This document shows positions 1-30,727 of a stretch of DNA of 30,727 nucleotides, one piece after another. The translations under genes and the position numbers were made by a program. The stretch's first letter is position 1, and the number at the start of each line of letters is the position of its first letter. The notes under the pieces were generated by a model. That model was not told where the DNA came from. It made no database searches and saw nothing but the letters and a program-made list of their open reading frames with translations. Source of the stretch: a virus; IMG/VR virus record IMGVR_UViG_3300045988_150938. One strand, given 5' to 3'.

Positions 1-665
1 CCCCGGAGCGTCAAATGCCGCCCATTTCCCCCTTCGGGTGAAATGTTCGCCATTGGCTCCGTGGTGCCGACACTTCGGCGCAAGCGCCTTGGTCGCTGTC
101 TGTTCCCTCTTGTTATTTTACTCCTCTATTTTTTATCTTTCCTTATCGGGAACCCTTTGTCCCTTCCGCAAGCGGAACGAACAATCAAGCCTGAAGGCTT
201 GGTCTGTCACGCCGCGGGCATAGCCCTCGGCTACAATCGAACCGCTTCGCTCTCGATTAATCACTATTTTATATAGATTTATCCTTGATATAACAGCTTT
301 TCTTGAATTTTCCGCGTCTGCCGCTTTTTCATTTGAATAGATTTTTATATGAATTAATTTTCTCGCAATTTAATTTCTTATAATTTTGTAAACGTGATAT
401 CTAACCGCTCCTATCTCTTAAACAGCTTCCTATATTTCTATTCACGCGTTCTATTGTTATTTTATTATAATAATTAAATAACATTATTTTACAAACACGA
501 ACTATTTATTGTTTTTTCTATGATTAATAGCCTTATTGTTCGTTTTTATTATATTTACATTCTTATGATATTCTTAATATTTACTATGTAACTTTCTTGA
601 TTACTTTCTTCTTCTCTTCACAAAAAAGCGTTGTATGATTTTTCATACAACGCTTAATTTTTTAC
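1..665. repeat. Left terminal inverted repeat. Positions 1-260 are identical to the reverse complement of 30468-30727 and GC-rich. Positions 261-665 are AT-rich and diverged (~85-90% identical) relative to 30063-30467.
   Basis: ORFs 38..223(+) and 30505..30690(-) translate identically. A manual reverse-complement alignment of both ends shows the first mismatches at position 261. Similarity continues to the hairpin at 627-656. Confidence 0.9.
627..662. terminator. Bidirectional stem-loop (aagcgttgtatg / catacaacgctt) flanked by A/T tracts. It terminates the minus-strand par operon and marks the inner edge of the left inverted repeat.
   Basis: 12-bp perfect stem, 6-7-nt loop, a T-run on the plus strand and an A-run upstream (a T-run on the minus strand). 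Confidence 0.7.
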
Positions 666-676
666 TTCATATTTTT

Positions 677-1054
677 CTATTTTTTTCTTTGTTGTTTATT
701 ATAATCTTTTAATTCCAGGGTGTCTAATATGAACTCAAACCTTTTAAGTTCCTCTTCATTCATATTTTCTACCTCTTTAGCACACATACTCTCTACAGCA
801 TGCTTTTGTGAATCAAATTTACCAATATTAACTAGAGCAGTTAATATATTTCTTATATGGTTATCTACTTTAATCGTTGCTCTTTCTGTTTCACTTTTTA
901 TACCCAACTTACTAGGATCGCTTTGTCTATTTGATAACATTTTATTTATATTTAAGTCGTTTCTATCAATTTGATTATTTATAACAGGGTTGGGCTTTCT
1001 TTGTAAACTATTATTCTCGTTACTTTTTTTAAGCATACCCATAAGCTTAATCAC
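677..1054 (-). CDS. Small basic protein with a predicted ribbon-helix-helix core (RATIKVDNHIRNILTALV...). Putative centromere-binding partner (ParG/omega-like) of the ParA.
   Basis: Lies immediately downstream of parA and overlaps its stop by 8 nt. The N-terminal part is disordered and Lys/Asn-rich, followed by a beta-strand plus two helices. This is the typical type Ib partition operon layout. Confidence 0.5.
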   Translation of the reverse strand: MIKLMGMLKKSNENNSLQRKPNPVINNQIDRNDLNINKMLSNRQSDPSKLGIKSETERATIKVDNHIRNILTALVNIGKFDSQKHAVESMCAKEVENMNEEELKRFEFILDTLELKDYNKQQRKK

Positions 1055-1850
1055 CCAACCTTTCTACCAATTCTGAAGCAACTCCATCAAATATTTGGTG
1101 AACTCTTTTATCATGTATATCTTTTCCGTTGTCTGTTATTCCAGTCATATCCATCCTTTTAATGCGTTCCATAATGGATATTTTATTTTGAAAAATATAT
1201 TCTTCACCAAATTCTTCTGTAGCTAGTTTTAGAACTTCTTCATCTACTCTTGCTCCTCGTTTACTAAGGACTGGTAGTATTCCTAACACATCACAATTAG
1301 CATTAAATTCATTGACTAATGTATTTTGAAGATATTGTATAAATACTTCCGCTCCAGTAAGGCTTCTTTCTTGGGTTTGTAATACAACTACTATTTGATC
1401 GCAACAATAAAAAGCAGTGTCGTTTAACAAAGATAACGTTGGTGGAACATCTATAAAAATATAATCGTATTCATTTACAACTGGAGATAAATAGCTTTTC
1501 AAAAATTGAATTCTATCTATTTCATTTGAAAAATTCTTTTCTAAAAACCTTGAATATACCGAAAAATCTACAGCATTTGGTATTAGTGATAAGTTTTCTT
1601 TTATAGTTATAGTTAATTCTTTAGGGTTTATATTTTCAGTAATTCCCTTCATTAAAGACTTGTCTATAGTCGTGATATTATTATCTTTTGAACTAGTTTT
1701 GATCATTAATGCTGTTAAGTTTGCCTGCGCATCTAAGTCCACTAACAAAACTTTTTTTCCCATTTTAGCTAAACTATAACCTACTAAAGCTGTGGTACTC
1801 GTTTTCCCTACTCCACCTTTAAAATTTGCAAATGATATCGTCTTTCCCAT
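1047..1850 (-). CDS. parA: ParA/Soj-family partition ATPase.
   Basis: Deviant Walker A KGGVGKTS at the N-terminus and the LLVDLDAQANLT motif. At 267 aa it is a small type Ib ParA. A good RBS sits upstream at 1856-1862 (plus-strand aggaggt). Confidence 0.9.
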   Translation of the reverse strand: MGKTISFANFKGGVGKTSTTALVGYSLAKMGKKVLLVDLDAQANLTALMIKTSSKDNNITTIDKSLMKGITENINPKELTITIKENLSLIPNAVDFSVYSRFLEKNFSNEIDRIQFLKSYLSPVVNEYDYIFIDVPPTLSLLNDTAFYCCDQIVVVLQTQERSLTGAEVFIQYLQNTLVNEFNANCDVLGILPVLSKRGARVDEEVLKLATEEFGEEYIFQNKISIMERIKRMDMTGITDNGKDIHDKRVHQIFDGVASELVERLGD

Positions 1851-1913
1851 TGTCTACCTCCTGCGGTGTACTTTTTTAATCATTATACTACTTGCGTAAA
1901 CTTTTTGCAAACG

Positions 1914-2062
1914 GTGTACAAGTGTACAGGTGTACAGGTAGACAGGTAGACAGGTGTACTTGTACACTTATTTAATTACAAACACTTATAAATTAACTAT
2001 CGTAATATGTGTACAAGTGTACAGGTGTACAGGTAGACAGGTAGACAGGTGTACTTGTACAC
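1914..2062. repeat. Two identical 54-bp copies (1914-1967 and 2009-2062) of an array of 8-bp units (gtgtacaN / ggtagaca). Each copy is internally palindromic at its ends. It lies between the divergent parA and repA_N genes and is a candidate iteron or centromere (parS) array.
   Basis: Direct reading: gtgtacaagtgtacaggtgtacaggtagacaggtagacaggtgtacttgtacac occurs twice, 95 bp apart. Confidence 0.85.
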
Positions 2063-2158
2063 CGTTCATTTTATCCTATTCCAATCTTATGTTTTTTTCT
2101 ATAGACTACTGAATATAAAGAACAATTACATATAAGTCTAGGAATCGGAGGGGTTAAC

Positions 2159-3061
2159 ATGAGTACAAATCAAAATGAGTTACAAGATAAATTAGCAGTA
2201 GAAGGTGTAAATGCAAATGGCTATGGTGTAATGCCTAAGCTTGTAATGCAAGATAAACGATTAACGATTGAAGCAAAATCAATCTATGCTTACATCGTTA
2301 GTTTTGCTGGCACAGGAAGTACAGCATTTCCTAGCTTACGGAAAATTCTAGAGGACTTACAGATTAGTGAAAAGCGTTTCTACAAACATCGTAAATTGTT
2401 AATTGACTGTAACTATATTTCTGTTACTCAAATTCGTAATGAGAAAAAAGAAATCATCAAAAATTTATACACGTTAATCTCTAATCCGAAAATTGAAGAA
2501 GAAGTACAAGATGAGGGTATCCGTCAAAATGACTGTGACCCTATCCCTCAATTTGACGGATACCCTATCAGTCAAAACGACCGACATAAAAGTAACAGTT
2601 TTAAAATTAACAATATAAAAGATGATGATGATATTAATAACGTATGCGAAGGCAAATTAACTCATGAAAATTTCTCTAACTATTCAACTCAAAAGGGCGT
2701 AGACTGTCCTTTAACAGTTCGAGAACGATTAACAACTGTACTCAAAGGAAAAGACTACTTAGCTCCGTTGGCGGTTTCTTTGCTTGCTGCTGGCGTGTCT
2801 GATGCAGACTGCTTAGAGATTATACAGTTTATTGTTACTTTGCCAGTCATTAATGAAGAAGTATCAGACCTGGTTAATGCACAAATACGTGCGAACGAAA
2901 CAGAAGCTAAAACAAACGGTCTTACTAGCTATAAGGCTTATTTCATTACAGGTTTAAAACAAAAGCTAGAAAATGCCGATATTTTTGTTCAAGAGACAAA
3001 TATTGTGAATCCTGATACAATTAAACCGTTACCAACTGTTACCATGCATAATTGGGTTTAA
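2159..3061 (+). CDS. repA: RepA_N-family plasmid replication initiator (N-terminal winged-helix domain).
   Basis: The N-terminal motif GYGVMPKLVMQDKRLTIEAKSIYAYIVSFAG...AFPSLRKILEDLQISEKRFYKHRKLLIDCNYI matches the RepA_N signature of Firmicutes theta plasmids. RBS ggaggggt is 6 nt upstream. The repeats at 1914-2062 lie upstream. Confidence 0.75.
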   Translation: MSTNQNELQDKLAVEGVNANGYGVMPKLVMQDKRLTIEAKSIYAYIVSFAGTGSTAFPSLRKILEDLQISEKRFYKHRKLLIDCNYISVTQIRNEKKEIIKNLYTLISNPKIEEEVQDEGIRQNDCDPIPQFDGYPISQNDRHKSNSFKINNIKDDDDINNVCEGKLTHENFSNYSTQKGVDCPLTVRERLTTVLKGKDYLAPLAVSLLAAGVSDADCLEIIQFIVTLPVINEEVSDLVNAQIRANETEAKTNGLTSYKAYFITGLKQKLENADIFVQETNIVNPDTIKPLPTVTMHNWV

Positions 3062-3086
3062 TTTGTTGAATGGAGGAGGAAAGAAA

Positions 3087-4049
3087 ATGAAAGAAGAACA
3101 AAACAGAGTAGAGAAAACCAAAAGAAAAAAAAGGACCAAAACGGCCATCTTGATAATTTTATTTTTACTTGTTATAAGCGGAGGAGCATTTACATTAGTA
3201 AATAGCAAAAATTTATTTTCAGATCATACTGCTAAAAGTAAACATGTGAGTATTTCTAGCGAGACCAAAGAATCTAAAAGTAAATCAAGTACATCATCCA
3301 GCCATGTAAGTAACCGTGATGAGAGTAAAAAAGAAGTAGACACGACGGATTTATCAAATGAACAAGTTGTAGAATGGATAAATTATGTAGTAGATAATTG
3401 GGAGAAAGCACACAATATTGCTTGGTCATATACTGTTGATCGGTTAAATGATTTAAACGGGCGAGATAGTAATTCAATTTATTATAGTGTTAGATTTCAA
3501 AATCCAAAATATCCCATGATGATATTACGAATTAATCCAGAAGGAATCATGGAATTTGAAACTAATACAGTAGACGCAACTAAAAATAAGAATTTTGAAT
3601 ATAAAGTTTTATCTAAAAACTATAAAGATATCAGTTTGATTAATGATTTAGATACTTCTGAATTAAGTAAAATATCGCAACAAACAGAGCAATCATCTAA
3701 TAATAGTTCTGGATATAGTTCATTAAACATCAATCAAAGAATTAGTTTAATGGCACGCTTACATGACAAAATTGATTTTCAAGATTTTGTCAATATCACT
3801 TATAATATAACTGAACTTCCTGATGGAACTCAAAATGTTGTAATTAGAAATTATGGTCTCCATGCTCACACAGAAACAATTGCATACAAAGTAGATAAAA
3901 CTTCTATAAATCCAAGCTCGTTTCCAAGCGATCAGACAACTACAAAAAACGACTTGTTCAAAATGTACGAACAAGACAAAGATAAGTATAATGAATTGGC
4001 AACTAAAGTTAGTTATGATTCTTCTTTAGAATTTTCACAAAATAATTAA
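3087..4049 (+). CDS. Membrane-anchored, Ser-rich extracytoplasmic protein. It has a basic N-terminus, one TM helix (AILIILFLLVISGGAFTLV) and a Ser/Lys-rich linker. Candidate superinfection-exclusion or surface protein.
   Basis: The ATG at 3087 is preferred over the track start at 3063 because RBS ggaggagga lies 6 nt upstream. A bidirectional terminator follows. The gene sits between the rep and repressor genes. Confidence 0.6.
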   Translation: MKEEQNRVEKTKRKKRTKTAILIILFLLVISGGAFTLVNSKNLFSDHTAKSKHVSISSETKESKSKSSTSSSHVSNRDESKKEVDTTDLSNEQVVEWINYVVDNWEKAHNIAWSYTVDRLNDLNGRDSNSIYYSVRFQNPKYPMMILRINPEGIMEFETNTVDATKNKNFEYKVLSKNYKDISLINDLDTSELSKISQQTEQSSNNSSGYSSLNINQRISLMARLHDKIDFQDFVNITYNITELPDGTQNVVIRNYGLHAHTETIAYKVDKTSINPSSFPSDQTTTKNDLFKMYEQDKDKYNELATKVSYDSSLEFSQNN

Positions 4050-4051
4050 TC

Positions 4052-4097
4052 AAAAAAATATATCTTATTGAGTATAAATCTCAATAAGATATATTTT
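4052..4097. terminator. Bidirectional hairpin terminator (atatatcttattgag / ctcaataagatatat) between the convergent genes 3087..4049(+) and the repressor (-).
   Basis: ~15-bp perfect inverted repeat with a T-run after it on the plus strand and an A-run before it. Confidence 0.75.
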
Positions 4098-4832
4098 TTA
4101 TTTTACGACTTTTCCGATTATATATATTTCATCAGTTTTTGAAGTATAAAAATCTGGAAACAAGCGGTTGCCATCTTTATCAACATCGGTATTAAAAGAA
4201 ACAAAGCGTAGTCTGTCTTTTTCTTTATAGATACGTTTGATAAATGCATTTCCGTTAATTTCAACACATCCTATCATACCTTGTTCTATTTCAGATTGTT
4301 TTCTAACAAAAATTATTTGACCATCTTCATAAGTTGGATACATGCTGTCGCCAGATACACGGAATGCTAAATCATAATCTTTTGGAATATCATTTTCAGG
4401 AATCTCTATTGTTTCTATAGGTTGACATTTATCATAATTAATTGTTCCATATCCAGCGGTCATAATCCCATATAAATTTACAGATTTTTTGACTGGTAAA
4501 GATATAACATTGTTTTTTTCTTGTTTTTGTTCCTTTAGCTGTTGCTTTGCAGAGTTTAGTACAACTAATTTTCTATCAGAAGTTAATTGGTTAAGAATAG
4601 TTGTAATTCTTGAAATTATATCTGAATCTTCATTACTTAAATTAAGCAAATCCTCTGGTTTCATATTTAGTCCATCAGCGATTTTAATTATATTTTCAAC
4701 TTTAGCATTCATGATTCCACGTTGGAGAATTGATCTAACAGTTGTGTATGGTAATCCAATTTCTATTGAGAACGCATTAACATTTCCAAATTTTAATTCA
4801 ATCAATTTTTTTAAACGATCTTCTAAGTTCAT
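4098..4832 (-). CDS. LexA/CI-like autoproteolytic repressor with an N-terminal HTH and a C-terminal S24 peptidase domain.
   Basis: C-terminal RVSGDSMYPTYEDGQIIFV (Ser nucleophile) and FIKRIYKE (Lys). N-terminal HTH (NVNAFSIEIGLPYTTVRSI). The start at the ATG of MNLEDRL is chosen because of a strong RBS (aggaggtga, 4 nt spacer). The longer ORF-track start at 4880 lacks an RBS. Confidence 0.85.
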   Translation of the reverse strand: MNLEDRLKKLIELKFGNVNAFSIEIGLPYTTVRSILQRGIMNAKVENIIKIADGLNMKPEDLLNLSNEDSDIISRITTILNQLTSDRKLVVLNSAKQQLKEQKQEKNNVISLPVKKSVNLYGIMTAGYGTINYDKCQPIETIEIPENDIPKDYDLAFRVSGDSMYPTYEDGQIIFVRKQSEIEQGMIGCVEINGNAFIKRIYKEKDRLRFVSFNTDVDKDGNRLFPDFYTSKTDEIYIIGKVVK

Positions 4833-4859
4833 GTGATCACCTCCTGAAAGTATAGTACC

Positions 4860-4977
4860 ATACGAAAAATCGTATAACAAGAGATAAATCCATTGACAAT
4901 GTACGAAAAATCGTATATTGTTTAATTAAACAATATTTAGCGTTTATTTTTTTATAACGATATACGAAAATTCGTAC
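4860..4977. promoter_or_regulatory. Divergent immunity-switch region. It holds three 16-bp inverted-repeat operators, (a/g)tacgaaaa(a/t)tcgta(t/c), at 4860-4875, 4901-4916 and 4962-4977. A rightward promoter (ttgaca 4894-4899, tatatt 4914-4919) overlaps operator 2.
   Basis: Read directly: atacgaaaaatcgtat, gtacgaaaaatcgtat, atacgaaaattcgtac. The half-sites atacga/tcgtat are perfect inverted repeats. Confidence 0.75.
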
Positions 4978-4993
4978 AAAAGGAGTGACTTTT

Positions 4994-5188
4994 ATGTTAG
5001 ATAATTTAGAAAAAGCTAGACAAGAAAAAAATATATCATTAGTTTCTATGGCGGCTGTATTAGGTGTTAAATATCAAACACTTAGAGAAAAGATAAACGG
5101 AACTTCTGAATTTAAATTTAAAGAAGCTCTAATAATCCAAGAAGAATTTTTTCCAGAATATGAGATTAAATTTTTATTTAAAAAATAA
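4994..5188 (+). CDS. Cro-like small HTH regulator.
   Basis: 65 aa with an HTH (ISLVSMAAVLGVKYQTLREKING). It is divergent from the repressor. RBS aggag is 8 nt upstream of the ATG at 4994; the GTG at 4985 in the track is less likely. Confidence 0.65.
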   Translation: MLDNLEKARQEKNISLVSMAAVLGVKYQTLREKINGTSEFKFKEALIIQEEFFPEYEIKFLFKK

Positions 5189-5204
5189 GTATGGAGGAAT
5201 TAGT

Positions 5205-5354
5205 ATGTCAAAAGAAAAACTAGATTTTATTTTAGAAGTATTTCCACATGTTCAAAAAATTTTACCATTTGCTACAGAAGATAATTTAGAAAAATTATTT
5301 GAACAAGCGAAGCAACGTTTAGAAGTTGAATTAATGGAAGTTCAATTTGAGTAA
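5205..5354 (+). CDS. Hypothetical small early protein (49 aa).
   Basis: RBS ggagga is 7 nt before the ATG at 5205. The track ORF 5160..5354 would overlap cro by 29 nt. Confidence 0.45.
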   Translation: MSKEKLDFILEVFPHVQKILPFATEDNLEKLFEQAKQRLEVELMEVQFE

Positions 5355-5374
5355 GTGTAGGAGGAGGGAATTTA

Positions 5375-5755
5375 ATGTCTGAAAAAATTAGAACAGCCTG
5401 TAATAACATTTATGATTTTAAAGTTGTAGAAGAAGATGGTGTTAACAAAGTAAGCACTCCAGGTATGAATTTACCAAAAGTAGTAAAGGAACGAATCATG
5501 TTTTTTAGAAAATATCTTGATGATGGGATGACTTTTATAGGATGTCTACGGATGGTTATGGCAGTAGAAGATGAAACAGAGTTAAAAATGGATTTTGAAG
5601 CTGGCGCATACGAAGATTACTTACCAGCAACTGAAGAATTTAAACAGTGGCGTGACGAATTTGCATTATCTCAATTACATGAAATGGAAGTTGCTGTAGC
5701 CTTAATTTATGGGTTAGGAGAGGAAGCGGAATGGAACGATTTAACATTGAATTAG
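5375..5755 (+). CDS. Hypothetical early protein (126 aa).
   Basis: Strong RBS taggaggaggg. Tightly packed operon. Confidence 0.6.
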   Translation: MSEKIRTACNNIYDFKVVEEDGVNKVSTPGMNLPKVVKERIMFFRKYLDDGMTFIGCLRMVMAVEDETELKMDFEAGAYEDYLPATEEFKQWRDEFALSQLHEMEVAVALIYGLGEEAEWNDLTLN

Positions 5756-6033
5756 TAAGACGTGACAAAGTCAAAGTGGAGCTTGATCCAAATTTTTTCA
5801 ACGAGGAATGGTTTAAAGAATTCCGCCAGTTCTTTTATGACTATGAAACTTTAGAAGAAATAGCAGAGTATATCACGTTTAATGTTGTGCATAATAACGA
5901 AACTTTCATCGATGGTATTGGTATACCTTTGAGAAATGGAAAACGGCCATATTGGCTAAAGAAAGATGAAGAAGTAAACGGGCACGTAAACGTTATTTAT
6001 AACAGTTATGATACTGAAATCGAATATGACTAG
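5731..6033 (+). CDS. Hypothetical early protein (100 aa).
   Basis: ORF overlaps the upstream gene by 25 nt. Coding-like composition. Confidence 0.5.
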   Translation: MERFNIELVRRDKVKVELDPNFFNEEWFKEFRQFFYDYETLEEIAEYITFNVVHNNETFIDGIGIPLRNGKRPYWLKKDEEVNGHVNVIYNSYDTEIEYD

Positions 6034-6044
6034 GAGGAGCAGCG

Positions 6045-6377
6045 ATGGAAAATTATGATCCAAATATCCGATGGGGAACTCATACAATTAAAGTGAGTTT
6101 CCAACAATGGGACTACAAAGGATTTATTATTTTTGAAAAAGGTGGAAATTGTAAAGGATTAGATATCTTAGAACTAGGTGAAGATGATTTATATGATGTG
6201 AAATTTAAAGAAAATCCAATCAATTTCAGATTGCTTAGTGCAGATGCTGACTGCGAAGAGTGGTTCGCTATGACTTTAAAAAATGATAAAGAAGAACTGT
6301 TGGTTGAAGATGAATGGTATTGTTTGAAAGATTATATTGTAGGTGTTGAGATTGTTGATTTTGTTGAGAATGAATAA
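6045..6377 (+). CDS. Hypothetical early protein (110 aa).
   Basis: RBS taggaggag is 7 nt upstream. Confidence 0.6.
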   Translation: MENYDPNIRWGTHTIKVSFQQWDYKGFIIFEKGGNCKGLDILELGEDDLYDVKFKENPINFRLLSADADCEEWFAMTLKNDKEELLVEDEWYCLKDYIVGVEIVDFVENE

Positions 6378-7104
6378 ACAAGAAATGGAAGAATCCAATT
6401 TTTTGGATGAATATAAAAAAGCTGGTTGGAAACTATGTTCAAGAATTCTTGGCATAAAAGAAGAGGAGACAACAATGGATAAACAAGAATTGATTGAAGA
6501 GTTAAAATGCTTAGAAGTTAAAACAGGTAGTCTCGATTATCTGAAAGGAGCTAACTATGCAACAGAAAGAGCAATTAGTTTAGCAAAACAACTAGACGAA
6601 CCGAAAAAAGTCATATTTTCGCATGAAGAGAAATTTGTGGCTGACTGGCTTAATGATTTAAGAGGTCAAATCAGTAATGTTAAGTTAAATTCTGGGGCTG
6701 TTTTCATGACGTTCATCGGCAGACAGTTAGAGCGGTACTATGATGAAGAATACTCGTTTTTAACTGAAAAAATAGAGAGCTGGCTTACAGTTCCAAAAAA
6801 TAAAGTTAAACTAATGAGCGCCATTGACAACGGCTACGAAGTCGAGAAAGAGCCAATCATTCATGAACTAAAGATCTTACCAGAATACTTTGAAGCAGTT
6901 GTTTCAGGTAATAAACGTTTTGAAATCCGTAAGAATGACCGTAACTATAAAAAAGGCGATATCTTACGCTTAAACGAATATCAAGACGGACAATATACAG
7001 GTGATGTCTATGTCGCAGAAATAACTTACATTACAAATTATGCACAACAAGATGGCTATATTGTCTTAGGGATTAAGGGGAAGCAGGTAACTAATGAAAA
7101 CTGA
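6370..7104 (+). CDS. Protein with a C-terminal ASCH/DUF3850-like (PUA-like) domain.
   Basis: The C-terminal LKILPEYFEAVVSGNKRFEIRKNDRNYKKGDILRLNEYQDG...VYVAEITYI matches the DUF3850/ASCH pattern. The start is chosen as an ATGA-type overlap with the upstream stop. The track start at 6343 is an alternative. Confidence 0.55.
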   Translation: MNKQEMEESNFLDEYKKAGWKLCSRILGIKEEETTMDKQELIEELKCLEVKTGSLDYLKGANYATERAISLAKQLDEPKKVIFSHEEKFVADWLNDLRGQISNVKLNSGAVFMTFIGRQLERYYDEEYSFLTEKIESWLTVPKNKVKLMSAIDNGYEVEKEPIIHELKILPEYFEAVVSGNKRFEIRKNDRNYKKGDILRLNEYQDGQYTGDVYVAEITYITNYAQQDGYIVLGIKGKQVTNEN

Positions 7105-7579
7105 TTTAACCAAACAAGCCGAGAAATGCTTGTGGTACTACACCAACAAAATGGGTGTGTTCGGCTGTTTTGAGGTGACAATTGGATGGTTCGGTAAGGA
7201 AAGAGTTGATTTCATGACTTATTCAACGGACAACACTATTAGATGTTATGAAATAAAAGTAACGTTGGCAGACTTAAAGAGCTCTGCAAAACAAACGTTT
7301 TTAGGTGATTATAACTATTTAGTAGTTACGAACAAATTATGGGAAAAGATTCAAGCCAATCCAGATTTGAGATGGAAATATCACAACCAAGGAATACTAG
7401 TTTTTTCTGAACTAAGACACAATTTAGGTATTACAAGTGTTAAAAAGGCGAAAAAACAAAATGTACCTCTAGGAACACGAGCAACGGTCTTAGAAAGTAT
7501 GGTGCGATCTTTAAATCGAGAAGTTGAGAAATTTTACAAGGTAAAGCCTTTTTGGGGATTAAGTGAGGAGGATGAATAA
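7094..7579 (+). CDS. MmcB-like PD-(D/E)XK-family putative nuclease.
   Basis: The motif series E...ERVDFM...CYEIKVTLADLKS...NYLVV fits the D / E-x-K core of the MmcB-like restriction-endonuclease fold. Confidence 0.45.
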   Translation: MKTDLTKQAEKCLWYYTNKMGVFGCFEVTIGWFGKERVDFMTYSTDNTIRCYEIKVTLADLKSSAKQTFLGDYNYLVVTNKLWEKIQANPDLRWKYHNQGILVFSELRHNLGITSVKKAKKQNVPLGTRATVLESMVRSLNREVEKFYKVKPFWGLSEEDE

Positions 7580-7762
7580 ATGGAACAAATTATATTAACA
7601 AATATTGATGAAAATAAAATTGATATGGAAGCAACAGGACTAGAACAAAAAGAAATTGTCTTTACATTATCTGCTGCTTTAATTGGATACAGCAAAGAAT
7701 TAGGCTTAACAAAAGCGATACTAAATGAAATTATGTCCGATCTGTGGAAAGATGATGAATAG
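7580..7762 (+). CDS. Hypothetical small acidic protein (60 aa).
   Basis: RBS gaggagga is 8 nt upstream. Confidence 0.55.
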   Translation: MEQIILTNIDENKIDMEATGLEQKEIVFTLSAALIGYSKELGLTKAILNEIMSDLWKDDE

Positions 7763-7921
7763 ATGAAGTACAAAACTAGATATCACAGCATTGTTCCGAA
7801 AGGACAAATAGGCGAGTGTGTTGATAAAGTCGATGGAAAAATTTTAGCTTTATTGATCAAATTTGAAAATGGCGAAGTATTTTGGTTTATGAAGCGAGAC
7901 CTAATTAAAATTGAGGAGTGA
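7763..7921 (+). CDS. Hypothetical small protein (52 aa, MKYKTRYHSIVPKGQIGECVDKVDGKILALLIKFENGEVFWFMKRDLIKIEE). Not in the supplied ORF track because it falls under the 60-aa cutoff.
   Basis: Manual translation. The ORF fills an otherwise gene-free 155-bp gap in a dense operon. Confidence 0.35.
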   Translation: MKYKTRYHSIVPKGQIGECVDKVDGKILALLIKFENGEVFWFMKRDLIKIEE

Positions 7922-7926
7922 ATATT

Positions 7927-8115
7927 ATGGAAAATAGATTTGAATGGTTTGAAATAACTGATAATATTTCTGAAAAATTAAATGAACTATCAAAAACATA
8001 TGCAATATGCGATGTTAAATATGTTGTGACTTGGTCGCCAAATATGGCATACGACAAAACTTATGCACTGATAAAAGCGATCCGTTTAGACGAACCAATT
8101 TTTAGAGATAAATAA
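7927..8115 (+). CDS. Hypothetical small protein (62 aa).
   Basis: RBS gaggagtga is 6 nt before the ATG at 7927. Confidence 0.5.
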   Translation: MENRFEWFEITDNISEKLNELSKTYAICDVKYVVTWSPNMAYDKTYALIKAIRLDEPIFRDK

Positions 8116-8159
8116 ATTCAGGTAGGAAATAAAATTCCAAAAAGGAGAAAAGCAAGTAT

Positions 8160-9059
8160 ATGAAAAATATACAACCTTACTTTTCTCATGATAGCAATGC
8201 ACGAAATTCTGATGAGTTAATTCCAGTACGCATGAAATTTGGTGCAGAAGGTTATGGCGTATATTTTATGTTGTTAGAACGATTAAGGGAAGAAGGAAAC
8301 TACACGAGTATCAAAGATTATAATACGATAGCCTTTGATCTTCGTGTAGATACTTCAATCATTAAATCAGTTATTGAAGACTTTGGGTTATTTGCCTTCA
8401 CCGAAGACGGTGAGTGTTTTTACTCCGAAGGCTTGAATAAACGAATGGCCTTTATGGAAGAAAAATCAAAAAAACGTTCTGAAGCAGGTAGAAAAGGCGC
8501 TGAAAAACGCTGGTCACAAAATCAAAATGAGTCAAATGCTATGAATGAGGAAAATAAAAATATAGCAAAAAAAAGGCAAACGGATAGCAATGCTATAGCA
8601 AAGCCATCTAAAAAAAATAGCAAACCTAAAAATGCTAATGCGATTGCTACCGAAAAAAATAGCAATAAAATAAAAGAAAATAAAAACAAAGAAAATAAAA
8701 TAAAAACAAAAGAAACTGCTGCTTATTCTAGTATAGATAAGACAAAAGATAGTAAAGCTGTTTCCTACTGGTTAACTCAAGTCCACCCAGCAGAAGCACC
8801 AACGATTATGGAATCGATTAATTTTTGGGTAGAAGATTTTGGAGGATATGACGAAATTGTTATATTGGCCATTGATGAAATGTTGAAAAATGGGGCTAAG
8901 AGCTATAACTATTTGGATACCATTCTAAAATCTTGGGAAACAAAAAAACTAGATACACCTGAAAAGGTGAAAAAACATTTATCTGGTTATTATAACAAGC
9001 GCAAGAATGATAATAACCAAAAAGGTGGGAGTATGAGTGACTGGGACGAATTACTTTGA
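8160..9059 (+). CDS. Phage replisome-organizer-type replication protein. It has an N-terminal DUF4373 (Lin1244/Lin1753-like) domain and a C-terminal DnaD-like (DnaB_2) domain, joined by a Lys/Asn-rich low-complexity linker.
   Basis: N-terminal YFSHDSNARNSDELI...GAEGYGVYFMLLERL. C-terminal YWLTQVHPAEAPTIMESINFWVEDFGGYDEIVILAIDEMLKNGAKSYNYLDTILKSWE. Confidence 0.75.
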   Translation: MKNIQPYFSHDSNARNSDELIPVRMKFGAEGYGVYFMLLERLREEGNYTSIKDYNTIAFDLRVDTSIIKSVIEDFGLFAFTEDGECFYSEGLNKRMAFMEEKSKKRSEAGRKGAEKRWSQNQNESNAMNEENKNIAKKRQTDSNAIAKPSKKNSKPKNANAIATEKNSNKIKENKNKENKIKTKETAAYSSIDKTKDSKAVSYWLTQVHPAEAPTIMESINFWVEDFGGYDEIVILAIDEMLKNGAKSYNYLDTILKSWETKKLDTPEKVKKHLSGYYNKRKNDNNQKGGSMSDWDELL

Positions 9060-9918
9060 GTATTTATCACAAGTGCATGAAATAGACGAACGTTGCGAGA
9101 TTCACGGTACTCGATTAAAAGTTTTTAAAGACTTTGAACCGTTTTGTCTAGCTTGTAGGGAAGAACGTATCAGGGAAGAAGAACAAAAGAGATTCGAACA
9201 AGCTTTTGACAGGAAGAAGCGACGGACTACACAAGAGGTTCTTTTAAAGGACAGCGTTTATACTGATTCAACACTGCAATCCGCTTGCTTTGAAAATTAC
9301 CATGCGAAACCAGGTACTGAAGCAGAACAGGCCAAAGAATTTGCTATAAATCAAGCAAGGGAGTATTACCGATTACGTTTAGAAAATAATAAATCAATTG
9401 AGCAAGAACAAGAAGAGCAACAGCCAGCATTTACTACGGTCTTTAGTGGACCAGTTGGCGTTGGAAAAAGTCATTTAGCAATGAGTATTTTAAAAAAATT
9501 GAATGAATATAACGATTTGACTTACTCGTGTTTATTTTTCAGTCTGGATCAATTATTGAGACGTATTCGAAATAGTTATGACGATGAAAGTGAGTATCTT
9601 ACTGAAGCAAGAGCGGTACAACTGGCGCTGGACGCTGATTATTTTGTACTTGATGATTTAGGAGCAGAGGTAGGAAGCATTGAAACGAATAAGCGAGCTA
9701 CTGACTTTATGATTCGGGTATTAAATGCAATCGTTGATGGTCGCCAAGGAAAAGGATTGATTATTACAACGAATCTAACAAACTTACAGATTCAAGCAAT
9801 TTATGGTCATCGTATTTACAGTCGCTTATTTGCAAACTCAAAAAATCATTTGTTTATTTTCAATGACGAACGACAAACACCAGACTATCGATTAATGGGC
9901 GGTGAAAAAAATGTGTAA
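9037..9918 (+). CDS. DnaI/DnaC-like helicase-loader AAA+ ATPase (IstB-like) with an N-terminal Cys/His zinc-binding region.
   Basis: Walker A FSGPVGVGKSHLA, Walker B YFVLDDLGAE, and N-terminal CEIHGT...CLACREE. Overlaps the upstream gene by 23 nt. Confidence 0.8.
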   Translation: MTGTNYFEYLSQVHEIDERCEIHGTRLKVFKDFEPFCLACREERIREEEQKRFEQAFDRKKRRTTQEVLLKDSVYTDSTLQSACFENYHAKPGTEAEQAKEFAINQAREYYRLRLENNKSIEQEQEEQQPAFTTVFSGPVGVGKSHLAMSILKKLNEYNDLTYSCLFFSLDQLLRRIRNSYDDESEYLTEARAVQLALDADYFVLDDLGAEVGSIETNKRATDFMIRVLNAIVDGRQGKGLIITTNLTNLQIQAIYGHRIYSRLFANSKNHLFIFNDERQTPDYRLMGGEKNV

Positions 9919-10102
9919 GTGGTGTAATGACAAACGAGTGGTACAAGAATTTGATTCACTTTTTGGCATTTTAAAGGTTAAACCTTGTCCTGTTTGTAAT
10001 CAAATAGTCAATAATTACGAAGCTCAAAAGGACGGTGACCTATTAAATGACAGACAATTTTTGGATGCTCCAGGGAAATCAATTGAAAAAATGGCGAGAT
10101 AG
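9902..10102 (+). CDS. Small zinc-ribbon protein (CxxC...CxxC).
   Basis: CKWCND...CPVCNQ. Confidence 0.5.
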   Translation: MKKMCKWCNDKRVVQEFDSLFGILKVKPCPVCNQIVNNYEAQKDGDLLNDRQFLDAPGKSIEKMAR

Positions 10103-10283
10103 AAGAAATCTAACACAAAAACAATTAGCCATGAAAATAGGTTGTCAACGTATGACGATTAGCAGGATAGAACAAGAAAAGCAAAAACCATCGTTAGAAT
10201 TAGCCTATTCTTTAGCAAATGCTTTAGATTTAAAGATAGAAGACCTCTTTTTATTTGAAAACAAGGAGCGTGAAAATGTGTGA
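10047..10283 (+). CDS. XRE-family HTH transcriptional regulator. The true start is possibly the internal Met at 10065.
   Basis: LTQKQLAMKIGCQRMTISRIEQEKQKPSLELAYSLANAL is a classic Cro/C1-type HTH. Confidence 0.65.
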   Translation: MTDNFWMLQGNQLKKWRDRRNLTQKQLAMKIGCQRMTISRIEQEKQKPSLELAYSLANALDLKIEDLFLFENKERENV

Positions 10284-10549
10284 TCACTGAAAATTATATT
10301 CATTCAGAAGGAAGAAGATTCGATGTACCGATTAAAAGAAAACGGACAAAAAGTAATGTAAAAGTTGGCGGCATTTATTGGTGTTCTGTAAAACCGTTTC
10401 AAGGTAAGATACGTGCGGAATGTTTAACGATTTACGATAATTCGGCATTAGTAAAAATTATCGTATGTGAAAAAGAAGCCGATGAAGCGTTACAAGTTCA
10501 ATTAAATCACCTAACTGTGGTTAGCTTAAAAAATATGAAAGGCGTGTAA
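10280..10549 (+). CDS. Hypothetical protein (89 aa).
   Basis: ORF in the operon. Its start overlaps the upstream stop (ATGTGTGA). Confidence 0.45.
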   Translation: MITENYIHSEGRRFDVPIKRKRTKSNVKVGGIYWCSVKPFQGKIRAECLTIYDNSALVKIIVCEKEADEALQVQLNHLTVVSLKNMKGV

Positions 10550-10552
10550 CAA

Positions 10553-10777
10553 ATGAGTAAGCAAAAGAGAAAGTCGTTAGCTTCTGATCACCCTTATAAG
10601 CGCATCAAAGAGGTTGCAAGACGTTATGGGTATAAATGTATTAGTAACGTAAAAAAATGGGACTGTGGCCGTTTTGAGGCGTTTGACTGGCATATTGGAA
10701 AAGTAATCTTAGTAGACTTAAAGGAAGCGAGTGTGAGTGAATGGAATCCAATGACAAAAGAGTGGGATCAGCAATAG
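10553..10777 (+). CDS. Hypothetical basic protein (74 aa).
   Basis: ORF with upstream RBS-like sequence. Confidence 0.45.
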   Translation: MSKQKRKSLASDHPYKRIKEVARRYGYKCISNVKKWDCGRFEAFDWHIGKVILVDLKEASVSEWNPMTKEWDQQ

Positions 10778-10989
10778 AATTAGCGCCAGAACAAGAGAAC
10801 ATGATTCGTGTATGTACACGCCAATACATGGATGATACAAATAATTATCCAAGAGCATGGTCTGATCGGAAAGACGCTGTTATTACCAAGTATAAACCTG
10901 TCTATCGTCTAATGGAAAAATACCCCGAGCCAGCAATGATTCAACGAATCGGCAATATAATTGTGGACGAATGGCGCAAGTATGAATAA
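10741..10989 (+). CDS. Hypothetical protein (82 aa).
   Basis: ORF; coding-like composition. Confidence 0.4.
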   Translation: MESNDKRVGSAIELAPEQENMIRVCTRQYMDDTNNYPRAWSDRKDAVITKYKPVYRLMEKYPEPAMIQRIGNIIVDEWRKYE

Positions 10990-10994
10990 CCTTT

Positions 10995-11030
10995 TTTCGA
11001 AAAAGAGTTATTCTGTTATAATTAACAGAA
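10995..11030 (+). promoter_or_regulatory. Putative promoter with an extended -10 (TGtTATAAT at 11014-11022) preceded by an A/T palindrome (cttttttcgaaaaag). Candidate middle/late promoter.
   Basis: Read directly: ctgttataatt. Confidence 0.4.
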
Positions 11031-11056
11031 AGAAGTAATGAACAGGAGAATAACCC

Positions 11057-11620
11057 ATGGCAAAATTCCAGAATGTATTTAAAGAAGCAAGTCGACGCAT
11101 GAAAAATTTCCAAGCTCGTGGCTTTATTCCATCAGGTTCTAAGTATGTTTTCCAAGATTTTGTCAATGAAGTATCGGCAGAGAATAGAGGAGAAAACTAT
11201 ACAGGTGCTTATACAAAGAATGCATACAATCAAGCCTATGGATCAAATATAGATTACGATTCTTCAGAAACTTTTCAAGAGATTCAACAAGGTCGAAATG
11301 AAAAACTCGTTCAAATTTACCAAAAAGAATTACTAGAAATTTATCATACGAATGATTTCTATGATATGGCATCTGATTACGGAAATGGCCGAGGAGGAGG
11401 TTTTTCACCTTCTGGAGTAATGAATATTGATACTCTTGAAGGATTAATTGATAATGCAAGCGAAGCTATGAATGTAGAGCCTTATCTATTTAGAAATAAA
11501 GTAGGGCGTAATAGAAGTGAAGAATCTAGTATGATGGACACATATCAAAATCAATTCATCGAAGAGTTAGGTCGTTTAATCGATGAAATGAGCGAACAAA
11601 AAATGAAATTTAAATACTAA
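11057..11620 (+). CDS. Hypothetical protein (187 aa), first gene after the putative late promoter.
   Basis: RBS acaggaga is 7 nt upstream. No recognisable motif. Confidence 0.6.
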   Translation: MAKFQNVFKEASRRMKNFQARGFIPSGSKYVFQDFVNEVSAENRGENYTGAYTKNAYNQAYGSNIDYDSSETFQEIQQGRNEKLVQIYQKELLEIYHTNDFYDMASDYGNGRGGGFSPSGVMNIDTLEGLIDNASEAMNVEPYLFRNKVGRNRSEESSMMDTYQNQFIEELGRLIDEMSEQKMKFKY

Positions 11621-11636
11621 AAGTTAGGTGGAACTT

Positions 11637-12638
11637 ATGAGCAATGAGGTAATGAAATCTGATGCATTTCAAAAAAAAGTAAAAACAATGTTAGGATTAA
11701 CTTATTTAACACGTGCCAAATTAGATGGATTTAACGGAAACCACTATATTTTGAAAGACATCTATGTAAATTCTACTAAAAATACTTCGCAAATCCATTA
11801 CCTTGGATGGGATGATCCACAAAAAATCCCTTTTTATCCTGATACAGATAGTTATCGTGGAGCAACTTCAGGAAGCAAGTATAACAAAGAGTTACTTGTT
11901 CCTAATGAACGAATGATTGAATATGATTTTGCTGAAGCATATACAAATATCATGAGAAACTATAAACTGCCATCGAATGTATACCTAGAAAATGTGCGTT
12001 TTGACAAAGAAAAATTATTAGAGCGGTTAGTTAGTTATGATAAACCTCAACCATACAAAGAATTATCAACGTTCGTTTTTGTAAAAGTTGCCATTGAAGC
12101 AATTGCAAAAGAAAGTACGTATACTGCTTTTGGTTCACATTTTCAACAATATCGAAAAAATCTTAGTCGTACATTAACAGTTACTGAAATTGAATTAAAG
12201 TTAATTATGGATTTTTATGATGTAAAAGCATTAGAAATACTAGAAACGTATACTTTCCGAACACGTAAAGGACTGTTAGAAGATTATTTTGAAAAAATTG
12301 ATCGACTAAAAGAGGATGAAGAAACAAAATTCTTTTATAAAATGTTACGGAACAAAATTTATGGAACGATTGGTAAACGTGAGTTGTCTACTCACGAAGC
12401 AAAAATATTTAAGTTTCCAATGTATAATCGTGCATTTTCTTCAATGGTAGCTGGCGTGTTTAGAGATAGAATCGCACGCTACGAACAAAAGTATGTAAAT
12501 AGTGAATATGGACTTGTATTAATTAAAACAGACGGCTTGTATTTTAAAAAAGAAGTTCCTGAATTTGAAGCATTAAACAAAAAAGGGATTGTAAAGAAAA
12601 AAGTACATGTTATTACAGACCATGATGTGAAAAATTAA
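11637..12638 (+). CDS. Hypothetical protein (333 aa) directly upstream of the encapsidation ATPase.
   Basis: RBS aggtgg is 6 nt before the ATG at 11637. It contains YPDTDSYRG and KIYGTIGK segments, but not in polymerase order. Confidence 0.6.
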   Translation: MSNEVMKSDAFQKKVKTMLGLTYLTRAKLDGFNGNHYILKDIYVNSTKNTSQIHYLGWDDPQKIPFYPDTDSYRGATSGSKYNKELLVPNERMIEYDFAEAYTNIMRNYKLPSNVYLENVRFDKEKLLERLVSYDKPQPYKELSTFVFVKVAIEAIAKESTYTAFGSHFQQYRKNLSRTLTVTEIELKLIMDFYDVKALEILETYTFRTRKGLLEDYFEKIDRLKEDEETKFFYKMLRNKIYGTIGKRELSTHEAKIFKFPMYNRAFSSMVAGVFRDRIARYEQKYVNSEYGLVLIKTDGLYFKKEVPEFEALNKKGIVKKKVHVITDHDVKN

Positions 12639-12697
12639 AAAAGAAATAAAAAGCGAAGCAGACAAGCTTTGCTTTTTTGATAGAAAGTGTGAAAAGA

Positions 12698-13870
12698 ATG
12701 GAGAAAAATAAATATGAAACGGAAGAAGGTTATTTAAATGTGCCAATCATATGGGAAGAAGTGGAACAATTCGCTTTTTTAGTTGGCGCACGAAACGTAG
12801 GTAAAACTTATGGATTCTTAAATTTTTCAATCAAACGAGGATTAGATACTATTTTAGAATGTTTTGATTTTTCTACACTACAGGAATTTAAAAAATTACC
12901 TACTTTGATGGAAGCAGAATTTCAATTTTTATTTTTACGCCGATATATTACACAAGCTAAGTCTGCCAGTAGAAATTTAGTATTGGCTGATTTTTATCAA
13001 CCATTTTTAGATAAGTTGCCTGAAGAAGTAAAAAAACAATATGAAGTATTTGTAGAATATCAGGGCTCTTCAGAAGAGCCTAGAGAAATACTATTAGTTT
13101 TTAGAAATAAGGAACTAAAAAAAGATAAAAAATGTATTAAATTAGGTTATCTTGGTGCGGTAAGTATGGCAGAAAAATTTAGAGGACCAGGTCTGCCAAA
13201 AGTAAAAGTAATATTATTGGATGAATTTCAATCGAAAAAAAATTGGGATTATTTACCAAATGAACCTGTAGAGCTAGAAGATATTTACGAATCCGTTGGA
13301 CGTTTAAGATGTGGAACTGGAGATATTAAAGTGATTGCATTAGGGAATTCAGGGACAATTTTAAATCCTTATTTTGATTATTATGGATATGACGAATTCA
13401 CGGAGGTTAAAACAGTAAAGCGTGAAGGAGAAGTTCTTTTTTATCATTTACCCAATAAAGCAAAAAGAAGCGAGCAATCTAAAAATTTATTTAAAGGATC
13501 AGCATATGGTAAATATTCATTAGATAATGATTTTGCGGACAATCAGTTATTTAATGTCATTCGTTTAAAAGAAGCAAAAGCACCTCGAAAATGTCTATAT
13601 AATATTTTCTTTGGGGAAACATATATCGGTGTTTGGAGAACAGGAGACTATAAAATTCTAATTAGCCGTGTAAGTGATCCAGATAAATTAGATATTGTTG
13701 ATCGGACACCTATAGAAGAACAAGTGCTAGATCAACAAGTATACAGGGTACTTTCAGATAAATTACAAAACAAACAACTTTATTTTGATTCGCCAGAATT
13801 GAGGTTAATTGCTGAAAAACACTTGCGCAAATATATTTATAATTCTGCGAGTGAATGGGAAACATTTTAA
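12698..13870 (+). CDS. phi29 gp16-like DNA encapsidation ATPase.
   Basis: FLVGARNVGKTYGF is alignable to phi29 FVIGARGIGKSYAM. KVILLDEFQSKKNWDYLPNE...RLRCGTGDIKVIALGNSGTILNPYF is alignable to phi29 IVFDEFIREKDNSNYIPNE...RVRCICLSNAVSVVNPYF. SLDNDFADNQLF matches SLDNQFIGDSQVF. The start is uncertain between TTG 12677 and ATG 12698. Confidence 0.85.
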   Translation: MEKNKYETEEGYLNVPIIWEEVEQFAFLVGARNVGKTYGFLNFSIKRGLDTILECFDFSTLQEFKKLPTLMEAEFQFLFLRRYITQAKSASRNLVLADFYQPFLDKLPEEVKKQYEVFVEYQGSSEEPREILLVFRNKELKKDKKCIKLGYLGAVSMAEKFRGPGLPKVKVILLDEFQSKKNWDYLPNEPVELEDIYESVGRLRCGTGDIKVIALGNSGTILNPYFDYYGYDEFTEVKTVKREGEVLFYHLPNKAKRSEQSKNLFKGSAYGKYSLDNDFADNQLFNVIRLKEAKAPRKCLYNIFFGETYIGVWRTGDYKILISRVSDPDKLDIVDRTPIEEQVLDQQVYRVLSDKLQNKQLYFDSPELRLIAEKHLRKYIYNSASEWETF

Positions 13871-13879
13871 CAAATAAAA

Positions 13880-13912
13880 AAACCACTCTATCAAAAATAG
13901 AGTGGTTTTTAC
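13880..13912 (+). terminator. Rho-independent terminator after the ATPase gene (accactctat / atagagtggt followed by ttttt).
   Basis: 10-bp perfect stem plus T-run. Confidence 0.8.
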
Positions 13913-14007
13913 GTTGTCAAGAGGTAAAAATGAGCGAAGTATGTCGCATTGATGAGCGATGTACGTCGCTTTTTGATTTTTTCAAAAGAAAACATGCTAA
14001 ACTTCAC

Positions 14008-14036
14008 TTGAAATTTAAAAACTGGTGAAGTAAAAA
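14008..14036 (+). promoter_or_regulatory. Putative sigma-A promoter (ttgaaa, 17 nt, taaaaa) ahead of the fibre/lysis/head operon.
   Basis: Read directly. RBS gaagggagga and ATG follow at 14062. Confidence 0.35.
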
Positions 14037-14061
14037 ACTAAATTTGAAGGGAGGATAGGAA

Positions 14062-14637
14062 ATGTTCAGTAAAGAAGATATGTTAACCTATGAAAAATTT
14101 AATAAAAATATACGAATGTTTCCTAACTTCTCGCTTGATTATGTTTATGGGAAAATCAATATATTTTATGACTTTCATAAAGATAAACAAGGTAAAAATA
14201 CAAACTATAATCGTGAGTTGCTTTTTTCAATAAGTACACTTAAACCTTTTAGAATTATAGCTCCAGCAGGGTATCGCTTAATTCAATTCAAAAGTGTTCC
14301 GAATTTTGAAAAAATTGAAACATTAGCAATTAAATTATCAAGGACACCAATTAGCTTTCGTGGGGAAATTCCTTTAAATCATTCAAATGGTGATTTAGAA
14401 TCTGGTGTTCTTGTTAGAGTTAACAGTTTAGAAGAAATTCTAAAACCTAGAAAAGATAAAGCATATATTTTACCTAATGGAGAAATGTATATTCTTGATA
14501 ATGAGGGAAAGCAACTTATTAAAATAGGCGGTAGTGGTGGGAATATTGACTTAACGAAGTATGCGAAAAAACCAGAAGATATTGATATCATGGACCCGCA
14601 ACTAAAGGCATTCATTGAAGAAGTCATAAAAGAGTAG
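14062..14637 (+). CDS. Structural protein carrying a C-terminal phage-fibre-type repeat (DLTKYAKKPEDIDIMDPQLKAFIEEV).
   Basis: Its C-terminal ~30 aa are paralogous to the C-terminus of the next gene. Strong RBS. Confidence 0.55.
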   Translation: MFSKEDMLTYEKFNKNIRMFPNFSLDYVYGKINIFYDFHKDKQGKNTNYNRELLFSISTLKPFRIIAPAGYRLIQFKSVPNFEKIETLAIKLSRTPISFRGEIPLNHSNGDLESGVLVRVNSLEEILKPRKDKAYILPNGEMYILDNEGKQLIKIGGSGGNIDLTKYAKKPEDIDIMDPQLKAFIEEVIKE

Positions 14638-14649
14638 GAGTGATTGGTA

Positions 14650-14886
14650 GTGAATGATGTAACTAAATTAACAAAAGCAGTAAAAAAATTATTTGATAAA
14701 ATAGCAAACCTTGTAACGAAAGAAGAATTACAAAGTTATGCAAAAAAAACTGATATTCCAAATACAGATAATTTTGTAACAAAAACACAGCTTGAATCTG
14801 ATTTAACGAAATATGCGAAAAAACCAGAAGATGTATCGATTACAGATACAGAATTAAATCAATGGCTTGAAGAATTCATACAATAA
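14650..14886 (+). CDS. Small fibre-module protein. Its N-terminus is paralogous to the 14903 gene, and its C-terminal repeat is paralogous to the 14062 gene.
   Basis: VNDVTKLTKAVKKLFDKI versus MNDVLRLAKAVRKINTIF. The VTKTQLESDLTKYAKKPED repeat. The GTG at 14650 is preferred (RBS ggagtga 7 nt upstream); the track start is TTG 14644. Confidence 0.5.
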   Translation: MNDVTKLTKAVKKLFDKIANLVTKEELQSYAKKTDIPNTDNFVTKTQLESDLTKYAKKPEDVSITDTELNQWLEEFIQ

Positions 14887-14902
14887 GAAAGGCCTGATAT
14901 AA

Positions 14903-15724
14903 GTGAACGATGTGTTGAGGTTAGCAAAAGCAGTAAGAAAAATAAATACAATTTTTTCTACGTTTAAAGATAGTATTTATACCAAAAATGAAGCAGACGA
15001 TAAATTCATAAACCAAGAGTTGATGGAAAATGGATTGTATGTAATTAAAAATAAAAATGTTGAAAATATGAATGATGCTATTCAACCAGGTGTGTATTCA
15101 ATTCCGGCTACAGGAGTTGAAAATAAACCTTTACCTAACTCTGGTTCTCTATTCGTCAATAAAGACCCAGGAGGAATCAGACAGTTCTTTCAGACGGAGA
15201 GAACAATTTTTATCCGACAATTCGGGGGAATTCCACCGTCCTGGACGGATTGGAAAGAATTAGGCTTACAAGGTCCAAAAGGTGATACTGGTCCAATTGG
15301 TCCACAGGGACCAAAGGGAGATACACCTGATATAAGTAATTTAGTAACAAAAACACAGTATACAAATGATTTAAATAAAAAGATTGATAAAACAGCATTT
15401 AATGCTATAGGGCAACATATTTCTTTTAACGGAATCACTATACACATTCAAAAATCAAATACAGTTGTTACATGTAATGTCGAAGGGATATTTAAAAAAG
15501 GGAAAGCAAACGGATGGCATGAGGTCTCGACAAGAGCAGAAATAAGTTATAGACCAGTTAACATGATTATTAAAGTGCCTTTAACAATAAATATAGGGAA
15601 TACTATTCAAATAAATAAGTATGCAGCATTACAAATAGAAACATCTGGTCGAATCATGATTCGAGTTTATGGACTTCAAAATGACGATGTAGAGTTTGGA
15701 GGGAGTGCAACATGGATAAGATAA
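14903..15724 (+). CDS. Fibre protein with collagen-like G-X-Y triplets (GPKGDTGPIGPQGPKGDT) and a C-terminal globular domain.
   Basis: Six uninterrupted GXY triplets. A VTKTQYTNDLNKKIDK repeat is shared with the upstream genes. Confidence 0.7.
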   Translation: MNDVLRLAKAVRKINTIFSTFKDSIYTKNEADDKFINQELMENGLYVIKNKNVENMNDAIQPGVYSIPATGVENKPLPNSGSLFVNKDPGGIRQFFQTERTIFIRQFGGIPPSWTDWKELGLQGPKGDTGPIGPQGPKGDTPDISNLVTKTQYTNDLNKKIDKTAFNAIGQHISFNGITIHIQKSNTVVTCNVEGIFKKGKANGWHEVSTRAEISYRPVNMIIKVPLTINIGNTIQINKYAALQIETSGRIMIRVYGLQNDDVEFGGSATWIR

Positions 15725-16134
15725 AGATATGGATAACAGTGGACGAAAATAAAATGATTACGGATTATTCACTTACTTTTAAGGAAAATTACATTGAAAT
15801 GGAAGTAATTGAAGAGCCAAAAGATTATTTGAATTGGGGATTACGCAATGGCAAATTAGTTCATTATCCTGATGATTTAAATGATCTTACTAATCAAAGC
15901 GAAACAAGTTTTGAAGGGAATGTATTGCTGACTTTAGCATATTTATCATATAAATTTTCGAGCATTCCTAATTTAACAGAAGTTAATTTTGATTATCCTA
16001 AATATGCTGATATTTCAACAGTATATAACAATCAAGGAATGACAAACTTAGATGTAAAAAAAATGGTGGAATATCAACGGATAACTGAAGAGGAATATCA
16101 AAAAATAACAAATAAACCTTTGGAAAGAAGGTGA
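15712..16134 (+). CDS. Hypothetical structural or assembly protein (140 aa).
   Basis: ORF overlapping the upstream stop. Confidence 0.5.
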   Translation: MDKIKIWITVDENKMITDYSLTFKENYIEMEVIEEPKDYLNWGLRNGKLVHYPDDLNDLTNQSETSFEGNVLLTLAYLSYKFSSIPNLTEVNFDYPKYADISTVYNNQGMTNLDVKKMVEYQRITEEEYQKITNKPLERR

Positions 16135-16139
16135 ATTAA

Positions 16140-16412
16140 TTGTCATTAGGTGAATTAATAGCAGCTGTTAGTTTTTTTATAGGAATAATTACATTTTTAT
16201 TTAAAAACTATTATTCATTTCAAAGCAACACAGAAGCAATAAAAAGTTTGAATAAAACGATTGAAAAAATGAATGATTTAATTGAGCAGTTATCAGAGGA
16301 TCAACATGTAACAGATACACGCATTACTAGTTTAGAACAACAAACTAAAAGCTTGTGGCGAGGTCATGGTGATTTATCAGAACGAATTAGAACTATAGAA
16401 AAGGGGTTGTAA
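16140..16412 (+). CDS. Small membrane protein (one N-terminal TM, C-terminal coiled coil). Holin-like or lysis accessory protein.
   Basis: LIAAVSFFIGIITFLF TM segment. RBS gaaggtga. It immediately precedes the holin. Confidence 0.45.
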   Translation: MSLGELIAAVSFFIGIITFLFKNYYSFQSNTEAIKSLNKTIEKMNDLIEQLSEDQHVTDTRITSLEQQTKSLWRGHGDLSERIRTIEKGL

Positions 16413-16414
16413 AA

Positions 16415-16693
16415 ATGGCATTAGATCAGAATATGTTATTTCCAATTGTAGTATTAGCTTGCTTAATAATTGGTTATGTAATTAAAAATACAACATTTTT
16501 AGCAAATAATTTAAATGGATATATTCCATTAATTTTAGCTGTTACTGGAGCTATTTTAGGTTTTGTATATAATCATGAACTTACCTTAGAAAGCGCTGTT
16601 TACGGAGCATTAAGTGGCTTAGCAAGTACAGGATTACATCAGACGTTTAAAAATTTTGTAGGAGGTGATTCATCAGATGGTACGGATAATTAA
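16415..16693 (+). CDS. Holin (2-3 TM, charged C-terminal tail).
   Basis: The hydrophobic segments PIVVLACLIIGYVI and IPLILAVTGAILGFV, the acidic tail GGDSSDGTDN, and overlap with the endolysin start. Confidence 0.65.
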   Translation: MALDQNMLFPIVVLACLIIGYVIKNTTFLANNLNGYIPLILAVTGAILGFVYNHELTLESAVYGALSGLASTGLHQTFKNFVGGDSSDGTDN

Positions 16694-17519
16694 TCAATCA
16701 GTTTGTGGTGGTATTGCTGGTAGACGGCCCAATGCAACTCCTAAAGGTGTTGTTATTCATAATGATGCAGGTAGTATCTATGCGACAGCAGAACAATACG
16801 TTAACGCTTTGTCTGTAATGTCGCCTACACAGCTAGCAAATGGTTTTGCTCACTATTACATTGATAGAAATACGATTGCTCGTGTAGAAGATACATTCAA
16901 TGCGGCGTGGCATACTGCAAATCCAGATGGCAACTTGAACTATGTCGGTTATGAAGTGTGTCAATCGATGGGTGCCAGTGATGCGGATTTCTTAGCAAAT
17001 GAACAAATGACATTTAAACAAGTTGCTGAAGATATGAAGTTTTGGGGAATGCAACCAAATAGGGATACGGTCCGTTTGCACAAAGAATTTTCAGCAACAG
17101 CATGTCCTCATCGATCATGGGAATTACATGGAAGTGAAACTAATTCAGTAAAAGACTATTTTATCAGTCAAATTAAAAAGTATATGGGAAATACTGGTAC
17201 TAATACTGAAAATAATAGTAGTTCAAATAATAACCAAAATAATATAGAAAAAGGTGGAGAAACAACTATGCAATGTTTATATGAAAGACCAATTAATTCA
17301 AAAACTGGAGCTTTAGAATGGAACGGAGATGCTTGGACGGTAATGTTTTGCAATGGTGTAAATACTAGACGTGTTTATCATCCAGATGAAATGAAAGTCA
17401 TTGAAAAAGTTTATAAAGACAACAATGGGAGAAGTATTCCGTTTTATAGTCAAAAAGAGTGGAATAAAAATGCTCCATGGTATAACCGCTTAGAATCAAT
17501 GTTTCCTGTTGTAAAGTAA
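16677..17519 (+). CDS. Endolysin: N-acetylmuramoyl-L-alanine amidase (Amidase_2/PGRP fold) with a C-terminal cell-wall-binding domain.
   Basis: GVVIHNDAGS, AHYYIDRNTIARVEDTFNAAWH and SATACPHRSWELHG match Amidase_2 zinc-ligand regions. RBS ggaggtga is 9 nt before ATG 16677. Confidence 0.85.
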   Translation: MVRIINQSVCGGIAGRRPNATPKGVVIHNDAGSIYATAEQYVNALSVMSPTQLANGFAHYYIDRNTIARVEDTFNAAWHTANPDGNLNYVGYEVCQSMGASDADFLANEQMTFKQVAEDMKFWGMQPNRDTVRLHKEFSATACPHRSWELHGSETNSVKDYFISQIKKYMGNTGTNTENNSSSNNNQNNIEKGGETTMQCLYERPINSKTGALEWNGDAWTVMFCNGVNTRRVYHPDEMKVIEKVYKDNNGRSIPFYSQKEWNKNAPWYNRLESMFPVVK

Positions 17520-17534
17520 GGGAAGTGGTCAGGG

Positions 17535-18302
17535 ATGTCTAGCTACACTATCGAACTAGGATTTTTATTAAGAGGGTTTTCAGATATTAATGAAAATCCT
17601 ATGATGTACGCCTCTCCTTTTTCTATTATTGAGAACTCCAGAGAGAATTTTTTTAAGGCTTTAGGAAGATATCCTTTTAAAATTTGGGGAGATGAGCGGG
17701 ACCAGGCGTTTAAAGAAGAATTTGAAAGAATGTTTTTAGAATATTTTTATATGAAAGAGATAGGATTTCAAACACCAGCCGCTTTTTATTTAGAATTAGG
17801 TAATTTTCTTCGTAGAAAAATGCCGATTTATTGTAATCATTGGCGTTACCTCTTAGAAGAAATGTACGTAACTAGTACAGGTAACAGTCAAGGAAGCACT
17901 ACTAATGGAGATAGTAGAGTAATTGATTCTAAAGGCCATTCTGAAACGAATGGAAAGACTGAAAGTGATAGTAATACTAAAAGTGTAACAAAAGGAGCAA
18001 ATACAGATTTGCCCGATACCCAATTAGACCTTGATGTTAGCAATTTAGATTATGCATCACAGGCAAATAAAACTGAATCAACTAGTGATACAAAAACTAC
18101 AGGGAAATCCAATAGTATAACAGACAGCGAAGATCATACGATTAATAAAGGTAGTTCTTCTGGTAATTCTATTACAGATACATTTGGAAGAAATAAAGAT
18201 GTGTTTGATATTTATAAACAATGGATTGATAGTGGCTATGATCTATTTACACCACTTTTTCATGATTGCTTAAAAGAACAAATCTTTATGCCACTACTCT
18301 AG
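17535..18302 (+). CDS. Structural protein with a Ser/Thr/Asn-rich C-terminal half (255 aa). Possible collar or head-decoration protein.
   Basis: ORF with RBS. The low-complexity STGNSQGSTTNGDS... region. Confidence 0.5.
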   Translation: MSSYTIELGFLLRGFSDINENPMMYASPFSIIENSRENFFKALGRYPFKIWGDERDQAFKEEFERMFLEYFYMKEIGFQTPAAFYLELGNFLRRKMPIYCNHWRYLLEEMYVTSTGNSQGSTTNGDSRVIDSKGHSETNGKTESDSNTKSVTKGANTDLPDTQLDLDVSNLDYASQANKTESTSDTKTTGKSNSITDSEDHTINKGSSSGNSITDTFGRNKDVFDIYKQWIDSGYDLFTPLFHDCLKEQIFMPLL

Positions 18303-18314
18303 GAAGTGATTTTT

Positions 18315-18485
18315 ATGAAACGTTTGTTAATTAATGAATGGCGATTATTGTCAAAAGAAGAGCAAGAAAAATATCACTATGTTAGTGATGAAGATGGGTG
18401 CTATTTTTGCGAAACGCCACCTGAAGAAAATCAAACAGAAGAAATTGATGATTTTGAAAAAATAATGAATAGCAAAGGGGAATAA
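18315..18485 (+). CDS. Hypothetical small protein (56 aa, MKRLLINEWRLLSKEEQEKYHYVSDEDGCYFCE...). Below the track cutoff.
   Basis: RBS ggaagtga is 6 nt upstream. It fills the gap between 18302 and 18490. Confidence 0.4.
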   Translation: MKRLLINEWRLLSKEEQEKYHYVSDEDGCYFCETPPEENQTEEIDDFEKIMNSKGE

Positions 18486-18489
18486 GGAA

Positions 18490-18735
18490 ATGGAAGACGT
18501 AGAAAAAACACCAGAAGAATTAGCAAAAGAAGAAAAACTAGCCGAATTTTTAGGCGAAGAAGTGAAAAAGGATGTTGAAGAGGAAAATCCAACTGATCCA
18601 GTTGATCCAATCGAGGAAGAACCTACTCCAGCAGTTATCAAAAAATTAAATCCTTTTGAATTTGTCTACACACAAGAAGGAAATGTTCTGATGAGCGATG
18701 AAACGTATCAGAAAATTATGGCTAAATTTTTTTAG
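18490..18735 (+). CDS. Small acidic protein (81 aa).
   Basis: RBS aggggaataagga. Glu-rich. Confidence 0.5.
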   Translation: MEDVEKTPEELAKEEKLAEFLGEEVKKDVEEENPTDPVDPIEEEPTPAVIKKLNPFEFVYTQEGNVLMSDETYQKIMAKFF

Positions 18736-18775
18736 TAATGAAAATTGAAAATAACCTGTAGAGGAGGTGAGGACA

Positions 18776-19075
18776 ATGTCTGTATATGAAGGAACAAAAG
18801 GAATGCTACAAAAATTCCAAAATAATATATTTGAAAGAGTTAATCAATTACTAAAAGATAGAGATGGAAAAATTGAAAAAAACGCCTCCGATATCCTTTC
18901 TAATGCAAAACAAGCCAGCCAAGACTTAGATAAGCTAAAGAAAGAAACAGAGGCGCAAATCAAACAACTATCAGATCAAGTGACAGCTGCTACTGATAAT
19001 ACTAATGAATTAAAAAAACAATTGCAAGAAGCAATTAAACGTATAGAAGTTTTAGAAGGAAAAACAACATCTTAA
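18776..19075 (+). CDS. Coiled-coil protein (99 aa). Possible scaffold or assembly factor.
   Basis: RBS ggaggtgagg. Heptad-rich sequence. Confidence 0.5.
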   Translation: MSVYEGTKGMLQKFQNNIFERVNQLLKDRDGKIEKNASDILSNAKQASQDLDKLKKETEAQIKQLSDQVTAATDNTNELKKQLQEAIKRIEVLEGKTTS

Positions 19076-19096
19076 AAAAAGAATGGAGAATGAATC

Positions 19097-19396
19097 ATGG
19101 AAGAAACAAAAGAATTAATTGAAGAAGCAGTGGAAGAACAAAAACAAGATGCAACAAATACAACGTATGCTGAAGATGACGGTCAAGAAGAAGTAGTTGA
19201 ACCAGCTGAAACTAATGAACCAGAATCTTTTGAACAGACTGAAGGCGACGTTGTTCCAGTAGAAGAACCAAAAGAAGAATGGCAAGAAGATGCTAATCAA
19301 AATCAACAAGAAATTGAATCGGATATTCCAGAAGAAGTTGGAACAGGAGCTTTTTCTAAAGCACGTAATGCGTGGGCTAATGGCTGGGGGGCTTAA
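19097..19396 (+). CDS. Highly acidic 99-aa protein. Candidate head scaffolding protein (same size class as phi29 gp7).
   Basis: Glu/Asp-rich. Located upstream of the capsid gene. Confidence 0.4.
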   Translation: MEETKELIEEAVEEQKQDATNTTYAEDDGQEEVVEPAETNEPESFEQTEGDVVPVEEPKEEWQEDANQNQQEIESDIPEEVGTGAFSKARNAWANGWGA

Positions 19397-19398
19397 TC

Positions 19399-19722
19399 AT
19401 GAATTTAGATACTACCCAACAAAAAGTTGCGGTACTTGAAGCGCTAGATAATATGTCGGTGTTTCTATCAAACAATAAAGAACATATGGAGCCTTCACGG
19501 TTAGCGCAGTTAATTATTGATCAAGAAGAATTAACAAAAAAAACACGTGTACTTTTCCTAGAAGAAAAGAATTTAGATTCTGTACTGGAGAAACTAACGA
19601 ATGAGGTTAATAACCAAGAAGAATTGATTAATAAACAAAAACGTTTGTTAGAAGTTACAGAAGCTGAACTCGAAGAAAGAACACCTGACGACGAATATAA
19701 AGGAGTGATTGCTAATGTTTAA
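19399..19722 (+). CDS. Hypothetical coiled-coil protein (107 aa).
   Basis: ORF, translationally coupled to the upstream gene. Confidence 0.5.
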   Translation: MNLDTTQQKVAVLEALDNMSVFLSNNKEHMEPSRLAQLIIDQEELTKKTRVLFLEEKNLDSVLEKLTNEVNNQEELINKQKRLLEVTEAELEERTPDDEYKGVIANV

Positions 19723-20095
19723 GGCAGAACTACCTAAATTTTTTACCGTCGAATCAACTGATCAATATTTTGTTGACGATGTAAACAAATTATTTGGATA
19801 TAAAACCCATGAATCTTTTGAAGGCGAAAGCCTGAAAGAATTTATGGATGTATCCAATACATTGGAAGATCGTCTATTAGAATTCAATAACATCATCAAC
19901 CAAAAATTGTCTCATTACAATGATTTAAAAAAATCCTTTGAAAAGAATAATGAGCAATTACGAGAATTAAATGATCAAATTTGTGTGGCCAAAGTAGAAA
20001 AGAAAACTTTTGGGCATAAAACATTAGCTGAAACATATGGAGAAGGCGAAATTAAACCAGACCTTGTTGATCTAATTAAAAAAGAAGAGGAGTAG
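19709..20095 (+). CDS. Hypothetical protein (128 aa).
   Basis: ORF overlapping the upstream gene by 14 nt. Confidence 0.5.
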   Translation: MLMFKAELPKFFTVESTDQYFVDDVNKLFGYKTHESFEGESLKEFMDVSNTLEDRLLEFNNIINQKLSHYNDLKKSFEKNNEQLRELNDQICVAKVEKKTFGHKTLAETYGEGEIKPDLVDLIKKEEE

Positions 20096-20101
20096 AAAAT
20101 T

Positions 20102-21511
20102 ATGAATGGATTTAAAAACTTAGGTGTTACCGCACCAGAATTTGTTAACACAGTTAGAGAAGTATTACCAGAACCTTATCGTAGCAATTTGCCTATTGCT
20201 AAAGCAGGACAGAAAGATTTTTCAGCTATTGGGGATGTTCTTGCTGAAGATGATCACTTTGCAAGTTTATGGCATAAAAATGCCATTAAAATGGTAATGA
20301 AAATCTTGCAACGAGACAATAAAATTGTTAATCCTTTATCCGAATTTGAAGGGGAATTAATTACATCAGGTGAATACATTGAGGATATGATTTTAGATAT
20401 TGCTGAAACATTCCAATTTGACCCTTCGGCAGCTGAAAAACGATTGTTTGAACGCCGACCACCCGAATTGAAAGCAGTAATTCATAATCATAAGCGTGAT
20501 GTTTCAAATGTACGTACGATTCAAGACACGTTAATTACGGATATTTTCCAAAGTGAAGCAGGTTTAGATCGTTATGTTATTCAAGTAACACAATCAATGC
20601 TTTCAGGTAATGAACAAGAAAAATATTATGAAACAAAAGCTTTGATTTCAACTGCTATTCGTAAGGGATTAATGCGTGTCATCGACTTAGGGAATAAAGT
20701 TACATCAAAAGACTTACAAAAAGCGATTTTACGACACTCAAAACGAATGGTTCACCCTGGACGATTCTATAATATGGGAAATGTAGGACAACCTAATAAT
20801 ATGGGACGTACTGGAATTAGTATCCAAGCAGATCGCCAAGAATTACGTATGCTATTACCTGTTGATACATCTGTTGATTTGAATGTTGACTTCTTTGCTA
20901 GTGCGTTCCAGTTAGATGCAGTACAAAGTGGATTAGCTATTAAAGAAGTAGATGCTTTCCCAAGTATTTATGAATATACAAAAGATCACAAGATTACAGA
21001 TATTGATATGGCAAGTGGTTTCTTCAATGACTTTAACTATAAAGTCGGTGATGTTGTTCCAAAAGGAGCACAAGCAAAACCAGAAGCGTATGAATATGCG
21101 AAAGAAAACGGATTAGATGATATTGAACTAGTCTTTGACGCTTCACGTATTCAAGCGGTTATCTTAGACCGTCGCGCATTAGTGATCAATCCAATGTTAG
21201 AAACAACATTAGCATCACAACCAAACTCATTAGGACGTTATGTTCAAATTATTTTACAGGATAAAGAACTATTTTCTTATAGTCCATTTATGCCTGCTTG
21301 TGTGATCATGTCTGATGCTCCAGATGATTGCAATTCGCAGTGTGAAAAAAAAGTCAAAGATGTAACTGTTGATGGTAAAAGCGTAGTTGGTGAAAATGGG
21401 GTGGCTGATATTCCATACACTGAAGACGTGACAAAAGCAACTGATGAAGTTGTAAAAAATGAAGAAAAAGAAGCCGATACAAAACCAGACGAAAAGAAAA
21501 ACAGTAAGTAA
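20102..21511 (+). CDS. Probable major capsid protein (469 aa) with a C-terminal extension.
   Basis: The evidence is position and size: after the scaffold-like genes and before the connector, 469 aa versus 448 for phi29 gp8, followed by a strong terminator. No sequence motif was verified. Confidence 0.45.
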   Translation: MNGFKNLGVTAPEFVNTVREVLPEPYRSNLPIAKAGQKDFSAIGDVLAEDDHFASLWHKNAIKMVMKILQRDNKIVNPLSEFEGELITSGEYIEDMILDIAETFQFDPSAAEKRLFERRPPELKAVIHNHKRDVSNVRTIQDTLITDIFQSEAGLDRYVIQVTQSMLSGNEQEKYYETKALISTAIRKGLMRVIDLGNKVTSKDLQKAILRHSKRMVHPGRFYNMGNVGQPNNMGRTGISIQADRQELRMLLPVDTSVDLNVDFFASAFQLDAVQSGLAIKEVDAFPSIYEYTKDHKITDIDMASGFFNDFNYKVGDVVPKGAQAKPEAYEYAKENGLDDIELVFDASRIQAVILDRRALVINPMLETTLASQPNSLGRYVQIILQDKELFSYSPFMPACVIMSDAPDDCNSQCEKKVKDVTVDGKSVVGENGVADIPYTEDVTKATDEVVKNEEKEADTKPDEKKNSK

Positions 21512-21533
21512 AACGGCTGAAAAAATATAGAAA

Positions 21534-21571
21534 AAAGGCCGCTAAATTTAAATTAGCGGCCTTTTATTTTA
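21534..21571 (+). terminator. Strong rho-independent terminator (aggccgctaa / ttagcggcct followed by tttatttt).
   Basis: 10-bp GC-rich stem plus T-run. Confidence 0.85.
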
Positions 21572-21582
21572 GGAGAGATATT

Positions 21583-22584
21583 ATGGAAAACCAGTTATTT
21601 GAAGATACATGGGGATACCAAACAGGTTTAGCCTCTTCATACAACAACGTGATAGGAAATAGAAGAGACCTGTTACAAGGGATTGAAACTAGTTCTACAA
21701 CTACTGGAGATAATCTGGGGAATAATTATGTACAATTCGAAGCGATACAAACATTTATACTAATTAGACAAATTAAAGATATGCTGATCAATTTATTTAA
21801 GTATGAAAATATGCCGCCTACGTTAAATACAGCTCAATTAGAAACTATGCTCCGTCAAATGGGTGGAGGGGTTTGTGTAGGTAAAGACGAATTAGGAGAC
21901 CTAGTGATTTTAGGAAGAGCAGACGAATTAGGGTATAACCTATATGGGAATGTTATCCCTAGTCTTTTTGACGGTAATAATAATTTTTTACAAAGTAAAA
22001 AGGTTATTACTAACAGAAATTTAAAAGGCGATTATGTCGTTTTTTATAACAAGCAAAGCTTTAATGATTTTTATGCTACTGATTATGATATCGTCGAACA
22101 CTATGCGAAACAATTAGCAACTATTAAAGCAACAGAAAGAATGAATATTATGCAAATGCGTAGTCCATATATTTTGAAAGGTAAAAAAAACGGCCAAGTC
22201 GGACAAGTATTACAAAGTAAAATTCAAAAAGGTGACTTGTTTTTAGAGGTAGAAGAGGGTTCAGATATTACAGATAAAATTGAAAAACTAGATTTAAATG
22301 TAACAGATAGGACACCGTCACTACAAAATGCCTATCGGAATACATTTAATGAAATGCTGACGTTATTTGGTATCTACAATAATCCAGAACAAAAGAAAGA
22401 ACGAATGATCGATAGAGAAGCAAGTTCAAATAATCATGTTATTGAAGGAATGGGGGACATTTACTTTAATGCTCGTCAACATGCGGTTGATTTATTGAAC
22501 CTTGCTTTTGGTACAGATATCAAAGTTCAGTGGAATAGTACAGTAGCATCAATGTTTAGAGATTTAGGACAAAAACAAGGATAG
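21583..22584 (+). CDS. phi29 gp10-like head-tail connector (portal/upper collar) protein.
   Basis: LFKYENMPPTLNTAQLE matches phi29 LFEWENLPPTINPSFLE. NAYRNTFNEMLTLFGIYNNPEQKKERMIDREASSNNHVIEG matches phi29 [38 protein letters not shown]. 333 aa versus 309 aa in phi29. Confidence 0.8.
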   Translation: MENQLFEDTWGYQTGLASSYNNVIGNRRDLLQGIETSSTTTGDNLGNNYVQFEAIQTFILIRQIKDMLINLFKYENMPPTLNTAQLETMLRQMGGGVCVGKDELGDLVILGRADELGYNLYGNVIPSLFDGNNNFLQSKKVITNRNLKGDYVVFYNKQSFNDFYATDYDIVEHYAKQLATIKATERMNIMQMRSPYILKGKKNGQVGQVLQSKIQKGDLFLEVEEGSDITDKIEKLDLNVTDRTPSLQNAYRNTFNEMLTLFGIYNNPEQKKERMIDREASSNNHVIEGMGDIYFNARQHAVDLLNLAFGTDIKVQWNSTVASMFRDLGQKQG

Positions 22585-22596
22585 GGGAGCAAAAAT

Positions 22597-25071
22597 ATGT
22601 CAATTTCAGAAGAAAATAAAAAGAAAATAAGTGAACTATCAGGCGCGCAAAGCCCAACACCGCAAACACAAAAGCAATTGCACAGTTTACTTCACCGATT
22701 CAATTATCATTTTCCCCAACTAAATTGGTGGGGAAATACACCAATTGAACCTACAGGGGCTGGCTTAACTTATGCTGAATCAATTACTTGGATTCAACAT
22801 ATGATTCACCATTTATCAGATTGGGCTGGTGGAATGAATGAAGAACTACAAAAATTACAAAAAGATTTAGCTGATTTAAACATTATTATTCAATTTGAAT
22901 TAGCAAGTCAATTACCTGAAGTTATTCAAGAATATGATTTATTTGATTTGATTGTAACAGGTAATAATGAACGAGTTTCCTTGGTAACAACACAATCAAG
23001 CACAACTAAAAAAGAAGAGTCTGTATTTTGTTACGCTTTTCGGACAGAACATGGATTTATTGAAGCAACCAAAACAAAACAAACTAGTTCAGAAGCAGGT
23101 TGTGAAGGGAATCTTACAACATGGACAATTAATGTATCTGAACGAGATGGAGGAAATGTATTAAATTATGAATTTGGAGTAACAAATATTCCTAGCAAAG
23201 TAAATCGTGTATGGATTATTAACCGATCAGGAAACAAAATGGATGGGGACAAAGAAGTCTTTTATATTTTTGAAGGCGAAATTAAACGAGCACGATTTAA
23301 TAAAAATACAATTACAAGAGGTAAACAAGGAACACTGAATTTTGAAAAATTAAATATTAATTATGAGGCATACTGGATTGTCAACGTATTTAAACGAGTG
23401 CCCACAAAGCGTAATTTGTTACATTATATGACACTGGATTATAAAGTTTATGAATATGACTTAGAAACAGGAAACGAAAAGCTATTGTACCAAATTCCTG
23501 TAGCAAATCAAGATATTTTTGATCCAATTAATGATGTCATTGAAGGGAAAAGTACCATTTGGGCAGTTACGTATAAAGGTGTAGAAACAAGAGAGCCTGA
23601 TGTAATGAAAGGCCTTTGCTTTGAGCCTTGTTTTGATGGGGTGGAAATGTATGATACATGGGAAACACCAAAAGAAATTAAGTTTACTCATGAGAATATT
23701 TTGGGAATTACGCCTGCGAATATGTATCAAGACTATATCAATCAAGAAGAGTTAGAAGGAGACAAGTCATTGTTGAGTTGCTTTATTCTATCTTCAAAAA
23801 TGAAAGAAACACCTTATACATTAAGTGTTTATGAATTAAATCCTCGAAAATTTGATAATAGTATTATCTCTAAAAATTTAGATAAATATTTCAAAGATGT
23901 AGTGCTAAAAGATTTATATAACAATGAATCACTGATTGAATATCAAGGATATTTTTCATATAACGTTACGGACCGTATTAAAAATTTTATTGATGCACCA
24001 GCTTTACTATTAGAAGATACGGAGTTTTCAAAAGCGGGTGTACAAATTGTTTTAGAAAACTCTGAATTTATACCAGAAGGCAACCTAAGAACGTTCTGGC
24101 AACGTTTGAAGGTATTAAGCTTAATGGAAAATAAAAAGCCGTACATGCGCATTTTTGAGCGTGTGGTGCAACAAATGATTACAACAAATGGGATGATTCG
24201 TAATAAGGCAGGACGTTGGCAAGAACAGTCTATACCAACAACGAGTGAAAAATTAAATCCTTCAGTTGCTGGTAAGTTCGACTATCTTTCTTTAGCAGGA
24301 ACAAAGAAAACTTATAATGCTAAGGATTTCGAGGAAACATTCTCAGATACACCTCTAAAAACATATAAATATTATGGATTACCATTAGATAAAAATCATC
24401 CGTTGCTTAAAAAGTTGGAAGAAAAAAATACAATTATTTCGGTAACAAAAGGGACTGTTAATGAAAAAACGACAAATCAATATGAAACAGTAATTAAATT
24501 AACTATCCAAGACGAATATGCAGAAATCCAATTTAGAAGATTAATGCGTTTTGATTATAAAGATTTTGATTCCAAAGTAGGAGGTCGCTCCAAAGCAACA
24601 TATATTAGTCCGTGGGCATATGTCTACTACACTGTAAGAGATGATTCGGCACCTGATGATTATGAAAAAAATCCGAATCAAGGGATTGATCAAAAGTTTT
24701 TGGATATCATTAACAAGATTTATGAAACGATTAATAACTTGGATAAAAAATATGAAAAGATTACCAATAATCTTAATCAAAAAATCGATAATATTGATAA
24801 GAAATATGAAAATATTACAAACCAATTGAAAAAAGATATCCAAAATATTAATAACCAACTGAAACAAAATAATGTAGCAATGGAAAAAGTTTTAAATAAC
24901 TTGAAAAACATGTCTGGTATTTGGGTTCAAACAGGTGATACGGTCCTTGAAGGTGACTTTAAGAAAGATACTGGGATTGCTGGAGGAAATATTAGTGCCT
25001 TTGGTCAAGATGAAAGTCATTATATCCGTACAGGTAAGAATCGAGATAACGACTTGATGGGCGGTGTTTAG
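22597..25071 (+). CDS. Large appendage, tailspike or receptor-binding protein (824 aa; phi29 gp12 size class) with an internal 16-aa tandem coiled-coil repeat.
   Basis: Size and position. DKKYEKITNNLNQKID / DKKYENITNQLKKDIQ repeats are encoded by 48-bp tandem units around 24700-24860. Confidence 0.5.
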   Translation: MSISEENKKKISELSGAQSPTPQTQKQLHSLLHRFNYHFPQLNWWGNTPIEPTGAGLTYAESITWIQHMIHHLSDWAGGMNEELQKLQKDLADLNIIIQFELASQLPEVIQEYDLFDLIVTGNNERVSLVTTQSSTTKKEESVFCYAFRTEHGFIEATKTKQTSSEAGCEGNLTTWTINVSERDGGNVLNYEFGVTNIPSKVNRVWIINRSGNKMDGDKEVFYIFEGEIKRARFNKNTITRGKQGTLNFEKLNINYEAYWIVNVFKRVPTKRNLLHYMTLDYKVYEYDLETGNEKLLYQIPVANQDIFDPINDVIEGKSTIWAVTYKGVETREPDVMKGLCFEPCFDGVEMYDTWETPKEIKFTHENILGITPANMYQDYINQEELEGDKSLLSCFILSSKMKETPYTLSVYELNPRKFDNSIISKNLDKYFKDVVLKDLYNNESLIEYQGYFSYNVTDRIKNFIDAPALLLEDTEFSKAGVQIVLENSEFIPEGNLRTFWQRLKVLSLMENKKPYMRIFERVVQQMITTNGMIRNKAGRWQEQSIPTTSEKLNPSVAGKFDYLSLAGTKKTYNAKDFEETFSDTPLKTYKYYGLPLDKNHPLLKKLEEKNTIISVTKGTVNEKTTNQYETVIKLTIQDEYAEIQFRRLMRFDYKDFDSKVGGRSKATYISPWAYVYYTVRDDSAPDDYEKNPNQGIDQKFLDIINKIYETINNLDKKYEKITNNLNQKIDNIDKKYENITNQLKKDIQNINNQLKQNNVAMEKVLNNLKNMSGIWVQTGDTVLEGDFKKDTGIAGGNISAFGQDESHYIRTGKNRDNDLMGGV

Positions 25072-25073
25072 AA

Positions 25074-25808
25074 ATGGCATGGCAAAATGTTTATGGTAGT
25101 TGGAAACACGATCCAGGAGTAAAAGGGGACGTTATTATGGCAGGAGGGCCAGGATGGAATAAATTTCCAGGACGCCCTCCTGGTTCTCCTGCACCATATG
25201 GAAAAGGAGTAAGTGTTGTAACAGTAAAAAAAGACACATATCGATTTAAATTATCTCTAGTTGCATATGCAATTTCAGTGACGACAGGAGAGTATTTTGT
25301 TAGTTCTTATCAAGGTGGTCCCAATGCGGATTATCAATGGATAATAAAAGCTGCAATTAGTTACGATCAAACAACTGATCCTGCAAAAGCAAAATATCAA
25401 AATTTATTTCAAGAGAATTTCAAAACAATGTATCACGGCGGAGAACCATTGTATGGAAATACTAATTGGCATACAAAAGCGTATGAAAAAGAAACATCTA
25501 ATACATTTACTGCAACAAGTAAAGATGTATGGATTCGTATTGAGATTTATGGAGAACCAGCAGTCACACCATTATATGCATACTTTAAGCTGGCATCAGC
25601 ATTTGAAGAGTTTAGGCCGTGGGCGATTCGAAAAAATAATCAATGGAATAGTTTAGATAAAGAAACAGGCTTCTTCCAAAAACGAAAAAATAGTAAGTGG
25701 GAAGATATTCCTAAAATGTCTTATGAAGATGTAGGAAAAGACAATAAAGGAACGTCACGTATTAGAAAAGAAGGAGTATGGAAAGGTCAAGGCAAAATTG
25801 GAAATTAA
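25074..25808 (+). CDS. Tail structural protein (244 aa). Possible lower-collar or tube component.
   Basis: ORF 3 nt after the appendage gene stop. Gly/Pro-rich N-terminus. Confidence 0.45.
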   Translation: MAWQNVYGSWKHDPGVKGDVIMAGGPGWNKFPGRPPGSPAPYGKGVSVVTVKKDTYRFKLSLVAYAISVTTGEYFVSSYQGGPNADYQWIIKAAISYDQTTDPAKAKYQNLFQENFKTMYHGGEPLYGNTNWHTKAYEKETSNTFTATSKDVWIRIEIYGEPAVTPLYAYFKLASAFEEFRPWAIRKNNQWNSLDKETGFFQKRKNSKWEDIPKMSYEDVGKDNKGTSRIRKEGVWKGQGKIGN

Positions 25809-25821
25809 GGAAGTGAACTTA

Positions 25822-27624
25822 ATGGATCGTCATTTAACGGAAATTGTATTATTTAAAAATACTCCTCTTAATGATTTTCAAAATACTATTCATTTTAAAT
25901 CAGATGAGGATCGAGACAATTATTTTCTTAAAGAAAACCATTTTAAAAAAATAAATTTTGATACTGGTTTTAATTTCGTGAGAGATCGTCTGCAAATTAA
26001 AGCACCGATTGAATATGCAAAATGTGATGGTGTCAACTATTGTACTTTTATATCTTCACGTGATAATAAACGGTACTATGCTTTCGTGATGTCTTATCAA
26101 TACATTAATGAAAAAGTTACTAGATTGAATTTAATAATTGATGTGGTTATGACGTTTACGCAAGGTAAAACATTGAATACATTGAAAAATATCCATGTTA
26201 TTAGAGAGCATTTAAATCGATCAGACTATATAAAATATTTACCATTGTTGAGAACTAATGGAGATATATTAAATACAACAACAAAAGCATATGTTCAAAC
26301 TAAATTAAAATCGTTTAAATCCTACTTTGTTGTTTTTCAGAGTTCAGTTGATTTATCAAAAGAATTCGGAACTGTAGATGCACCCAAAATGGAAACATCA
26401 CAAGGAAATCAATATGACAATATGACTAGCCCAGTAAATCTTTATGCGATTCATTATGAATACTTTAATGGATTAATGAAAATTTTAGCTCCGTATCCGT
26501 GGATTATGCAGAACATTCAATTACTCATGATGATACCTGACGATTTTATAAACTTAGAAGATTTGGTAACTGTTAAAGCAAAAGAATTTAATTATGAAAA
26601 CCTGAAAACGTTCAAGAAAGGTGGGAAATCTCTTAACAAAGAACTTGATGGAATTAACTATTCTATTAATGAGTTATGTAATATATATGGAATTGACCAT
26701 AATGAGGAAAAACATTTGTTAAGAACAGGATACACAACAGCAGAAATTTATAGTTGGGATGGTCAAAGGATTTTATTAGATAACGCATTTTTAGATGAAA
26801 ACACTGGCATTAAATTCAGAGCGAAAACATCTATTGGTTATGAGAATAAGATTGCACTTTACCCAATTAATTATAAAACAACGGAAAAAGAAAAAGCTGT
26901 TAAAAATTCAAAAGGTGAAATTCTGATTGATAAAGGTTCATTTTTGAATGACGCAATCATTTACGACAATTTCACAGAATTACCTATTTTAATCGATAAT
27001 TATCGACTATCAAAAGCAAGTAATGCGTACAGTAGACAATTAGCGGAGGACAGATTGCCATCCAACCGAATAAATTCAACTGTTAAAGATATTACTTCTG
27101 GGAATCTATTAGGTAATATGCAATCGGGTAATTTACAAGGAACACAAGGAAGTTTCTATAATGCTGTAAATCTATTAAGCGATTTAAAACCACAATCAGT
27201 TTTATCAAAATTCGAAAATGAATACGAATTTTATAGAAATCAACGAGCAGAGTTCGCAGATATGGCATTAAAAGCACCGACAATAACAAATCAAAGTCCT
27301 GGTACTGCTTTTCAAATGGCTAATGAAATAAATGGTCTTACTATAAAACTTTCTGCACCTTCAGAACAAGAATTTGCTAAAGTAAAAAAATATTACAAGA
27401 TGTTTGGATATGAAATTGAAGAAGATGGAAAACAAATAAGTGATATCGAAAGTATGACTATTTGTAATTTTTTACAAATTAGAGGTAATTACAAGATACA
27501 CGGAGTTGATGTAGCTTTGATGGAGCAACTAAAAGCACAATTGGAAAATGGTGTACGTTTTTGGCATAACAATAATACTAGCAATCCTATGGAACAAGAT
27601 ATCCAAAAAAACAAAATGAGGTGA
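25822..27624 (+). CDS. phi29 gp9-like tail knob (distal tube) protein.
   Basis: KRYYAFVMSYQYINEKVTRLNLIIDVVMTF...IHVIREHL matches phi29 [32 protein letters not shown]...FIVREHV. C-terminal GVRFWHNNNTSNP matches GITLWHTDNIGNY. 600 aa from ATG 25822 versus 599 aa for gp9. RBS aaggaagtga. Confidence 0.8.
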   Translation: MDRHLTEIVLFKNTPLNDFQNTIHFKSDEDRDNYFLKENHFKKINFDTGFNFVRDRLQIKAPIEYAKCDGVNYCTFISSRDNKRYYAFVMSYQYINEKVTRLNLIIDVVMTFTQGKTLNTLKNIHVIREHLNRSDYIKYLPLLRTNGDILNTTTKAYVQTKLKSFKSYFVVFQSSVDLSKEFGTVDAPKMETSQGNQYDNMTSPVNLYAIHYEYFNGLMKILAPYPWIMQNIQLLMMIPDDFINLEDLVTVKAKEFNYENLKTFKKGGKSLNKELDGINYSINELCNIYGIDHNEEKHLLRTGYTTAEIYSWDGQRILLDNAFLDENTGIKFRAKTSIGYENKIALYPINYKTTEKEKAVKNSKGEILIDKGSFLNDAIIYDNFTELPILIDNYRLSKASNAYSRQLAEDRLPSNRINSTVKDITSGNLLGNMQSGNLQGTQGSFYNAVNLLSDLKPQSVLSKFENEYEFYRNQRAEFADMALKAPTITNQSPGTAFQMANEINGLTIKLSAPSEQEFAKVKKYYKMFGYEIEEDGKQISDIESMTICNFLQIRGNYKIHGVDVALMEQLKAQLENGVRFWHNNNTSNPMEQDIQKNKMR

Positions 27625-27628
27625 AAAT

Positions 27629-29008
27629 ATGCCGCTATTAAATTATGATCAGCAATATGATTATCTAAACAAGCTAGTGCAAGCGTGTAAAAAGGCAGGC
27701 ATACCTAAGGAAACAACAATAGCTTTGGCAATTAATGCAGCTCATGAATCTTATTTAAACCCATGGACAATTGAAGGAGCTATTAATCCTGGACCTCCTT
27801 TGGGTGCGAACGGTTGGGATGATGGAGCTTCTGGAGGAGGTCTTTGGCAATGGACGCCATTTGCTGGCAAAATAACATTGGGCGATTTTGATGGACAAGT
27901 AGCTTTTATGATTTCTTATAAGCAACAATGGGATATAACTGGATCGTGGTTTAGAGCGGCAGGACTACCAGACCCTACTCCTAAAATAGAGAATTTTGAC
28001 CAATTTTTATATAACCAGCTTGGTTATGATTCTGTAGCTCTAACAAAAGCTTTTATAGGCTACTGGGAAAGGCCAGCGTATAACCCTGGTACTATTAGAT
28101 ATAACACAGCTCAGGAAGAAGTCGCAGAAATTGAACCTTTGGTTAATAAGTATTGGGGAAATACTGGGAACGAAAAACCTAGTGAAGGTTCTCCAGGTGG
28201 TGGAGGTTCTGGTAGCAAGAATCCTGAAAAGCCAGATAAAGAAGATATACCAAATGATAATGTAGGGTTATCAGATGCGATTAAAAGCATAGTAAATGAA
28301 TTCCTAAAAAAATATGATGATGCTATGAAGAAACAAGTCTATATGATGGATGGCGGTAAAAATACTTATTCAAATTCAAGTGTTAAAGTAATGAAAACAT
28401 ACAACAATTTGATGACTGTTAAAATGACGAATAATTTTATAGAATCTCTAAAAAAATTAATGGATGAAAGTAAACAACCATCTAACAAACCACCTTCTCC
28501 GCCACCAGAAACAAAACCAGATAATCCGCCAAACAATCCTCCCGATGAACCTCCTAAGAATATGGATGGTATTTATAATTGGGCATTAAATAATTTAGGC
28601 CAAACTTTTAACTATCCAGCGGCTCATCCAGGATCAGGTCCTCAATGTGTAGACTTAATTAAAGCTTTATCAGAATTTTATCTTCCAGGCAATCCATTAG
28701 CTCCTGCATTAAGTTACGGTAATGCGCAAGACATATATTCACATGATCTTCCTGCTGGTTGGGAACACGTGCAAGGAGATATCGGTAATGATGATAATGC
28801 AAAAAAAATATGGGATTCATTACCAAATGGAGCGATAGTATTTTGGCTATATTCTGAATATGGACATGTGGGAATAAAAGCCGGTAATAATGGGCTAGAT
28901 ACAATTAACCAAAATTATAACGGCACTCCATACGTTACTCGTGATGATATTTGGTATTGGCAACACGTTTTAGGCGCTGGATTTTTGGGTGCGTGGATTA
29001 CTAAATAA
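27629..29008 (+). CDS. Tail-associated peptidoglycan hydrolase. N-terminal lytic-transglycosylase/lysozyme-like domain (AINAAHESYLNPW), Pro-rich linker, C-terminal CHAP domain.
   Basis: ES catalytic-type motif. Linker PSNKPPSPPPETKPDNPPNNPPDEPP. CHAP Cys (GPQCVDLIK) and His (EYGHVGIK). Confidence 0.7.
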   Translation: MPLLNYDQQYDYLNKLVQACKKAGIPKETTIALAINAAHESYLNPWTIEGAINPGPPLGANGWDDGASGGGLWQWTPFAGKITLGDFDGQVAFMISYKQQWDITGSWFRAAGLPDPTPKIENFDQFLYNQLGYDSVALTKAFIGYWERPAYNPGTIRYNTAQEEVAEIEPLVNKYWGNTGNEKPSEGSPGGGGSGSKNPEKPDKEDIPNDNVGLSDAIKSIVNEFLKKYDDAMKKQVYMMDGGKNTYSNSSVKVMKTYNNLMTVKMTNNFIESLKKLMDESKQPSNKPPSPPPETKPDNPPNNPPDEPPKNMDGIYNWALNNLGQTFNYPAAHPGSGPQCVDLIKALSEFYLPGNPLAPALSYGNAQDIYSHDLPAGWEHVQGDIGNDDNAKKIWDSLPNGAIVFWLYSEYGHVGIKAGNNGLDTINQNYNGTPYVTRDDIWYWQHVLGAGFLGAWITK

Positions 29009-29044
29009 TATTATAACTAACATAGATATTAGTAGAAAATAATA

Positions 29045-29087
29045 AAAAGAACCTTATTCTATTTTTATAGAAAGGTTCTTTTTTTTG
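29045..29087 (+). terminator. Rho-independent terminator (aaaagaacctt / aaggttctttt followed by a T-run) ending the late operon.
   Basis: 11-bp stem plus T8. Confidence 0.85.
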
Positions 29088-29115
29088 AAACCAAGCTAAA
29101 AACAAGATATACCAC

Positions 29116-29144
29116 TTGACAATACGTGTTTACACGTATATAAT
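29116..29144 (+). promoter_or_regulatory. Consensus sigma-A promoter (ttgaca, 17 nt, tataat) with an inverted repeat acgtg-ttta-cacgt inside the spacer. Likely the hicAB promoter and operator.
   Basis: Read directly: cacttgacaatacgtgtttacacgtatataata. Confidence 0.75.
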
Positions 29145-29169
29145 AATAAGTGTAAGGAGGTAGTCGCGA

Positions 29170-29358
29170 ATGCCACTTACCGGAAAGCAAATGCTAAAGC
29201 TCTTAAAAAATAATGGTTGGATTGAACGAAGACAAGAAGGCTCACATCATCACTTATACAAAGATGGCGTAAGAATTACAGTACCAGTTCATGGAAATCA
29301 AGATTTAGGAAAAGGGCTAGAGCGAAAAATCTTAAAAGATGCAGGGCTAAAAAAATAG
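29170..29358 (+). CDS. hicA: HicA-family mRNA interferase toxin.
   Basis: KQMLKLLKNNGWIERRQEGSHHHLYK...ITVPVHGNQDLGKGLERKILKDAGL is a near-canonical HicA. Confidence 0.9.
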   Translation: MPLTGKQMLKLLKNNGWIERRQEGSHHHLYKDGVRITVPVHGNQDLGKGLERKILKDAGLKK

Positions 29359-29387
29359 CCCTCGTCTTTCAAGAGAAGGAGGTACTT

Positions 29388-29597
29388 ATGTTTGAAAATG
29401 GAGAAATCATTTTATATCAAAATGGAGAACGGTATGAAGTTGGTATTGTTAAGGAGAGATACGATAATAGCGAAGGTATAGAAAGTTATCGTGTTTACTA
29501 TCATTCAGGCGATACTACTGCTTTGACAAATGCAACAGACATGAAAAAAATTTGCAATGAAGCAATGCTTCCTGAAATGTTAAGAAAGTTTGTATAA
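29388..29597 (+). CDS. Hypothetical 69-aa protein inserted between hicA and hicB.
   Basis: Strong RBS agaaggaggt. No recognisable motif. Confidence 0.55.
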   Translation: MFENGEIILYQNGERYEVGIVKERYDNSEGIESYRVYYHSGDTTALTNATDMKKICNEAMLPEMLRKFV

Positions 29598-29611
29598 AGG
29601 GAGGGAACATC

Positions 29612-30073
29612 ATGTCATTACAAACATCTTTGAAAGTAGCTTATCCTGCTATTTTTCATCCAGAAGAGGGTGGAGGATACTTTATTGAATTTCCAGATGT
29701 TCAAGGAGCGTATACAGGTATAAATGAAAATGATATAGCCTATGGTTTATTGATGGCTGAAGAAGTTTTAGGTATGGTGTTAGCTGATTATATTGAAAAT
29801 AATGAGACGTTGCCTAAAGCAAGTGAATTAAATAGTATAAGTCATAAACCTGATGAATTTGTAACTATGGTTTTAGTTGATATAGAAGAATATTTTAAAG
29901 ACATGAAACCAGTAAAAAAGACGCTAACGATCCCAAGTTGGGCCAATAACTGGGGAAATAGAGTAGGAATAAATTTTTCGCAACTGTTAACGGAATCGAT
30001 CGCACAGACAGCAATAAATTACACACAAGAGACATTAAAGGAAACAAAAGAAAAATACGAAGTAAAAAATTAA
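29612..30073 (+). CDS. hicB: HicB-family antitoxin.
   Basis: YPAIFHPEEGGGYFIEFPDVQGAYTGINENDIAYGLLMAEEVL matches the HicB N-terminal RNase-H-like fold signature. RBS aagggagggaa. Confidence 0.8.
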   Translation: MSLQTSLKVAYPAIFHPEEGGGYFIEFPDVQGAYTGINENDIAYGLLMAEEVLGMVLADYIENNETLPKASELNSISHKPDEFVTMVLVDIEEYFKDMKPVKKTLTIPSWANNWGNRVGINFSQLLTESIAQTAINYTQETLKETKEKYEVKN

Positions 30074-30098
30074 GCGTTGTATGAAAAATCATACAACG
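30062..30098. terminator. Bidirectional stem-loop (aacgttgtatg / catacaacgtt followed by tttttt). It is the mirror of the hairpin at 627-662 and the inner edge of the right inverted repeat.
   Basis: Read directly. Partner of the left-arm hairpin. Confidence 0.75.
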
Positions 30099-30727
30099 TT
30101 TTTTTGTGAAGAGAAGAAGAAAGTAACCAAGAAAGTTACATAGCAAATATTAAGAATATCATAAGAATACGAATATGACAAAAACGAACAATACAGCTAT
30201 TAATAATAGAAATAACAATAAATAGTTCGTGTTTTGTAAATAGATGTTATTTAATTATTAACATAAAATAACACTATTATTCAAAAGTAGAAATATAGGA
30301 AACGATTTAAAAGATGCGAACGGTTAGATACTACGTTAACAAAATTATAAGAAATAAAATTGTCAGAAAATTCAGAAATATAAAAATCTATTTAAATGAA
30401 AAAGCGGCAGACGCGGAAAATTAAATAAAAGCTGTTATATCAAGTATAAATCTGTATAAAATAGTAGTTAATCGAGAGCGAAGCGGTTCGATTGTAGCCG
30501 AGGGCTATGCCCGCGGCGTGACAGACCAAGCCTTCAGGCTTGATTGTTCGTTCCGCTTGCGGAAGGGACAAAGGGTTCCCGATAAGGAAAGATAAAAAAT
30601 AGAGGAGTAAAATAACAAGAGGGAACAGACAGCGACCAAGGCGCTTGCGCCGAAGTGTCGGCACCACGGAGCCAATGGCGAACATTTCACCCGAAGGGGG
30701 AAATGGGCGGCATTTGACGCTCCGGGG
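30063..30727. repeat. Right terminal inverted repeat. Positions 30468-30727 are identical to the reverse complement of 1-260. Positions 30063-30467 are the diverged AT-rich part.
   Basis: As for the left repeat. Confidence 0.9.

Follow-up and report, generated by a model that had tools for sequence, protein, structure and literature searches.

Judged by its sequence, the window (the whole 30,727-nucleotide stretch of DNA analyzed here) holds, in full, the genome of a linear phage-plasmid of the EF62phi type from Enterococcus faecalis. The earlier note on this DNA described an element with no family-B polymerase (PolB) in any open reading frame and no protein-primed replication genes; instead, we find a miniature PolB of the protein-primed type, encoded directly downstream of a candidate terminal protein. 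Our working model, which we consider probable though far from settled, is an EF62phi-type phage-plasmid that carries these two proteins, has capped ends and replicates with the help of end patching. The element itself is already in print, and it belongs with the phi29 lineage as a plasmid-like relative of temperate type; its polymerase and telomere module appears to be undescribed within the literature searched.

The source study of Enterococcus phage EF62phi, known since 2011, is reportedly that of Brede et al. 2011. The window and the EF62phi reference record (NC_017732.1/CP002495) are 97-99% identical at the nucleotide level over most of the genome, with identical gene order and modules. 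Approximately 18 E. faecalis "plasmids" are likewise 97-99% identical to the window and share its terminal bases. The first and last nucleotides of the window coincide exactly with those of the EF62phi record, an independent entry (both ends read 5'-CCCCGGAGCGTCAAATGCC), and the window is thus a complete linear genome, as had been proposed. The proposal of a temperate, plasmid-like member of the phi29 lineage is borne out as well, although it was already in print, and the search for the same element as an extrachromosomal replicon elsewhere leads to EF62phi and these "plasmids". The two genomes differ by a mosaic replacement in the early region (5354-7931), a replaced lysis cassette (15889-17536; Amidase_2 endolysin in the window, GH25 in EF62phi), an insertion of ~220 bp between hicA and hicB, and the length over which the inverted repeat is perfect (260 nt in the window versus 54 nt in the EF62phi record). 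Published accounts call EF62phi a linear, extrachromosomal phage that is pseudotemperate or pseudolysogenic (PMC6521178, PMC10746210, PMC6863802). A review by Evseev et al. 2024 places it in phi29-related cluster 22, classes it as a phage-plasmid and lists ParA, an RHH adaptor, DNA repeats and a toxin-antitoxin pair among its features (PMC11476376); the E. faecalis "plasmids" of that cluster, for example pBE32_2, are the same element type as the window.

The virion genes predict a phi29-type podovirus particle into which DNA would be packaged by a gp16-type motor:

12677-13870, plus strand: gp16-type DNA packaging ATPase (Pfam Podovirus_Gp16, E=3.8e-18; BLASTP to phi29 gp16, E=1e-18)
14903-15724, plus strand: tail-fibre/receptor-binding-like protein (PHROG tail fiber families)
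16415-17519, plus strand: lysis cassette (holin, 16415-16693; Amidase_2 endolysin, 16665-17519)
17535-18302, plus strand: lower collar, phi29 gp11 type (phrog_5472, E=6.4e-125; phrog_3225, adaptor Ad4)
20102-21511, plus strand: phi29-type major capsid protein (Pfam Phi29_MCP, E=1.6e-76)
21583-22584, plus strand: phi29 gp10-type connector, upper collar (Pfam Phage_connector, E=5.3e-27; BLASTP, E=3e-24)
25798-27624, plus strand: phi29 gp9-type tail knob (Pfam Caud_tail_N, E=4.9e-25)
27629-29008, plus strand: tail-associated lysin, tail lysozyme plus CHAP (domain matches)

The likenesses of the ATPase, connector and tail knob to phi29 gp16, gp10 and gp9, noticed earlier by eye, are upheld by these matches; for the tail knob, the BLASTP alignment to phi29 gp9 is near-full-length (residues 6-588 of 600, E=1e-9).

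A second set of features predicts that the element is kept like a low-copy plasmid, by ParA and a small adaptor, repeat arrays and HicAB, and that a cI(S24)/Cro switch controls it:

677-1054, minus strand: DUF5388 small protein, putative partition adaptor in the ParB role (Pfam, E=1.6e-20)
1047-1850, minus strand: ParA-type partition ATPase (Pfam AAA_31, E=1.3e-40; CbiA/ParA)
1906-2078, no strand: two 8-bp repeat arrays (GTGTACAG/GTAGACAG), both closed by an inverted unit (repeat search)
2159-3061, plus strand: winged-helix replication-initiator-like protein (Pfam HTH_36, E=7.5e-9; PHROG replication initiator/DnaD-like families)
4098-4880, minus strand: cI/LexA-like repressor, HTH plus S24 peptidase (Pfam Peptidase_S24, E=1.5e-21; HTH_26)
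4985-5188, plus strand: Cro-like HTH protein (Pfam HTH_3, E=1.7e-4)
8160-9059, plus strand: DnaD-domain replication protein (Pfam DnaB_2, E=2.2e-14; NCBIfam DnaD_dom, E=1.3e-13)
9037-9918, plus strand: DnaC/DnaI/IstB-like AAA+ helicase loader (Pfam IstB_IS21, E=2.9e-6)
29170-29358, plus strand: HicA toxin (domain match)
29612-30073, plus strand: HicB antitoxin (domain match)

Most of these genes had been named in the earlier note, and the ParA pair, the LexA-like repressor with Cro, the DnaD- and DnaI-like proteins and HicAB all stand. The partner of ParA is called an RHH adaptor by Evseev et al. 2024 (PMC11476376). The Cro-like gene is divergent from cI and is the first gene of a long rightward array; an additional 69-aa ORF separates HicA from HicB. 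The NCBIfam matches of the helicase loader (PRK08116, DnaC and DnaI) all fall under their curated cutoffs. ORF 2159-3061, previously called RepA_N, matches only HTH_36 and the PHROG replication-initiator/DnaD-like families, and that name was dropped. As for the supposed iterons, the arrays are present between parA and rep, and they may serve as a centromere, as an iteron origin, or in both roles. GC skew tracks gene orientation and gives no origin position.

Two further genes lie between the helicase loader and gp16, in an interval (11057-12638) that the earlier note had named as one place where a divergent PolB or terminal protein would refute its reading:

11057-11620, plus strand: 187-aa all-helical protein, candidate terminal protein (synteny and co-occurrence with the mini-polymerase)
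11628-12638, plus strand: 336-aa miniature family-B DNA polymerase, protein-primed type (profile, motif and structure comparison)

By profile and motif comparison, ORF 11628-12638 encodes a miniature, divergent member of the family-B polymerases whose homology covers residues ~221-471 of phi29 DNA polymerase; palm, TPR1 and fingers are present, and the exonuclease domain and KxY/thumb are absent. Its alignment by hhalign to a 17-member protein-primed PolB profile (probability 98.6%, E=6.6e-16) places residues 74-314 onto phi29 221-471. The motifs occur in order, in divergent form: YDFAEAYTNIM (A), KMLRNKIYG (B) and IKTDGLYF (C). D100 of motif A, K238/G246 of motif B and T301-D302 of motif C are invariant among homologs, Y105, at the phi29 steric-gate position, is near-invariant, and the catalytic residues are unchanged down to 43% identity. 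The spacing between motifs A and B (138 aa versus 134 aa in phi29) indicates that the TPR1 insertion is retained; the TPR2 region is shortened. We collected 30 homologs of 327-374 aa, two of which have a precomputed PF03175 match and five a match by hmmscan (best E=1.8e-6), and phi29 DNA polymerase is the best PDB match of the family profile (E=1.7e-5). The AF2 model has a pLDDT of 92 and a pTM of 0.90, and the protein is a structural as well as a profile homolog of phi29 DNA polymerase. In full-length relatives Exo I/II/III and KxY are invariant, and both lie outside the span aligned to the mini-polymerase; profile scans found no exonuclease domain in any other ORF of the window. No Pfam match of the window's own protein reaches threshold, K/R replaces the first Asp of DTDS, and there is no KxY/thumb region; the mini-polymerase might be inactive alone or depend on a partner. 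In phi29 DNA polymerase, the parts that it lacks confer processivity, strand displacement and proofreading, and the mini-polymerase looks too stripped-down for processive, proofreading whole-genome replication.

The 187-aa protein, in a genome said earlier to have no obvious terminal protein, is likely the terminal protein of the element, a candidate put forward on synteny and co-occurrence, not homology. Its gene occurs together with the polymerase gene in all six divergent contexts and is adjacent to it in five; among Enterococcus plasmids, 119 have this gene and 112 the polymerase gene. The pELF linear plasmids of Enterococcus faecium (pELF1, pELF2 and pELF_JHP9) encode a homologous mini-polymerase (48% identity) and, upstream of it, a homolog of the 187-aa protein (264 aa in pELF_JHP9; hhalign probability 99.85%). 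That the gene pair is kept in replicons which otherwise share nothing with the phage points to a function under selection. No promoter or terminator clearly belonging to the pair was found. In a related phage-plasmid contig, L010, an SSB gene lies near the polymerase gene. On the one hand, comparison of the 187-aa protein with the terminal proteins of phi29 and Cp-1 detected no similarity, its fold search returned only generic helical bundles, and a thumbless polymerase might need a partner; it could therefore be a polymerase accessory (a processivity/thumb substitute or telomere-binding factor), and the primer protein could come from another gene, such as ORF 3063-4049 or one of the small early ORFs. 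On the other hand, it alone among the window proteins compared accompanies the polymerase in distant contexts, its position directly upstream matches the order of terminal protein and polymerase in the phi29 and Cp-1 records, and three tyrosines (Y57, Y67 and Y88) are invariant, so we regard an accessory role as possible but unlikely.

The long terminal inverted repeats reported earlier are confirmed:

1-700, no strand: left terminal inverted repeat, pairs with 30027-30727
30027-30727, no strand: right terminal inverted repeat, mirror image of 1-700

They extend over ~695 nt. The arms match at 100% over their outer 260 nt and at 72-96% per 50-nt block beyond, out to ~695; because the inner parts diverge by 8-11%, the arms are true inverted repeats and not fold-back assembly artifacts. 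Positions 1-260 form a GC-rich (55%) telomere dense in short hairpins, starting 5'-CCCCGGAG, and positions 261-700 are AT-rich, with a bidirectional terminator at 626-655. The 5' end (CCCCGGAGCG) contains the hairpins GGCG-CAAG-CGCC and TTCCG-CAAG-CGGAA, and the single-stranded telomere folds far better than shuffled sequences (z=-6.2). The right ends of pELF plasmids have the same terminal octamer CCCCGGAG (5' start CCCCGGAGGG) and a GC-rich telomere with four stem-CAAG-stem hairpins; blastn gave no alignment between window and pELF telomeres beyond the shared motifs. That end of pELF1 was shown by experiment to be protein-bound and lambda-exonuclease resistant (PMC6863802). From the 5'-terminal octamer, the hairpin-rich 260-nt telomeres, and the gene pair and terminus shared with this protein-capped end, we infer that both 5' ends of the element would be capped by the 187-aa candidate terminal protein.

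Our favored, though unproven, mechanism combines internal initiation with protein-primed end filling. Carrier-state replication would copy most of the genome from an internal origin, with the plasmid-type initiator(s), the DnaD/DnaC-like loaders and the replisome of the host at work there; the mini-polymerase would then fill the recessed ends through terminal-protein-primed synthesis, similar to Streptomyces-type end patching. Genes for internal initiation are present, as the Pfam, PHROG and NCBIfam matches show. The earlier claim of a different replication strategy may thus hold in part, given the theta-type initiator and helicase-loader genes and the reduced polymerase, but a polymerase of the protein-primed type is present.

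Alternatively, the terminal protein and mini-polymerase could start at both ends and strand-displace through all 30.7 kb in the classical phi29 manner, at least in the lytic phase, in which case the plasmid-type initiators would act only in the carrier state or in other ways. In favor of this, the polymerase, with its TPR1 kept, belongs to the protein-primed type, the repeats are perfectly identical over their outer 260 nt, and the terminal C-run fits sliding-back initiation, known from phi29 and PRD1. The gene pair sits within the long rightward array downstream of cro, next to gp16, a position that fits lytic-phase use better than carrier-state maintenance; an SSB gene such as that of L010 would suit strand-displacement replication, and Evseev et al. 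2024 treat a p2-type polymerase as a hallmark of all phi29-related clusters (PMC11476376). However, the enzyme lacks its exonuclease domain and KxY/thumb and has a shortened TPR2 region, and initiator and helicase-loader genes, found here, were not found in the annotated phi29 and Cp-1 records. Furthermore, whole-replicon protein-primed synthesis is hard to picture in pELF plasmids, which carry the same gene pair but, unlike the window, are conjugative, 45-211 kb long and without virion genes, and have a telomere of this type at one end only, the other being a covalently closed hairpin (PMC6863802). We therefore consider replication of this kind rather improbable. Pure plasmid replication by Rep, DnaD and the DnaC-like protein, the model of the earlier note, with the mini-polymerase as a relic or in an unrelated role (e.g., repair) and the ends guarded otherwise, for example by hairpins, would agree with a polymerase below every Pfam threshold, its degenerate motif C and missing parts, and the plasmid-type replication genes, but is very improbable given the invariant catalytic residues, the retained gene pair and its co-occurrence with a conserved terminal octamer at ends that are protein-capped in pELF1, the absence of a protelomerase or other end-resolving enzyme from any ORF scanned, and the true inverted repeats.

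Like the phi29-like podophages (Salasmaviridae; Cp-1 and relatives), the element has inverted terminal repeats and a protein-primed-type PolB whose gene directly follows a small one, and its capsid, connector, lower collar, tail knob and gp16 ATPase are homologous to theirs. It differs from them in size (30.7 kb versus ~19 kb), in its cI/Cro switch, ParA system, toxin-antitoxin pair, and initiator and helicase-loader genes, in its polymerase (336 aa versus ~570 aa), in a terminal-protein candidate without detectable homology to theirs, and in that no pRNA was detected in the window with Rfam.

The temperate tectiviruses of the Bam35/GIL01 group persist as linear extrachromosomal plasmids with LexA/S24-type regulation. 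Unlike the window element, they have tail-less particles with an internal membrane and a double jelly-roll capsid, and a full-length PolB including the exonuclease domain; they are not known to have a ParA or theta-type initiator set. Like the temperate-type window element, they are temperate and have a protein-primed PolB, together with a terminal protein (PMC5175343), for which the window has a candidate.

The Streptomyces linear plasmids and chromosomes, whose ends are patched by Tpg/Tap, resemble the window in their features: as PMC3273824 and PMC6863802 in part indicate, they too are linear replicons with inverted repeats, palindrome-rich telomeres with a foldable 3' strand, internal origin genes and a small terminal protein, or in the window a candidate for one, of about 185 aa. 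Streptomyces end patching uses host polymerases (PMC3273824), whereas the window element brings a PolB of its own. With the pELF antibiotic-resistance linear plasmids, this phage-plasmid shares both the polymerase/187-aa gene pair and the sequence of its ends.

The element is a rediscovery of an already described phage-plasmid: EF62phi has been in GenBank since 2011, and both its phi29-like virion genes and its plasmid genes have featured in the literature. In megablast searches, the first 25 kb matched EF62phi and E. faecalis records labelled "phage" or "plasmid" at 97-99% identity; the blocks shared with EF62phi and pBE32_2 are 97-99% identical, and at least 80% of these 25 kb is covered by six phage and six plasmid records. 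Aligned directly to the EF62phi reference (NC_017732.1; 30,505 bp, linear), the window is collinear with it in blocks that are 94-99% identical. Each window end reads 5'-CCCCGGAGCGTCAAATGCC, and the termini match the EF62phi record from nucleotide 1. The same terminal base in two independent assemblies indicates real physical ends, and the window is thus a complete linear genome. Its identity, collinearity and ends place it among the EF62phi-type phage-plasmids, cluster 22 of Evseev 2024. In that review of phi29-like phages, cluster 22 comprises EF62phi and 24 E. faecalis "plasmids", which are termed phage-plasmids and have ParA, an RHH adaptor, DNA repeats and a toxin-antitoxin pair (PMC11476376). 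Earlier papers describe EF62phi as a linear phage kept outside the chromosome (pseudotemperate or pseudolysogenic) and frequent among E. faecalis isolates, and ascribe its upkeep to a Rep protein and a toxin-antitoxin system (PMC6521178, PMC10746210, PMC6863802). The earlier note, which described a real, complete element and a temperate, plasmid-like relative of phi29, was therefore largely right, but this had already been published; its interpretive core, that there are no protein-primed replication genes, did not stand.

Compared with EF62phi, the window has mosaic replacements in the early region (5354-7931) and the lysis cassette (15889-17536) and a ~220-bp insertion between hicA and hicB. 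Within the early region, 6832-7767 is 88.6% identical to temperate phage phiEf11 (DUF1642 and an ASCH/DUF3850 protein). The endolysin of the lysis cassette is an Amidase_2 enzyme in the window versus GH25 in EF62phi, and 16689-17519 has ~83% nucleotide identity to the lysin region of siphophage EFC-1; the differences in this cassette point to module exchange with unrelated enterococcal phages. Between hicA and hicB lies a 69-aa ORF (29388-29597) without a family match, which is missing from EF62phi, where hicB directly follows hicA.

Similarities to three phi29 proteins that had been noticed by eye held up in both profile and pairwise searches: the gp16-like ATPase (Pfam E=3.8e-18; BLASTP to phi29 E=1e-18), the gp10-like connector (Pfam E=5.3e-27; BLASTP to phi29 E=3e-24) and the gp9-like tail knob (Pfam Caud_tail_N E=4.9e-25; BLASTP near full length, residues 6-588 of 600, E=1e-9). 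A Phi29_MCP capsid protein (E=1.6e-76) and a lower collar protein (phrog_5472) complete the module. With counterparts of MCP, gp10, gp11, gp9 and gp16 all present (Pfam and PHROG E values from 4e-18 to 2e-76; BLASTP to phi29 proteins from 1e-9 to 3e-24), the window encodes a phi29-like virion and packaging module. No Rfam match to the phi29 pRNA was found at E<=1, the sole matches being three sub-threshold, unrelated ones; to our knowledge, the Rfam pRNA model covers Bacillus phages only, and the lack of a match does not show absence. Rfam also matched 13851-13909, where the gp16 gene ends, to the Enterococcus sRNA RefA9, though below threshold (34.5 bits versus a gathering threshold of 49, E=0.083). 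Three successive genes (14062-14637, 14644-14886 and 14903-15724) repeat N- and C-terminal segments at 73-77% nucleotide identity and look like a duplicated fibre or decoration module.

Among the plasmid and switch genes, ParA, its DUF5388 partner, the S24/HTH repressor, Cro, the DnaD-domain protein, the DnaC/IstB-like ATPase and HicA/HicB were all confirmed. ORF 2159-3061, previously labelled RepA_N, is an HTH_36 initiator-like protein: HTH_36 is its sole match at E<=0.01, with no RepA_N (PF06970) match, and the RepA_N label was rejected. Arrays of 8-bp repeats are found at 1906-2078, between parA and rep, and could serve partition, initiation or both; the 2024 review reads such arrays as the adaptor-binding centromere (PMC11476376). 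GC skew was of no use as an origin locator, as it simply tracks gene orientation. A second strong regulator, an HTH_3 protein (10047-10283, E=2e-15), is encoded midway along the rightward array, shortly before the polymerase region, and may be a middle or late regulator.

As for replication, the earlier note reported no PolB in any ORF and flagged 11057-12638 as the interval in which a divergent one might turn up. Such a PolB is encoded there, by ORF 11628-12638 (336 aa, hereafter the mini-polymerase). On its own, this ORF matched no Pfam family at E<=1 and no NCBIfam model, and Pfam, NCBIfam and PHROG searches with it and with the 187-aa ORF directly upstream (11057-11620), each taken singly, returned nothing beyond EF62phi-specific PHROGs of unknown function; the relationships of both ORFs emerged only once homologues had been collected and profiles built. 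A search of 5.8 billion proteins yielded 30 homologues of the mini-polymerase (327-374 aa). Precomputed annotation assigns PF03175 (DNA_pol_B_2) to two of the 30, and rescanning the family detected it in five (best E=1.8e-6). The top PDB match of the family profile is phi29 DNA polymerase (E=1.7e-5), and hhalign against a profile of 17 full-length protein-primed polymerases gave a probability of 98.6% (E=6.6e-16), aligning residues 74-314 with phi29 221-471. AlphaFold modelled the mini-polymerase confidently from the alignment (pLDDT 92, pTM 0.90). The protein has a PolB palm-fingers fold closest to that of phi29 DNA polymerase, and motifs A (Dx2SLYP), B (Kx3NSxYG) and C (YxDTDS) are found in order, in divergent form:

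Motif A: YD100FAEAY105TNIM in the window, FDVNSLYPAQM in phi29
Motif B: K238MLRNKIYG246 in the window, KLMLNSLYG in phi29
Tx2AR: AR counterpart present in the window, Tx2AR in phi29
Motif C: IKT301D302G in the window, YCDTDS in phi29

Residues D100, K238, G246 and T301-D302 do not vary among the 30 homologues, and Y105 hardly does; Lys or Arg replaces the first Asp of DTDS. Motifs A and B are 138 aa apart, compared with 134 aa in phi29, and the profile alignments span phi29 ~261-358; the TPR1 insertion of protein-primed enzymes is thus retained. Other parts of the enzyme are reduced. The aligned span starts at phi29 221 with just 73 residues before it, the TPR2 region is ~15 residues shorter, and the protein stops 34 residues after motif C. 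Exo I, II and III have no counterpart in the mini-polymerase, though they are invariant in the 17 full-length relatives; the same is true of KxY (K495/Y497 of the full-length set). The thumb is missing as well, and TPR2 is incomplete. Family scans of the other window ORFs found no exonuclease domain. Only four clusters of full-length mini-enzymes were found among 1.84 billion cluster representatives; the weaker cluster matches, proteins of 530-660 aa aligned at approximately residues 250-480, are as long as ordinary protein-primed polymerases and align where these would be expected to. The 2024 review lists a homologue of the phi29 polymerase p2 in all cluster representatives and does not discuss its truncation (PMC11476376).

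The 187-aa gene occupies the same place, directly upstream of the polymerase, as the terminal protein (TP) gene in phi29 and Cp-1, and in each of the divergent contexts examined it is found together with the mini-polymerase. It has few homologues. The predicted fold is all-helical (pLDDT 87), with no informative fold match, and hhalign put the probability of a match between the family and the terminal proteins of phi29 and Cp-1 at <1%. Terminal proteins are covalently linked to 5' ends through Ser, Thr or Tyr; in the 187-aa family, Y57, Y67, Y88 and the motif FRN..GRNR.E are invariant across 17 sequences. Adjacency and co-occurrence, rather than TP homology, make its product a candidate terminal protein, an assignment that we consider likely on balance.

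Two contigs show the polymerase gene in other settings. One (Logan contig SRR31641222_6647, 40.3 kb) is a different phage-plasmid with a Rep_3 initiator, mini-polymerase, SSB, gp16 ATPase and ParA, which indicates that the mini-PolB, the phi29-type packaging ATPase and plasmid genes recur on different plasmid backbones. The other (ENA contig k141_370358, 30.4 kb) carries the candidate TP and mini-polymerase pair with no phage genes, together with a sortase, a 2186-aa surface protein and an integrase, and may be another linear plasmid type. A scan of GTDB genomes added a single further species, E. innesii.

The analysis bore out the long terminal inverted repeats described in the earlier note, which are formed by 1-700 and 30027-30727. 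The two arms agree fully (100% identity) over their outer 260 nt; further in, as far as ~695, identity per 50-nt block is 72-96%. The window begins 5'-CCCCGGAGCG, and this outer telomere has 55% GC versus 33% overall. It contains hairpins such as GGCG-CAAG-CGCC and TTCCG-CAAG-CGGAA, among others, with folding z-scores of -6.2 and -4.4, the value of -6.2 against shuffles being that of the 3' strand. The window thus has the terminal inverted repeats and palindrome-rich telomeres of invertron-type (protein-capped) linear replicons. ORFs 43-276 (+) and 30440-30685 (-), hypothetical in EF62phi, lie wholly inside the GC-rich hairpin telomeres and are probably not genes. Each inverted repeat also holds a bidirectional terminator with a 13-bp stem; the left one (626-655) closes the par operon and the right one (30072-30101) closes the hicAB operon. 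Promoter and terminator scans upstream of 11057 and inside the inverted repeats gave no more than the shuffle expectation, except for the terminator at 626-655. Many public copies (CP124938.1, LR962193.1 and other 28.9-kb records) start at approximately window position 679 or are circularly permuted, and the first 37 nt of the telomere are missing from all plasmid records. The inverted repeats appear to be dropped or collapsed by assemblers, and linearity and telomeres are thus easily overlooked.

The same gene pair is found on the pELF linear resistance plasmids of E. faecium. In tblastn searches the mini-polymerase matched 112 Enterococcus plasmids, namely 18 of the EF62phi type and 94 from E. 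faecium (45-211 kb, ~48% identity), and the 187-aa protein matched 119 Enterococcus plasmids. Both genes are adjacent in pELF_JHP9, ~11 kb from the right end, where they are annotated as hypothetical; the upstream protein matches the 187-aa family with an hhalign probability of 99.85%. The pair is at 69184-71125 of NZ_AP026568.1 (7185-9126 of record L007). There the candidate TP homologue has 264 aa (L007 7185-7979), and its N-terminal domain of ~75 aa (EAS..Y..FK.RGLIP...GRYTAKGY) is duplicated internally. In pELF1, the left end is a hairpin, whereas the right end is resistant to lambda exonuclease and retarded unless protease-treated; the right end is rich in hairpins with four-base loops, and the protein cap is experimental for this end only (PMC6863802).

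The pELF right terminus is 5'-CCCCGGAGGGTGCAAGACG; a metagenome contig ends with it, and several complete plasmid records have it at their end or no more than 2 bases away. The terminus has four stem-CAAG-stem hairpins. At the end of contig L005, this protein-capped end starts 5'-CCCCGGAGGG. The terminal octamer is identical in the window and pELF (chance expectation ~1.5e-5), and telomere similarity is limited to this octamer and the hairpin motif; blastn of 300 nt of the window telomere against plasmids returned EF62phi-type records only. Because the gene pair, the terminus and the hairpin motif are common to replicons that otherwise share nothing, we argue that the EF62phi-type and pELF telomeres would be one functional system. 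The pELF literature that we searched, up to 2026, speaks only of a "putative terminal protein" and names no polymerase and no identified terminal protein; the homologues of the 187-aa and 336-aa genes are candidates for both roles.

How might such an element replicate? Homology shows a virion and packaging motor of the phi29 type, partition by ParA, a toxin-antitoxin system, a cI/Cro switch and a protein-primed-type PolB core. The bulk of the genome would be copied from an internal origin by Rep and/or the DnaD- and DnaC-like proteins with the host replisome, and the mini-polymerase would finish the ends, with the 187-aa protein as primer and putative cap. The main rival is classical end-to-end protein-primed replication. 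On the one hand, the TP-polymerase pair lies inside the lytic-direction array with no obvious promoter of its own, and an SSB gene is found near the polymerase gene in a relative, both of which speak against end patching. On the other hand, the mini-polymerase is devoid of proofreading and of the elements that confer processivity and strand displacement in phi29 DNA polymerase; theta-type initiation genes are present, with none found in the annotated phi29 and Cp-1 records; the telomeres resemble foldable 3' overhangs; and plasmids as large as 211 kb use the same module at a single end. For these reasons we favour end patching and regard end-to-end replication as rather unlikely. Hairpin telomeres as in N15-type phage-plasmids, with a protelomerase gene and a telRL-type palindrome, are rejected, since no such enzyme family was found in the scanned ORFs and the arms are long, true diverged inverted repeats of each other, not self-palindromes. 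Our full proposal, which we regard as possible rather than probable, is that the 187-aa protein and the exonuclease-less, thumb-less 336-aa PolB would form a dedicated, horizontally mobile telomere module that recognises CCCCGGAG-type hairpin ends, does no more than patch the ends of replicons otherwise copied by the host replisome from an internal origin, and is common to temperate phi29-lineage phage-plasmids and pELF.

The element itself is not new; what has been little described is the mini-PolB lacking an exonuclease, its partner and the CCCCGGAG hairpin telomere common to pELF. A 336-aa PolB core devoid of exonuclease and thumb is of interest for polymerase evolution and engineering, and the candidate genes and defined origin sequence are concrete starting points for biochemistry. 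If true, this proposal would describe the first system for end patching in bacteria to have a specialised family-B polymerase of its own and would identify the long-sought terminal protein and polymerase of the pELF plasmids, which are clinically important as they spread vancomycin and linezolid resistance in E. faecium. The small 30-kb phage-plasmid could be used to model pELF telomere replication. The value of the analysis is a correction: the lineage did not lose protein priming on becoming temperate; its polymerase was retained in drastically reduced form, and plasmid-type replication genes were added.

Follow-up and report, generated by a model that had tools for sequence, protein, structure and literature searches.

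Adenovirus, PRD1 and the tectiviruses are invertrons, that is, linear replicons which carry terminal repeats of about 100 bp in inverted orientation and in which a family-B DNA polymerase (PolB) replicates the DNA by protein priming; we know of no conserved array of single-strand hairpins at their ends. Linear dsDNA, inverted terminal repeats and a 5′ homopolymer run are also found in phi29-like phages (Salasmaviridae and Rountreeviridae), whose replication is primed by a terminal protein, and the linear plasmid-prophages N15 and PY54, like Borrelia, have hairpin telomeres. GIL01, of the GIL01/pBClin15 tectiviruses, is also a linear plasmid-prophage in a Firmicute (PMC11511902). Streptomyces telomeres consist of tightly packed palindromes with GCA loops closed by sheared G:A pairs, include a fold-back of Palindrome I, and have a 3′ overhang of roughly 300 nt and a 185-aa terminal protein (PMC4513846). 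Enterococcus phage EF62phi has been characterised as a linear, extrachromosomal pseudotemperate phage (PMC6863802; PMC10746210; PMC6521178) and as a phi29-related phage-plasmid (PMC11476376).

The stretch of DNA analysed here over its whole length of 30,727 nucleotides (the window) has features in common with each of these systems. Like the phi29-like phages, it has linear ends with inverted repeats and a 5′ homopolymer run, as well as a phi29-type capsid, connector, collar, tail knob, gp16 ATPase and polymerase fold. Unlike phi29, it carries plasmid initiator, partition and toxin-antitoxin genes, and no recognisable terminal protein or pRNA was found in it. The polymerase has 336 residues and no exonuclease domain, compared to about 575 residues in phi29, and the repeat extends over about 695 bp, including a 260-bp hairpin array, compared to 6 bp (PMC11476376). 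Set against the repeats of the invertrons, those of the window are perfect for 260 nt and then continue for about 435 nt at 87% identity; adenovirus, PRD1 and the tectiviruses also differ from it in having full-length, proofreading PolBs and no known theta-type initiator. A linear plasmid-prophage lifestyle with partition functions is shared with N15, PY54 and Borrelia, from which the window is set apart by open ends, a fixed terminal nucleotide, long imperfect repeats and the lack of a detectable protelomerase.

Relationship to EF62phi and reality of the ends

By sequence comparison, the window is a close relative of EF62phi (CP002495 / NC_017732). In megablast searches it is 98–99% identical to EF62phi-type records over 66–92% of its first 25 kb, and the termini are 94–99% identical. 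Element type, gene order and termini agree with those of EF62phi and the EF62phi-type "plasmids" of E. faecalis; the differences from EF62phi include some early-region genes and the arrangement of the inner repeat alleles described below.

The start CCCCGGAGCG is shared by the window, EF62phi, L002–L004, L107, OBUO, OAVM and Ga0129309, and identical ends are seen in EF62phi as well as in three contigs from IMG/VR, three from metagenomes and one from an NCBI genome. At least eight assemblies, which differ in project and technology, thus have an identical terminal nucleotide and start exactly at this sequence; this indicates that the ends are real and that the repeat is no artefact of the window's own assembly. 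An initial reading of the window from its sequence had taken the repeats for the physical ends of a linear replicon with a telomere or end-replication role; the common termini of independent assemblies support the former, and the latter is still the best reading. A search of IMG/VR for more distant relatives returned near-identical copies only, and an 18-mer scan of genome contigs gave only chance matches in high-GC genomes.

Architecture of the terminal repeats

The repeats comprise the following features.

1–260, no strand: left outer zone, a putative GC-rich telomere with two hairpin clusters and an AT-rich spacer between them (right-end identity, fold, conservation)
261–625, no strand: left inner zone (allele A), a non-coding, AT-rich spacer that is polymorphic and lacks structure (GC content, fold, comparison)
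626–655, no strand: bidirectional terminator-like hairpin at the left border, just past the stop codon (677) of the leftward DUF5388/par operon
656–695, mirrored at about 30033–30071, no strand: innermost repeat tail past the terminator, with fading similarity (alignment)
30072–30101, no strand: matching terminator-like hairpin at the right border, overlapping the hicB stop codon (30071–30073)
30103–30467, no strand: right inner zone (allele B), nearest to the left end of EF62phi
30468–30727, no strand: right outer zone, mirror of 1–260 (sequence, alignment)

End-to-end alignment shows that bases 1–260 are the reverse complement of 30468–30727, base for base, as the sequence-only reading had it; a perfect inverted repeat of 260 nt in 30.7 kb rules out chance. 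The first mismatches, TC versus CT, are at positions 261–262, where divergence had been placed before. The inner zone (261–665) is identical between the two ends in 357 of 407 aligned columns (87.7%), with three gap positions. Similarity does not stop at 665 bp, the repeat length first proposed, and instead persists to about 695–700 (86.9% identity over 261–700), while the 53% identity over positions 701–900 corresponds to background. The outer zone is GC-rich (55.0%), in line with the earlier description, relative to a window average that proved to be 32.8% rather than about 31%. This composition is uneven within the left outer zone, with 64% GC at 1–100, 30% in the spacer at 101–147 and 57.5% at 148–260, and the inner zone (261–665) has a GC content of 24.4%.

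Hairpins of the outer zone

As single-stranded DNA, the outer zone folds far better than shuffled sequence, with z = −6.6 for the strand that ends 3′ at the terminus and z = −4.4 for the other strand. The elements of this fold, together with the terminal run and the spacer, are as follows.

1–4, plus strand: CCCC run at the extreme 5′ end, read as GGGG where the template strand ends 3′ (sequence)
2–64, mirrored at 30664–30726, minus strand: terminal fold-back hairpin, formed by pairing of the 3′-ending strand's last nucleotides with 56–64 (folds)
68–95, mirrored at 30633–30660, minus strand: first GCAAGC-apex hairpin, with the core palindrome GGCGCAAGCGCC at 77–88
96–147, no strand: AT-rich spacer within the outer zone (alignments, GC content)
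157–184, mirrored at 30544–30571, minus strand: hairpin A, second GCAAGC apex, TTCC-GCAAGC-GGAA (covariation)
186–201, mirrored at 30527–30542, minus strand: hairpin B, CAAGCC-TGAA-GGCTTG (C:G to G:C in the L107 type)
211–231, mirrored at 30497–30517, minus strand: hairpin C, GCCGcGGGC-ATA-GCCCtCGGC (fold)
235–258, mirrored at 30470–30493, minus strand: hairpin D, AATCGA...TCGATT, at the inner edge of the outer zone (conservation)

The 5′-CCCC is present at both ends of the window, and we take it to be a terminal reiteration of the sliding-back type associated with protein-primed initiation, by analogy with phi29 and PRD1. The loops on the 3′-ending strand are GNA or CTTG: the apex of the terminal fold-back reads C-GAA-G, that of the hairpin at 68–95 G-CTTG-C, and that of hairpin D GC-GAA-GC. 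Hairpin D is kept in L107, L118, L119 and Ga0129309, with the apex variants GAA, GTA and GGA; only the middle base of the triloop varies, in line with the GNA-triloop rule.

The outer zone is retained in all relatives compared and is nearly invariant across different elements, so that its conservation, for which comparison of relatives had been proposed as a check, holds between elements and not just between the two ends of one. Most of its few polymorphisms fall in the spacer at 96–147, which is poorly kept in L107-type relatives. All 25 pairs of the terminal fold-back are kept in nine sequences, with one compensatory change (C:G to A:T) and two G·T-only changes, and analogous terminal fold-backs are predicted by folding for L103 and L099. 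Relative to the L107 type, hairpin A has four pairs with compensatory double changes; the L107-type version is a 12-bp AT stem with the GCAAGC apex unchanged. At the site of hairpin C, as read from the alignment, L107-type relatives have a different hairpin, GTTT-GA-GCC-TT-GGC-GA-AAAC.

Over the nine sequences, 97% of the cells at 52 pairs are paired, and six pairs show compensatory double changes. The covariation score of 0.116 compares with 0.058 in shuffles (0 of 500 as high) and with 0.02–0.06 in slid controls; the alignment spans just two or three independent lineages, and the independent covariation events are therefore few. All eight wobble cells, at three sites, pair solely on the 3′-ending strand, a one-strand tolerance of G·T/G·U that fits an outward-transcribed RNA equally well as single-stranded DNA. 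GCAAGC-apex hairpins with arms of at least 3 bp occur at the termini of six diverged lineages with constant polarity and different complementary stems (among them L099, L102, L103, L106 and L107), and just one was found away from the termini in about 190 kb.

Two interpretations of individual positions were rejected. Coding ORFs in the outer zone (43–276; EF62_phi0001 and 0048 in EF62phi) are incompatible with the indels of 1, 1, 1, 2 and 8 nt between window-type and L107-type outer zones, which break the frame, and the linked changes C67T and T75G did not hold up as a compensatory pair on inspection of the alignment. Hairpin B also scores as a weak terminator-like site. The motif CGAACWAT has all six of its window matches inside the repeats; a looser version is common elsewhere in the relatives, and we regard the motif as a lead only.

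Inner zone, border terminators and homogenisation of the ends

The inner zone is unstructured (z = −1.1) and is best explained as a dispensable, polymorphic spacer of about 400 bp. In Ga0129309 (26.7 kb), the end repeat is just about 250 nt long and corresponds to the outer zone alone. The left inner zone of the window is nearest to the right end of EF62phi (404 of 440 positions identical) and the right inner zone matches the left end of EF62phi at 432 of 440 positions. The inner alleles have thus been exchanged end-for-end between the two elements, with an exchange point between about 601 and 680, and other records contain mosaic inner-zone alleles. These relationships do not bear out the earlier view that the inner zone has merely drifted, and point to old allelic lineages, mosaic recombination and exchange between ends. 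A centromere within the inner zone was also considered and rejected; the 8-bp repeat arrays sit at 1906–2078, upstream of parA.

Both inner borders carry the same terminator hairpin, as previously noted, at 626–655 and 30072–30101 rather than at 627–662 and 30062–30098. Each has a 13-bp stem flanked on either side by A/T runs, scores as a terminator on both strands, and lies directly downstream of the last outward-reading gene, in the DUF5388/par operon on the left and hicB on the right.

Perfect left/right identity begins at the terminus in all five elements for which both ends are available, and extends over 15, 54, 260 or 583 nt, or over about 780 nt with two mismatches. Such terminus-anchored tracts are the pattern that would be expected of terminal recombination: on a linear molecule, a crossover between the ends would replace everything distal to it. 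Recombination between the ends of one molecule would also flip the unique region relative to the inner alleles. The proposal of homogenisation from the termini inward therefore finds support in these five elements; position 260, in contrast, is not a plain stopping point of that process and coincides with the end of hairpin D. Perfect identity of the outer zones is not a rule either, as the two ends of EF62phi itself differ at 8 of 260 positions. The near-invariance of the outer zone between elements, together with the compensatory changes, indicates that purifying selection on structure explains most of the identity. The overall pattern would then have two causes, strong purifying selection on the outer zone and occasional recombination between ends.

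Replication and packaging genes

Genes relevant to replication and packaging of the element are listed below.

2159–3061, plus strand: DnaD-like protein (replication initiator or helicase loader), next to the par locus (annotation, profiles)
8160–9059, strand not given: DnaB_2 gene
9037–9918, strand not given: DnaC/IstB-like gene
11057–11620, plus strand: 187-aa protein, candidate terminal protein, always directly upstream of the PolB-like gene
11628–12638, plus strand: 336-aa phi29-type family-B DNA polymerase domain without exonuclease domain (mini-PolB; fold, profiles)
12677–13870, plus strand: phi29 gp16-type DNA packaging ATPase (PF05894, E = 3.8e-18; phrog_2150)

The structure model of mini-PolB (pLDDT 91.7) has phi29 DNA polymerase as matches 1–9 in a Foldseek search of the PDB (E about 1e-11, TM 0.54–0.60), and a profile search against the PDB gave E = 1.2e-5; PF03175 is matched by 5 of 29 members. 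The aspartates of motifs A and C (D97 and D299) and the lysine of motif B (K235) are invariant. The C-terminus lies about 35 residues past motif C, and the sequence alignment suggests that the thumb is absent. The clade is rare, and all of its members are short; it makes up only about four clusters at 50% identity in a set of 1.8 billion representative proteins. Based on the modelled fold, mini-PolB is a candidate for the end-replication polymerase.

The 187-aa protein has no Pfam or NCBIfam family match and no fold match in the PDB or BFVD; neither its sequence nor its fold revealed any resemblance to a terminal protein. Its structure model is all alpha-helical, which led us to reject a split-off exonuclease domain. 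The order of this gene and PolB is held in L099, L102, L103 and L105–L120, and this synteny makes its product a candidate terminal protein. All relatives have the pair, whereas their plasmid initiators differ (DnaD, Rep3 or RepL); several relatives have an SSB gene right behind the polymerase gene. L096, a contig without phage genes, also has the pair, so its role may be independent of phage ends.

Judging from their annotations, the DnaD-like, DnaB_2 and DnaC/IstB-like genes indicate an internal, host-replisome mode of replication, and a theta-type initiator and partition genes are present in every family member. The family thus combines a phi29-type virion with host-type replication. The motor to which gp16 belongs in phi29 packages terminal-protein-capped DNA. 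A tRNA scan of the window found none.

Proposed telomere function and alternative explanations

In our proposal, the window is a linear EF62phi-type phage-plasmid of Enterococcus faecalis and its repeats are a pair of telomeres, protein-capped and possibly maintained by Streptomyces-like patching; we assign this reading a probability of about 0.6. It builds on the observed anatomy, conservation, covariation, polymerase fold and allele swap; we infer the protein cap, a 3′ overhang and the identity of the polymerase that copies the bulk of the genome.

The functional telomere would be the outer 260 bp, in which the 3′-ending strand would fold into the terminal fold-back and a further five or six compact hairpins, the loops of which are of the GNA and CTTG types. 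The folded end would serve as the cis-acting start site for the terminal protein, for which the 187-aa protein is the candidate, and mini-PolB, opposite the terminal GGGG, and after priming each 5′ CCCC end would carry a protein cap. In the plasmid state, the bulk of the genome is probably replicated internally and by the host machinery, with the DnaD, DnaB_2 and DnaC-like proteins as initiators here and Rep3 or RepL in this part in relatives. The main task of the telomere module would then be to patch 3′ overhangs, in the manner of Streptomyces, and it would also provide the capped DNA needed by the gp16 packaging motor. The border terminator would close the inner spacer and shield the telomere from read-through transcription.

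Several likenesses to Streptomyces are consistent with this proposal. Both systems have packed palindromes across the first 170–300 nt, with the terminal palindrome folding onto an internal one; an initiator for internal replication; and, encoded beside a dedicated polymerase gene or its counterpart (Tap in Streptomyces and PolB in the window), a protein of about 185 residues. The first bases are alike (CCCCGGAGCG in the window, CCCGCGGAGCGGG in Streptomyces), and the loops predicted on the 3′ strand are closed by G...A in both, as GCA in Streptomyces and as GAA, GTA or GGA in the window family. The window differs in its low-GC Firmicute host, its phage replicon and a second loop type (CTTG), and its overhang and cap are putative. 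No homologues of Tpg and Tap (or Tpc/Tac) were found in the window, in which the 187-aa protein belongs to no Pfam or NCBIfam family; the window is therefore not a Streptomyces-type member by descent, and the likeness is functional. More tentatively, and with some doubt on our part, a phage of the phi29 lineage may have become a stable linear plasmid by combining a host-type theta replicon with a Streptomyces-like, protein-primed end-patching telomere run by a rare minimal PolB without exonuclease. The 260-bp outer zone would in that case be a folded 3′-overhang template, recognised via its GNA and CTTG loops. If end patching on a folded overhang is true, these elements would provide a compact second model for the bacterial end-replication problem, one that is open to genetics in a low-GC host. 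The telomere system would then be the first of its kind outside actinomycetes, with end patching invented independently. Mini-PolB might also interest biotechnology as a minimal protein-priming polymerase.

The ends might instead work in the classical phi29 manner only, with duplex end origins, full-length protein-primed strand displacement by mini-PolB and no end patching. Displaced strands would form panhandles, the repair of which would homogenise the ends, and the hairpins would be accessory. The phi29-like virion and packaging genes, the phi29-type polymerase with an SSB gene behind it in several relatives, and the anchoring of the identity tracts at the terminus all suit this scheme, which we nevertheless judge unlikely. 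Without a proofreading domain and with its C-terminus so soon past motif C, mini-PolB is poorly equipped for processive copying of 30 kb, and every family member has a theta-type initiator and partition genes besides. Since a 6-bp repeat suffices for phi29 (PMC11476376), the conserved 260-bp hairpin array and its strand-specific loops would also be unexplained.

Lower still in our estimation is the possibility that the outer zone is a structured RNA transcribed toward the terminus, such as an analogue of the phi29 pRNA, present in two copies because of the repeat. The better-folding strand is indeed the outward-reading one, wobble pairs occur on that strand only, and G-CUUG-C and GAAA are stable loops in RNA too. 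The pRNA of phi29 is encoded near the left end and acts with gp16 and the connector (PMC11476376), both of which are present in the window. However, Rfam searches of the whole window at the gathering threshold, and of 1–800 at E up to 10, gave two chance-level matches only, and phi29 pRNA (RF00044) was matched in neither. No conserved outward promoter adjoins the outer zone, and the best promoter-like site (577–548) is not kept in the other inner allele. Pairing of the terminal bases extends the structure to the very last nucleotide, as expected of a DNA end and not of a gene, and the GC-GNA-GC apex is a DNA-type mini-hairpin motif.

Covalently closed or self-priming hairpin ends, as in poxviruses, parvoviruses or N15, with the 64-nt imperfect palindrome as the turn-around, are very improbable. 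The terminal 64 nt do fold back with a base-paired 3′ end, and several public assemblies turn around inside the repeat. These turn-arounds, however, lie at varying hairpin apexes or at GTGTCGACAC and are best put down to fold-back artefacts of assembly. All ends from independent assemblies stop at one nucleotide with the palindrome in one orientation, and show no "flop" form. Neither the window nor its RefSeq-annotated relatives contain a detectable protelomerase, tyrosine recombinase, HUH nickase or resolvase, and no unassigned ORF of the window is large enough for a protelomerase.

Assembly and typing of EF62phi-type elements

That the repeat is an assembly artefact, or the molecule a circle with one repeat copy, is scarcely credible: several records of the element are labelled circular or have their ends joined head-to-head, but these lack 35–249 nt symmetrically at both ends or contain foreign DNA, at least eight assemblies end at the identical nucleotide, and the two copies are unlike each other in the inner zone (and, in EF62phi, in the outer zone too) and so represent two loci instead of a single collapsed one.

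In E. faecalis, EF62phi-type elements are common, with 26% of urinary isolates positive in one survey (PMC10746210). Assemblies routinely misrepresent them as circular plasmids or cut their ends short. Truncation of protein-capped telomeres in Nanopore-first assemblies has been described (bioRxiv 10.1101/2025.10.14.682034). The true telomere sequence and its hairpin anatomy should allow correct assembly and typing. Three assemblies are truncated at 64/65, the base of the terminal hairpin, and a biological turn-around at this point was considered and rejected. In the haplotype of these three assemblies GTGTCGACAC is a perfect 10-bp palindrome, which explains the truncation, and other truncations occur at other hairpin apexes.

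Identity and gene content

The window is 98–99% identical over most of its length to Enterococcus phage EF62phi (CP002495 / NC_017732, 30,505 bp), and many E. faecalis records, deposited under 'phage EF62phi' or as plasmids, are equally close. EF62phi has been described as a linear, extrachromosomal, pseudotemperate phage (PMC6863802; PMC10746210; PMC6521178), placed among the phi29-related phage-plasmids by a 2024 survey (PMC11476376). In keeping with this, the window carries phi29-type virion genes (major capsid protein, connector, lower collar, tail knob and gp16 packaging ATPase), together with genes for replication (a DnaD-like initiator, DnaB_2 and DnaC-like loaders), regulation or maintenance (a CI-like repressor, HicAB) and partition (ParA, a DUF5388 adaptor). 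A 161-aa ORF (7094–7579), missing at the corresponding position of EF62phi, weakly resembles the sce7726 family (NCBIfam, E = 1.3e-5, under the family cut-off) and by eye shows the D...E-x-K arrangement usual in PD-(D/E)xK nucleases. Upstream of parA are found:

1906–1975 and 2001–2078: two 8-bp repeat arrays (GTGTACAG / GTAGACAG), each closed by an inverted copy

These arrays are likely to be the partition (centromere) site, which would place the centromere outside the terminal repeats.

The EF62phi-type element and its linearity are already known, as are inverted terminal repeats on protein-primed replicons. We found no analysis of the EF62phi ends in the accessible literature. A hairpin-array telomere in a phi29-lineage phage-plasmid, with covariation and strand polarity, appears to be undescribed, as do the end-for-end exchange of inner alleles and the minimal PolB that goes with the telomere.

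Anatomy of the terminal repeats

The window ends in inverted repeats. Positions 1–260 and the reverse complement of the last 260 nt (the outer zone) show no mismatch, and the first left/right difference appears at 261–262 (TC vs CT). The sequence-only reading had described mirror-image ends with a perfect GC-rich outer 260 bp diverging from position 261, and both the left/right comparison and the base composition bear this out. The G+C content is 55.0% in the outer 260 nt, 24.4% in 261–665 and 32.8% in the whole window; the last value corrects an earlier estimate of ~31%, with the outer zone still far richer. Left and right copies of 261–665 are 87.7% identical (357/407 columns, three gap positions). 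The repeat had been put at 665 bp, but likeness persists to ~695–700, and 701–900 are at the background level of 53%. The bidirectional terminator proposed near both inner borders is present at slightly shifted coordinates:

626–655 and 30072–30101, scored on both strands: terminator-like hairpin, 13-bp stem with A and T runs on either side

Completeness of the ends

All complete ends compared start with CCCCGGAGCG. This set comprises both ends of the window and EF62phi, three IMG/VR contigs, an NCBI genome contig (L107) and three complete metagenome contigs (OBUO01000149, OAVM01000225 and Ga0129309_1000577; hereafter OBUO, OAVM and Ga0129309). Other public records are shortened by 35, 60, 64, 148, 200 or 248 nt, equally on the left and right, and in some the two ends are fused head-to-head. 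The break points of these defective records are hairpin apexes or the perfect 10-bp palindrome GTGTCGACAC of one haplotype. The shortened and head-to-head ends are assembly fold-backs, a fault also known for nanopore-first assemblies of Streptomyces telomeres (bioRxiv 10.1101/2025.10.14.682034). Public records of the element filed as a 'complete circular plasmid' (L087, CP110034.1, and L088–L095) are cut off at hairpin apexes. One of them, pBE54_1 (CP110034.1), has 4.7 kb of unrelated GC-rich DNA beyond the left telomere (29948–34630), with fragments of arginine deiminase and permease genes; this insert is probably a chimeric assembly.

Folding and covariation of the outer zone

Folded as single-stranded DNA, the outer 262 nt score z = −6.6 against dinucleotide shuffles on the 3'-ending strand (whose 3' end, GGGG, lies at the terminus) and −4.4 on the other strand. 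The inner zone, the AT-rich part of the repeat inward from 261, gives no fold signal (z = −1.1). The left outer zone is organized as follows, all hairpins being predicted folds:

2–64: terminal fold-back, with the last nucleotides paired
68–95: hairpin with a GCAAGC apex
96–147: AT-rich spacer
157–184, 186–201, 211–231 and 235–258: four further hairpins (A, B, C and D)

Across 24 end copies from EF62phi-type records, the outer zone has few polymorphisms, concentrated in the AT-rich spacer. Distant relatives, retrieved through their polymerase-like and 187-aa proteins (45–80% protein identity, other plasmid initiators), have ends homologous or analogous to those of the window. In L107 and Ga0129309, nt 1–100 and the last hairpin are near-unchanged, and the stems of hairpins A and B are swapped in sequence with complementarity retained. 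The terminal stem of Ga0129309 has C:G at one end of the element and A:T at the other. Nine sequences of the 3'-ending strand were aligned (52 pairs): 97% of the cells are paired, and in six pairs both partners have changed. The covariation score of 0.116 compares with 0.058 in shuffles (0/500 as high) and 0.02–0.06 in slid registers. Since the independent lineages are few, the predicted stems are well, though not overwhelmingly, supported by covariation.

In six diverged lineages, the termini contain hairpins that have GCAAGC at the apex and complementary flanks of at least 3 bp; only one lies in the remaining sequence. The terminal stems vary (GGC/GCC, GCG/CGC, CACG/CGTG, TTCGA/TCGAA, AGC/GCT and a 12-bp AT stem), with the AA of the apex on the 5'-ending strand in every case. 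Wobble cells, eight in total at three sites, pair without exception solely on the 3'-ending strand. This constant polarity and one-sided wobble pairing favour a single-strand structure specific to one strand over palindromes that proteins would bind as duplex DNA. The loops on the 3'-ending strand are C-GAA-G, G-CTTG-C (twice) and GC-GAA-GC, the last varying among relatives in its middle base alone (GAA, GTA, GGA). The classic hyperstable mini-hairpin of DNA is d(GCGNAGC), in which a sheared G:A pair closes the loop.

CGAACWAT has six matches in the window, every one within the terminal repeats (178–185, 498–505, 535–542 and the mirror copies). In three relatives (L099, L106 and L119), the subterminal DNA contains clusters of similar ACGAAC-type motifs; a looser pattern is frequent elsewhere. 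CGAACWAT may be a protein-binding site.

Candidate trans-acting proteins

ORF 11628–12638 (336 aa), labelled 'hypothetical' in every public record, has no Pfam match on its own. A profile of 29 homologues matches phi29 DNA polymerase in the PDB (E = 1.2e-5), and five family members match PF03175. The nine best PDB matches of its AlphaFold model (pLDDT 91.7) are all phi29 DNA polymerase (E ~1e-11, TM 0.54–0.60; other family-B polymerases ~1e-4), and the family invariably keeps the aspartates of motifs A and C and the lysine of motif B. These several lines identify the predicted product as a phi29-type polymerase domain (mini-PolB). Because the alignment spans only ~residues 150–495 of the phi29 enzyme, the protein lacks the exonuclease domain and probably also the thumb. 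In an exhaustive search of 1.8 billion representative proteins, this short form (341–391 aa) made up only about four clusters at 50% identity, separated by a wide size gap from the ordinary 530–660-aa polymerases.

The gene immediately upstream is always that of a 187-aa protein (11057–11620), which matches none of the known folds and families searched. By synteny alone, it is a candidate terminal protein. A role as a detached exonuclease was rejected, as its model is entirely helical. The pair is constant as the plasmid initiator switches between DnaD, Rep3 and RepL, the plasmid module being interchangeable. Several 25–27-kb relatives (L107, L118, L119 and L120) have Rep3 or RepL in place of the DnaD-like initiator, and an SSB gene directly after the PolB-like gene. 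A 184-aa and PolB-like pair is also found at 9434–11104 of a 30-kb contig (L096; ena:ERZ27247387 k141_370358) encoding a sortase, a very large surface protein, a tyrosine integrase and YfhO. Phage genes are absent from the 21 kb retrieved, so the pair is not confined to phi29-like virions.

Proposed function of the ends

We consider the window ends to be protein-capped telomeres, with a probability of about 0.6. Beyond the anatomy, we infer that protein-primed synthesis by mini-PolB and its partner would use the outer zone as its cis-acting site and begin opposite the terminal GGGG. A Streptomyces-like mechanism, in which host-driven internal replication is followed by the patching of a folded 3' overhang, is tentatively favoured over full-length phi29-style replication. 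The polymerase has no proofreading domain, a theta-type initiator is present in every relative, and the 260-nt strand-specific hairpin array, with its G...A-closed loops and terminal fold-back, fits what is described for Streptomyces telomeres. There, the overhang is ~300 nt long and the minimum 167 bp, the GCA loops contain sheared G:A, Palindrome I pairs with Palindrome IV, and the terminal protein has 185 aa (PMC4513846). Bases 1–13 of the window (CCCCGGAGCG) also resemble CCCGCGGAGCGGG, Palindrome I of typical Streptomyces telomeres, at 10/11 aligned bases with one gap, which may be coincidence or convergence. As no Tpg or Tap homologue was found, the window ends resemble Streptomyces telomeres in mechanism but do not belong to that family.

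Given the same three features, replication of the full length in the manner of phi29 is doubtful. It is unlikely that the outer zone acts as an outward-transcribed structured RNA. Closed or self-priming hairpins are more improbable still, since scans of the window ORFs and annotated relatives found no protelomerase, recombinase or nickase. An assembly artefact, raised in the sequence-only reading, is scarcely credible given identical terminal bases in independent assemblies.

Inner zone and origin of the identity gradient

The inner zone, in which neither centromere repeats nor a conserved promoter were found, exists as at least two old alleles, ~13% apart. The left inner allele of the window is the right-end allele of EF62phi (404/440), and its right inner allele is the left-end allele (432/440). 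The unique DNA immediately inside the repeats stays on the same side in both. The exchange point lies between ~601 and 680, in the terminator region. Both arrangements recur among the records, and mosaic alleles are also present. This swap implies flip-flop inversion, in which a crossover between the inverted repeats would flip the unique region. Comparison of relatives answers an earlier question, whether only the outer 260 bp are conserved: the outer zone is kept and the inner zone is polymorphic. Because the end repeat of Ga0129309 (26.7 kb) is only ~250 nt, the outer zone alone, the inner zone is dispensable for a working end.

In every element with both ends available, the perfect left/right tract starts at the terminus:

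Length of the perfect tract from the terminus
Ga0129309: 15 nt
EF62phi: 54 nt
OBUO: 233 nt, with two mismatches from there to ~780 nt
Window: 260 nt
OAVM: 583 nt

A crossover between the repeats of a linear molecule would swap all DNA distal to it, producing terminus-anchored tracts. One such terminal exchange evidently did happen in the ancestry of the window, with its inner endpoint within 132–261, because the left end joins the 'A' inner allele to the outer haplotype found on the other end of EF62phi. Positions 133–260 are near-invariant across all EF62phi-type copies, and the last conserved hairpin is at 235–258; the sharp edge at 260 is not a conversion endpoint as such. The proposal of homogenization from the termini inward was thus partly right, holding for the anchoring of the tracts but not for this edge. 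The two-zone appearance mainly reflects selection on the telomere beside a freely drifting spacer. ORFs 43–276 and 30440–30685 in the outer zone, which the EF62phi annotation lists as the hypothetical proteins EF62_phi0001 and 0048, are almost certainly non-coding, as relatives carry frame-breaking indels there.

Follow-up and report, generated by a model that had tools for sequence, protein, structure and literature searches.

The closest described counterparts of the genome ends analyzed here belong to the linear pELF plasmids of Enterococcus faecium and to Streptomyces. The right end of pELF1 resists lambda exonuclease but not ExoIII, and without proteinase K treatment its migration in gels is retarded. 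It has been reported to carry a protein at the 5′ terminus, its 3′ strand has palindromes with mostly 4-nt loops, and the opposite end of the plasmid is a closed hairpin (PMC6863802). In Streptomyces, priming by the terminal protein requires as its single-stranded template a 3′ overhang of about 300 nt with packed palindromes and G:A-closed loops (PMC4513846). Phage phi29 encodes its packaging RNA (pRNA) near one end of the genome and transcribes it toward that end (PMC11476376). In the literature to 2026, the replication of pELF plasmids is stated as not understood, and no terminal-protein or polymerase gene has been named for them.

The window (the whole stretch of 30,727 nucleotides that was analyzed) is, on the grounds of its sequence, a complete linear genome of an EF62phi-type phage-plasmid of Enterococcus faecalis. 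Positions 1–260 are the exact reverse complement of 30468–30727 at the other genome end, and past 260 the inverted terminal repeat continues with ~90% identity as far as approximately position 700. The perfect identity of the 260-bp ends is peculiar to this isolate; the ends of EF62phi differ at 8 positions within 1–245. The GC content is 0.51 in 1–300 vs. 0.24–0.43 elsewhere (mostly ~0.30–0.33, in 300-nt segments). The same start nucleotide, CCCCGGAGCG, was found at six independent sequence ends (both ends of the window, both of EF62phi, and three IMG/VR contigs), and the terminus 5′-CCCC(C)GGAG is shared with pELF. The genome ends look like real, open ends. A blastn search with positions 1–700 against phages and plasmids returned EF62phi-type records only and no other homolog; the pELF ends are too diverged for blastn, and their connection to the window was found via protein homology. 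Exact-pattern scans of IMG/VR with two 17–18-mers revealed three true relatives and several chance matches (L007–L009, L011, and L012), and a scan of species-representative genomes revealed one locus only. In most public records of EF62phi-type elements and of pELF, these ends are cut short or wrongly joined.

The features of the putative telomere, given mainly for the left end, are as follows:
1–260, (−) strand, i.e., the strand with its 3′ end at the terminus: left putative telomere block, GC-rich and packed with hairpins, mapped from GC content, fold z and identity with the right end
30468–30727, (+) strand: right putative telomere block, exact inverted copy of 1–260
1–64 (mirror 30664–30727), (−) strand: terminal compound fold-back, mapped from fold z, the helix list and pELF geometry
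66–79, (−) strand: hairpin gccga-CACT-tcggc
77–88, (−) strand: GCAAGC hairpin 1, ggcgc-AA-gcgcc (GCTTGC when read on the 3′ strand)
100–153: spacer, pyrimidine-rich on the 5′ strand, flanked by GGGAAC/GTTCCC (102–107 with 148–153)
157–184, (−) strand: GCAAGC hairpin 2, ttccgc-AA-gcggaa (164–177), with an outer stem 157–162/179–184
186–201, (−) strand: hairpin caagcc-TGAA-ggcttg
211–231, (−) strand: two-tier hairpin gccg.gggc-ATA-gccc.cggc
235–258, (−) strand: innermost hairpin aatcga...tcgatt
261–700: degenerate inner repeat, AT-rich and unstructured, ~90% identical to 30027–30467, with a bidirectional terminator at 626–655

An earlier interpretation made from the letters of the window (hereafter the sequence-only reading) described a GC-rich terminal block dense in short hairpins. 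This description is borne out by the GC content and by folding that is far better than that of shuffled sequences, and all of the listed hairpins are present: 186–201, gggc-ATA-gccc at 216–226, cgaa-CCGC-ttcg at 238–249, (g)ccga-CACT-tcgg(c) at 66–79, CCC-TTCG-GGG at ~30–38, and those at 77–88 and 164–177. As single-stranded DNA, the 3′-ending strand of 1–260 folds with −60.1 kcal/mol vs. −37.0 ± 3.4 in dinucleotide shuffles (z −6.8), and the 5′-ending strand reaches z −4.0. The adjacent segment 261–520 has z −0.9, so the structure signal is confined to the terminal block. Perfect hairpins with a stem of at least 5 bp number six in 1–260, compared with an interior density of 1.8 per 260 nt. 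The energy parameters may be partly responsible for the stronger fold of the 3′ strand. G–T pairs were ruled out as its cause (1–3 such pairs on either strand); as they do not explain the strand asymmetry, we do not use it as strong evidence. Duplex binding sites are another possible reading of the palindromes.

A feature absent from the sequence-only reading is the compound fold-back that pairs the terminal nucleotides. In its stem, CCCCGGAGC (1–9) is paired with GCTCCGTGG (56–64), with T62 bulged, and inside lies an imperfect hairpin (12–55) with the apex C-GAA-G on the 3′ strand. Folded alone, the segment 1–64 reaches z −5.4 (3′ strand) and −3.2 (5′ strand). Among the 3′-strand loops, CCC-GAA-GGG at the fold-back apex is a predicted triloop; GCTTCGC at 243–249, in the innermost hairpin, reads GCGAAGC on this strand and is drawn differently in the predicted fold. 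The remaining hairpin loops are mostly CTTG or other tetraloops.

The most consistent element of these ends is the GCAAGC hairpin. In the terminal blocks of six lineages, 10 of 11 GCAAGC sites have at least three flanking Watson–Crick pairs (background 0.021), and no hairpin site occurs in the opposite orientation. The stems covary, with all four pair types at each stem position. In each element with a recovered end, the hairpins cluster within ~330 nt of the terminus, and single internal sites are only occasional. In the window, pELF, L015, and L025, the segment CTCCGTGG (CGCCGTGG in L025) is followed by a GCAAGC hairpin after 12–16 nt. Covariation in the terminal stem amounts to one compensatory pair between two lineages, in which C9:G56 of the window becomes G10:C58 in pELF and pairing is kept by the double change. 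The contigs of L015, L018, L020, and L025 begin inside the telomere, short of the terminus, and those of L019, L030, L031, and L041 begin in genes or AT-rich DNA. The predicted partners of the terminal stem are the internal CCTCCGTGG in L015-type relatives and CGCCGTGG in L025-type relatives.

Substitutions between alleles also bear on the suggestion that the block is coding, with ORF 43–276 as a real gene for a 77-aa peptide. An equivalent ORF is annotated in EF62phi (NC_017732), and ORF 43–276 matches phrog_31352; this PHROG family may, however, simply derive from annotations of that ORF in EF62phi-type records. ORF 43–276 matches neither Pfam nor NCBIfam families, six of the seven allele substitutions inside it fall at codon positions 1 or 2, and the homologous ends of the relatives lack the length or the similarity needed to retain it. 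We consider a coding function extremely improbable. The sequence-only reading had regarded the two ORFs of the block (38–223 and 43–276) as non-coding; both ORFs exist, and for 43–276 the substitution pattern agrees with this opinion.

The right ends of pELF1 and pELF2 share with the window the terminus 5′-C(3–5)GGAG, a fold-back of ~65 nt with a bulged T, GCAAGC-centered hairpins in the same orientation, and an AT-rich spacer (equivalent to the spacer 100–153) followed by a hairpin cluster. The pELF right end begins with 5′-CCCCCGGAGG, which pairs with CCTCCGTGGG, in the same way as 5′-CCCCGGAGC and GCTCCGTGG pair in the window. Its 67-nt terminal fold-back has z −5.8, and its 330-nt block reaches z −6.5 for the 3′ strand vs. 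−3.4 for the 5′ strand. Sequence similarity between the two is limited to the GCAAGC cores, the CTCCGTGG segment, and the outermost ~10 nt; the inner ~40 nt of the pELF fold-back, also unrelated in sequence, again form an imperfect hairpin, with the apex C-GTA-G. The pELF block of ~330 nt has four GCAAGC hairpins, whereas the 260-nt block of the window has two. pELF is a conjugative plasmid of 50–210 kb without a detectable homolog of the phage packaging ATPase, and it has an invertron end on one side and a closed hairpin on the other, whereas the phage has the invertron-type end on both sides. Three properties by which we assign an end to the pELF type were found in the window, i.e., the terminal sequence with its fold-back, the short palindromes arrayed along the 3′ strand, and a shared gene pair; the use of shared replication genes for this assignment is proposed in the current analysis and does not come from the literature.

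According to these results, the 260-bp block is probably an invertron-type telomere with protein-capped 5′ ends, which folds when single-stranded and, in a Streptomyces-like manner, recruits a terminal protein and a miniature polymerase. By analogy with the described systems, the phage's own ends would carry a protein cap, and a 3′ overhang with end patching by fill-in may be expected. The sequence-only reading had offered a telomere fold or a protein-recognition structure for end replication as one of its options, and this option gains support from the likeness to the pELF1 right end and from the linked gene pair.

The fold-back itself admits another interpretation, in which the 64-nt imperfect palindrome is a closed loop of the poxvirus or N15 kind or a parvovirus-like 3′ self-priming fold-back. 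The terminal 64 nt do fold back with the 3′ end paired, some assemblies show breaks at position 35 or 65 or head-to-head fusions of the two repeats, and the other end of the pELF plasmids is a closed hairpin. However, the six independent ends stop at the identical nucleotide in one orientation, with no flip/flop forms, and the homologous pELF1 end can be attacked by ExoIII but not by lambda exonuclease. In telomere allele B, the hairpin gccga-CACT-tcggc (66–79) is exchanged for the 10-bp palindrome GTGTCGACAC at 64–73; the head-to-head fusions lie exactly at this palindrome, which fits an assembly artifact. Furthermore, no telomere resolvase or recombinase-sized candidate was found, and the ORFs of at least 400 aa encode capsid, tail, and lysin proteins. 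Closed or self-priming ends are therefore, in our opinion, very improbable.

The comparison of the putative protein-capped telomere with that of Streptomyces indicates the same kind of replicon, i.e., a linear one with, presumably, an internal origin and protein-capped 5′ ends. In both cases, the first few hundred nucleotides consist of packed palindromes with a 3′-strand fold (z −6.8 in the window), the terminus pairs with a segment ~60 nt inward, and the loops are of GNA type. The window also matches, at 243–249, the GCGXAGC motif of actinobacterial invertron telomeres (PMC6863802). The window start CCCCGGAGCG resembles Palindrome I of Streptomyces, CCCGCGGAGCGGG; a one-gap alignment has 10 identical bases among 11. 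It is not itself a 13-nt palindrome, and the terminus of the window is paired with 56–64 instead. The dominant loop is GCTTGC in the window vs. GCA triloops in Streptomyces, and the element here is a tailed phage of a low-GC Firmicute. The enzyme differs as well, being a family-B polymerase domain and not Tap; no match of the Tap/Tpg kind was obtained among the ORFs scanned in general searches of Pfam, NCBIfam, and the PDB.

The genes considered in connection with the ends are the following:
11057–11620, (+) strand: candidate terminal protein, 187 aa, all-helical
11628–12638, (+) strand: miniature phi29-type family-B DNA polymerase domain, 336 aa
8160–9918, (+) strand: replication initiator (DnaB_2/DnaD-like) and DnaC-like loader
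2159–3061: further DnaD-like gene
12677–13870, (+) strand: phi29 gp16-type packaging ATPase, outside the telomere module

The gene pair at 11057–12638 was found in 12 of the 12 loci examined, always with the 187-aa gene upstream of the polymerase gene. Homologs of the 336-aa protein with about 48–49% identity occur in 94 pELF-type plasmids of E. faecium, adjoined by a homolog of the 187-aa protein (33%). The initiator varies among the relatives, being of the DnaD type here and Rep3 or RepL elsewhere. Pfam, NCBIfam, and PHROGs assigned no function to either protein of the pair, although Pfam PF03175 was detected in two homologs of the 336-aa protein. The profile of the 336-aa family has the phi29 DNA polymerase as its sole match in the PDB (E 1.7e-5), and the AlphaFold model (pLDDT 92.8) has the phi29 enzyme as by far its closest structure. 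The protein carries the polymerase-domain fold and the catalytic motifs of phi29-type family-B enzymes: motif A (YD100FAEAY), motif B (K238MLRNKIYG), and motif C (KTD302G). D100, K238, G246, and D302 are invariant in the family and Y105 nearly so; Y245 comes from a manual reading of motif B in the window and lies outside the computed conserved columns. The spacings D100–Y105 and K238–Y245/G246 are those of phi29.

The N-terminal 3′–5′ exonuclease domain is absent, with 99 residues before motif A vs. 249 in phi29. The family has a length of 341–391 aa, and its next-best library matches have 550–660 aa. Just 34 residues follow motif C, so the thumb responsible for processivity in phi29 is probably missing. 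The enzyme could be catalytically reduced, as the first Asp of DTD is replaced by Lys and the KxY and thumb regions are apparently missing. For the 187-aa protein, the fold search gave generic helical bundles only and no known terminal protein, and no similarity in sequence or fold to phi29 gp3 or another known terminal protein was found. Its Ser157 is invariant and lies inside the motif GRxRxxES (GRNRSEES in the window). We infer that it is the terminal protein.

The relationship with phi29 suggests another scenario, of the phi29 and Cp-1 kind, in which replication is initiated at both duplex ends by the terminal protein and the mini-polymerase, and strand displacement carries it through the whole genome. 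The block would then be a long inverted terminal repeat, with palindromes serving as duplex protein-binding sites or panhandle aids rather than as a folded 3′ overhang. The window shares with these phages the polymerase fold, the gene order (small protein, then polymerase), the repeated terminal nucleotide, and a phi29-type capsid, connector, and packaging ATPase. The terminal 5′-CCCC run suits slide-back initiation, and in the relative L030 an SSB gene directly follows the polymerase gene. In phi29, protein-capped DNA is used for packaging. On the other hand, the polymerase of the window has 336 aa vs. 575 aa in phi29, without the exonuclease and probably without the thumb, and the candidate terminal protein is not recognizably related to gp3. 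The same module is found on pELF plasmids of 50–210 kb with a closed hairpin at the other end. A plasmid-type initiator is present in every relative and swapped between lineages, and the phage of the window adds to the phi29-type head and connector plasmid-type initiators, ParA, and a toxin–antitoxin pair. The terminal repeat of phi29 is 6 bp long and free of hairpin arrays, whereas the window has a 260-bp block with hairpins; to our knowledge, packed hairpins do not occur in phi29-type origins. In addition, the loop orientation is fixed in 10 of 10 cases, which points to the reading of a single strand. We therefore regard replication of the whole genome from the two ends as unlikely, although it deserves more weight than closed ends.

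For the telomere reading, a plausible scenario can be proposed as follows. Bulk replication would begin at an internal plasmid-type origin with the DnaD/DnaB_2-like initiator and the DnaC-like loader and proceed to the ends, and the 3′-ending strand of each telomere would be left unpaired. This strand could form the ~65-nt terminal fold-back that presents the 3′-GGGG end and, farther inward, a series of short hairpins, several with the constant GCTTGC center and two sites with GAA closed by C–G. The folded strand would be recognized by the products of 11057–12638, the 187-aa candidate terminal protein and the 336-aa exonuclease-less polymerase. Opposite the 3′ G run, where the C/G run would permit slide-back, the polymerase may join dCMP to the terminal protein; it may then fill in the end, alone or with hand-over to a host polymerase. 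The protein would remain on the 5′ end, which would suit phi29-type packaging of protein-capped DNA.

A broader proposal, to which we give slightly less than even weight, is that the phage-plasmid and pELF have a portable telomere module in common. It would consist of a folding end, a new terminal protein, and a PolB of ~340 aa for protein-primed patching, with interchangeable plasmid origins for copying the bulk of the replicon. If this is true, it would represent Streptomyces-style end patching in low-GC Firmicutes, the first with a PolB, and the ~340-aa enzyme would be among the smallest family-B polymerases of which we are aware. It would also identify the telomere-replication genes that have long been missing for the pELF plasmids, linear plasmids that carry vancomycin and linezolid resistance through hospital Enterococcus faecium. 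By tying the phage end to the pELF end, and both to one gene pair, our analysis provides concrete candidates for the terminal protein and the mini-polymerase, together with a defined DNA substrate (the 64-nt fold-back and the GCTTGC hairpins). The proposal would further show that a phage of the phi29 lineage can persist as a linear plasmid when plasmid-type replication is joined to telomeres that are protein-capped and rich in hairpins, that family-B polymerases can be reduced to ~340 residues, and that the hairpin-array answer of actinomycetes to the end-replication problem also exists in Firmicutes with a different enzyme.

The other option of the sequence-only reading was a structured terminal RNA, i.e., an outward promoter at the interior border of the block that yields a run-off pRNA analog assembling on the phi29-type packaging motor. 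The gp16-like ATPase on which this option was based does exist (12677–13870), next to a phi29-type connector, and like the phi29 pRNA (RF00044) the block is highly structured and lies near a genome end. The outward RNA (290 nt) folds well (z −5.3), but its sequence equals that of the 3′ strand, so folding cannot separate RNA from single-stranded DNA. Rfam gave no match to the RF00044 covariance model at the gathering score, nor in permissive scans of 1–800 (E ≤ 10) and of the whole window (E ≤ 1), i.e., none at any threshold. The −10-like strings noted in that reading exist (the reverse complement of 266–275, and 30453–30462), but no sigma-70-type match was found there; they sit in the diverged portion of the repeat and differ between the arms, and the outward strand at 264–290 has no consensus promoter of this type. 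Unlike the phi29 pRNA, the element is duplicated at both ends and takes in the terminal nucleotides with the conserved 5′-CCCCGGAG terminus, and in the relative L015 the GC-rich end portion is just ~75 nt.

Homologs of the gp16-type ATPase were found only in 18 EF62phi-type plasmids and one Clostridium plasmid, and none was detected in the pELF plasmids (the ATPase was the one phage gene searched). As the pELF plasmids share the end architecture without a detectable homolog of this ATPase, a packaging RNA cannot be the conserved function. As far as the sequence tells, an outward transcript may exist; no result here requires one. We judge a packaging RNA to be about as improbable as closed ends, and the terminal block is most likely a protein-capped telomere rather than a packaging RNA; overall, the interpretation of the sequence-only reading is partly supported. 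The structured gap after the ATPase gene (13871–14061) was also considered as a pRNA and proved to be a pair of terminators.

The window represents a complete linear genome of 30,727 bp, and records of the Enterococcus faecalis element "EF62phi" are 98–99% identical to it over most of its length. In the literature EF62phi is described as a linear extrachromosomal, pseudolysogenic phage, and a 2024 review of phi29-like phages classed EF62phi-type elements as phage-plasmids. The window's major capsid protein and connector are of phi29 type and its ATPase of gp16 type. It also carries genes for HicAB, a CI-like repressor and ParA, the last with a DUF5388 partner, and, for replication, a DnaD-like protein and a DnaC-like loader that accompanies a DnaB_2/DnaD-type initiator. 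Neither annotation nor searches revealed a telomere resolvase, a recombinase or a full-length DNA polymerase in the window. Between parA and the DnaD-like gene lies a possible origin or operator, a 63-nt inverted repeat (1910–1972 / 2004–2066) whose arms are 73% identical and 31 nt apart. The genes that bear on replication are as follows:

2159–3061, DnaD-like gene
8160–9918, initiator–loader region
11057–11620, plus strand, 187-aa ORF, candidate terminal protein
11628–12638, plus strand, 336-aa ORF, mini-polymerase

At each end of the genome stands one copy of an inverted terminal repeat of roughly 700 bp; in this isolate the two copies match exactly over the outermost 260 bp and are about 90% identical over the remainder. 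The identical part coincides with a GC-rich block (GC 0.51 versus about 0.30 in most of the genome), in which every hairpin listed by the sequence-only reading was found. Folded as single-stranded DNA, the strand of the block that ends 3' at the terminus reached −60.1 kcal/mol versus −37.0 ± 3.4 in shuffles (z −6.8), with z −4.0 for the opposite strand and −5.3 for an outward RNA. The adjoining 260 nt of the repeat gave z −0.9; therefore, the structure is real, strong and limited to the terminal block. Nucleotides 1–64 form a single compound fold-back, with 1–9 paired to 56–64 (z −5.4). In the degenerate part of the repeat, a bidirectional terminator with a 13-bp stem (626–655, mirror about 30073–30102) lies directly downstream of the DUF5388 partition gene.

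Neither of the two ORFs immediately upstream of the ATPase gene matched a Pfam or NCBIfam family. The 336-aa product showed a weak match to phi29 DNA polymerase that included motif B, and a profile built from 29 homologues had phi29 DNA polymerase as its sole PDB match (E 1.7e-5). Four motif residues do not vary in the family: D100 in motif A, K238 and G246 in motif B, and D302 in motif C; Y105 is nearly constant as well. The D100–Y105 and K238–Y245/G246 spacings are those of phi29, Y245 being assigned by reading the window sequence and absent from the computed conserved-column lists. With just 99 residues ahead of motif A and 34 beyond motif C, the protein has no exonuclease domain and, judging from length, no thumb; this is a mini-polymerase without proofreading, and processivity elements are probably missing too. 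The family is very rare in public data: a set of 1.84 billion cluster representatives includes four full-length members, and the matches that come after these are ordinary protein-primed polymerases of 550–660 aa. These family-B polymerase domains of about 340 aa without an exonuclease domain form an unannotated family, always encoded behind a helical protein of 170–264 aa. In the window this partner is the 187-aa protein, which is helical and had no fold match among known terminal proteins; its Ser157, 30 residues short of the C-terminus, is invariant. We infer that the 187-aa protein is the terminal protein. The gene pair was constant at all 12 loci examined.

Using tblastn, homologues of the 336-aa protein (about 48% identity) were found in 94 Enterococcus faecium plasmids of 50–210 kb, which are pELF-type linear plasmids. 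In these, too, a homologue of the 187-aa ORF (33% identity, E 1e-32) precedes the polymerase homologue, and the two genes are located some 11 kb from the right end. The pELF candidate terminal protein (264 aa; L014, 3185–3979) has a duplicated N-terminal module of about 78 residues. The pair also occurs at 9434–11104 in L027 (ENA k141_370358), a 30-kb contig without phage genes whose cargo comprises a sortase, very large surface proteins and a tyrosine recombinase; therefore, the module is tied neither to phages nor to pELF.

The right end of pELF1 is lambda exonuclease resistant, ExoIII sensitive and gel-retarded unless protease-treated, which points to a 5'-bound protein, and its 3' strand was noted to contain palindromes with 4-nt loops (PMC6863802). 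The fullest pELF right ends begin 5'-CCCCCGGAGG, and the window 5'-CCCCGGAGC. In both, the terminus pairs with a segment about 56 nt inward (GCTCCGTGG in the window, CCTCCGTGGG in pELF), leaving the same bulged T in the terminal stem; at the sole differing stem position C:G is replaced by G:C, a change on both sides. Inside the stem, some 40 nt of unrelated sequence nonetheless form an imperfect hairpin in each, and the 3'-strand triloop is C-GAA-G in the window versus C-GTA-G in pELF. The pELF block is likewise structured (z −6.5 for the 3' strand, −3.4 for the 5' strand, −5.8 for the fold-back), and the order in both is fold-back, GCAAGC-centred hairpin, AT-rich spacer and hairpin cluster. 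We compared six lineages: the window phage, pELF, and L015, L018, L020 and L025, more distant phi29-capsid phage-plasmids found via the polymerase. At least three complementary pairs flank 10 of the 11 GCAAGC sites in their terminal blocks (background 0.021), all four pair types being seen at each stem position. No site in these blocks had the opposite orientation. Apart from its AA/TT centre the site is palindromic, and the constancy of that orientation speaks for a loop read from a single strand rather than for a symmetric duplex site.

The proposal that the block encodes an analogue of the phi29 packaging RNA (pRNA) was not sustained. There was no Rfam pRNA match at the gathering score, nor in permissive scans at E ≤ 10 (1–800) or E ≤ 1 (whole window). 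We regard as decisive that pELF ends have the same design, yet tblastn revealed no homologue of the gp16-type packaging ATPase in pELF-type plasmids. The outward promoter suggested for this transcript fared no better: no promoter-like site faces outward near 264–290, and the supposed −10 element falls where the two repeat copies have diverged. In the gap 3' of the packaging ATPase gene (13871–14061), two strong hairpins stand in tandem with a U run after each (RNA z −5.5), and there is a sub-threshold Rfam match to Enterococcus sRNA A9 at 13851–13909; these look like terminators, not pRNA.

By analogy, the closest worked-out precedent is Streptomyces, in which replication that starts at an internal origin ends with a 3' overhang of about 300 nt with packed palindromes and G:A-closed loops, the obligatory single-stranded template for Tap/Tpg protein-primed synthesis, duplex DNA being inactive (PMC4513846). 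Streptomyces Palindrome I, CCCGCGGAGCGGG, is close to the window terminus. Under such logic the genome would replicate internally and its ends would then be patched on a folded 3' overhang; the phage's own ends would bear both this overhang and a protein cap. Every relative with a recognisable initiator has one of plasmid type that varies by lineage (DnaD-type in the window, Rep3 in L015, L018, L020 and a further relative, L019, RepL in L025), and RepB is reported for pELF1 and pELF2. Among relatives that share capsid, ATPase and telomere genes, one initiator module has been exchanged for another, and the telomere gene pair has been retained. The main rival, copying of the whole genome from its ends by strand displacement, seems unlikely to us, given these varying initiators beside a constant gene pair, a polymerase without proofreading and probably without processivity elements, and the use of the module at a single end by pELF plasmids as large as 210 kb. 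On the same grounds, we consider a telomere with a terminal protein and patching of a folded 3' overhang, taken as a whole, the fairly probable account. Hairpin-array invertron telomeres are already known as a structure type; what appears new is their presence on a tailed phage, the tie to pELF and the pairing with a miniature family-B polymerase. In the searchable literature to August 2026, pELF replication is described as still needing study, and the pELF papers covered name no terminal-protein or polymerase gene.

Six independent sequence ends share one starting nucleotide, CCCCGGAGCG (the window twice, EF62phi twice, three IMG/VR contigs). Many other records start at positions 35–250, which fits the way long-read assemblies are known to lose structured telomeres (bioRxiv 10.1101/2025.10.14.682034); the first 8–250 nt are missing from most EF62phi-type and many pELF records, and one pELF fragment, L021 (NZ_LR134112.1), opens with the Nextera adapter AGATGTGTATAAGAGACAG at 1–19. 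Two records, L002 (LR962216.1, 1254–1746) and L003 (LR962135.1, 863–2137), show head-to-head fusion of the repeat at position 65. Both have a second telomere allele, with the palindrome GTGTCGACAC at 64–73, the fusion site; assembly fold-back, rather than a closed hairpin, best explains the fusions. The two alleles in circulation differ at positions 55, 67, 75, 95, 110, 121 and 131. Allele A stands at both window ends, whereas EF62phi (L001) has A at the left and B at the right; with a further record, L006, also compared, ends seem to have been exchanged between genomes.

Follow-up and report, generated by a model that had tools for sequence, protein, structure and literature searches.

The 30,727-nt stretch of DNA analysed here (the window) can be recognised from its sequence as a complete EF62phi-type linear phage-plasmid of Enterococcus faecalis, in which we identified three putative replication modules: a replisome organiser with a helicase loader, an HTH_36 plasmid initiator, and a phi29-type small PolB with a partner protein. 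In the model that we consider best, and to which we give about an even chance, internal origins would fire the host replisome, through Rep in the plasmid state and through the organiser/loader pair in lytic growth, and the small PolB would complete the ends. The features discussed are the following.

1–700, unstranded: left terminal inverted repeat; its outermost 260 nt have 47–62% G+C, start with 5'-CCCC and contain many short palindromes
677–1850, minus strand: partition genes, ParA ATPase (1047–1850; AAA_31, 1.3e-40) and DUF5388 adaptor (677–1054; 1.6e-20)
1906–2078, unstranded: centromere between parA and rep, two 54-nt blocks of 8-bp repeats (GTGTACAG / GTAGACAG)
2159–3061, plus strand: plasmid-type initiator Rep, with HTH_36 winged-helix N-terminal domain, disordered linker and helical C-terminal domain
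2514–2620, unstranded: candidate plasmid origin inside rep, with 24-nt repeats, an inverted repeat and an AT-rich stretch
4098–4880, minus strand: CI-like repressor, HTH and S24 peptidase (Pfam Peptidase_S24, 1.5e-21, and HTH_26)
4860–4977, unstranded: cI-cro switch region, three TACGAAAAATCGTA palindromes around a rightward promoter-like site
8160–9059, plus strand: phage-type replisome organiser/initiator, with Lin1244_N (DUF4373), low-complexity linker and C-terminal DnaD domain
8562–8715, unstranded: candidate phage (lytic) origin in the organiser gene, five ATAGCAA boxes and an A-rich tract
9037–9918, plus strand: AAA+ helicase loader of the DnaC/DnaI/IstB class, with an N-terminal CxH...CxxC motif
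11057–11620, plus strand: candidate terminal protein (TP), 187 aa, of no known family, its function read only from gene position
11628–12638, plus strand: cut-down phi29-type PolB, 336 aa, without the exonuclease domain and most of the thumb
12677–13870, plus strand: phi29 gp16-type DNA encapsidation ATPase (Pfam Podovirus_Gp16, 3.8e-18; PHROG 2150, 1.3e-102)
13879–13971, plus strand: two strong hairpins with U tracts (z = -6.2), end of the cro-to-gp16 transcription unit
30027–30727, unstranded: right terminal inverted repeat; outermost 260 nt 100% identical to the left tip, inner part ~88%

The window shares 98–99% nucleotide identity with EF62phi-type elements in public records. EF62phi itself (NC_017732) and E. 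faecalis 'plasmids' such as pBE32_2 belong to the same element family, with the same gene order and terminal sequence, but their accessory early genes differ from those of the window. This EF62phi/pBE32_2 group constitutes cluster 22 of the phi29-related elements (PMC11476376). In the literature searched we found no paper discussing the replication modules, origins or small polymerase of the family. The organiser/loader pair is an ordinary temperate-phage initiator and loader, already annotated in EF62phi, where the RefSeq names are 'replication initiation protein' and 'DnaC-like helicase loader'. The early genes neighbouring the pair vary between family records, and the early region of the window is a mosaic, with positions 6832–7767 being 88.6% identical to siphophage phiEf11.

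The organiser gene (ATG start) encodes 299 aa, and profile searches bear out its initial annotation as a DUF4373-DnaD organiser, with both domains above the curated cut-offs: residues 7–91 match Pfam Lin1244_N (formerly DUF4373; E = 1.5e-10, 42.1 bits, cut-off 25) and residues 214–273 match the Pfam DnaB_2/DnaD domain (PF07261; E = 2.2e-14, 53.3 bits, cut-off 22). Matches were also obtained to NCBIfam TIGR01446 DnaD_dom (1.3e-13, 50.9 bits, cut-off 24.95), to PHROG 2562 'replication initiation protein' (1e-72) and, weakly, to the sequences of the DnaD domains 2I5U and 8OJJ in the PDB. The Lin1244_N domain is highly conserved in an alignment of 16 organiser homologues. The homologues amount to 1670, mainly in Lactobacillales chromosomes (prophages), and two contexts, a siphophage of E. 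faecium and a prophage integrated in E. faecalis, show the gene in the early operon. The organiser/loader pair is a module often met in early operons of prophages.

The loader gene starts with GTG, encodes 293 aa and overlaps the organiser gene by 23 nt, to which it is probably translationally coupled. Its product matches Pfam IstB_IS21 (27.4 bits, cut-off 24.1) and Pfam AAA, PHROG 50 'DnaC-like helicase loader' (2.3e-69) and, among PDB sequences, the DnaC of Aquifex and of E. coli. The protein has a readable Walker A motif (GPVGVGKS) and Walker B motif (VLDDLG), an IITTN that resembles sensor I, and an SR (arginine) box, and the CxH...CxxC motif lies at about residues 20–39. The NCBIfam matches (PRK08116 2.6e-22, DnaC 1.7e-10, DnaI 7.5e-5) are all far under the equivalog cut-offs, with 22.1 bits against 228 for DnaI PRK08939 and 40.9 bits against 357 for DnaC PRK07952, and no DnaI_N match was retrieved in the Pfam search. 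A DnaI orthologue was therefore rejected, and these sub-equivalog scores, together with the superfamily matches, point to a DnaC/DnaI-superfamily member of a phage clade, so that the DnaI/DnaC-family placement proposed initially holds at superfamily level and not as DnaI orthology. Since none of the ORFs scanned (Pfam, PHROG, NCBIfam) was identified as a gene for a replicative helicase, the pair presumably loads the host helicase. Both genes are intact, the organiser in 12 family records (dN/dS 0.07) and the loader in 11 (dN/dS 0.14), with more synonymous than non-synonymous polymorphic codons.

Inside the organiser gene, ATAGCAA boxes are present at 8562, 8584, 8595, 8617 and 8659, followed by the A-rich tract at about 8665–8715; 5 of the 11 ATAGCAA copies of the whole window fall within 104 bp. 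Over 55 non-identical homologous organiser genes, the density of the motif is 15.2 per kb in the 240 nt after the Lin1244_N domain and 0.156 per kb elsewhere in the loci, an enrichment of about 100-fold. The spacings are mostly multiples of 11 bp, and the motif is read in two frames about equally (86 versus 80 copies); some boxes coincide with a conserved peptide, SNAIA, which counts against the model favoured below. We suggest that this phased array is a candidate lytic origin, for which SPP1 oriL, located inside gene 38 (PMC6316719), offers a precedent of an origin within an initiator gene.

As initially described, the pair belongs to the plus-strand operon that follows cro. This operon lies behind three TACGAAAAATCGTA palindromes resembling CI operators (4860–4875, 4901–4916 and 4962–4977), which surround a rightward promoter-like site (4893–4921). 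Strand-wise matches to this motif number six, versus 0.61 expected by chance, and all of them are in the cI-cro intergenic region. On the plus strand, from cro to the hairpins after gp16, the terminator scan gave only two weak candidates (8397–8414 and 9623–9637), and the TP-like gene, the PolB gene and the organiser/loader pair share one transcription unit of CI-controlled early genes. The promoter scan, which returned 55 promoter-like sites versus 69.9 expected by chance, gave no convincing separate promoter for the candidate TP and mini-PolB genes.

The second theta-type initiation module lies beside the partition genes, in agreement with the earlier view that the element has two different ones. 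Its initiator had been named RepA_N, a name that the profiles do not sustain: the only Pfam match of Rep at E ≤ 0.01 is HTH_36 (7.5e-9), with no match to RepA_N (PF06970) at that threshold, no NCBIfam match and no PDB sequence match at E ≤ 1, and PF06970 was detected in 0 of 55 Rep homologues. Rep is better described as an HTH_36 initiator with a RepA_N-like three-part architecture, formed in the AF2 model by an N-terminal domain (residues 10–110), a disordered segment (114–165) and a C-terminal domain (169–272). The weak Foldseek matches of Rep include primosomal DnaB and the N-terminal domains of RepA_N proteins and of DnaD; 5KBJ, 4PQL, 4PT7 and the DnaD N-terminal domain 2V79 have a probability of 0.75–0.99 and E values of 0.18–1.3. 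These matches are not statistically significant. Full-length Rep homologues are encoded in ParA-adaptor-Rep cassettes of a plasmid-like contig (L009) and of another phage-plasmid (L010).

Three 24-nt tandem repeats (2518–2589) are present within rep, together with a 19-nt inverted repeat (2514–2532 / 2548–2566) and an AT-rich stretch (2595–2620). Homologues of rep with 61% and 37% identity have the 3 × 24-nt array at the corresponding place. Between the window and L009, identity at third codon positions is 0.78–1.00 at the array versus about 0.4–0.6 in the conserved N-terminal domain, and in L010 the repeat DNA motif is read in another reading frame. The disordered linker of the Rep model sits exactly over the repeat-array DNA, and the layout of Rep matches that of pSK41/RepA_N (PMC5703833). 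These three 24-bp repeats seem likely to be the plasmid-state origin and are our candidate for it; both cis-repeat arrays, in rep and in the organiser gene, are conserved far beyond the EF62phi family.

The 8-bp repeats at 1906–2078 were considered as Rep iterons and rejected, since they change with the par cassette and not with Rep. In relatives with a swapped par cassette (breakpoint at about 2064–2075) they are wholly replaced by ATCTACAA / ATCTACATGTAGAT and Rep is still 97% identical, so the repeats are assigned as the centromere, a reading likewise adopted in PMC11476376. If these were the iterons of the initial annotation, that designation has to be abandoned, the Rep-linked repeats being those at 2514–2589.

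The TP/PolB system had been thought to be replaced, but a reduced phi29-type PolB and a co-conserved candidate TP are encoded in the window, both under purifying selection (dN/dS 0.05 and 0.07, respectively). The window PolB does not match Pfam PolB (PF03175, DNA_pol_B_2) at E ≤ 10; the cut-off of 25.8 is passed by its homologues P0185 (27.1 bits) and P0193 (27.6 bits), which are 51–57% identical to it. The best PDB match of the family profile is phi29 DNAP (E = 1.7e-5, spanning TPR1 and motif B), and the top nine Foldseek PDB matches of the AF2 model (pLDDT 92.8, pTM 0.90) are all phi29 DNAP (E 4e-12 to 2e-10). Residues D100, K238, N242, Y245, G246 and D302 correspond to phi29 D249, K383, N387, Y390, G391 and D458, and D100, K238, G246 and D302 are invariant in 29 small-PolB sequences. 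At the position of phi29 D456, the first Asp of the DTD triad in motif C, the window protein has Lys, and most members of the family have either Lys or Arg; the KxY region is missing, and polymerase activity, as judged from these residues, is not assured. TPR1 is present, profile positions 163–245 aligning with phi29 311–394, and the motif A-B spacing is conserved. Aligned to phi29 150–575, the protein begins at about residue 155, without the ExoIII YxxxD, and is devoid of about 15 TPR2 residues, of phi29 473–527 and of the C-terminal 27 residues. Among 1.84 billion representative proteins the family is limited to four representative clusters of full length, and a wide gap in size lies between them and normal PolBs of about 530–660 aa.

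Homologues of the candidate TP (27–55% identity) are encoded upstream of the mini-PolB gene in 4 of the 4 distant relatives examined, one of which, the plasmid-like L097, has no phage genes in the 21 kb read and has a DnaD-domain gene directly after the mini-PolB gene. A theta-type Rep is present near one contig end in every mini-PolB phage-plasmid relative examined. The E. faecalis phage-plasmid L096 contains a Rep_3 initiator, a TP-like gene, mini-PolB and gp16, and neither organiser nor loader in the sequence read, which indicates that the pair is dispensable for a phage-plasmid lifestyle.

At the genome ends, the terminal 3' strand has a predicted folding MFE of -60.1 kcal/mol, versus -36.6 for shuffles (z = -6.24). 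The terminal tip sequence is the same in EF62phi, and in L096, a distant relative, the tip is likewise rich in G+C and includes a GCGCAAGCGC palindrome. The terminal palindrome of the window is imperfect, so it does not result from reading through a closed hairpin. The Pfam scan of ORFs, which took in only part of the short ones, detected neither a protelomerase nor a tyrosine recombinase, and no Tpg/Tap-type Pfam families appeared among the scanned ORFs. The presence of the small PolB and the candidate TP provides a concrete candidate answer to how the linear ends are replicated.

In the model that we favour, CI bound to the three operators at 4860–4977 would silence the rightward operon in the prophage state, and Rep would bind the 24-bp repeats in its own gene (2514–2589), open the adjacent AT-rich DNA and recruit the host primosome, in a low-copy replication coupled to ParA/DUF5388 segregation. 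Upon induction the organiser would be made, its N-terminal domain would bind the phased ATAGCAA boxes in its own gene (8562–8665), and the DnaD domain and the loader would deliver the replicative helicase of the host to the A-rich tract next to the boxes, so that the host replisome would then copy the 30.7-kb genome from an internal origin. Forks arriving at the ends would leave 3' overhangs, folded via the GC-rich terminal palindromes; the small PolB, which keeps TPR1 and is without proofreading, much of TPR2 and the thumb, would use the 187-aa protein as its primer at the terminal CCCC, filling the gap. The outcome would be protein-capped unit-length DNA, the substrate expected for a phi29-type packaging motor. 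The division of labour between plasmid and lytic replication, already proposed in the initial annotation, seems the most economical reading and is inferred only from gene position. End completion in lysogens is unexplained by the model, the candidate TP and mini-PolB genes being within the CI-controlled unit. With less confidence, we regard it as possible, if somewhat short of probable, that the element follows a hybrid route not described for phages, in which the host replisome would start from origins within initiator genes, a minimal 336-aa PolB and a 187-aa TP would cap the ends, and the theta-type initiators would have let the polymerase shrink.

Other readings have to be weighed against this model. 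The pair could be a redundant passenger that came in with a lambdoid early region through recombination with siphophages, with Rep firing in both states and the pair boosting copy number or restarting forks. This seems unlikely: L096 gets by with Rep_3, neither gene of the pair being present in the sequence read, the early region is a mosaic with its phiEf11-like segment (6832–7767, 88.6%), and for most Lin1244_N organisers of viral contigs no homologue of the window loader is detectable within 3 kb downstream, but the strong purifying selection on the pair (0.07 and 0.14), the intactness of both genes in 11–12 records though the neighbouring early genes vary, and the conserved ATAGCAA array, which argues for a working cis site, all speak against a passenger. 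We find it distinctly unlikely that lytic replication is instead protein-primed from both ends by the small PolB, as in phi29. On this reading the polymerase, having lost most of TPR2 and the thumb, would be unable to displace strands, and the pair would therefore load the host helicase to unwind ahead of it in place of firing a theta-type origin of its own. The polymerase retains catalytic residues and TPR1 and has a shortened TPR2, the subdomain that gives processivity and strand displacement (TPR1/TPR2 roles as in PMC6921018), which would suit such a partnership, as would the DnaD-domain gene directly after mini-PolB in L097 and the location of the pair in one transcription unit with the TP-like and PolB genes. 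Nevertheless, the copying of 30.7 kb would fall to a thumbless, proofreading-free polymerase, the ATAGCAA array lies inside the genome and not at its ends, and every phage-plasmid relative examined has a theta-type Rep. DnaC/DnaI-class loaders, moreover, act at opened origins or forks, which also counts against this reading.

The initial annotation favoured a full replacement of TP/PolB by the theta-type systems, which would leave the ends to, for example, hairpin telomeres or recombination. No full-length PolB is in fact encoded, the three scanned ORFs above 450 aa (tail-type 824, tail 608 and lysin 459 aa) are without polymerase match, the fourth being the major head protein, and the 11628–12638 product has no Pfam match of its own. 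We consider a full replacement very improbable nonetheless, since that product is clearly homologous to phi29 DNAP, its catalytic residues are conserved and its dN/dS is 0.05, the scanned ORFs include no protelomerase or tyrosine recombinase, and the terminal palindrome is imperfect. Least credible of all, and hardly to be expected, is that either initiator system has decayed to a remnant, a case that the initial annotation had allowed for. Rep has a higher rate of evolution than the other genes (dN/dS 0.30 in related records, with synonymous and non-synonymous polymorphic codons about equal, 23 versus 22), but no allele of Rep, organiser or loader has a stop codon, dN is well below dS in all three (8–12 related records), and both cis-repeat arrays are conserved far outside the family.

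[quoted passage not shown] SPP1 differs in bringing its own helicase, in its domain families and in being virulent. The SPP1 loader is not known to be an AAA+ protein. With the Bacillota DnaD/DnaB/DnaI primosome the pair shares the C-terminal DnaD domain and a DnaC/DnaI-class AAA+ loader, but the N-terminal domain of the organiser is Lin1244_N and not a DnaD N-terminal domain, and the loader is far below the DnaI/DnaC equivalog cut-offs and without a Pfam DnaI_N match. Rep resembles RepA_N proteins (pSK41) in its winged-helix N-terminal domain, repeat-encoded linker and helical C-terminal domain, and pPR9-type hybrids in having an N-terminal HTH_36 (pfam13730), a domain common to phage replication proteins (PMC5703833); it differs from RepA_N in the absence of PF06970 and in the weak fold similarity to RepA_N N-terminal domains (E 0.18–1.3), and no homology of its C-terminal domain to known RepA_N proteins was detected.

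The window shares with phi29 motifs A and B, the motif C catalytic Asp, YxGG and TPR1 of the polymerase, a PolB gene beside a gp16-type ATPase gene, a small gene upstream where the phi29 TP gene sits, and inverted terminal repeats with a reiterated terminal base. It differs in the size of the polymerase (336 versus 575 aa, with no ExoI–III, a TPR2 about 15 residues shorter, no 473–527 (KxY region) or thumb end, and Lys in place of the first motif C Asp), in terminal repeats of about 700 bp versus 6 bp, and in having theta-type initiators. Streptomyces linear replicons combine a bidirectional internal origin with end patching by a terminal protein, and have long terminal inverted repeats with GC-rich palindromes that fold the 3' overhang. 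The model proposed here would operate in this manner, and the window resembles these replicons in its terminal inverted repeats and in a 3' strand predicted to fold into multiple hairpins, but it has no Tpg/Tap homologue among the ORFs scanned, its polymerase is element-encoded and of phi29 type, its host belongs to the low-GC Bacillota, and the element itself is a tailed phage. The phage-plasmid P1 uses oriR/RepA in the plasmid state and oriL/RepL for lytic growth; the separation of lysogenic and lytic replicons is thus similar, but P1 has a circular genome and unrelated proteins. A full-length PolB is encoded by GIL01. It is a linear extrachromosomal prophage with protein-primed replication and, in contrast to the window, has no obvious plasmid modules (PMC11511902).

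The combination of a phi29-lineage phage with two theta-type initiators and a drastically reduced protein-priming polymerase is unusual. If the hybrid model is true, it would show how a virus with protein priming can leave most of its replication to the host and retain just an enzyme that completes the ends, as a counterpart among bacterial viruses of the telomere patching in Streptomyces. The small PolB would then be a minimal polymerase for protein priming made by nature, which might be of use in biotechnology. Origin mapping and incompatibility studies can be aimed directly at the two origins predicted within genes and at the centromere as assigned here. These predictions can be tested in an accessible system, since the element is common in human E. 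faecalis, an EF62phi-type element being present in 26% of the isolates of one urinary collection (PMC10746210).

The window is a complete linear element of 30,727 bp with terminal inverted repeats of ~700 bp, and over most of its extent it matches Enterococcus phage EF62phi, together with numerous E. faecalis records deposited as phage or plasmid, at 98-99% identity; the first and last bases, CCCCGGAGCG, are common to the window and the EF62phi record. EF62phi has been described as a linear phage that is pseudolysogenic and extrachromosomal; it was present in 26% of the isolates of one urinary collection (PMC10746210). A 2024 survey groups it with phi29-related elements and lists it as a phage-plasmid that carries a ParA system and a toxin-antitoxin pair (PMC11476376). 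The early region is mosaic (positions 6832-7767 are 88.6% identical to siphophage phiEf11) and is joined in the window to phi29-type structural genes. Our literature search on reduced PolB or EF62phi replication retrieved no account of either. Most public assemblies of the EF62phi family are truncated or circularised inside the terminal repeats.

The organiser gene (8160-9059) belongs to the DnaD family, as the initial annotation had proposed, with Pfam matches to Lin1244_N (former DUF4373; 42.1 bits, cut-off 25) and DnaB_2 (53.3 bits, cut-off 22), and with NCBIfam and PHROGs in agreement. The loader gene (9037-9918), which overlaps it by 23 nt and had been called DnaI-like, encodes a DnaC/DnaI/IstB-clade AAA+ protein: its IstB_IS21 score exceeds the Pfam cut-off, PHROG 50 ('DnaC-like helicase loader') is matched at 2.3e-69, DnaC structures were retrieved in the PDB sequence search, and the Walker A and Walker B motifs are intact. 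It falls, however, below the DnaI/DnaC orthologue thresholds, so that 'DnaI-like' stands as superfamily membership only. The RefSeq names of the EF62phi copies are 'replication initiation protein' and 'DnaC-like helicase loader'. Both genes are intact across 11-12 EF62phi-family records, with dN/dS at 0.07 (organiser) and 0.14 (loader), and at the sequence level this excludes that the pair is a decayed remnant, an outcome that had been considered at the outset. At its end, the loader gene shares sequence with a short ORF (9902-10102; 66 aa, two CxxC pairs, zinc-ribbon-like) that is 97-98% conserved within the EF62phi family.

We detected 1670 members of the organiser family, the majority of them on enterococcal, lactobacillar, lactococcal and Listeria chromosomes, and in both contexts opened, one an ordinary E. 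faecalis prophage in integrated form and the other a siphophage of E. faecium, the organiser gene follows recT in the early operon. Given these contexts and this chromosomal spread, the pair is a standard temperate-phage module. Adjacency of the loader was considered as a family rule and rejected, since tblastn placed a loader homologue downstream at only 5 of ~80 Lin1244_N loci, four EF62phi-family copies aside; organiser-loader pairing is thus not universal.

Three TACGAAAAATCGTA palindromes were found, all of them between cro and cI, which encodes an S24-type repressor; one lies within a TTGACA-17-TATTGT promoter-like site. From cro to gp16, the terminator scan returned two weak plus-strand candidates and no others before two strong hairpins that closely follow gp16, at 13879-13971. 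With such operators, and with no strong terminator before gp16, expression of the pair is predicted to be off in the prophage state and to be switched on after induction. The rep and par genes lie outside this transcription unit, and it is from gene position that a division of labour between Rep in the plasmid state and the pair in lytic growth, put forward in the initial annotation, may be proposed. A promoter scan for separate expression of the terminal protein (TP)-like and polymerase genes was set aside, as its promoter-like sites were not above chance.

We noticed that 5 of the 11 ATAGCAA heptamers of the window fall in the stretch 8562-8665, which encodes the linker joining the two organiser domains, and are followed by an A-rich tract. 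For comparison of this motif, ~80 loci encoding organiser relatives were gathered, and over 55 non-identical organiser genes the 240 nt that follow the Lin1244_N domain hold it at 15.2 per kb vs 0.156 per kb elsewhere in the loci. Two reading frames are used about equally (86 vs 80 copies), more than one frame being used in 35 of the 39 genes that hold two or more copies, and the copies mostly stand a multiple of 11 bp apart (11, 22, 33), with GATAGCAATGCTATAGCAA as core unit. Frame usage and phasing point to a DNA site, and a protein-level contribution to the conservation of the boxes may add to this, a conserved SNAIA peptide coinciding with some of them. SPP1 oriL offers a precedent for an origin within the organiser's own gene (PMC6316719), and we regard region 8562-8715 as a candidate origin. 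In the Lin1244_N organiser genes of many phages (L011-L093, ~3350-3590), the linker between the domains holds 3-5 ATAGCAA boxes ahead of a purine-rich tract; no description of such arrays in organiser genes was found in the papers searched.

The initiator gene of the left arm, rep (2159-3061), had been labelled RepA_N and credited with iterons, and neither assignment could be maintained. HTH_36 is the only Pfam match of Rep, NCBIfam and PDB sequence searches gave no match, and PF06970 is present, according to Pfam labels, in none of 55 Rep homologues, in several of which the N-terminal domain is fused to a DnaD domain. RepA_N membership was rejected on these four lines (Pfam, NCBIfam, PDB sequence and homologue labels), the architecture being retained: in the AF2 model, a winged-helix N-terminal domain spans 10-110, the segment 114-165 is disordered and the C-terminal domain is helical, and this layout matches that described for pSK41 Rep and likewise that of a pPR9-type hybrid with a pfam13730 N-terminal domain (PMC5703833). 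The best Foldseek matches of Rep, none of them significant, were RepA_N N-terminal domains, the DnaD N-terminal domain and primosomal DnaB. We conclude that Rep probably works like a RepA_N initiator and is not a profile-defined member of that family. Full-length homologues stand in ParA-adaptor-Rep cassettes of a plasmid-like contig (L009) and of a siphovirus-type phage-plasmid (L010), by which a plasmid-maintenance role of Rep is well supported. Within rep, we identified the following feature:

2514-2620: candidate plasmid origin, with three 24-nt tandem repeats, a 19-nt inverted repeat and an AT-rich stretch

The 24-nt repeats coincide exactly with the disordered segment of the model, and rep genes encoding proteins of 61% and 37% identity to Rep have a 3x24-nt array at the matching relative position. 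Third-codon-position identity between the window and L009 is 0.78-1.00 over the array vs ~0.4-0.6 in the conserved N-terminal domain and, in L010, the most distant homologue, the DNA motif of the array is read in another frame, so that what is conserved is DNA and not peptide. One public assembly, L007 (CP110029.1), ends exactly within this array, for which an assembly problem may be the cause. The 328-aa ORF directly after rep (3063-4049), kept in most of the EF62phi family and replaced by a DUF6287 protein in the related record L008, has a weak match, below the cut-off, to NF042931 (6.9e-10), a family of streptococcal/enterococcal surface-associated proteins, and may be a lysogenic-conversion or exclusion gene.

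The supposed iterons, 8-bp repeats at 1906-2078, follow the par cassette and not Rep. Three relatives (L002, L005 and L008) have a different ParA (49% identity) and lack the DUF5388 protein; in L008, the one whose parA-rep intergenic sequence was read, the 8-bp repeats are wholly unlike those of the window, whereas Rep keeps 97% identity and the ~90 bp immediately upstream of rep are nearly unchanged. The breakpoint between the window and L008 falls at ~2064-2075, just upstream of the rep promoter region. Since the repeats change with the cassette while Rep stays, we rejected them as Rep iterons and regard them as the centromere of the partition cassette, as was also assumed in PMC11476376. 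The whole cassette (adaptor, ParA and centromere repeats; 677-2078 in the window, 468-2137 in L008) is swapped between elements that are otherwise near-identical, as is also seen in L002 and L005.

The terminal-protein/PolB system was said to have been replaced; in fact, the ORF at 11628-12638 (336 aa, dN/dS 0.05), directly upstream of the gene for the gp16-type packaging ATPase, encodes a reduced phi29-type PolB. It has no Pfam match itself, and two homologues (51-57% identity) pass the DNA_pol_B_2 gathering score. With a 29-member family profile, the best PDB sequence was phi29 DNA polymerase (E=1.7e-5, spanning TPR1 and motif B), and the nine best structural matches of the AF2 model (pLDDT 92.8, pTM 0.90) were all phi29 DNA polymerase (E 4e-12 to 2e-10, ~330 columns). 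The family was aligned to phi29 residues 150-575, the phi29 sequence used having been checked over 99-132 and 311-394. In this alignment, YRG corresponds to the YxGG motif, Asp100 and Tyr105 to Asp249 and Tyr254 of phi29 (motif A), Lys238, Asn242, Tyr245 and Gly246 to Lys383, Asn387, Tyr390 and Gly391 (motif B), and Thr301-Asp302 to Thr457-Asp458 (motif C); Asp100, Lys238, Gly246 and Asp302 are invariant in all 29 sequences, and at the position of phi29 Asp456 most members have Lys or Arg. A 'YPDTDSY' stretch near residue 70 was rejected as motif C, as homologues do not conserve it. The exonuclease domain with its motifs, ~15 TPR2 residues, the region of phi29 473-527 (KxY) and the end of the thumb are absent. 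TPR1 makes contact with the terminal protein and TPR2 gives processivity and strand displacement (PMC6921018).

The family of the small polymerase is small and discrete, with four full-length clusters among 1.84 billion representative proteins, the next matches being ordinary polymerases of ~530-660 aa at E 1e-8 or weaker. One member lies in L097, a 30-kb contig with sortase, large surface-protein and integrase genes, where TP-like, small polymerase and DnaD-domain genes stand in a row (8934-11814); no phage genes were found in the 21 kb read, so that the small polymerase is not confined to phages. As to gp16, a phi29-type pRNA was sought and not found (no Rfam match at E<=1): the 190-nt gap that follows the gene (13871-14061) folds strongly (z = -6.2), as two terminator-type hairpins, and yielded no conserved consensus structure with two relatives.

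Terminal-protein genes of phi29-like and tectiviral genomes occupy a position equivalent to that of the 187-aa ORF at 11057-11620, whose homologues (27-55% identity) lie upstream of the small polymerase gene in all four distant relatives opened, L097 among them, and its gene position makes it a candidate terminal protein. The outermost 260 nt of the element (1-260 and 30468-30727) are 100% identical between the ends and the inner 440 nt have diverged (roughly 88%), which suggests ongoing homogenisation of, or strong constraint on, the tips. These 260 nt begin with CCCC and have a G+C content of 47-62% vs ~32% for the genome, and the terminal 3' strand folds as a series of hairpins (-60.1 kcal/mol vs -36.6 for shuffles, z = -6.24); in a relative with a 55%-identical polymerase the tip is likewise GC-rich and holds a GCGCAAGCGC palindrome. 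Protein priming by sliding back needs a reiterated terminal base, and end patching in Streptomyces acts on folded 3' overhangs. Hairpin telomeres, or a protelomerase, were rejected, as no recombinase family was present in the scanned ORFs and the terminal palindrome is imperfect.

A hybrid mode of replication is the most coherent reading of this gene set. Protein identities and their conservation, the cis-repeat arrays, the operators and the structure of the termini are established by the sequence analysis; origin function, timing, recruitment of the helicase, protein priming and activity of the polymerase are inferred. Bulk synthesis would fall to the host replisome, brought to internal origins by Rep in the plasmid state and by the organiser and loader after induction; the reduced polymerase would finish and cap the ends, with the 187-aa protein as its primer, giving protein-capped unit-length DNA to be packaged by the phi29-type motor. 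End completion in lysogens is left unexplained by this model if the TP-like and polymerase genes are CI-controlled.

The place of the pair in such a scheme was weighed on relatives that have the small polymerase. In L094 and L096, where gp16 is present as well, an initiator of the Rep_3 type lies close to one end of the contig, L096 having besides typical iterons, a phi29-type capsid gene and a connector gene, and neither organiser nor loader was found in the L096 sequence read; in the plasmid-like L097, a DnaD-domain gene directly follows the polymerase gene. The constant set of the two phi29-type relatives opened is a theta-type initiator, a TP-like gene, the small polymerase and gp16, and the pair is an accessory of the EF62phi branch. 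Two main rivals stand against the hybrid reading: in one, the pair would be a redundant passenger, and in the other it would supply a helicase to a polymerase no longer able to displace strands.

At the right end, a HicA/HicB toxin-antitoxin pair (29170-30073) adjoins the terminal repeat; in the window, as in L007, a 69-aa ORF (29388-29597) lies between hicA and hicB, and in EF62phi the two genes are adjacent.
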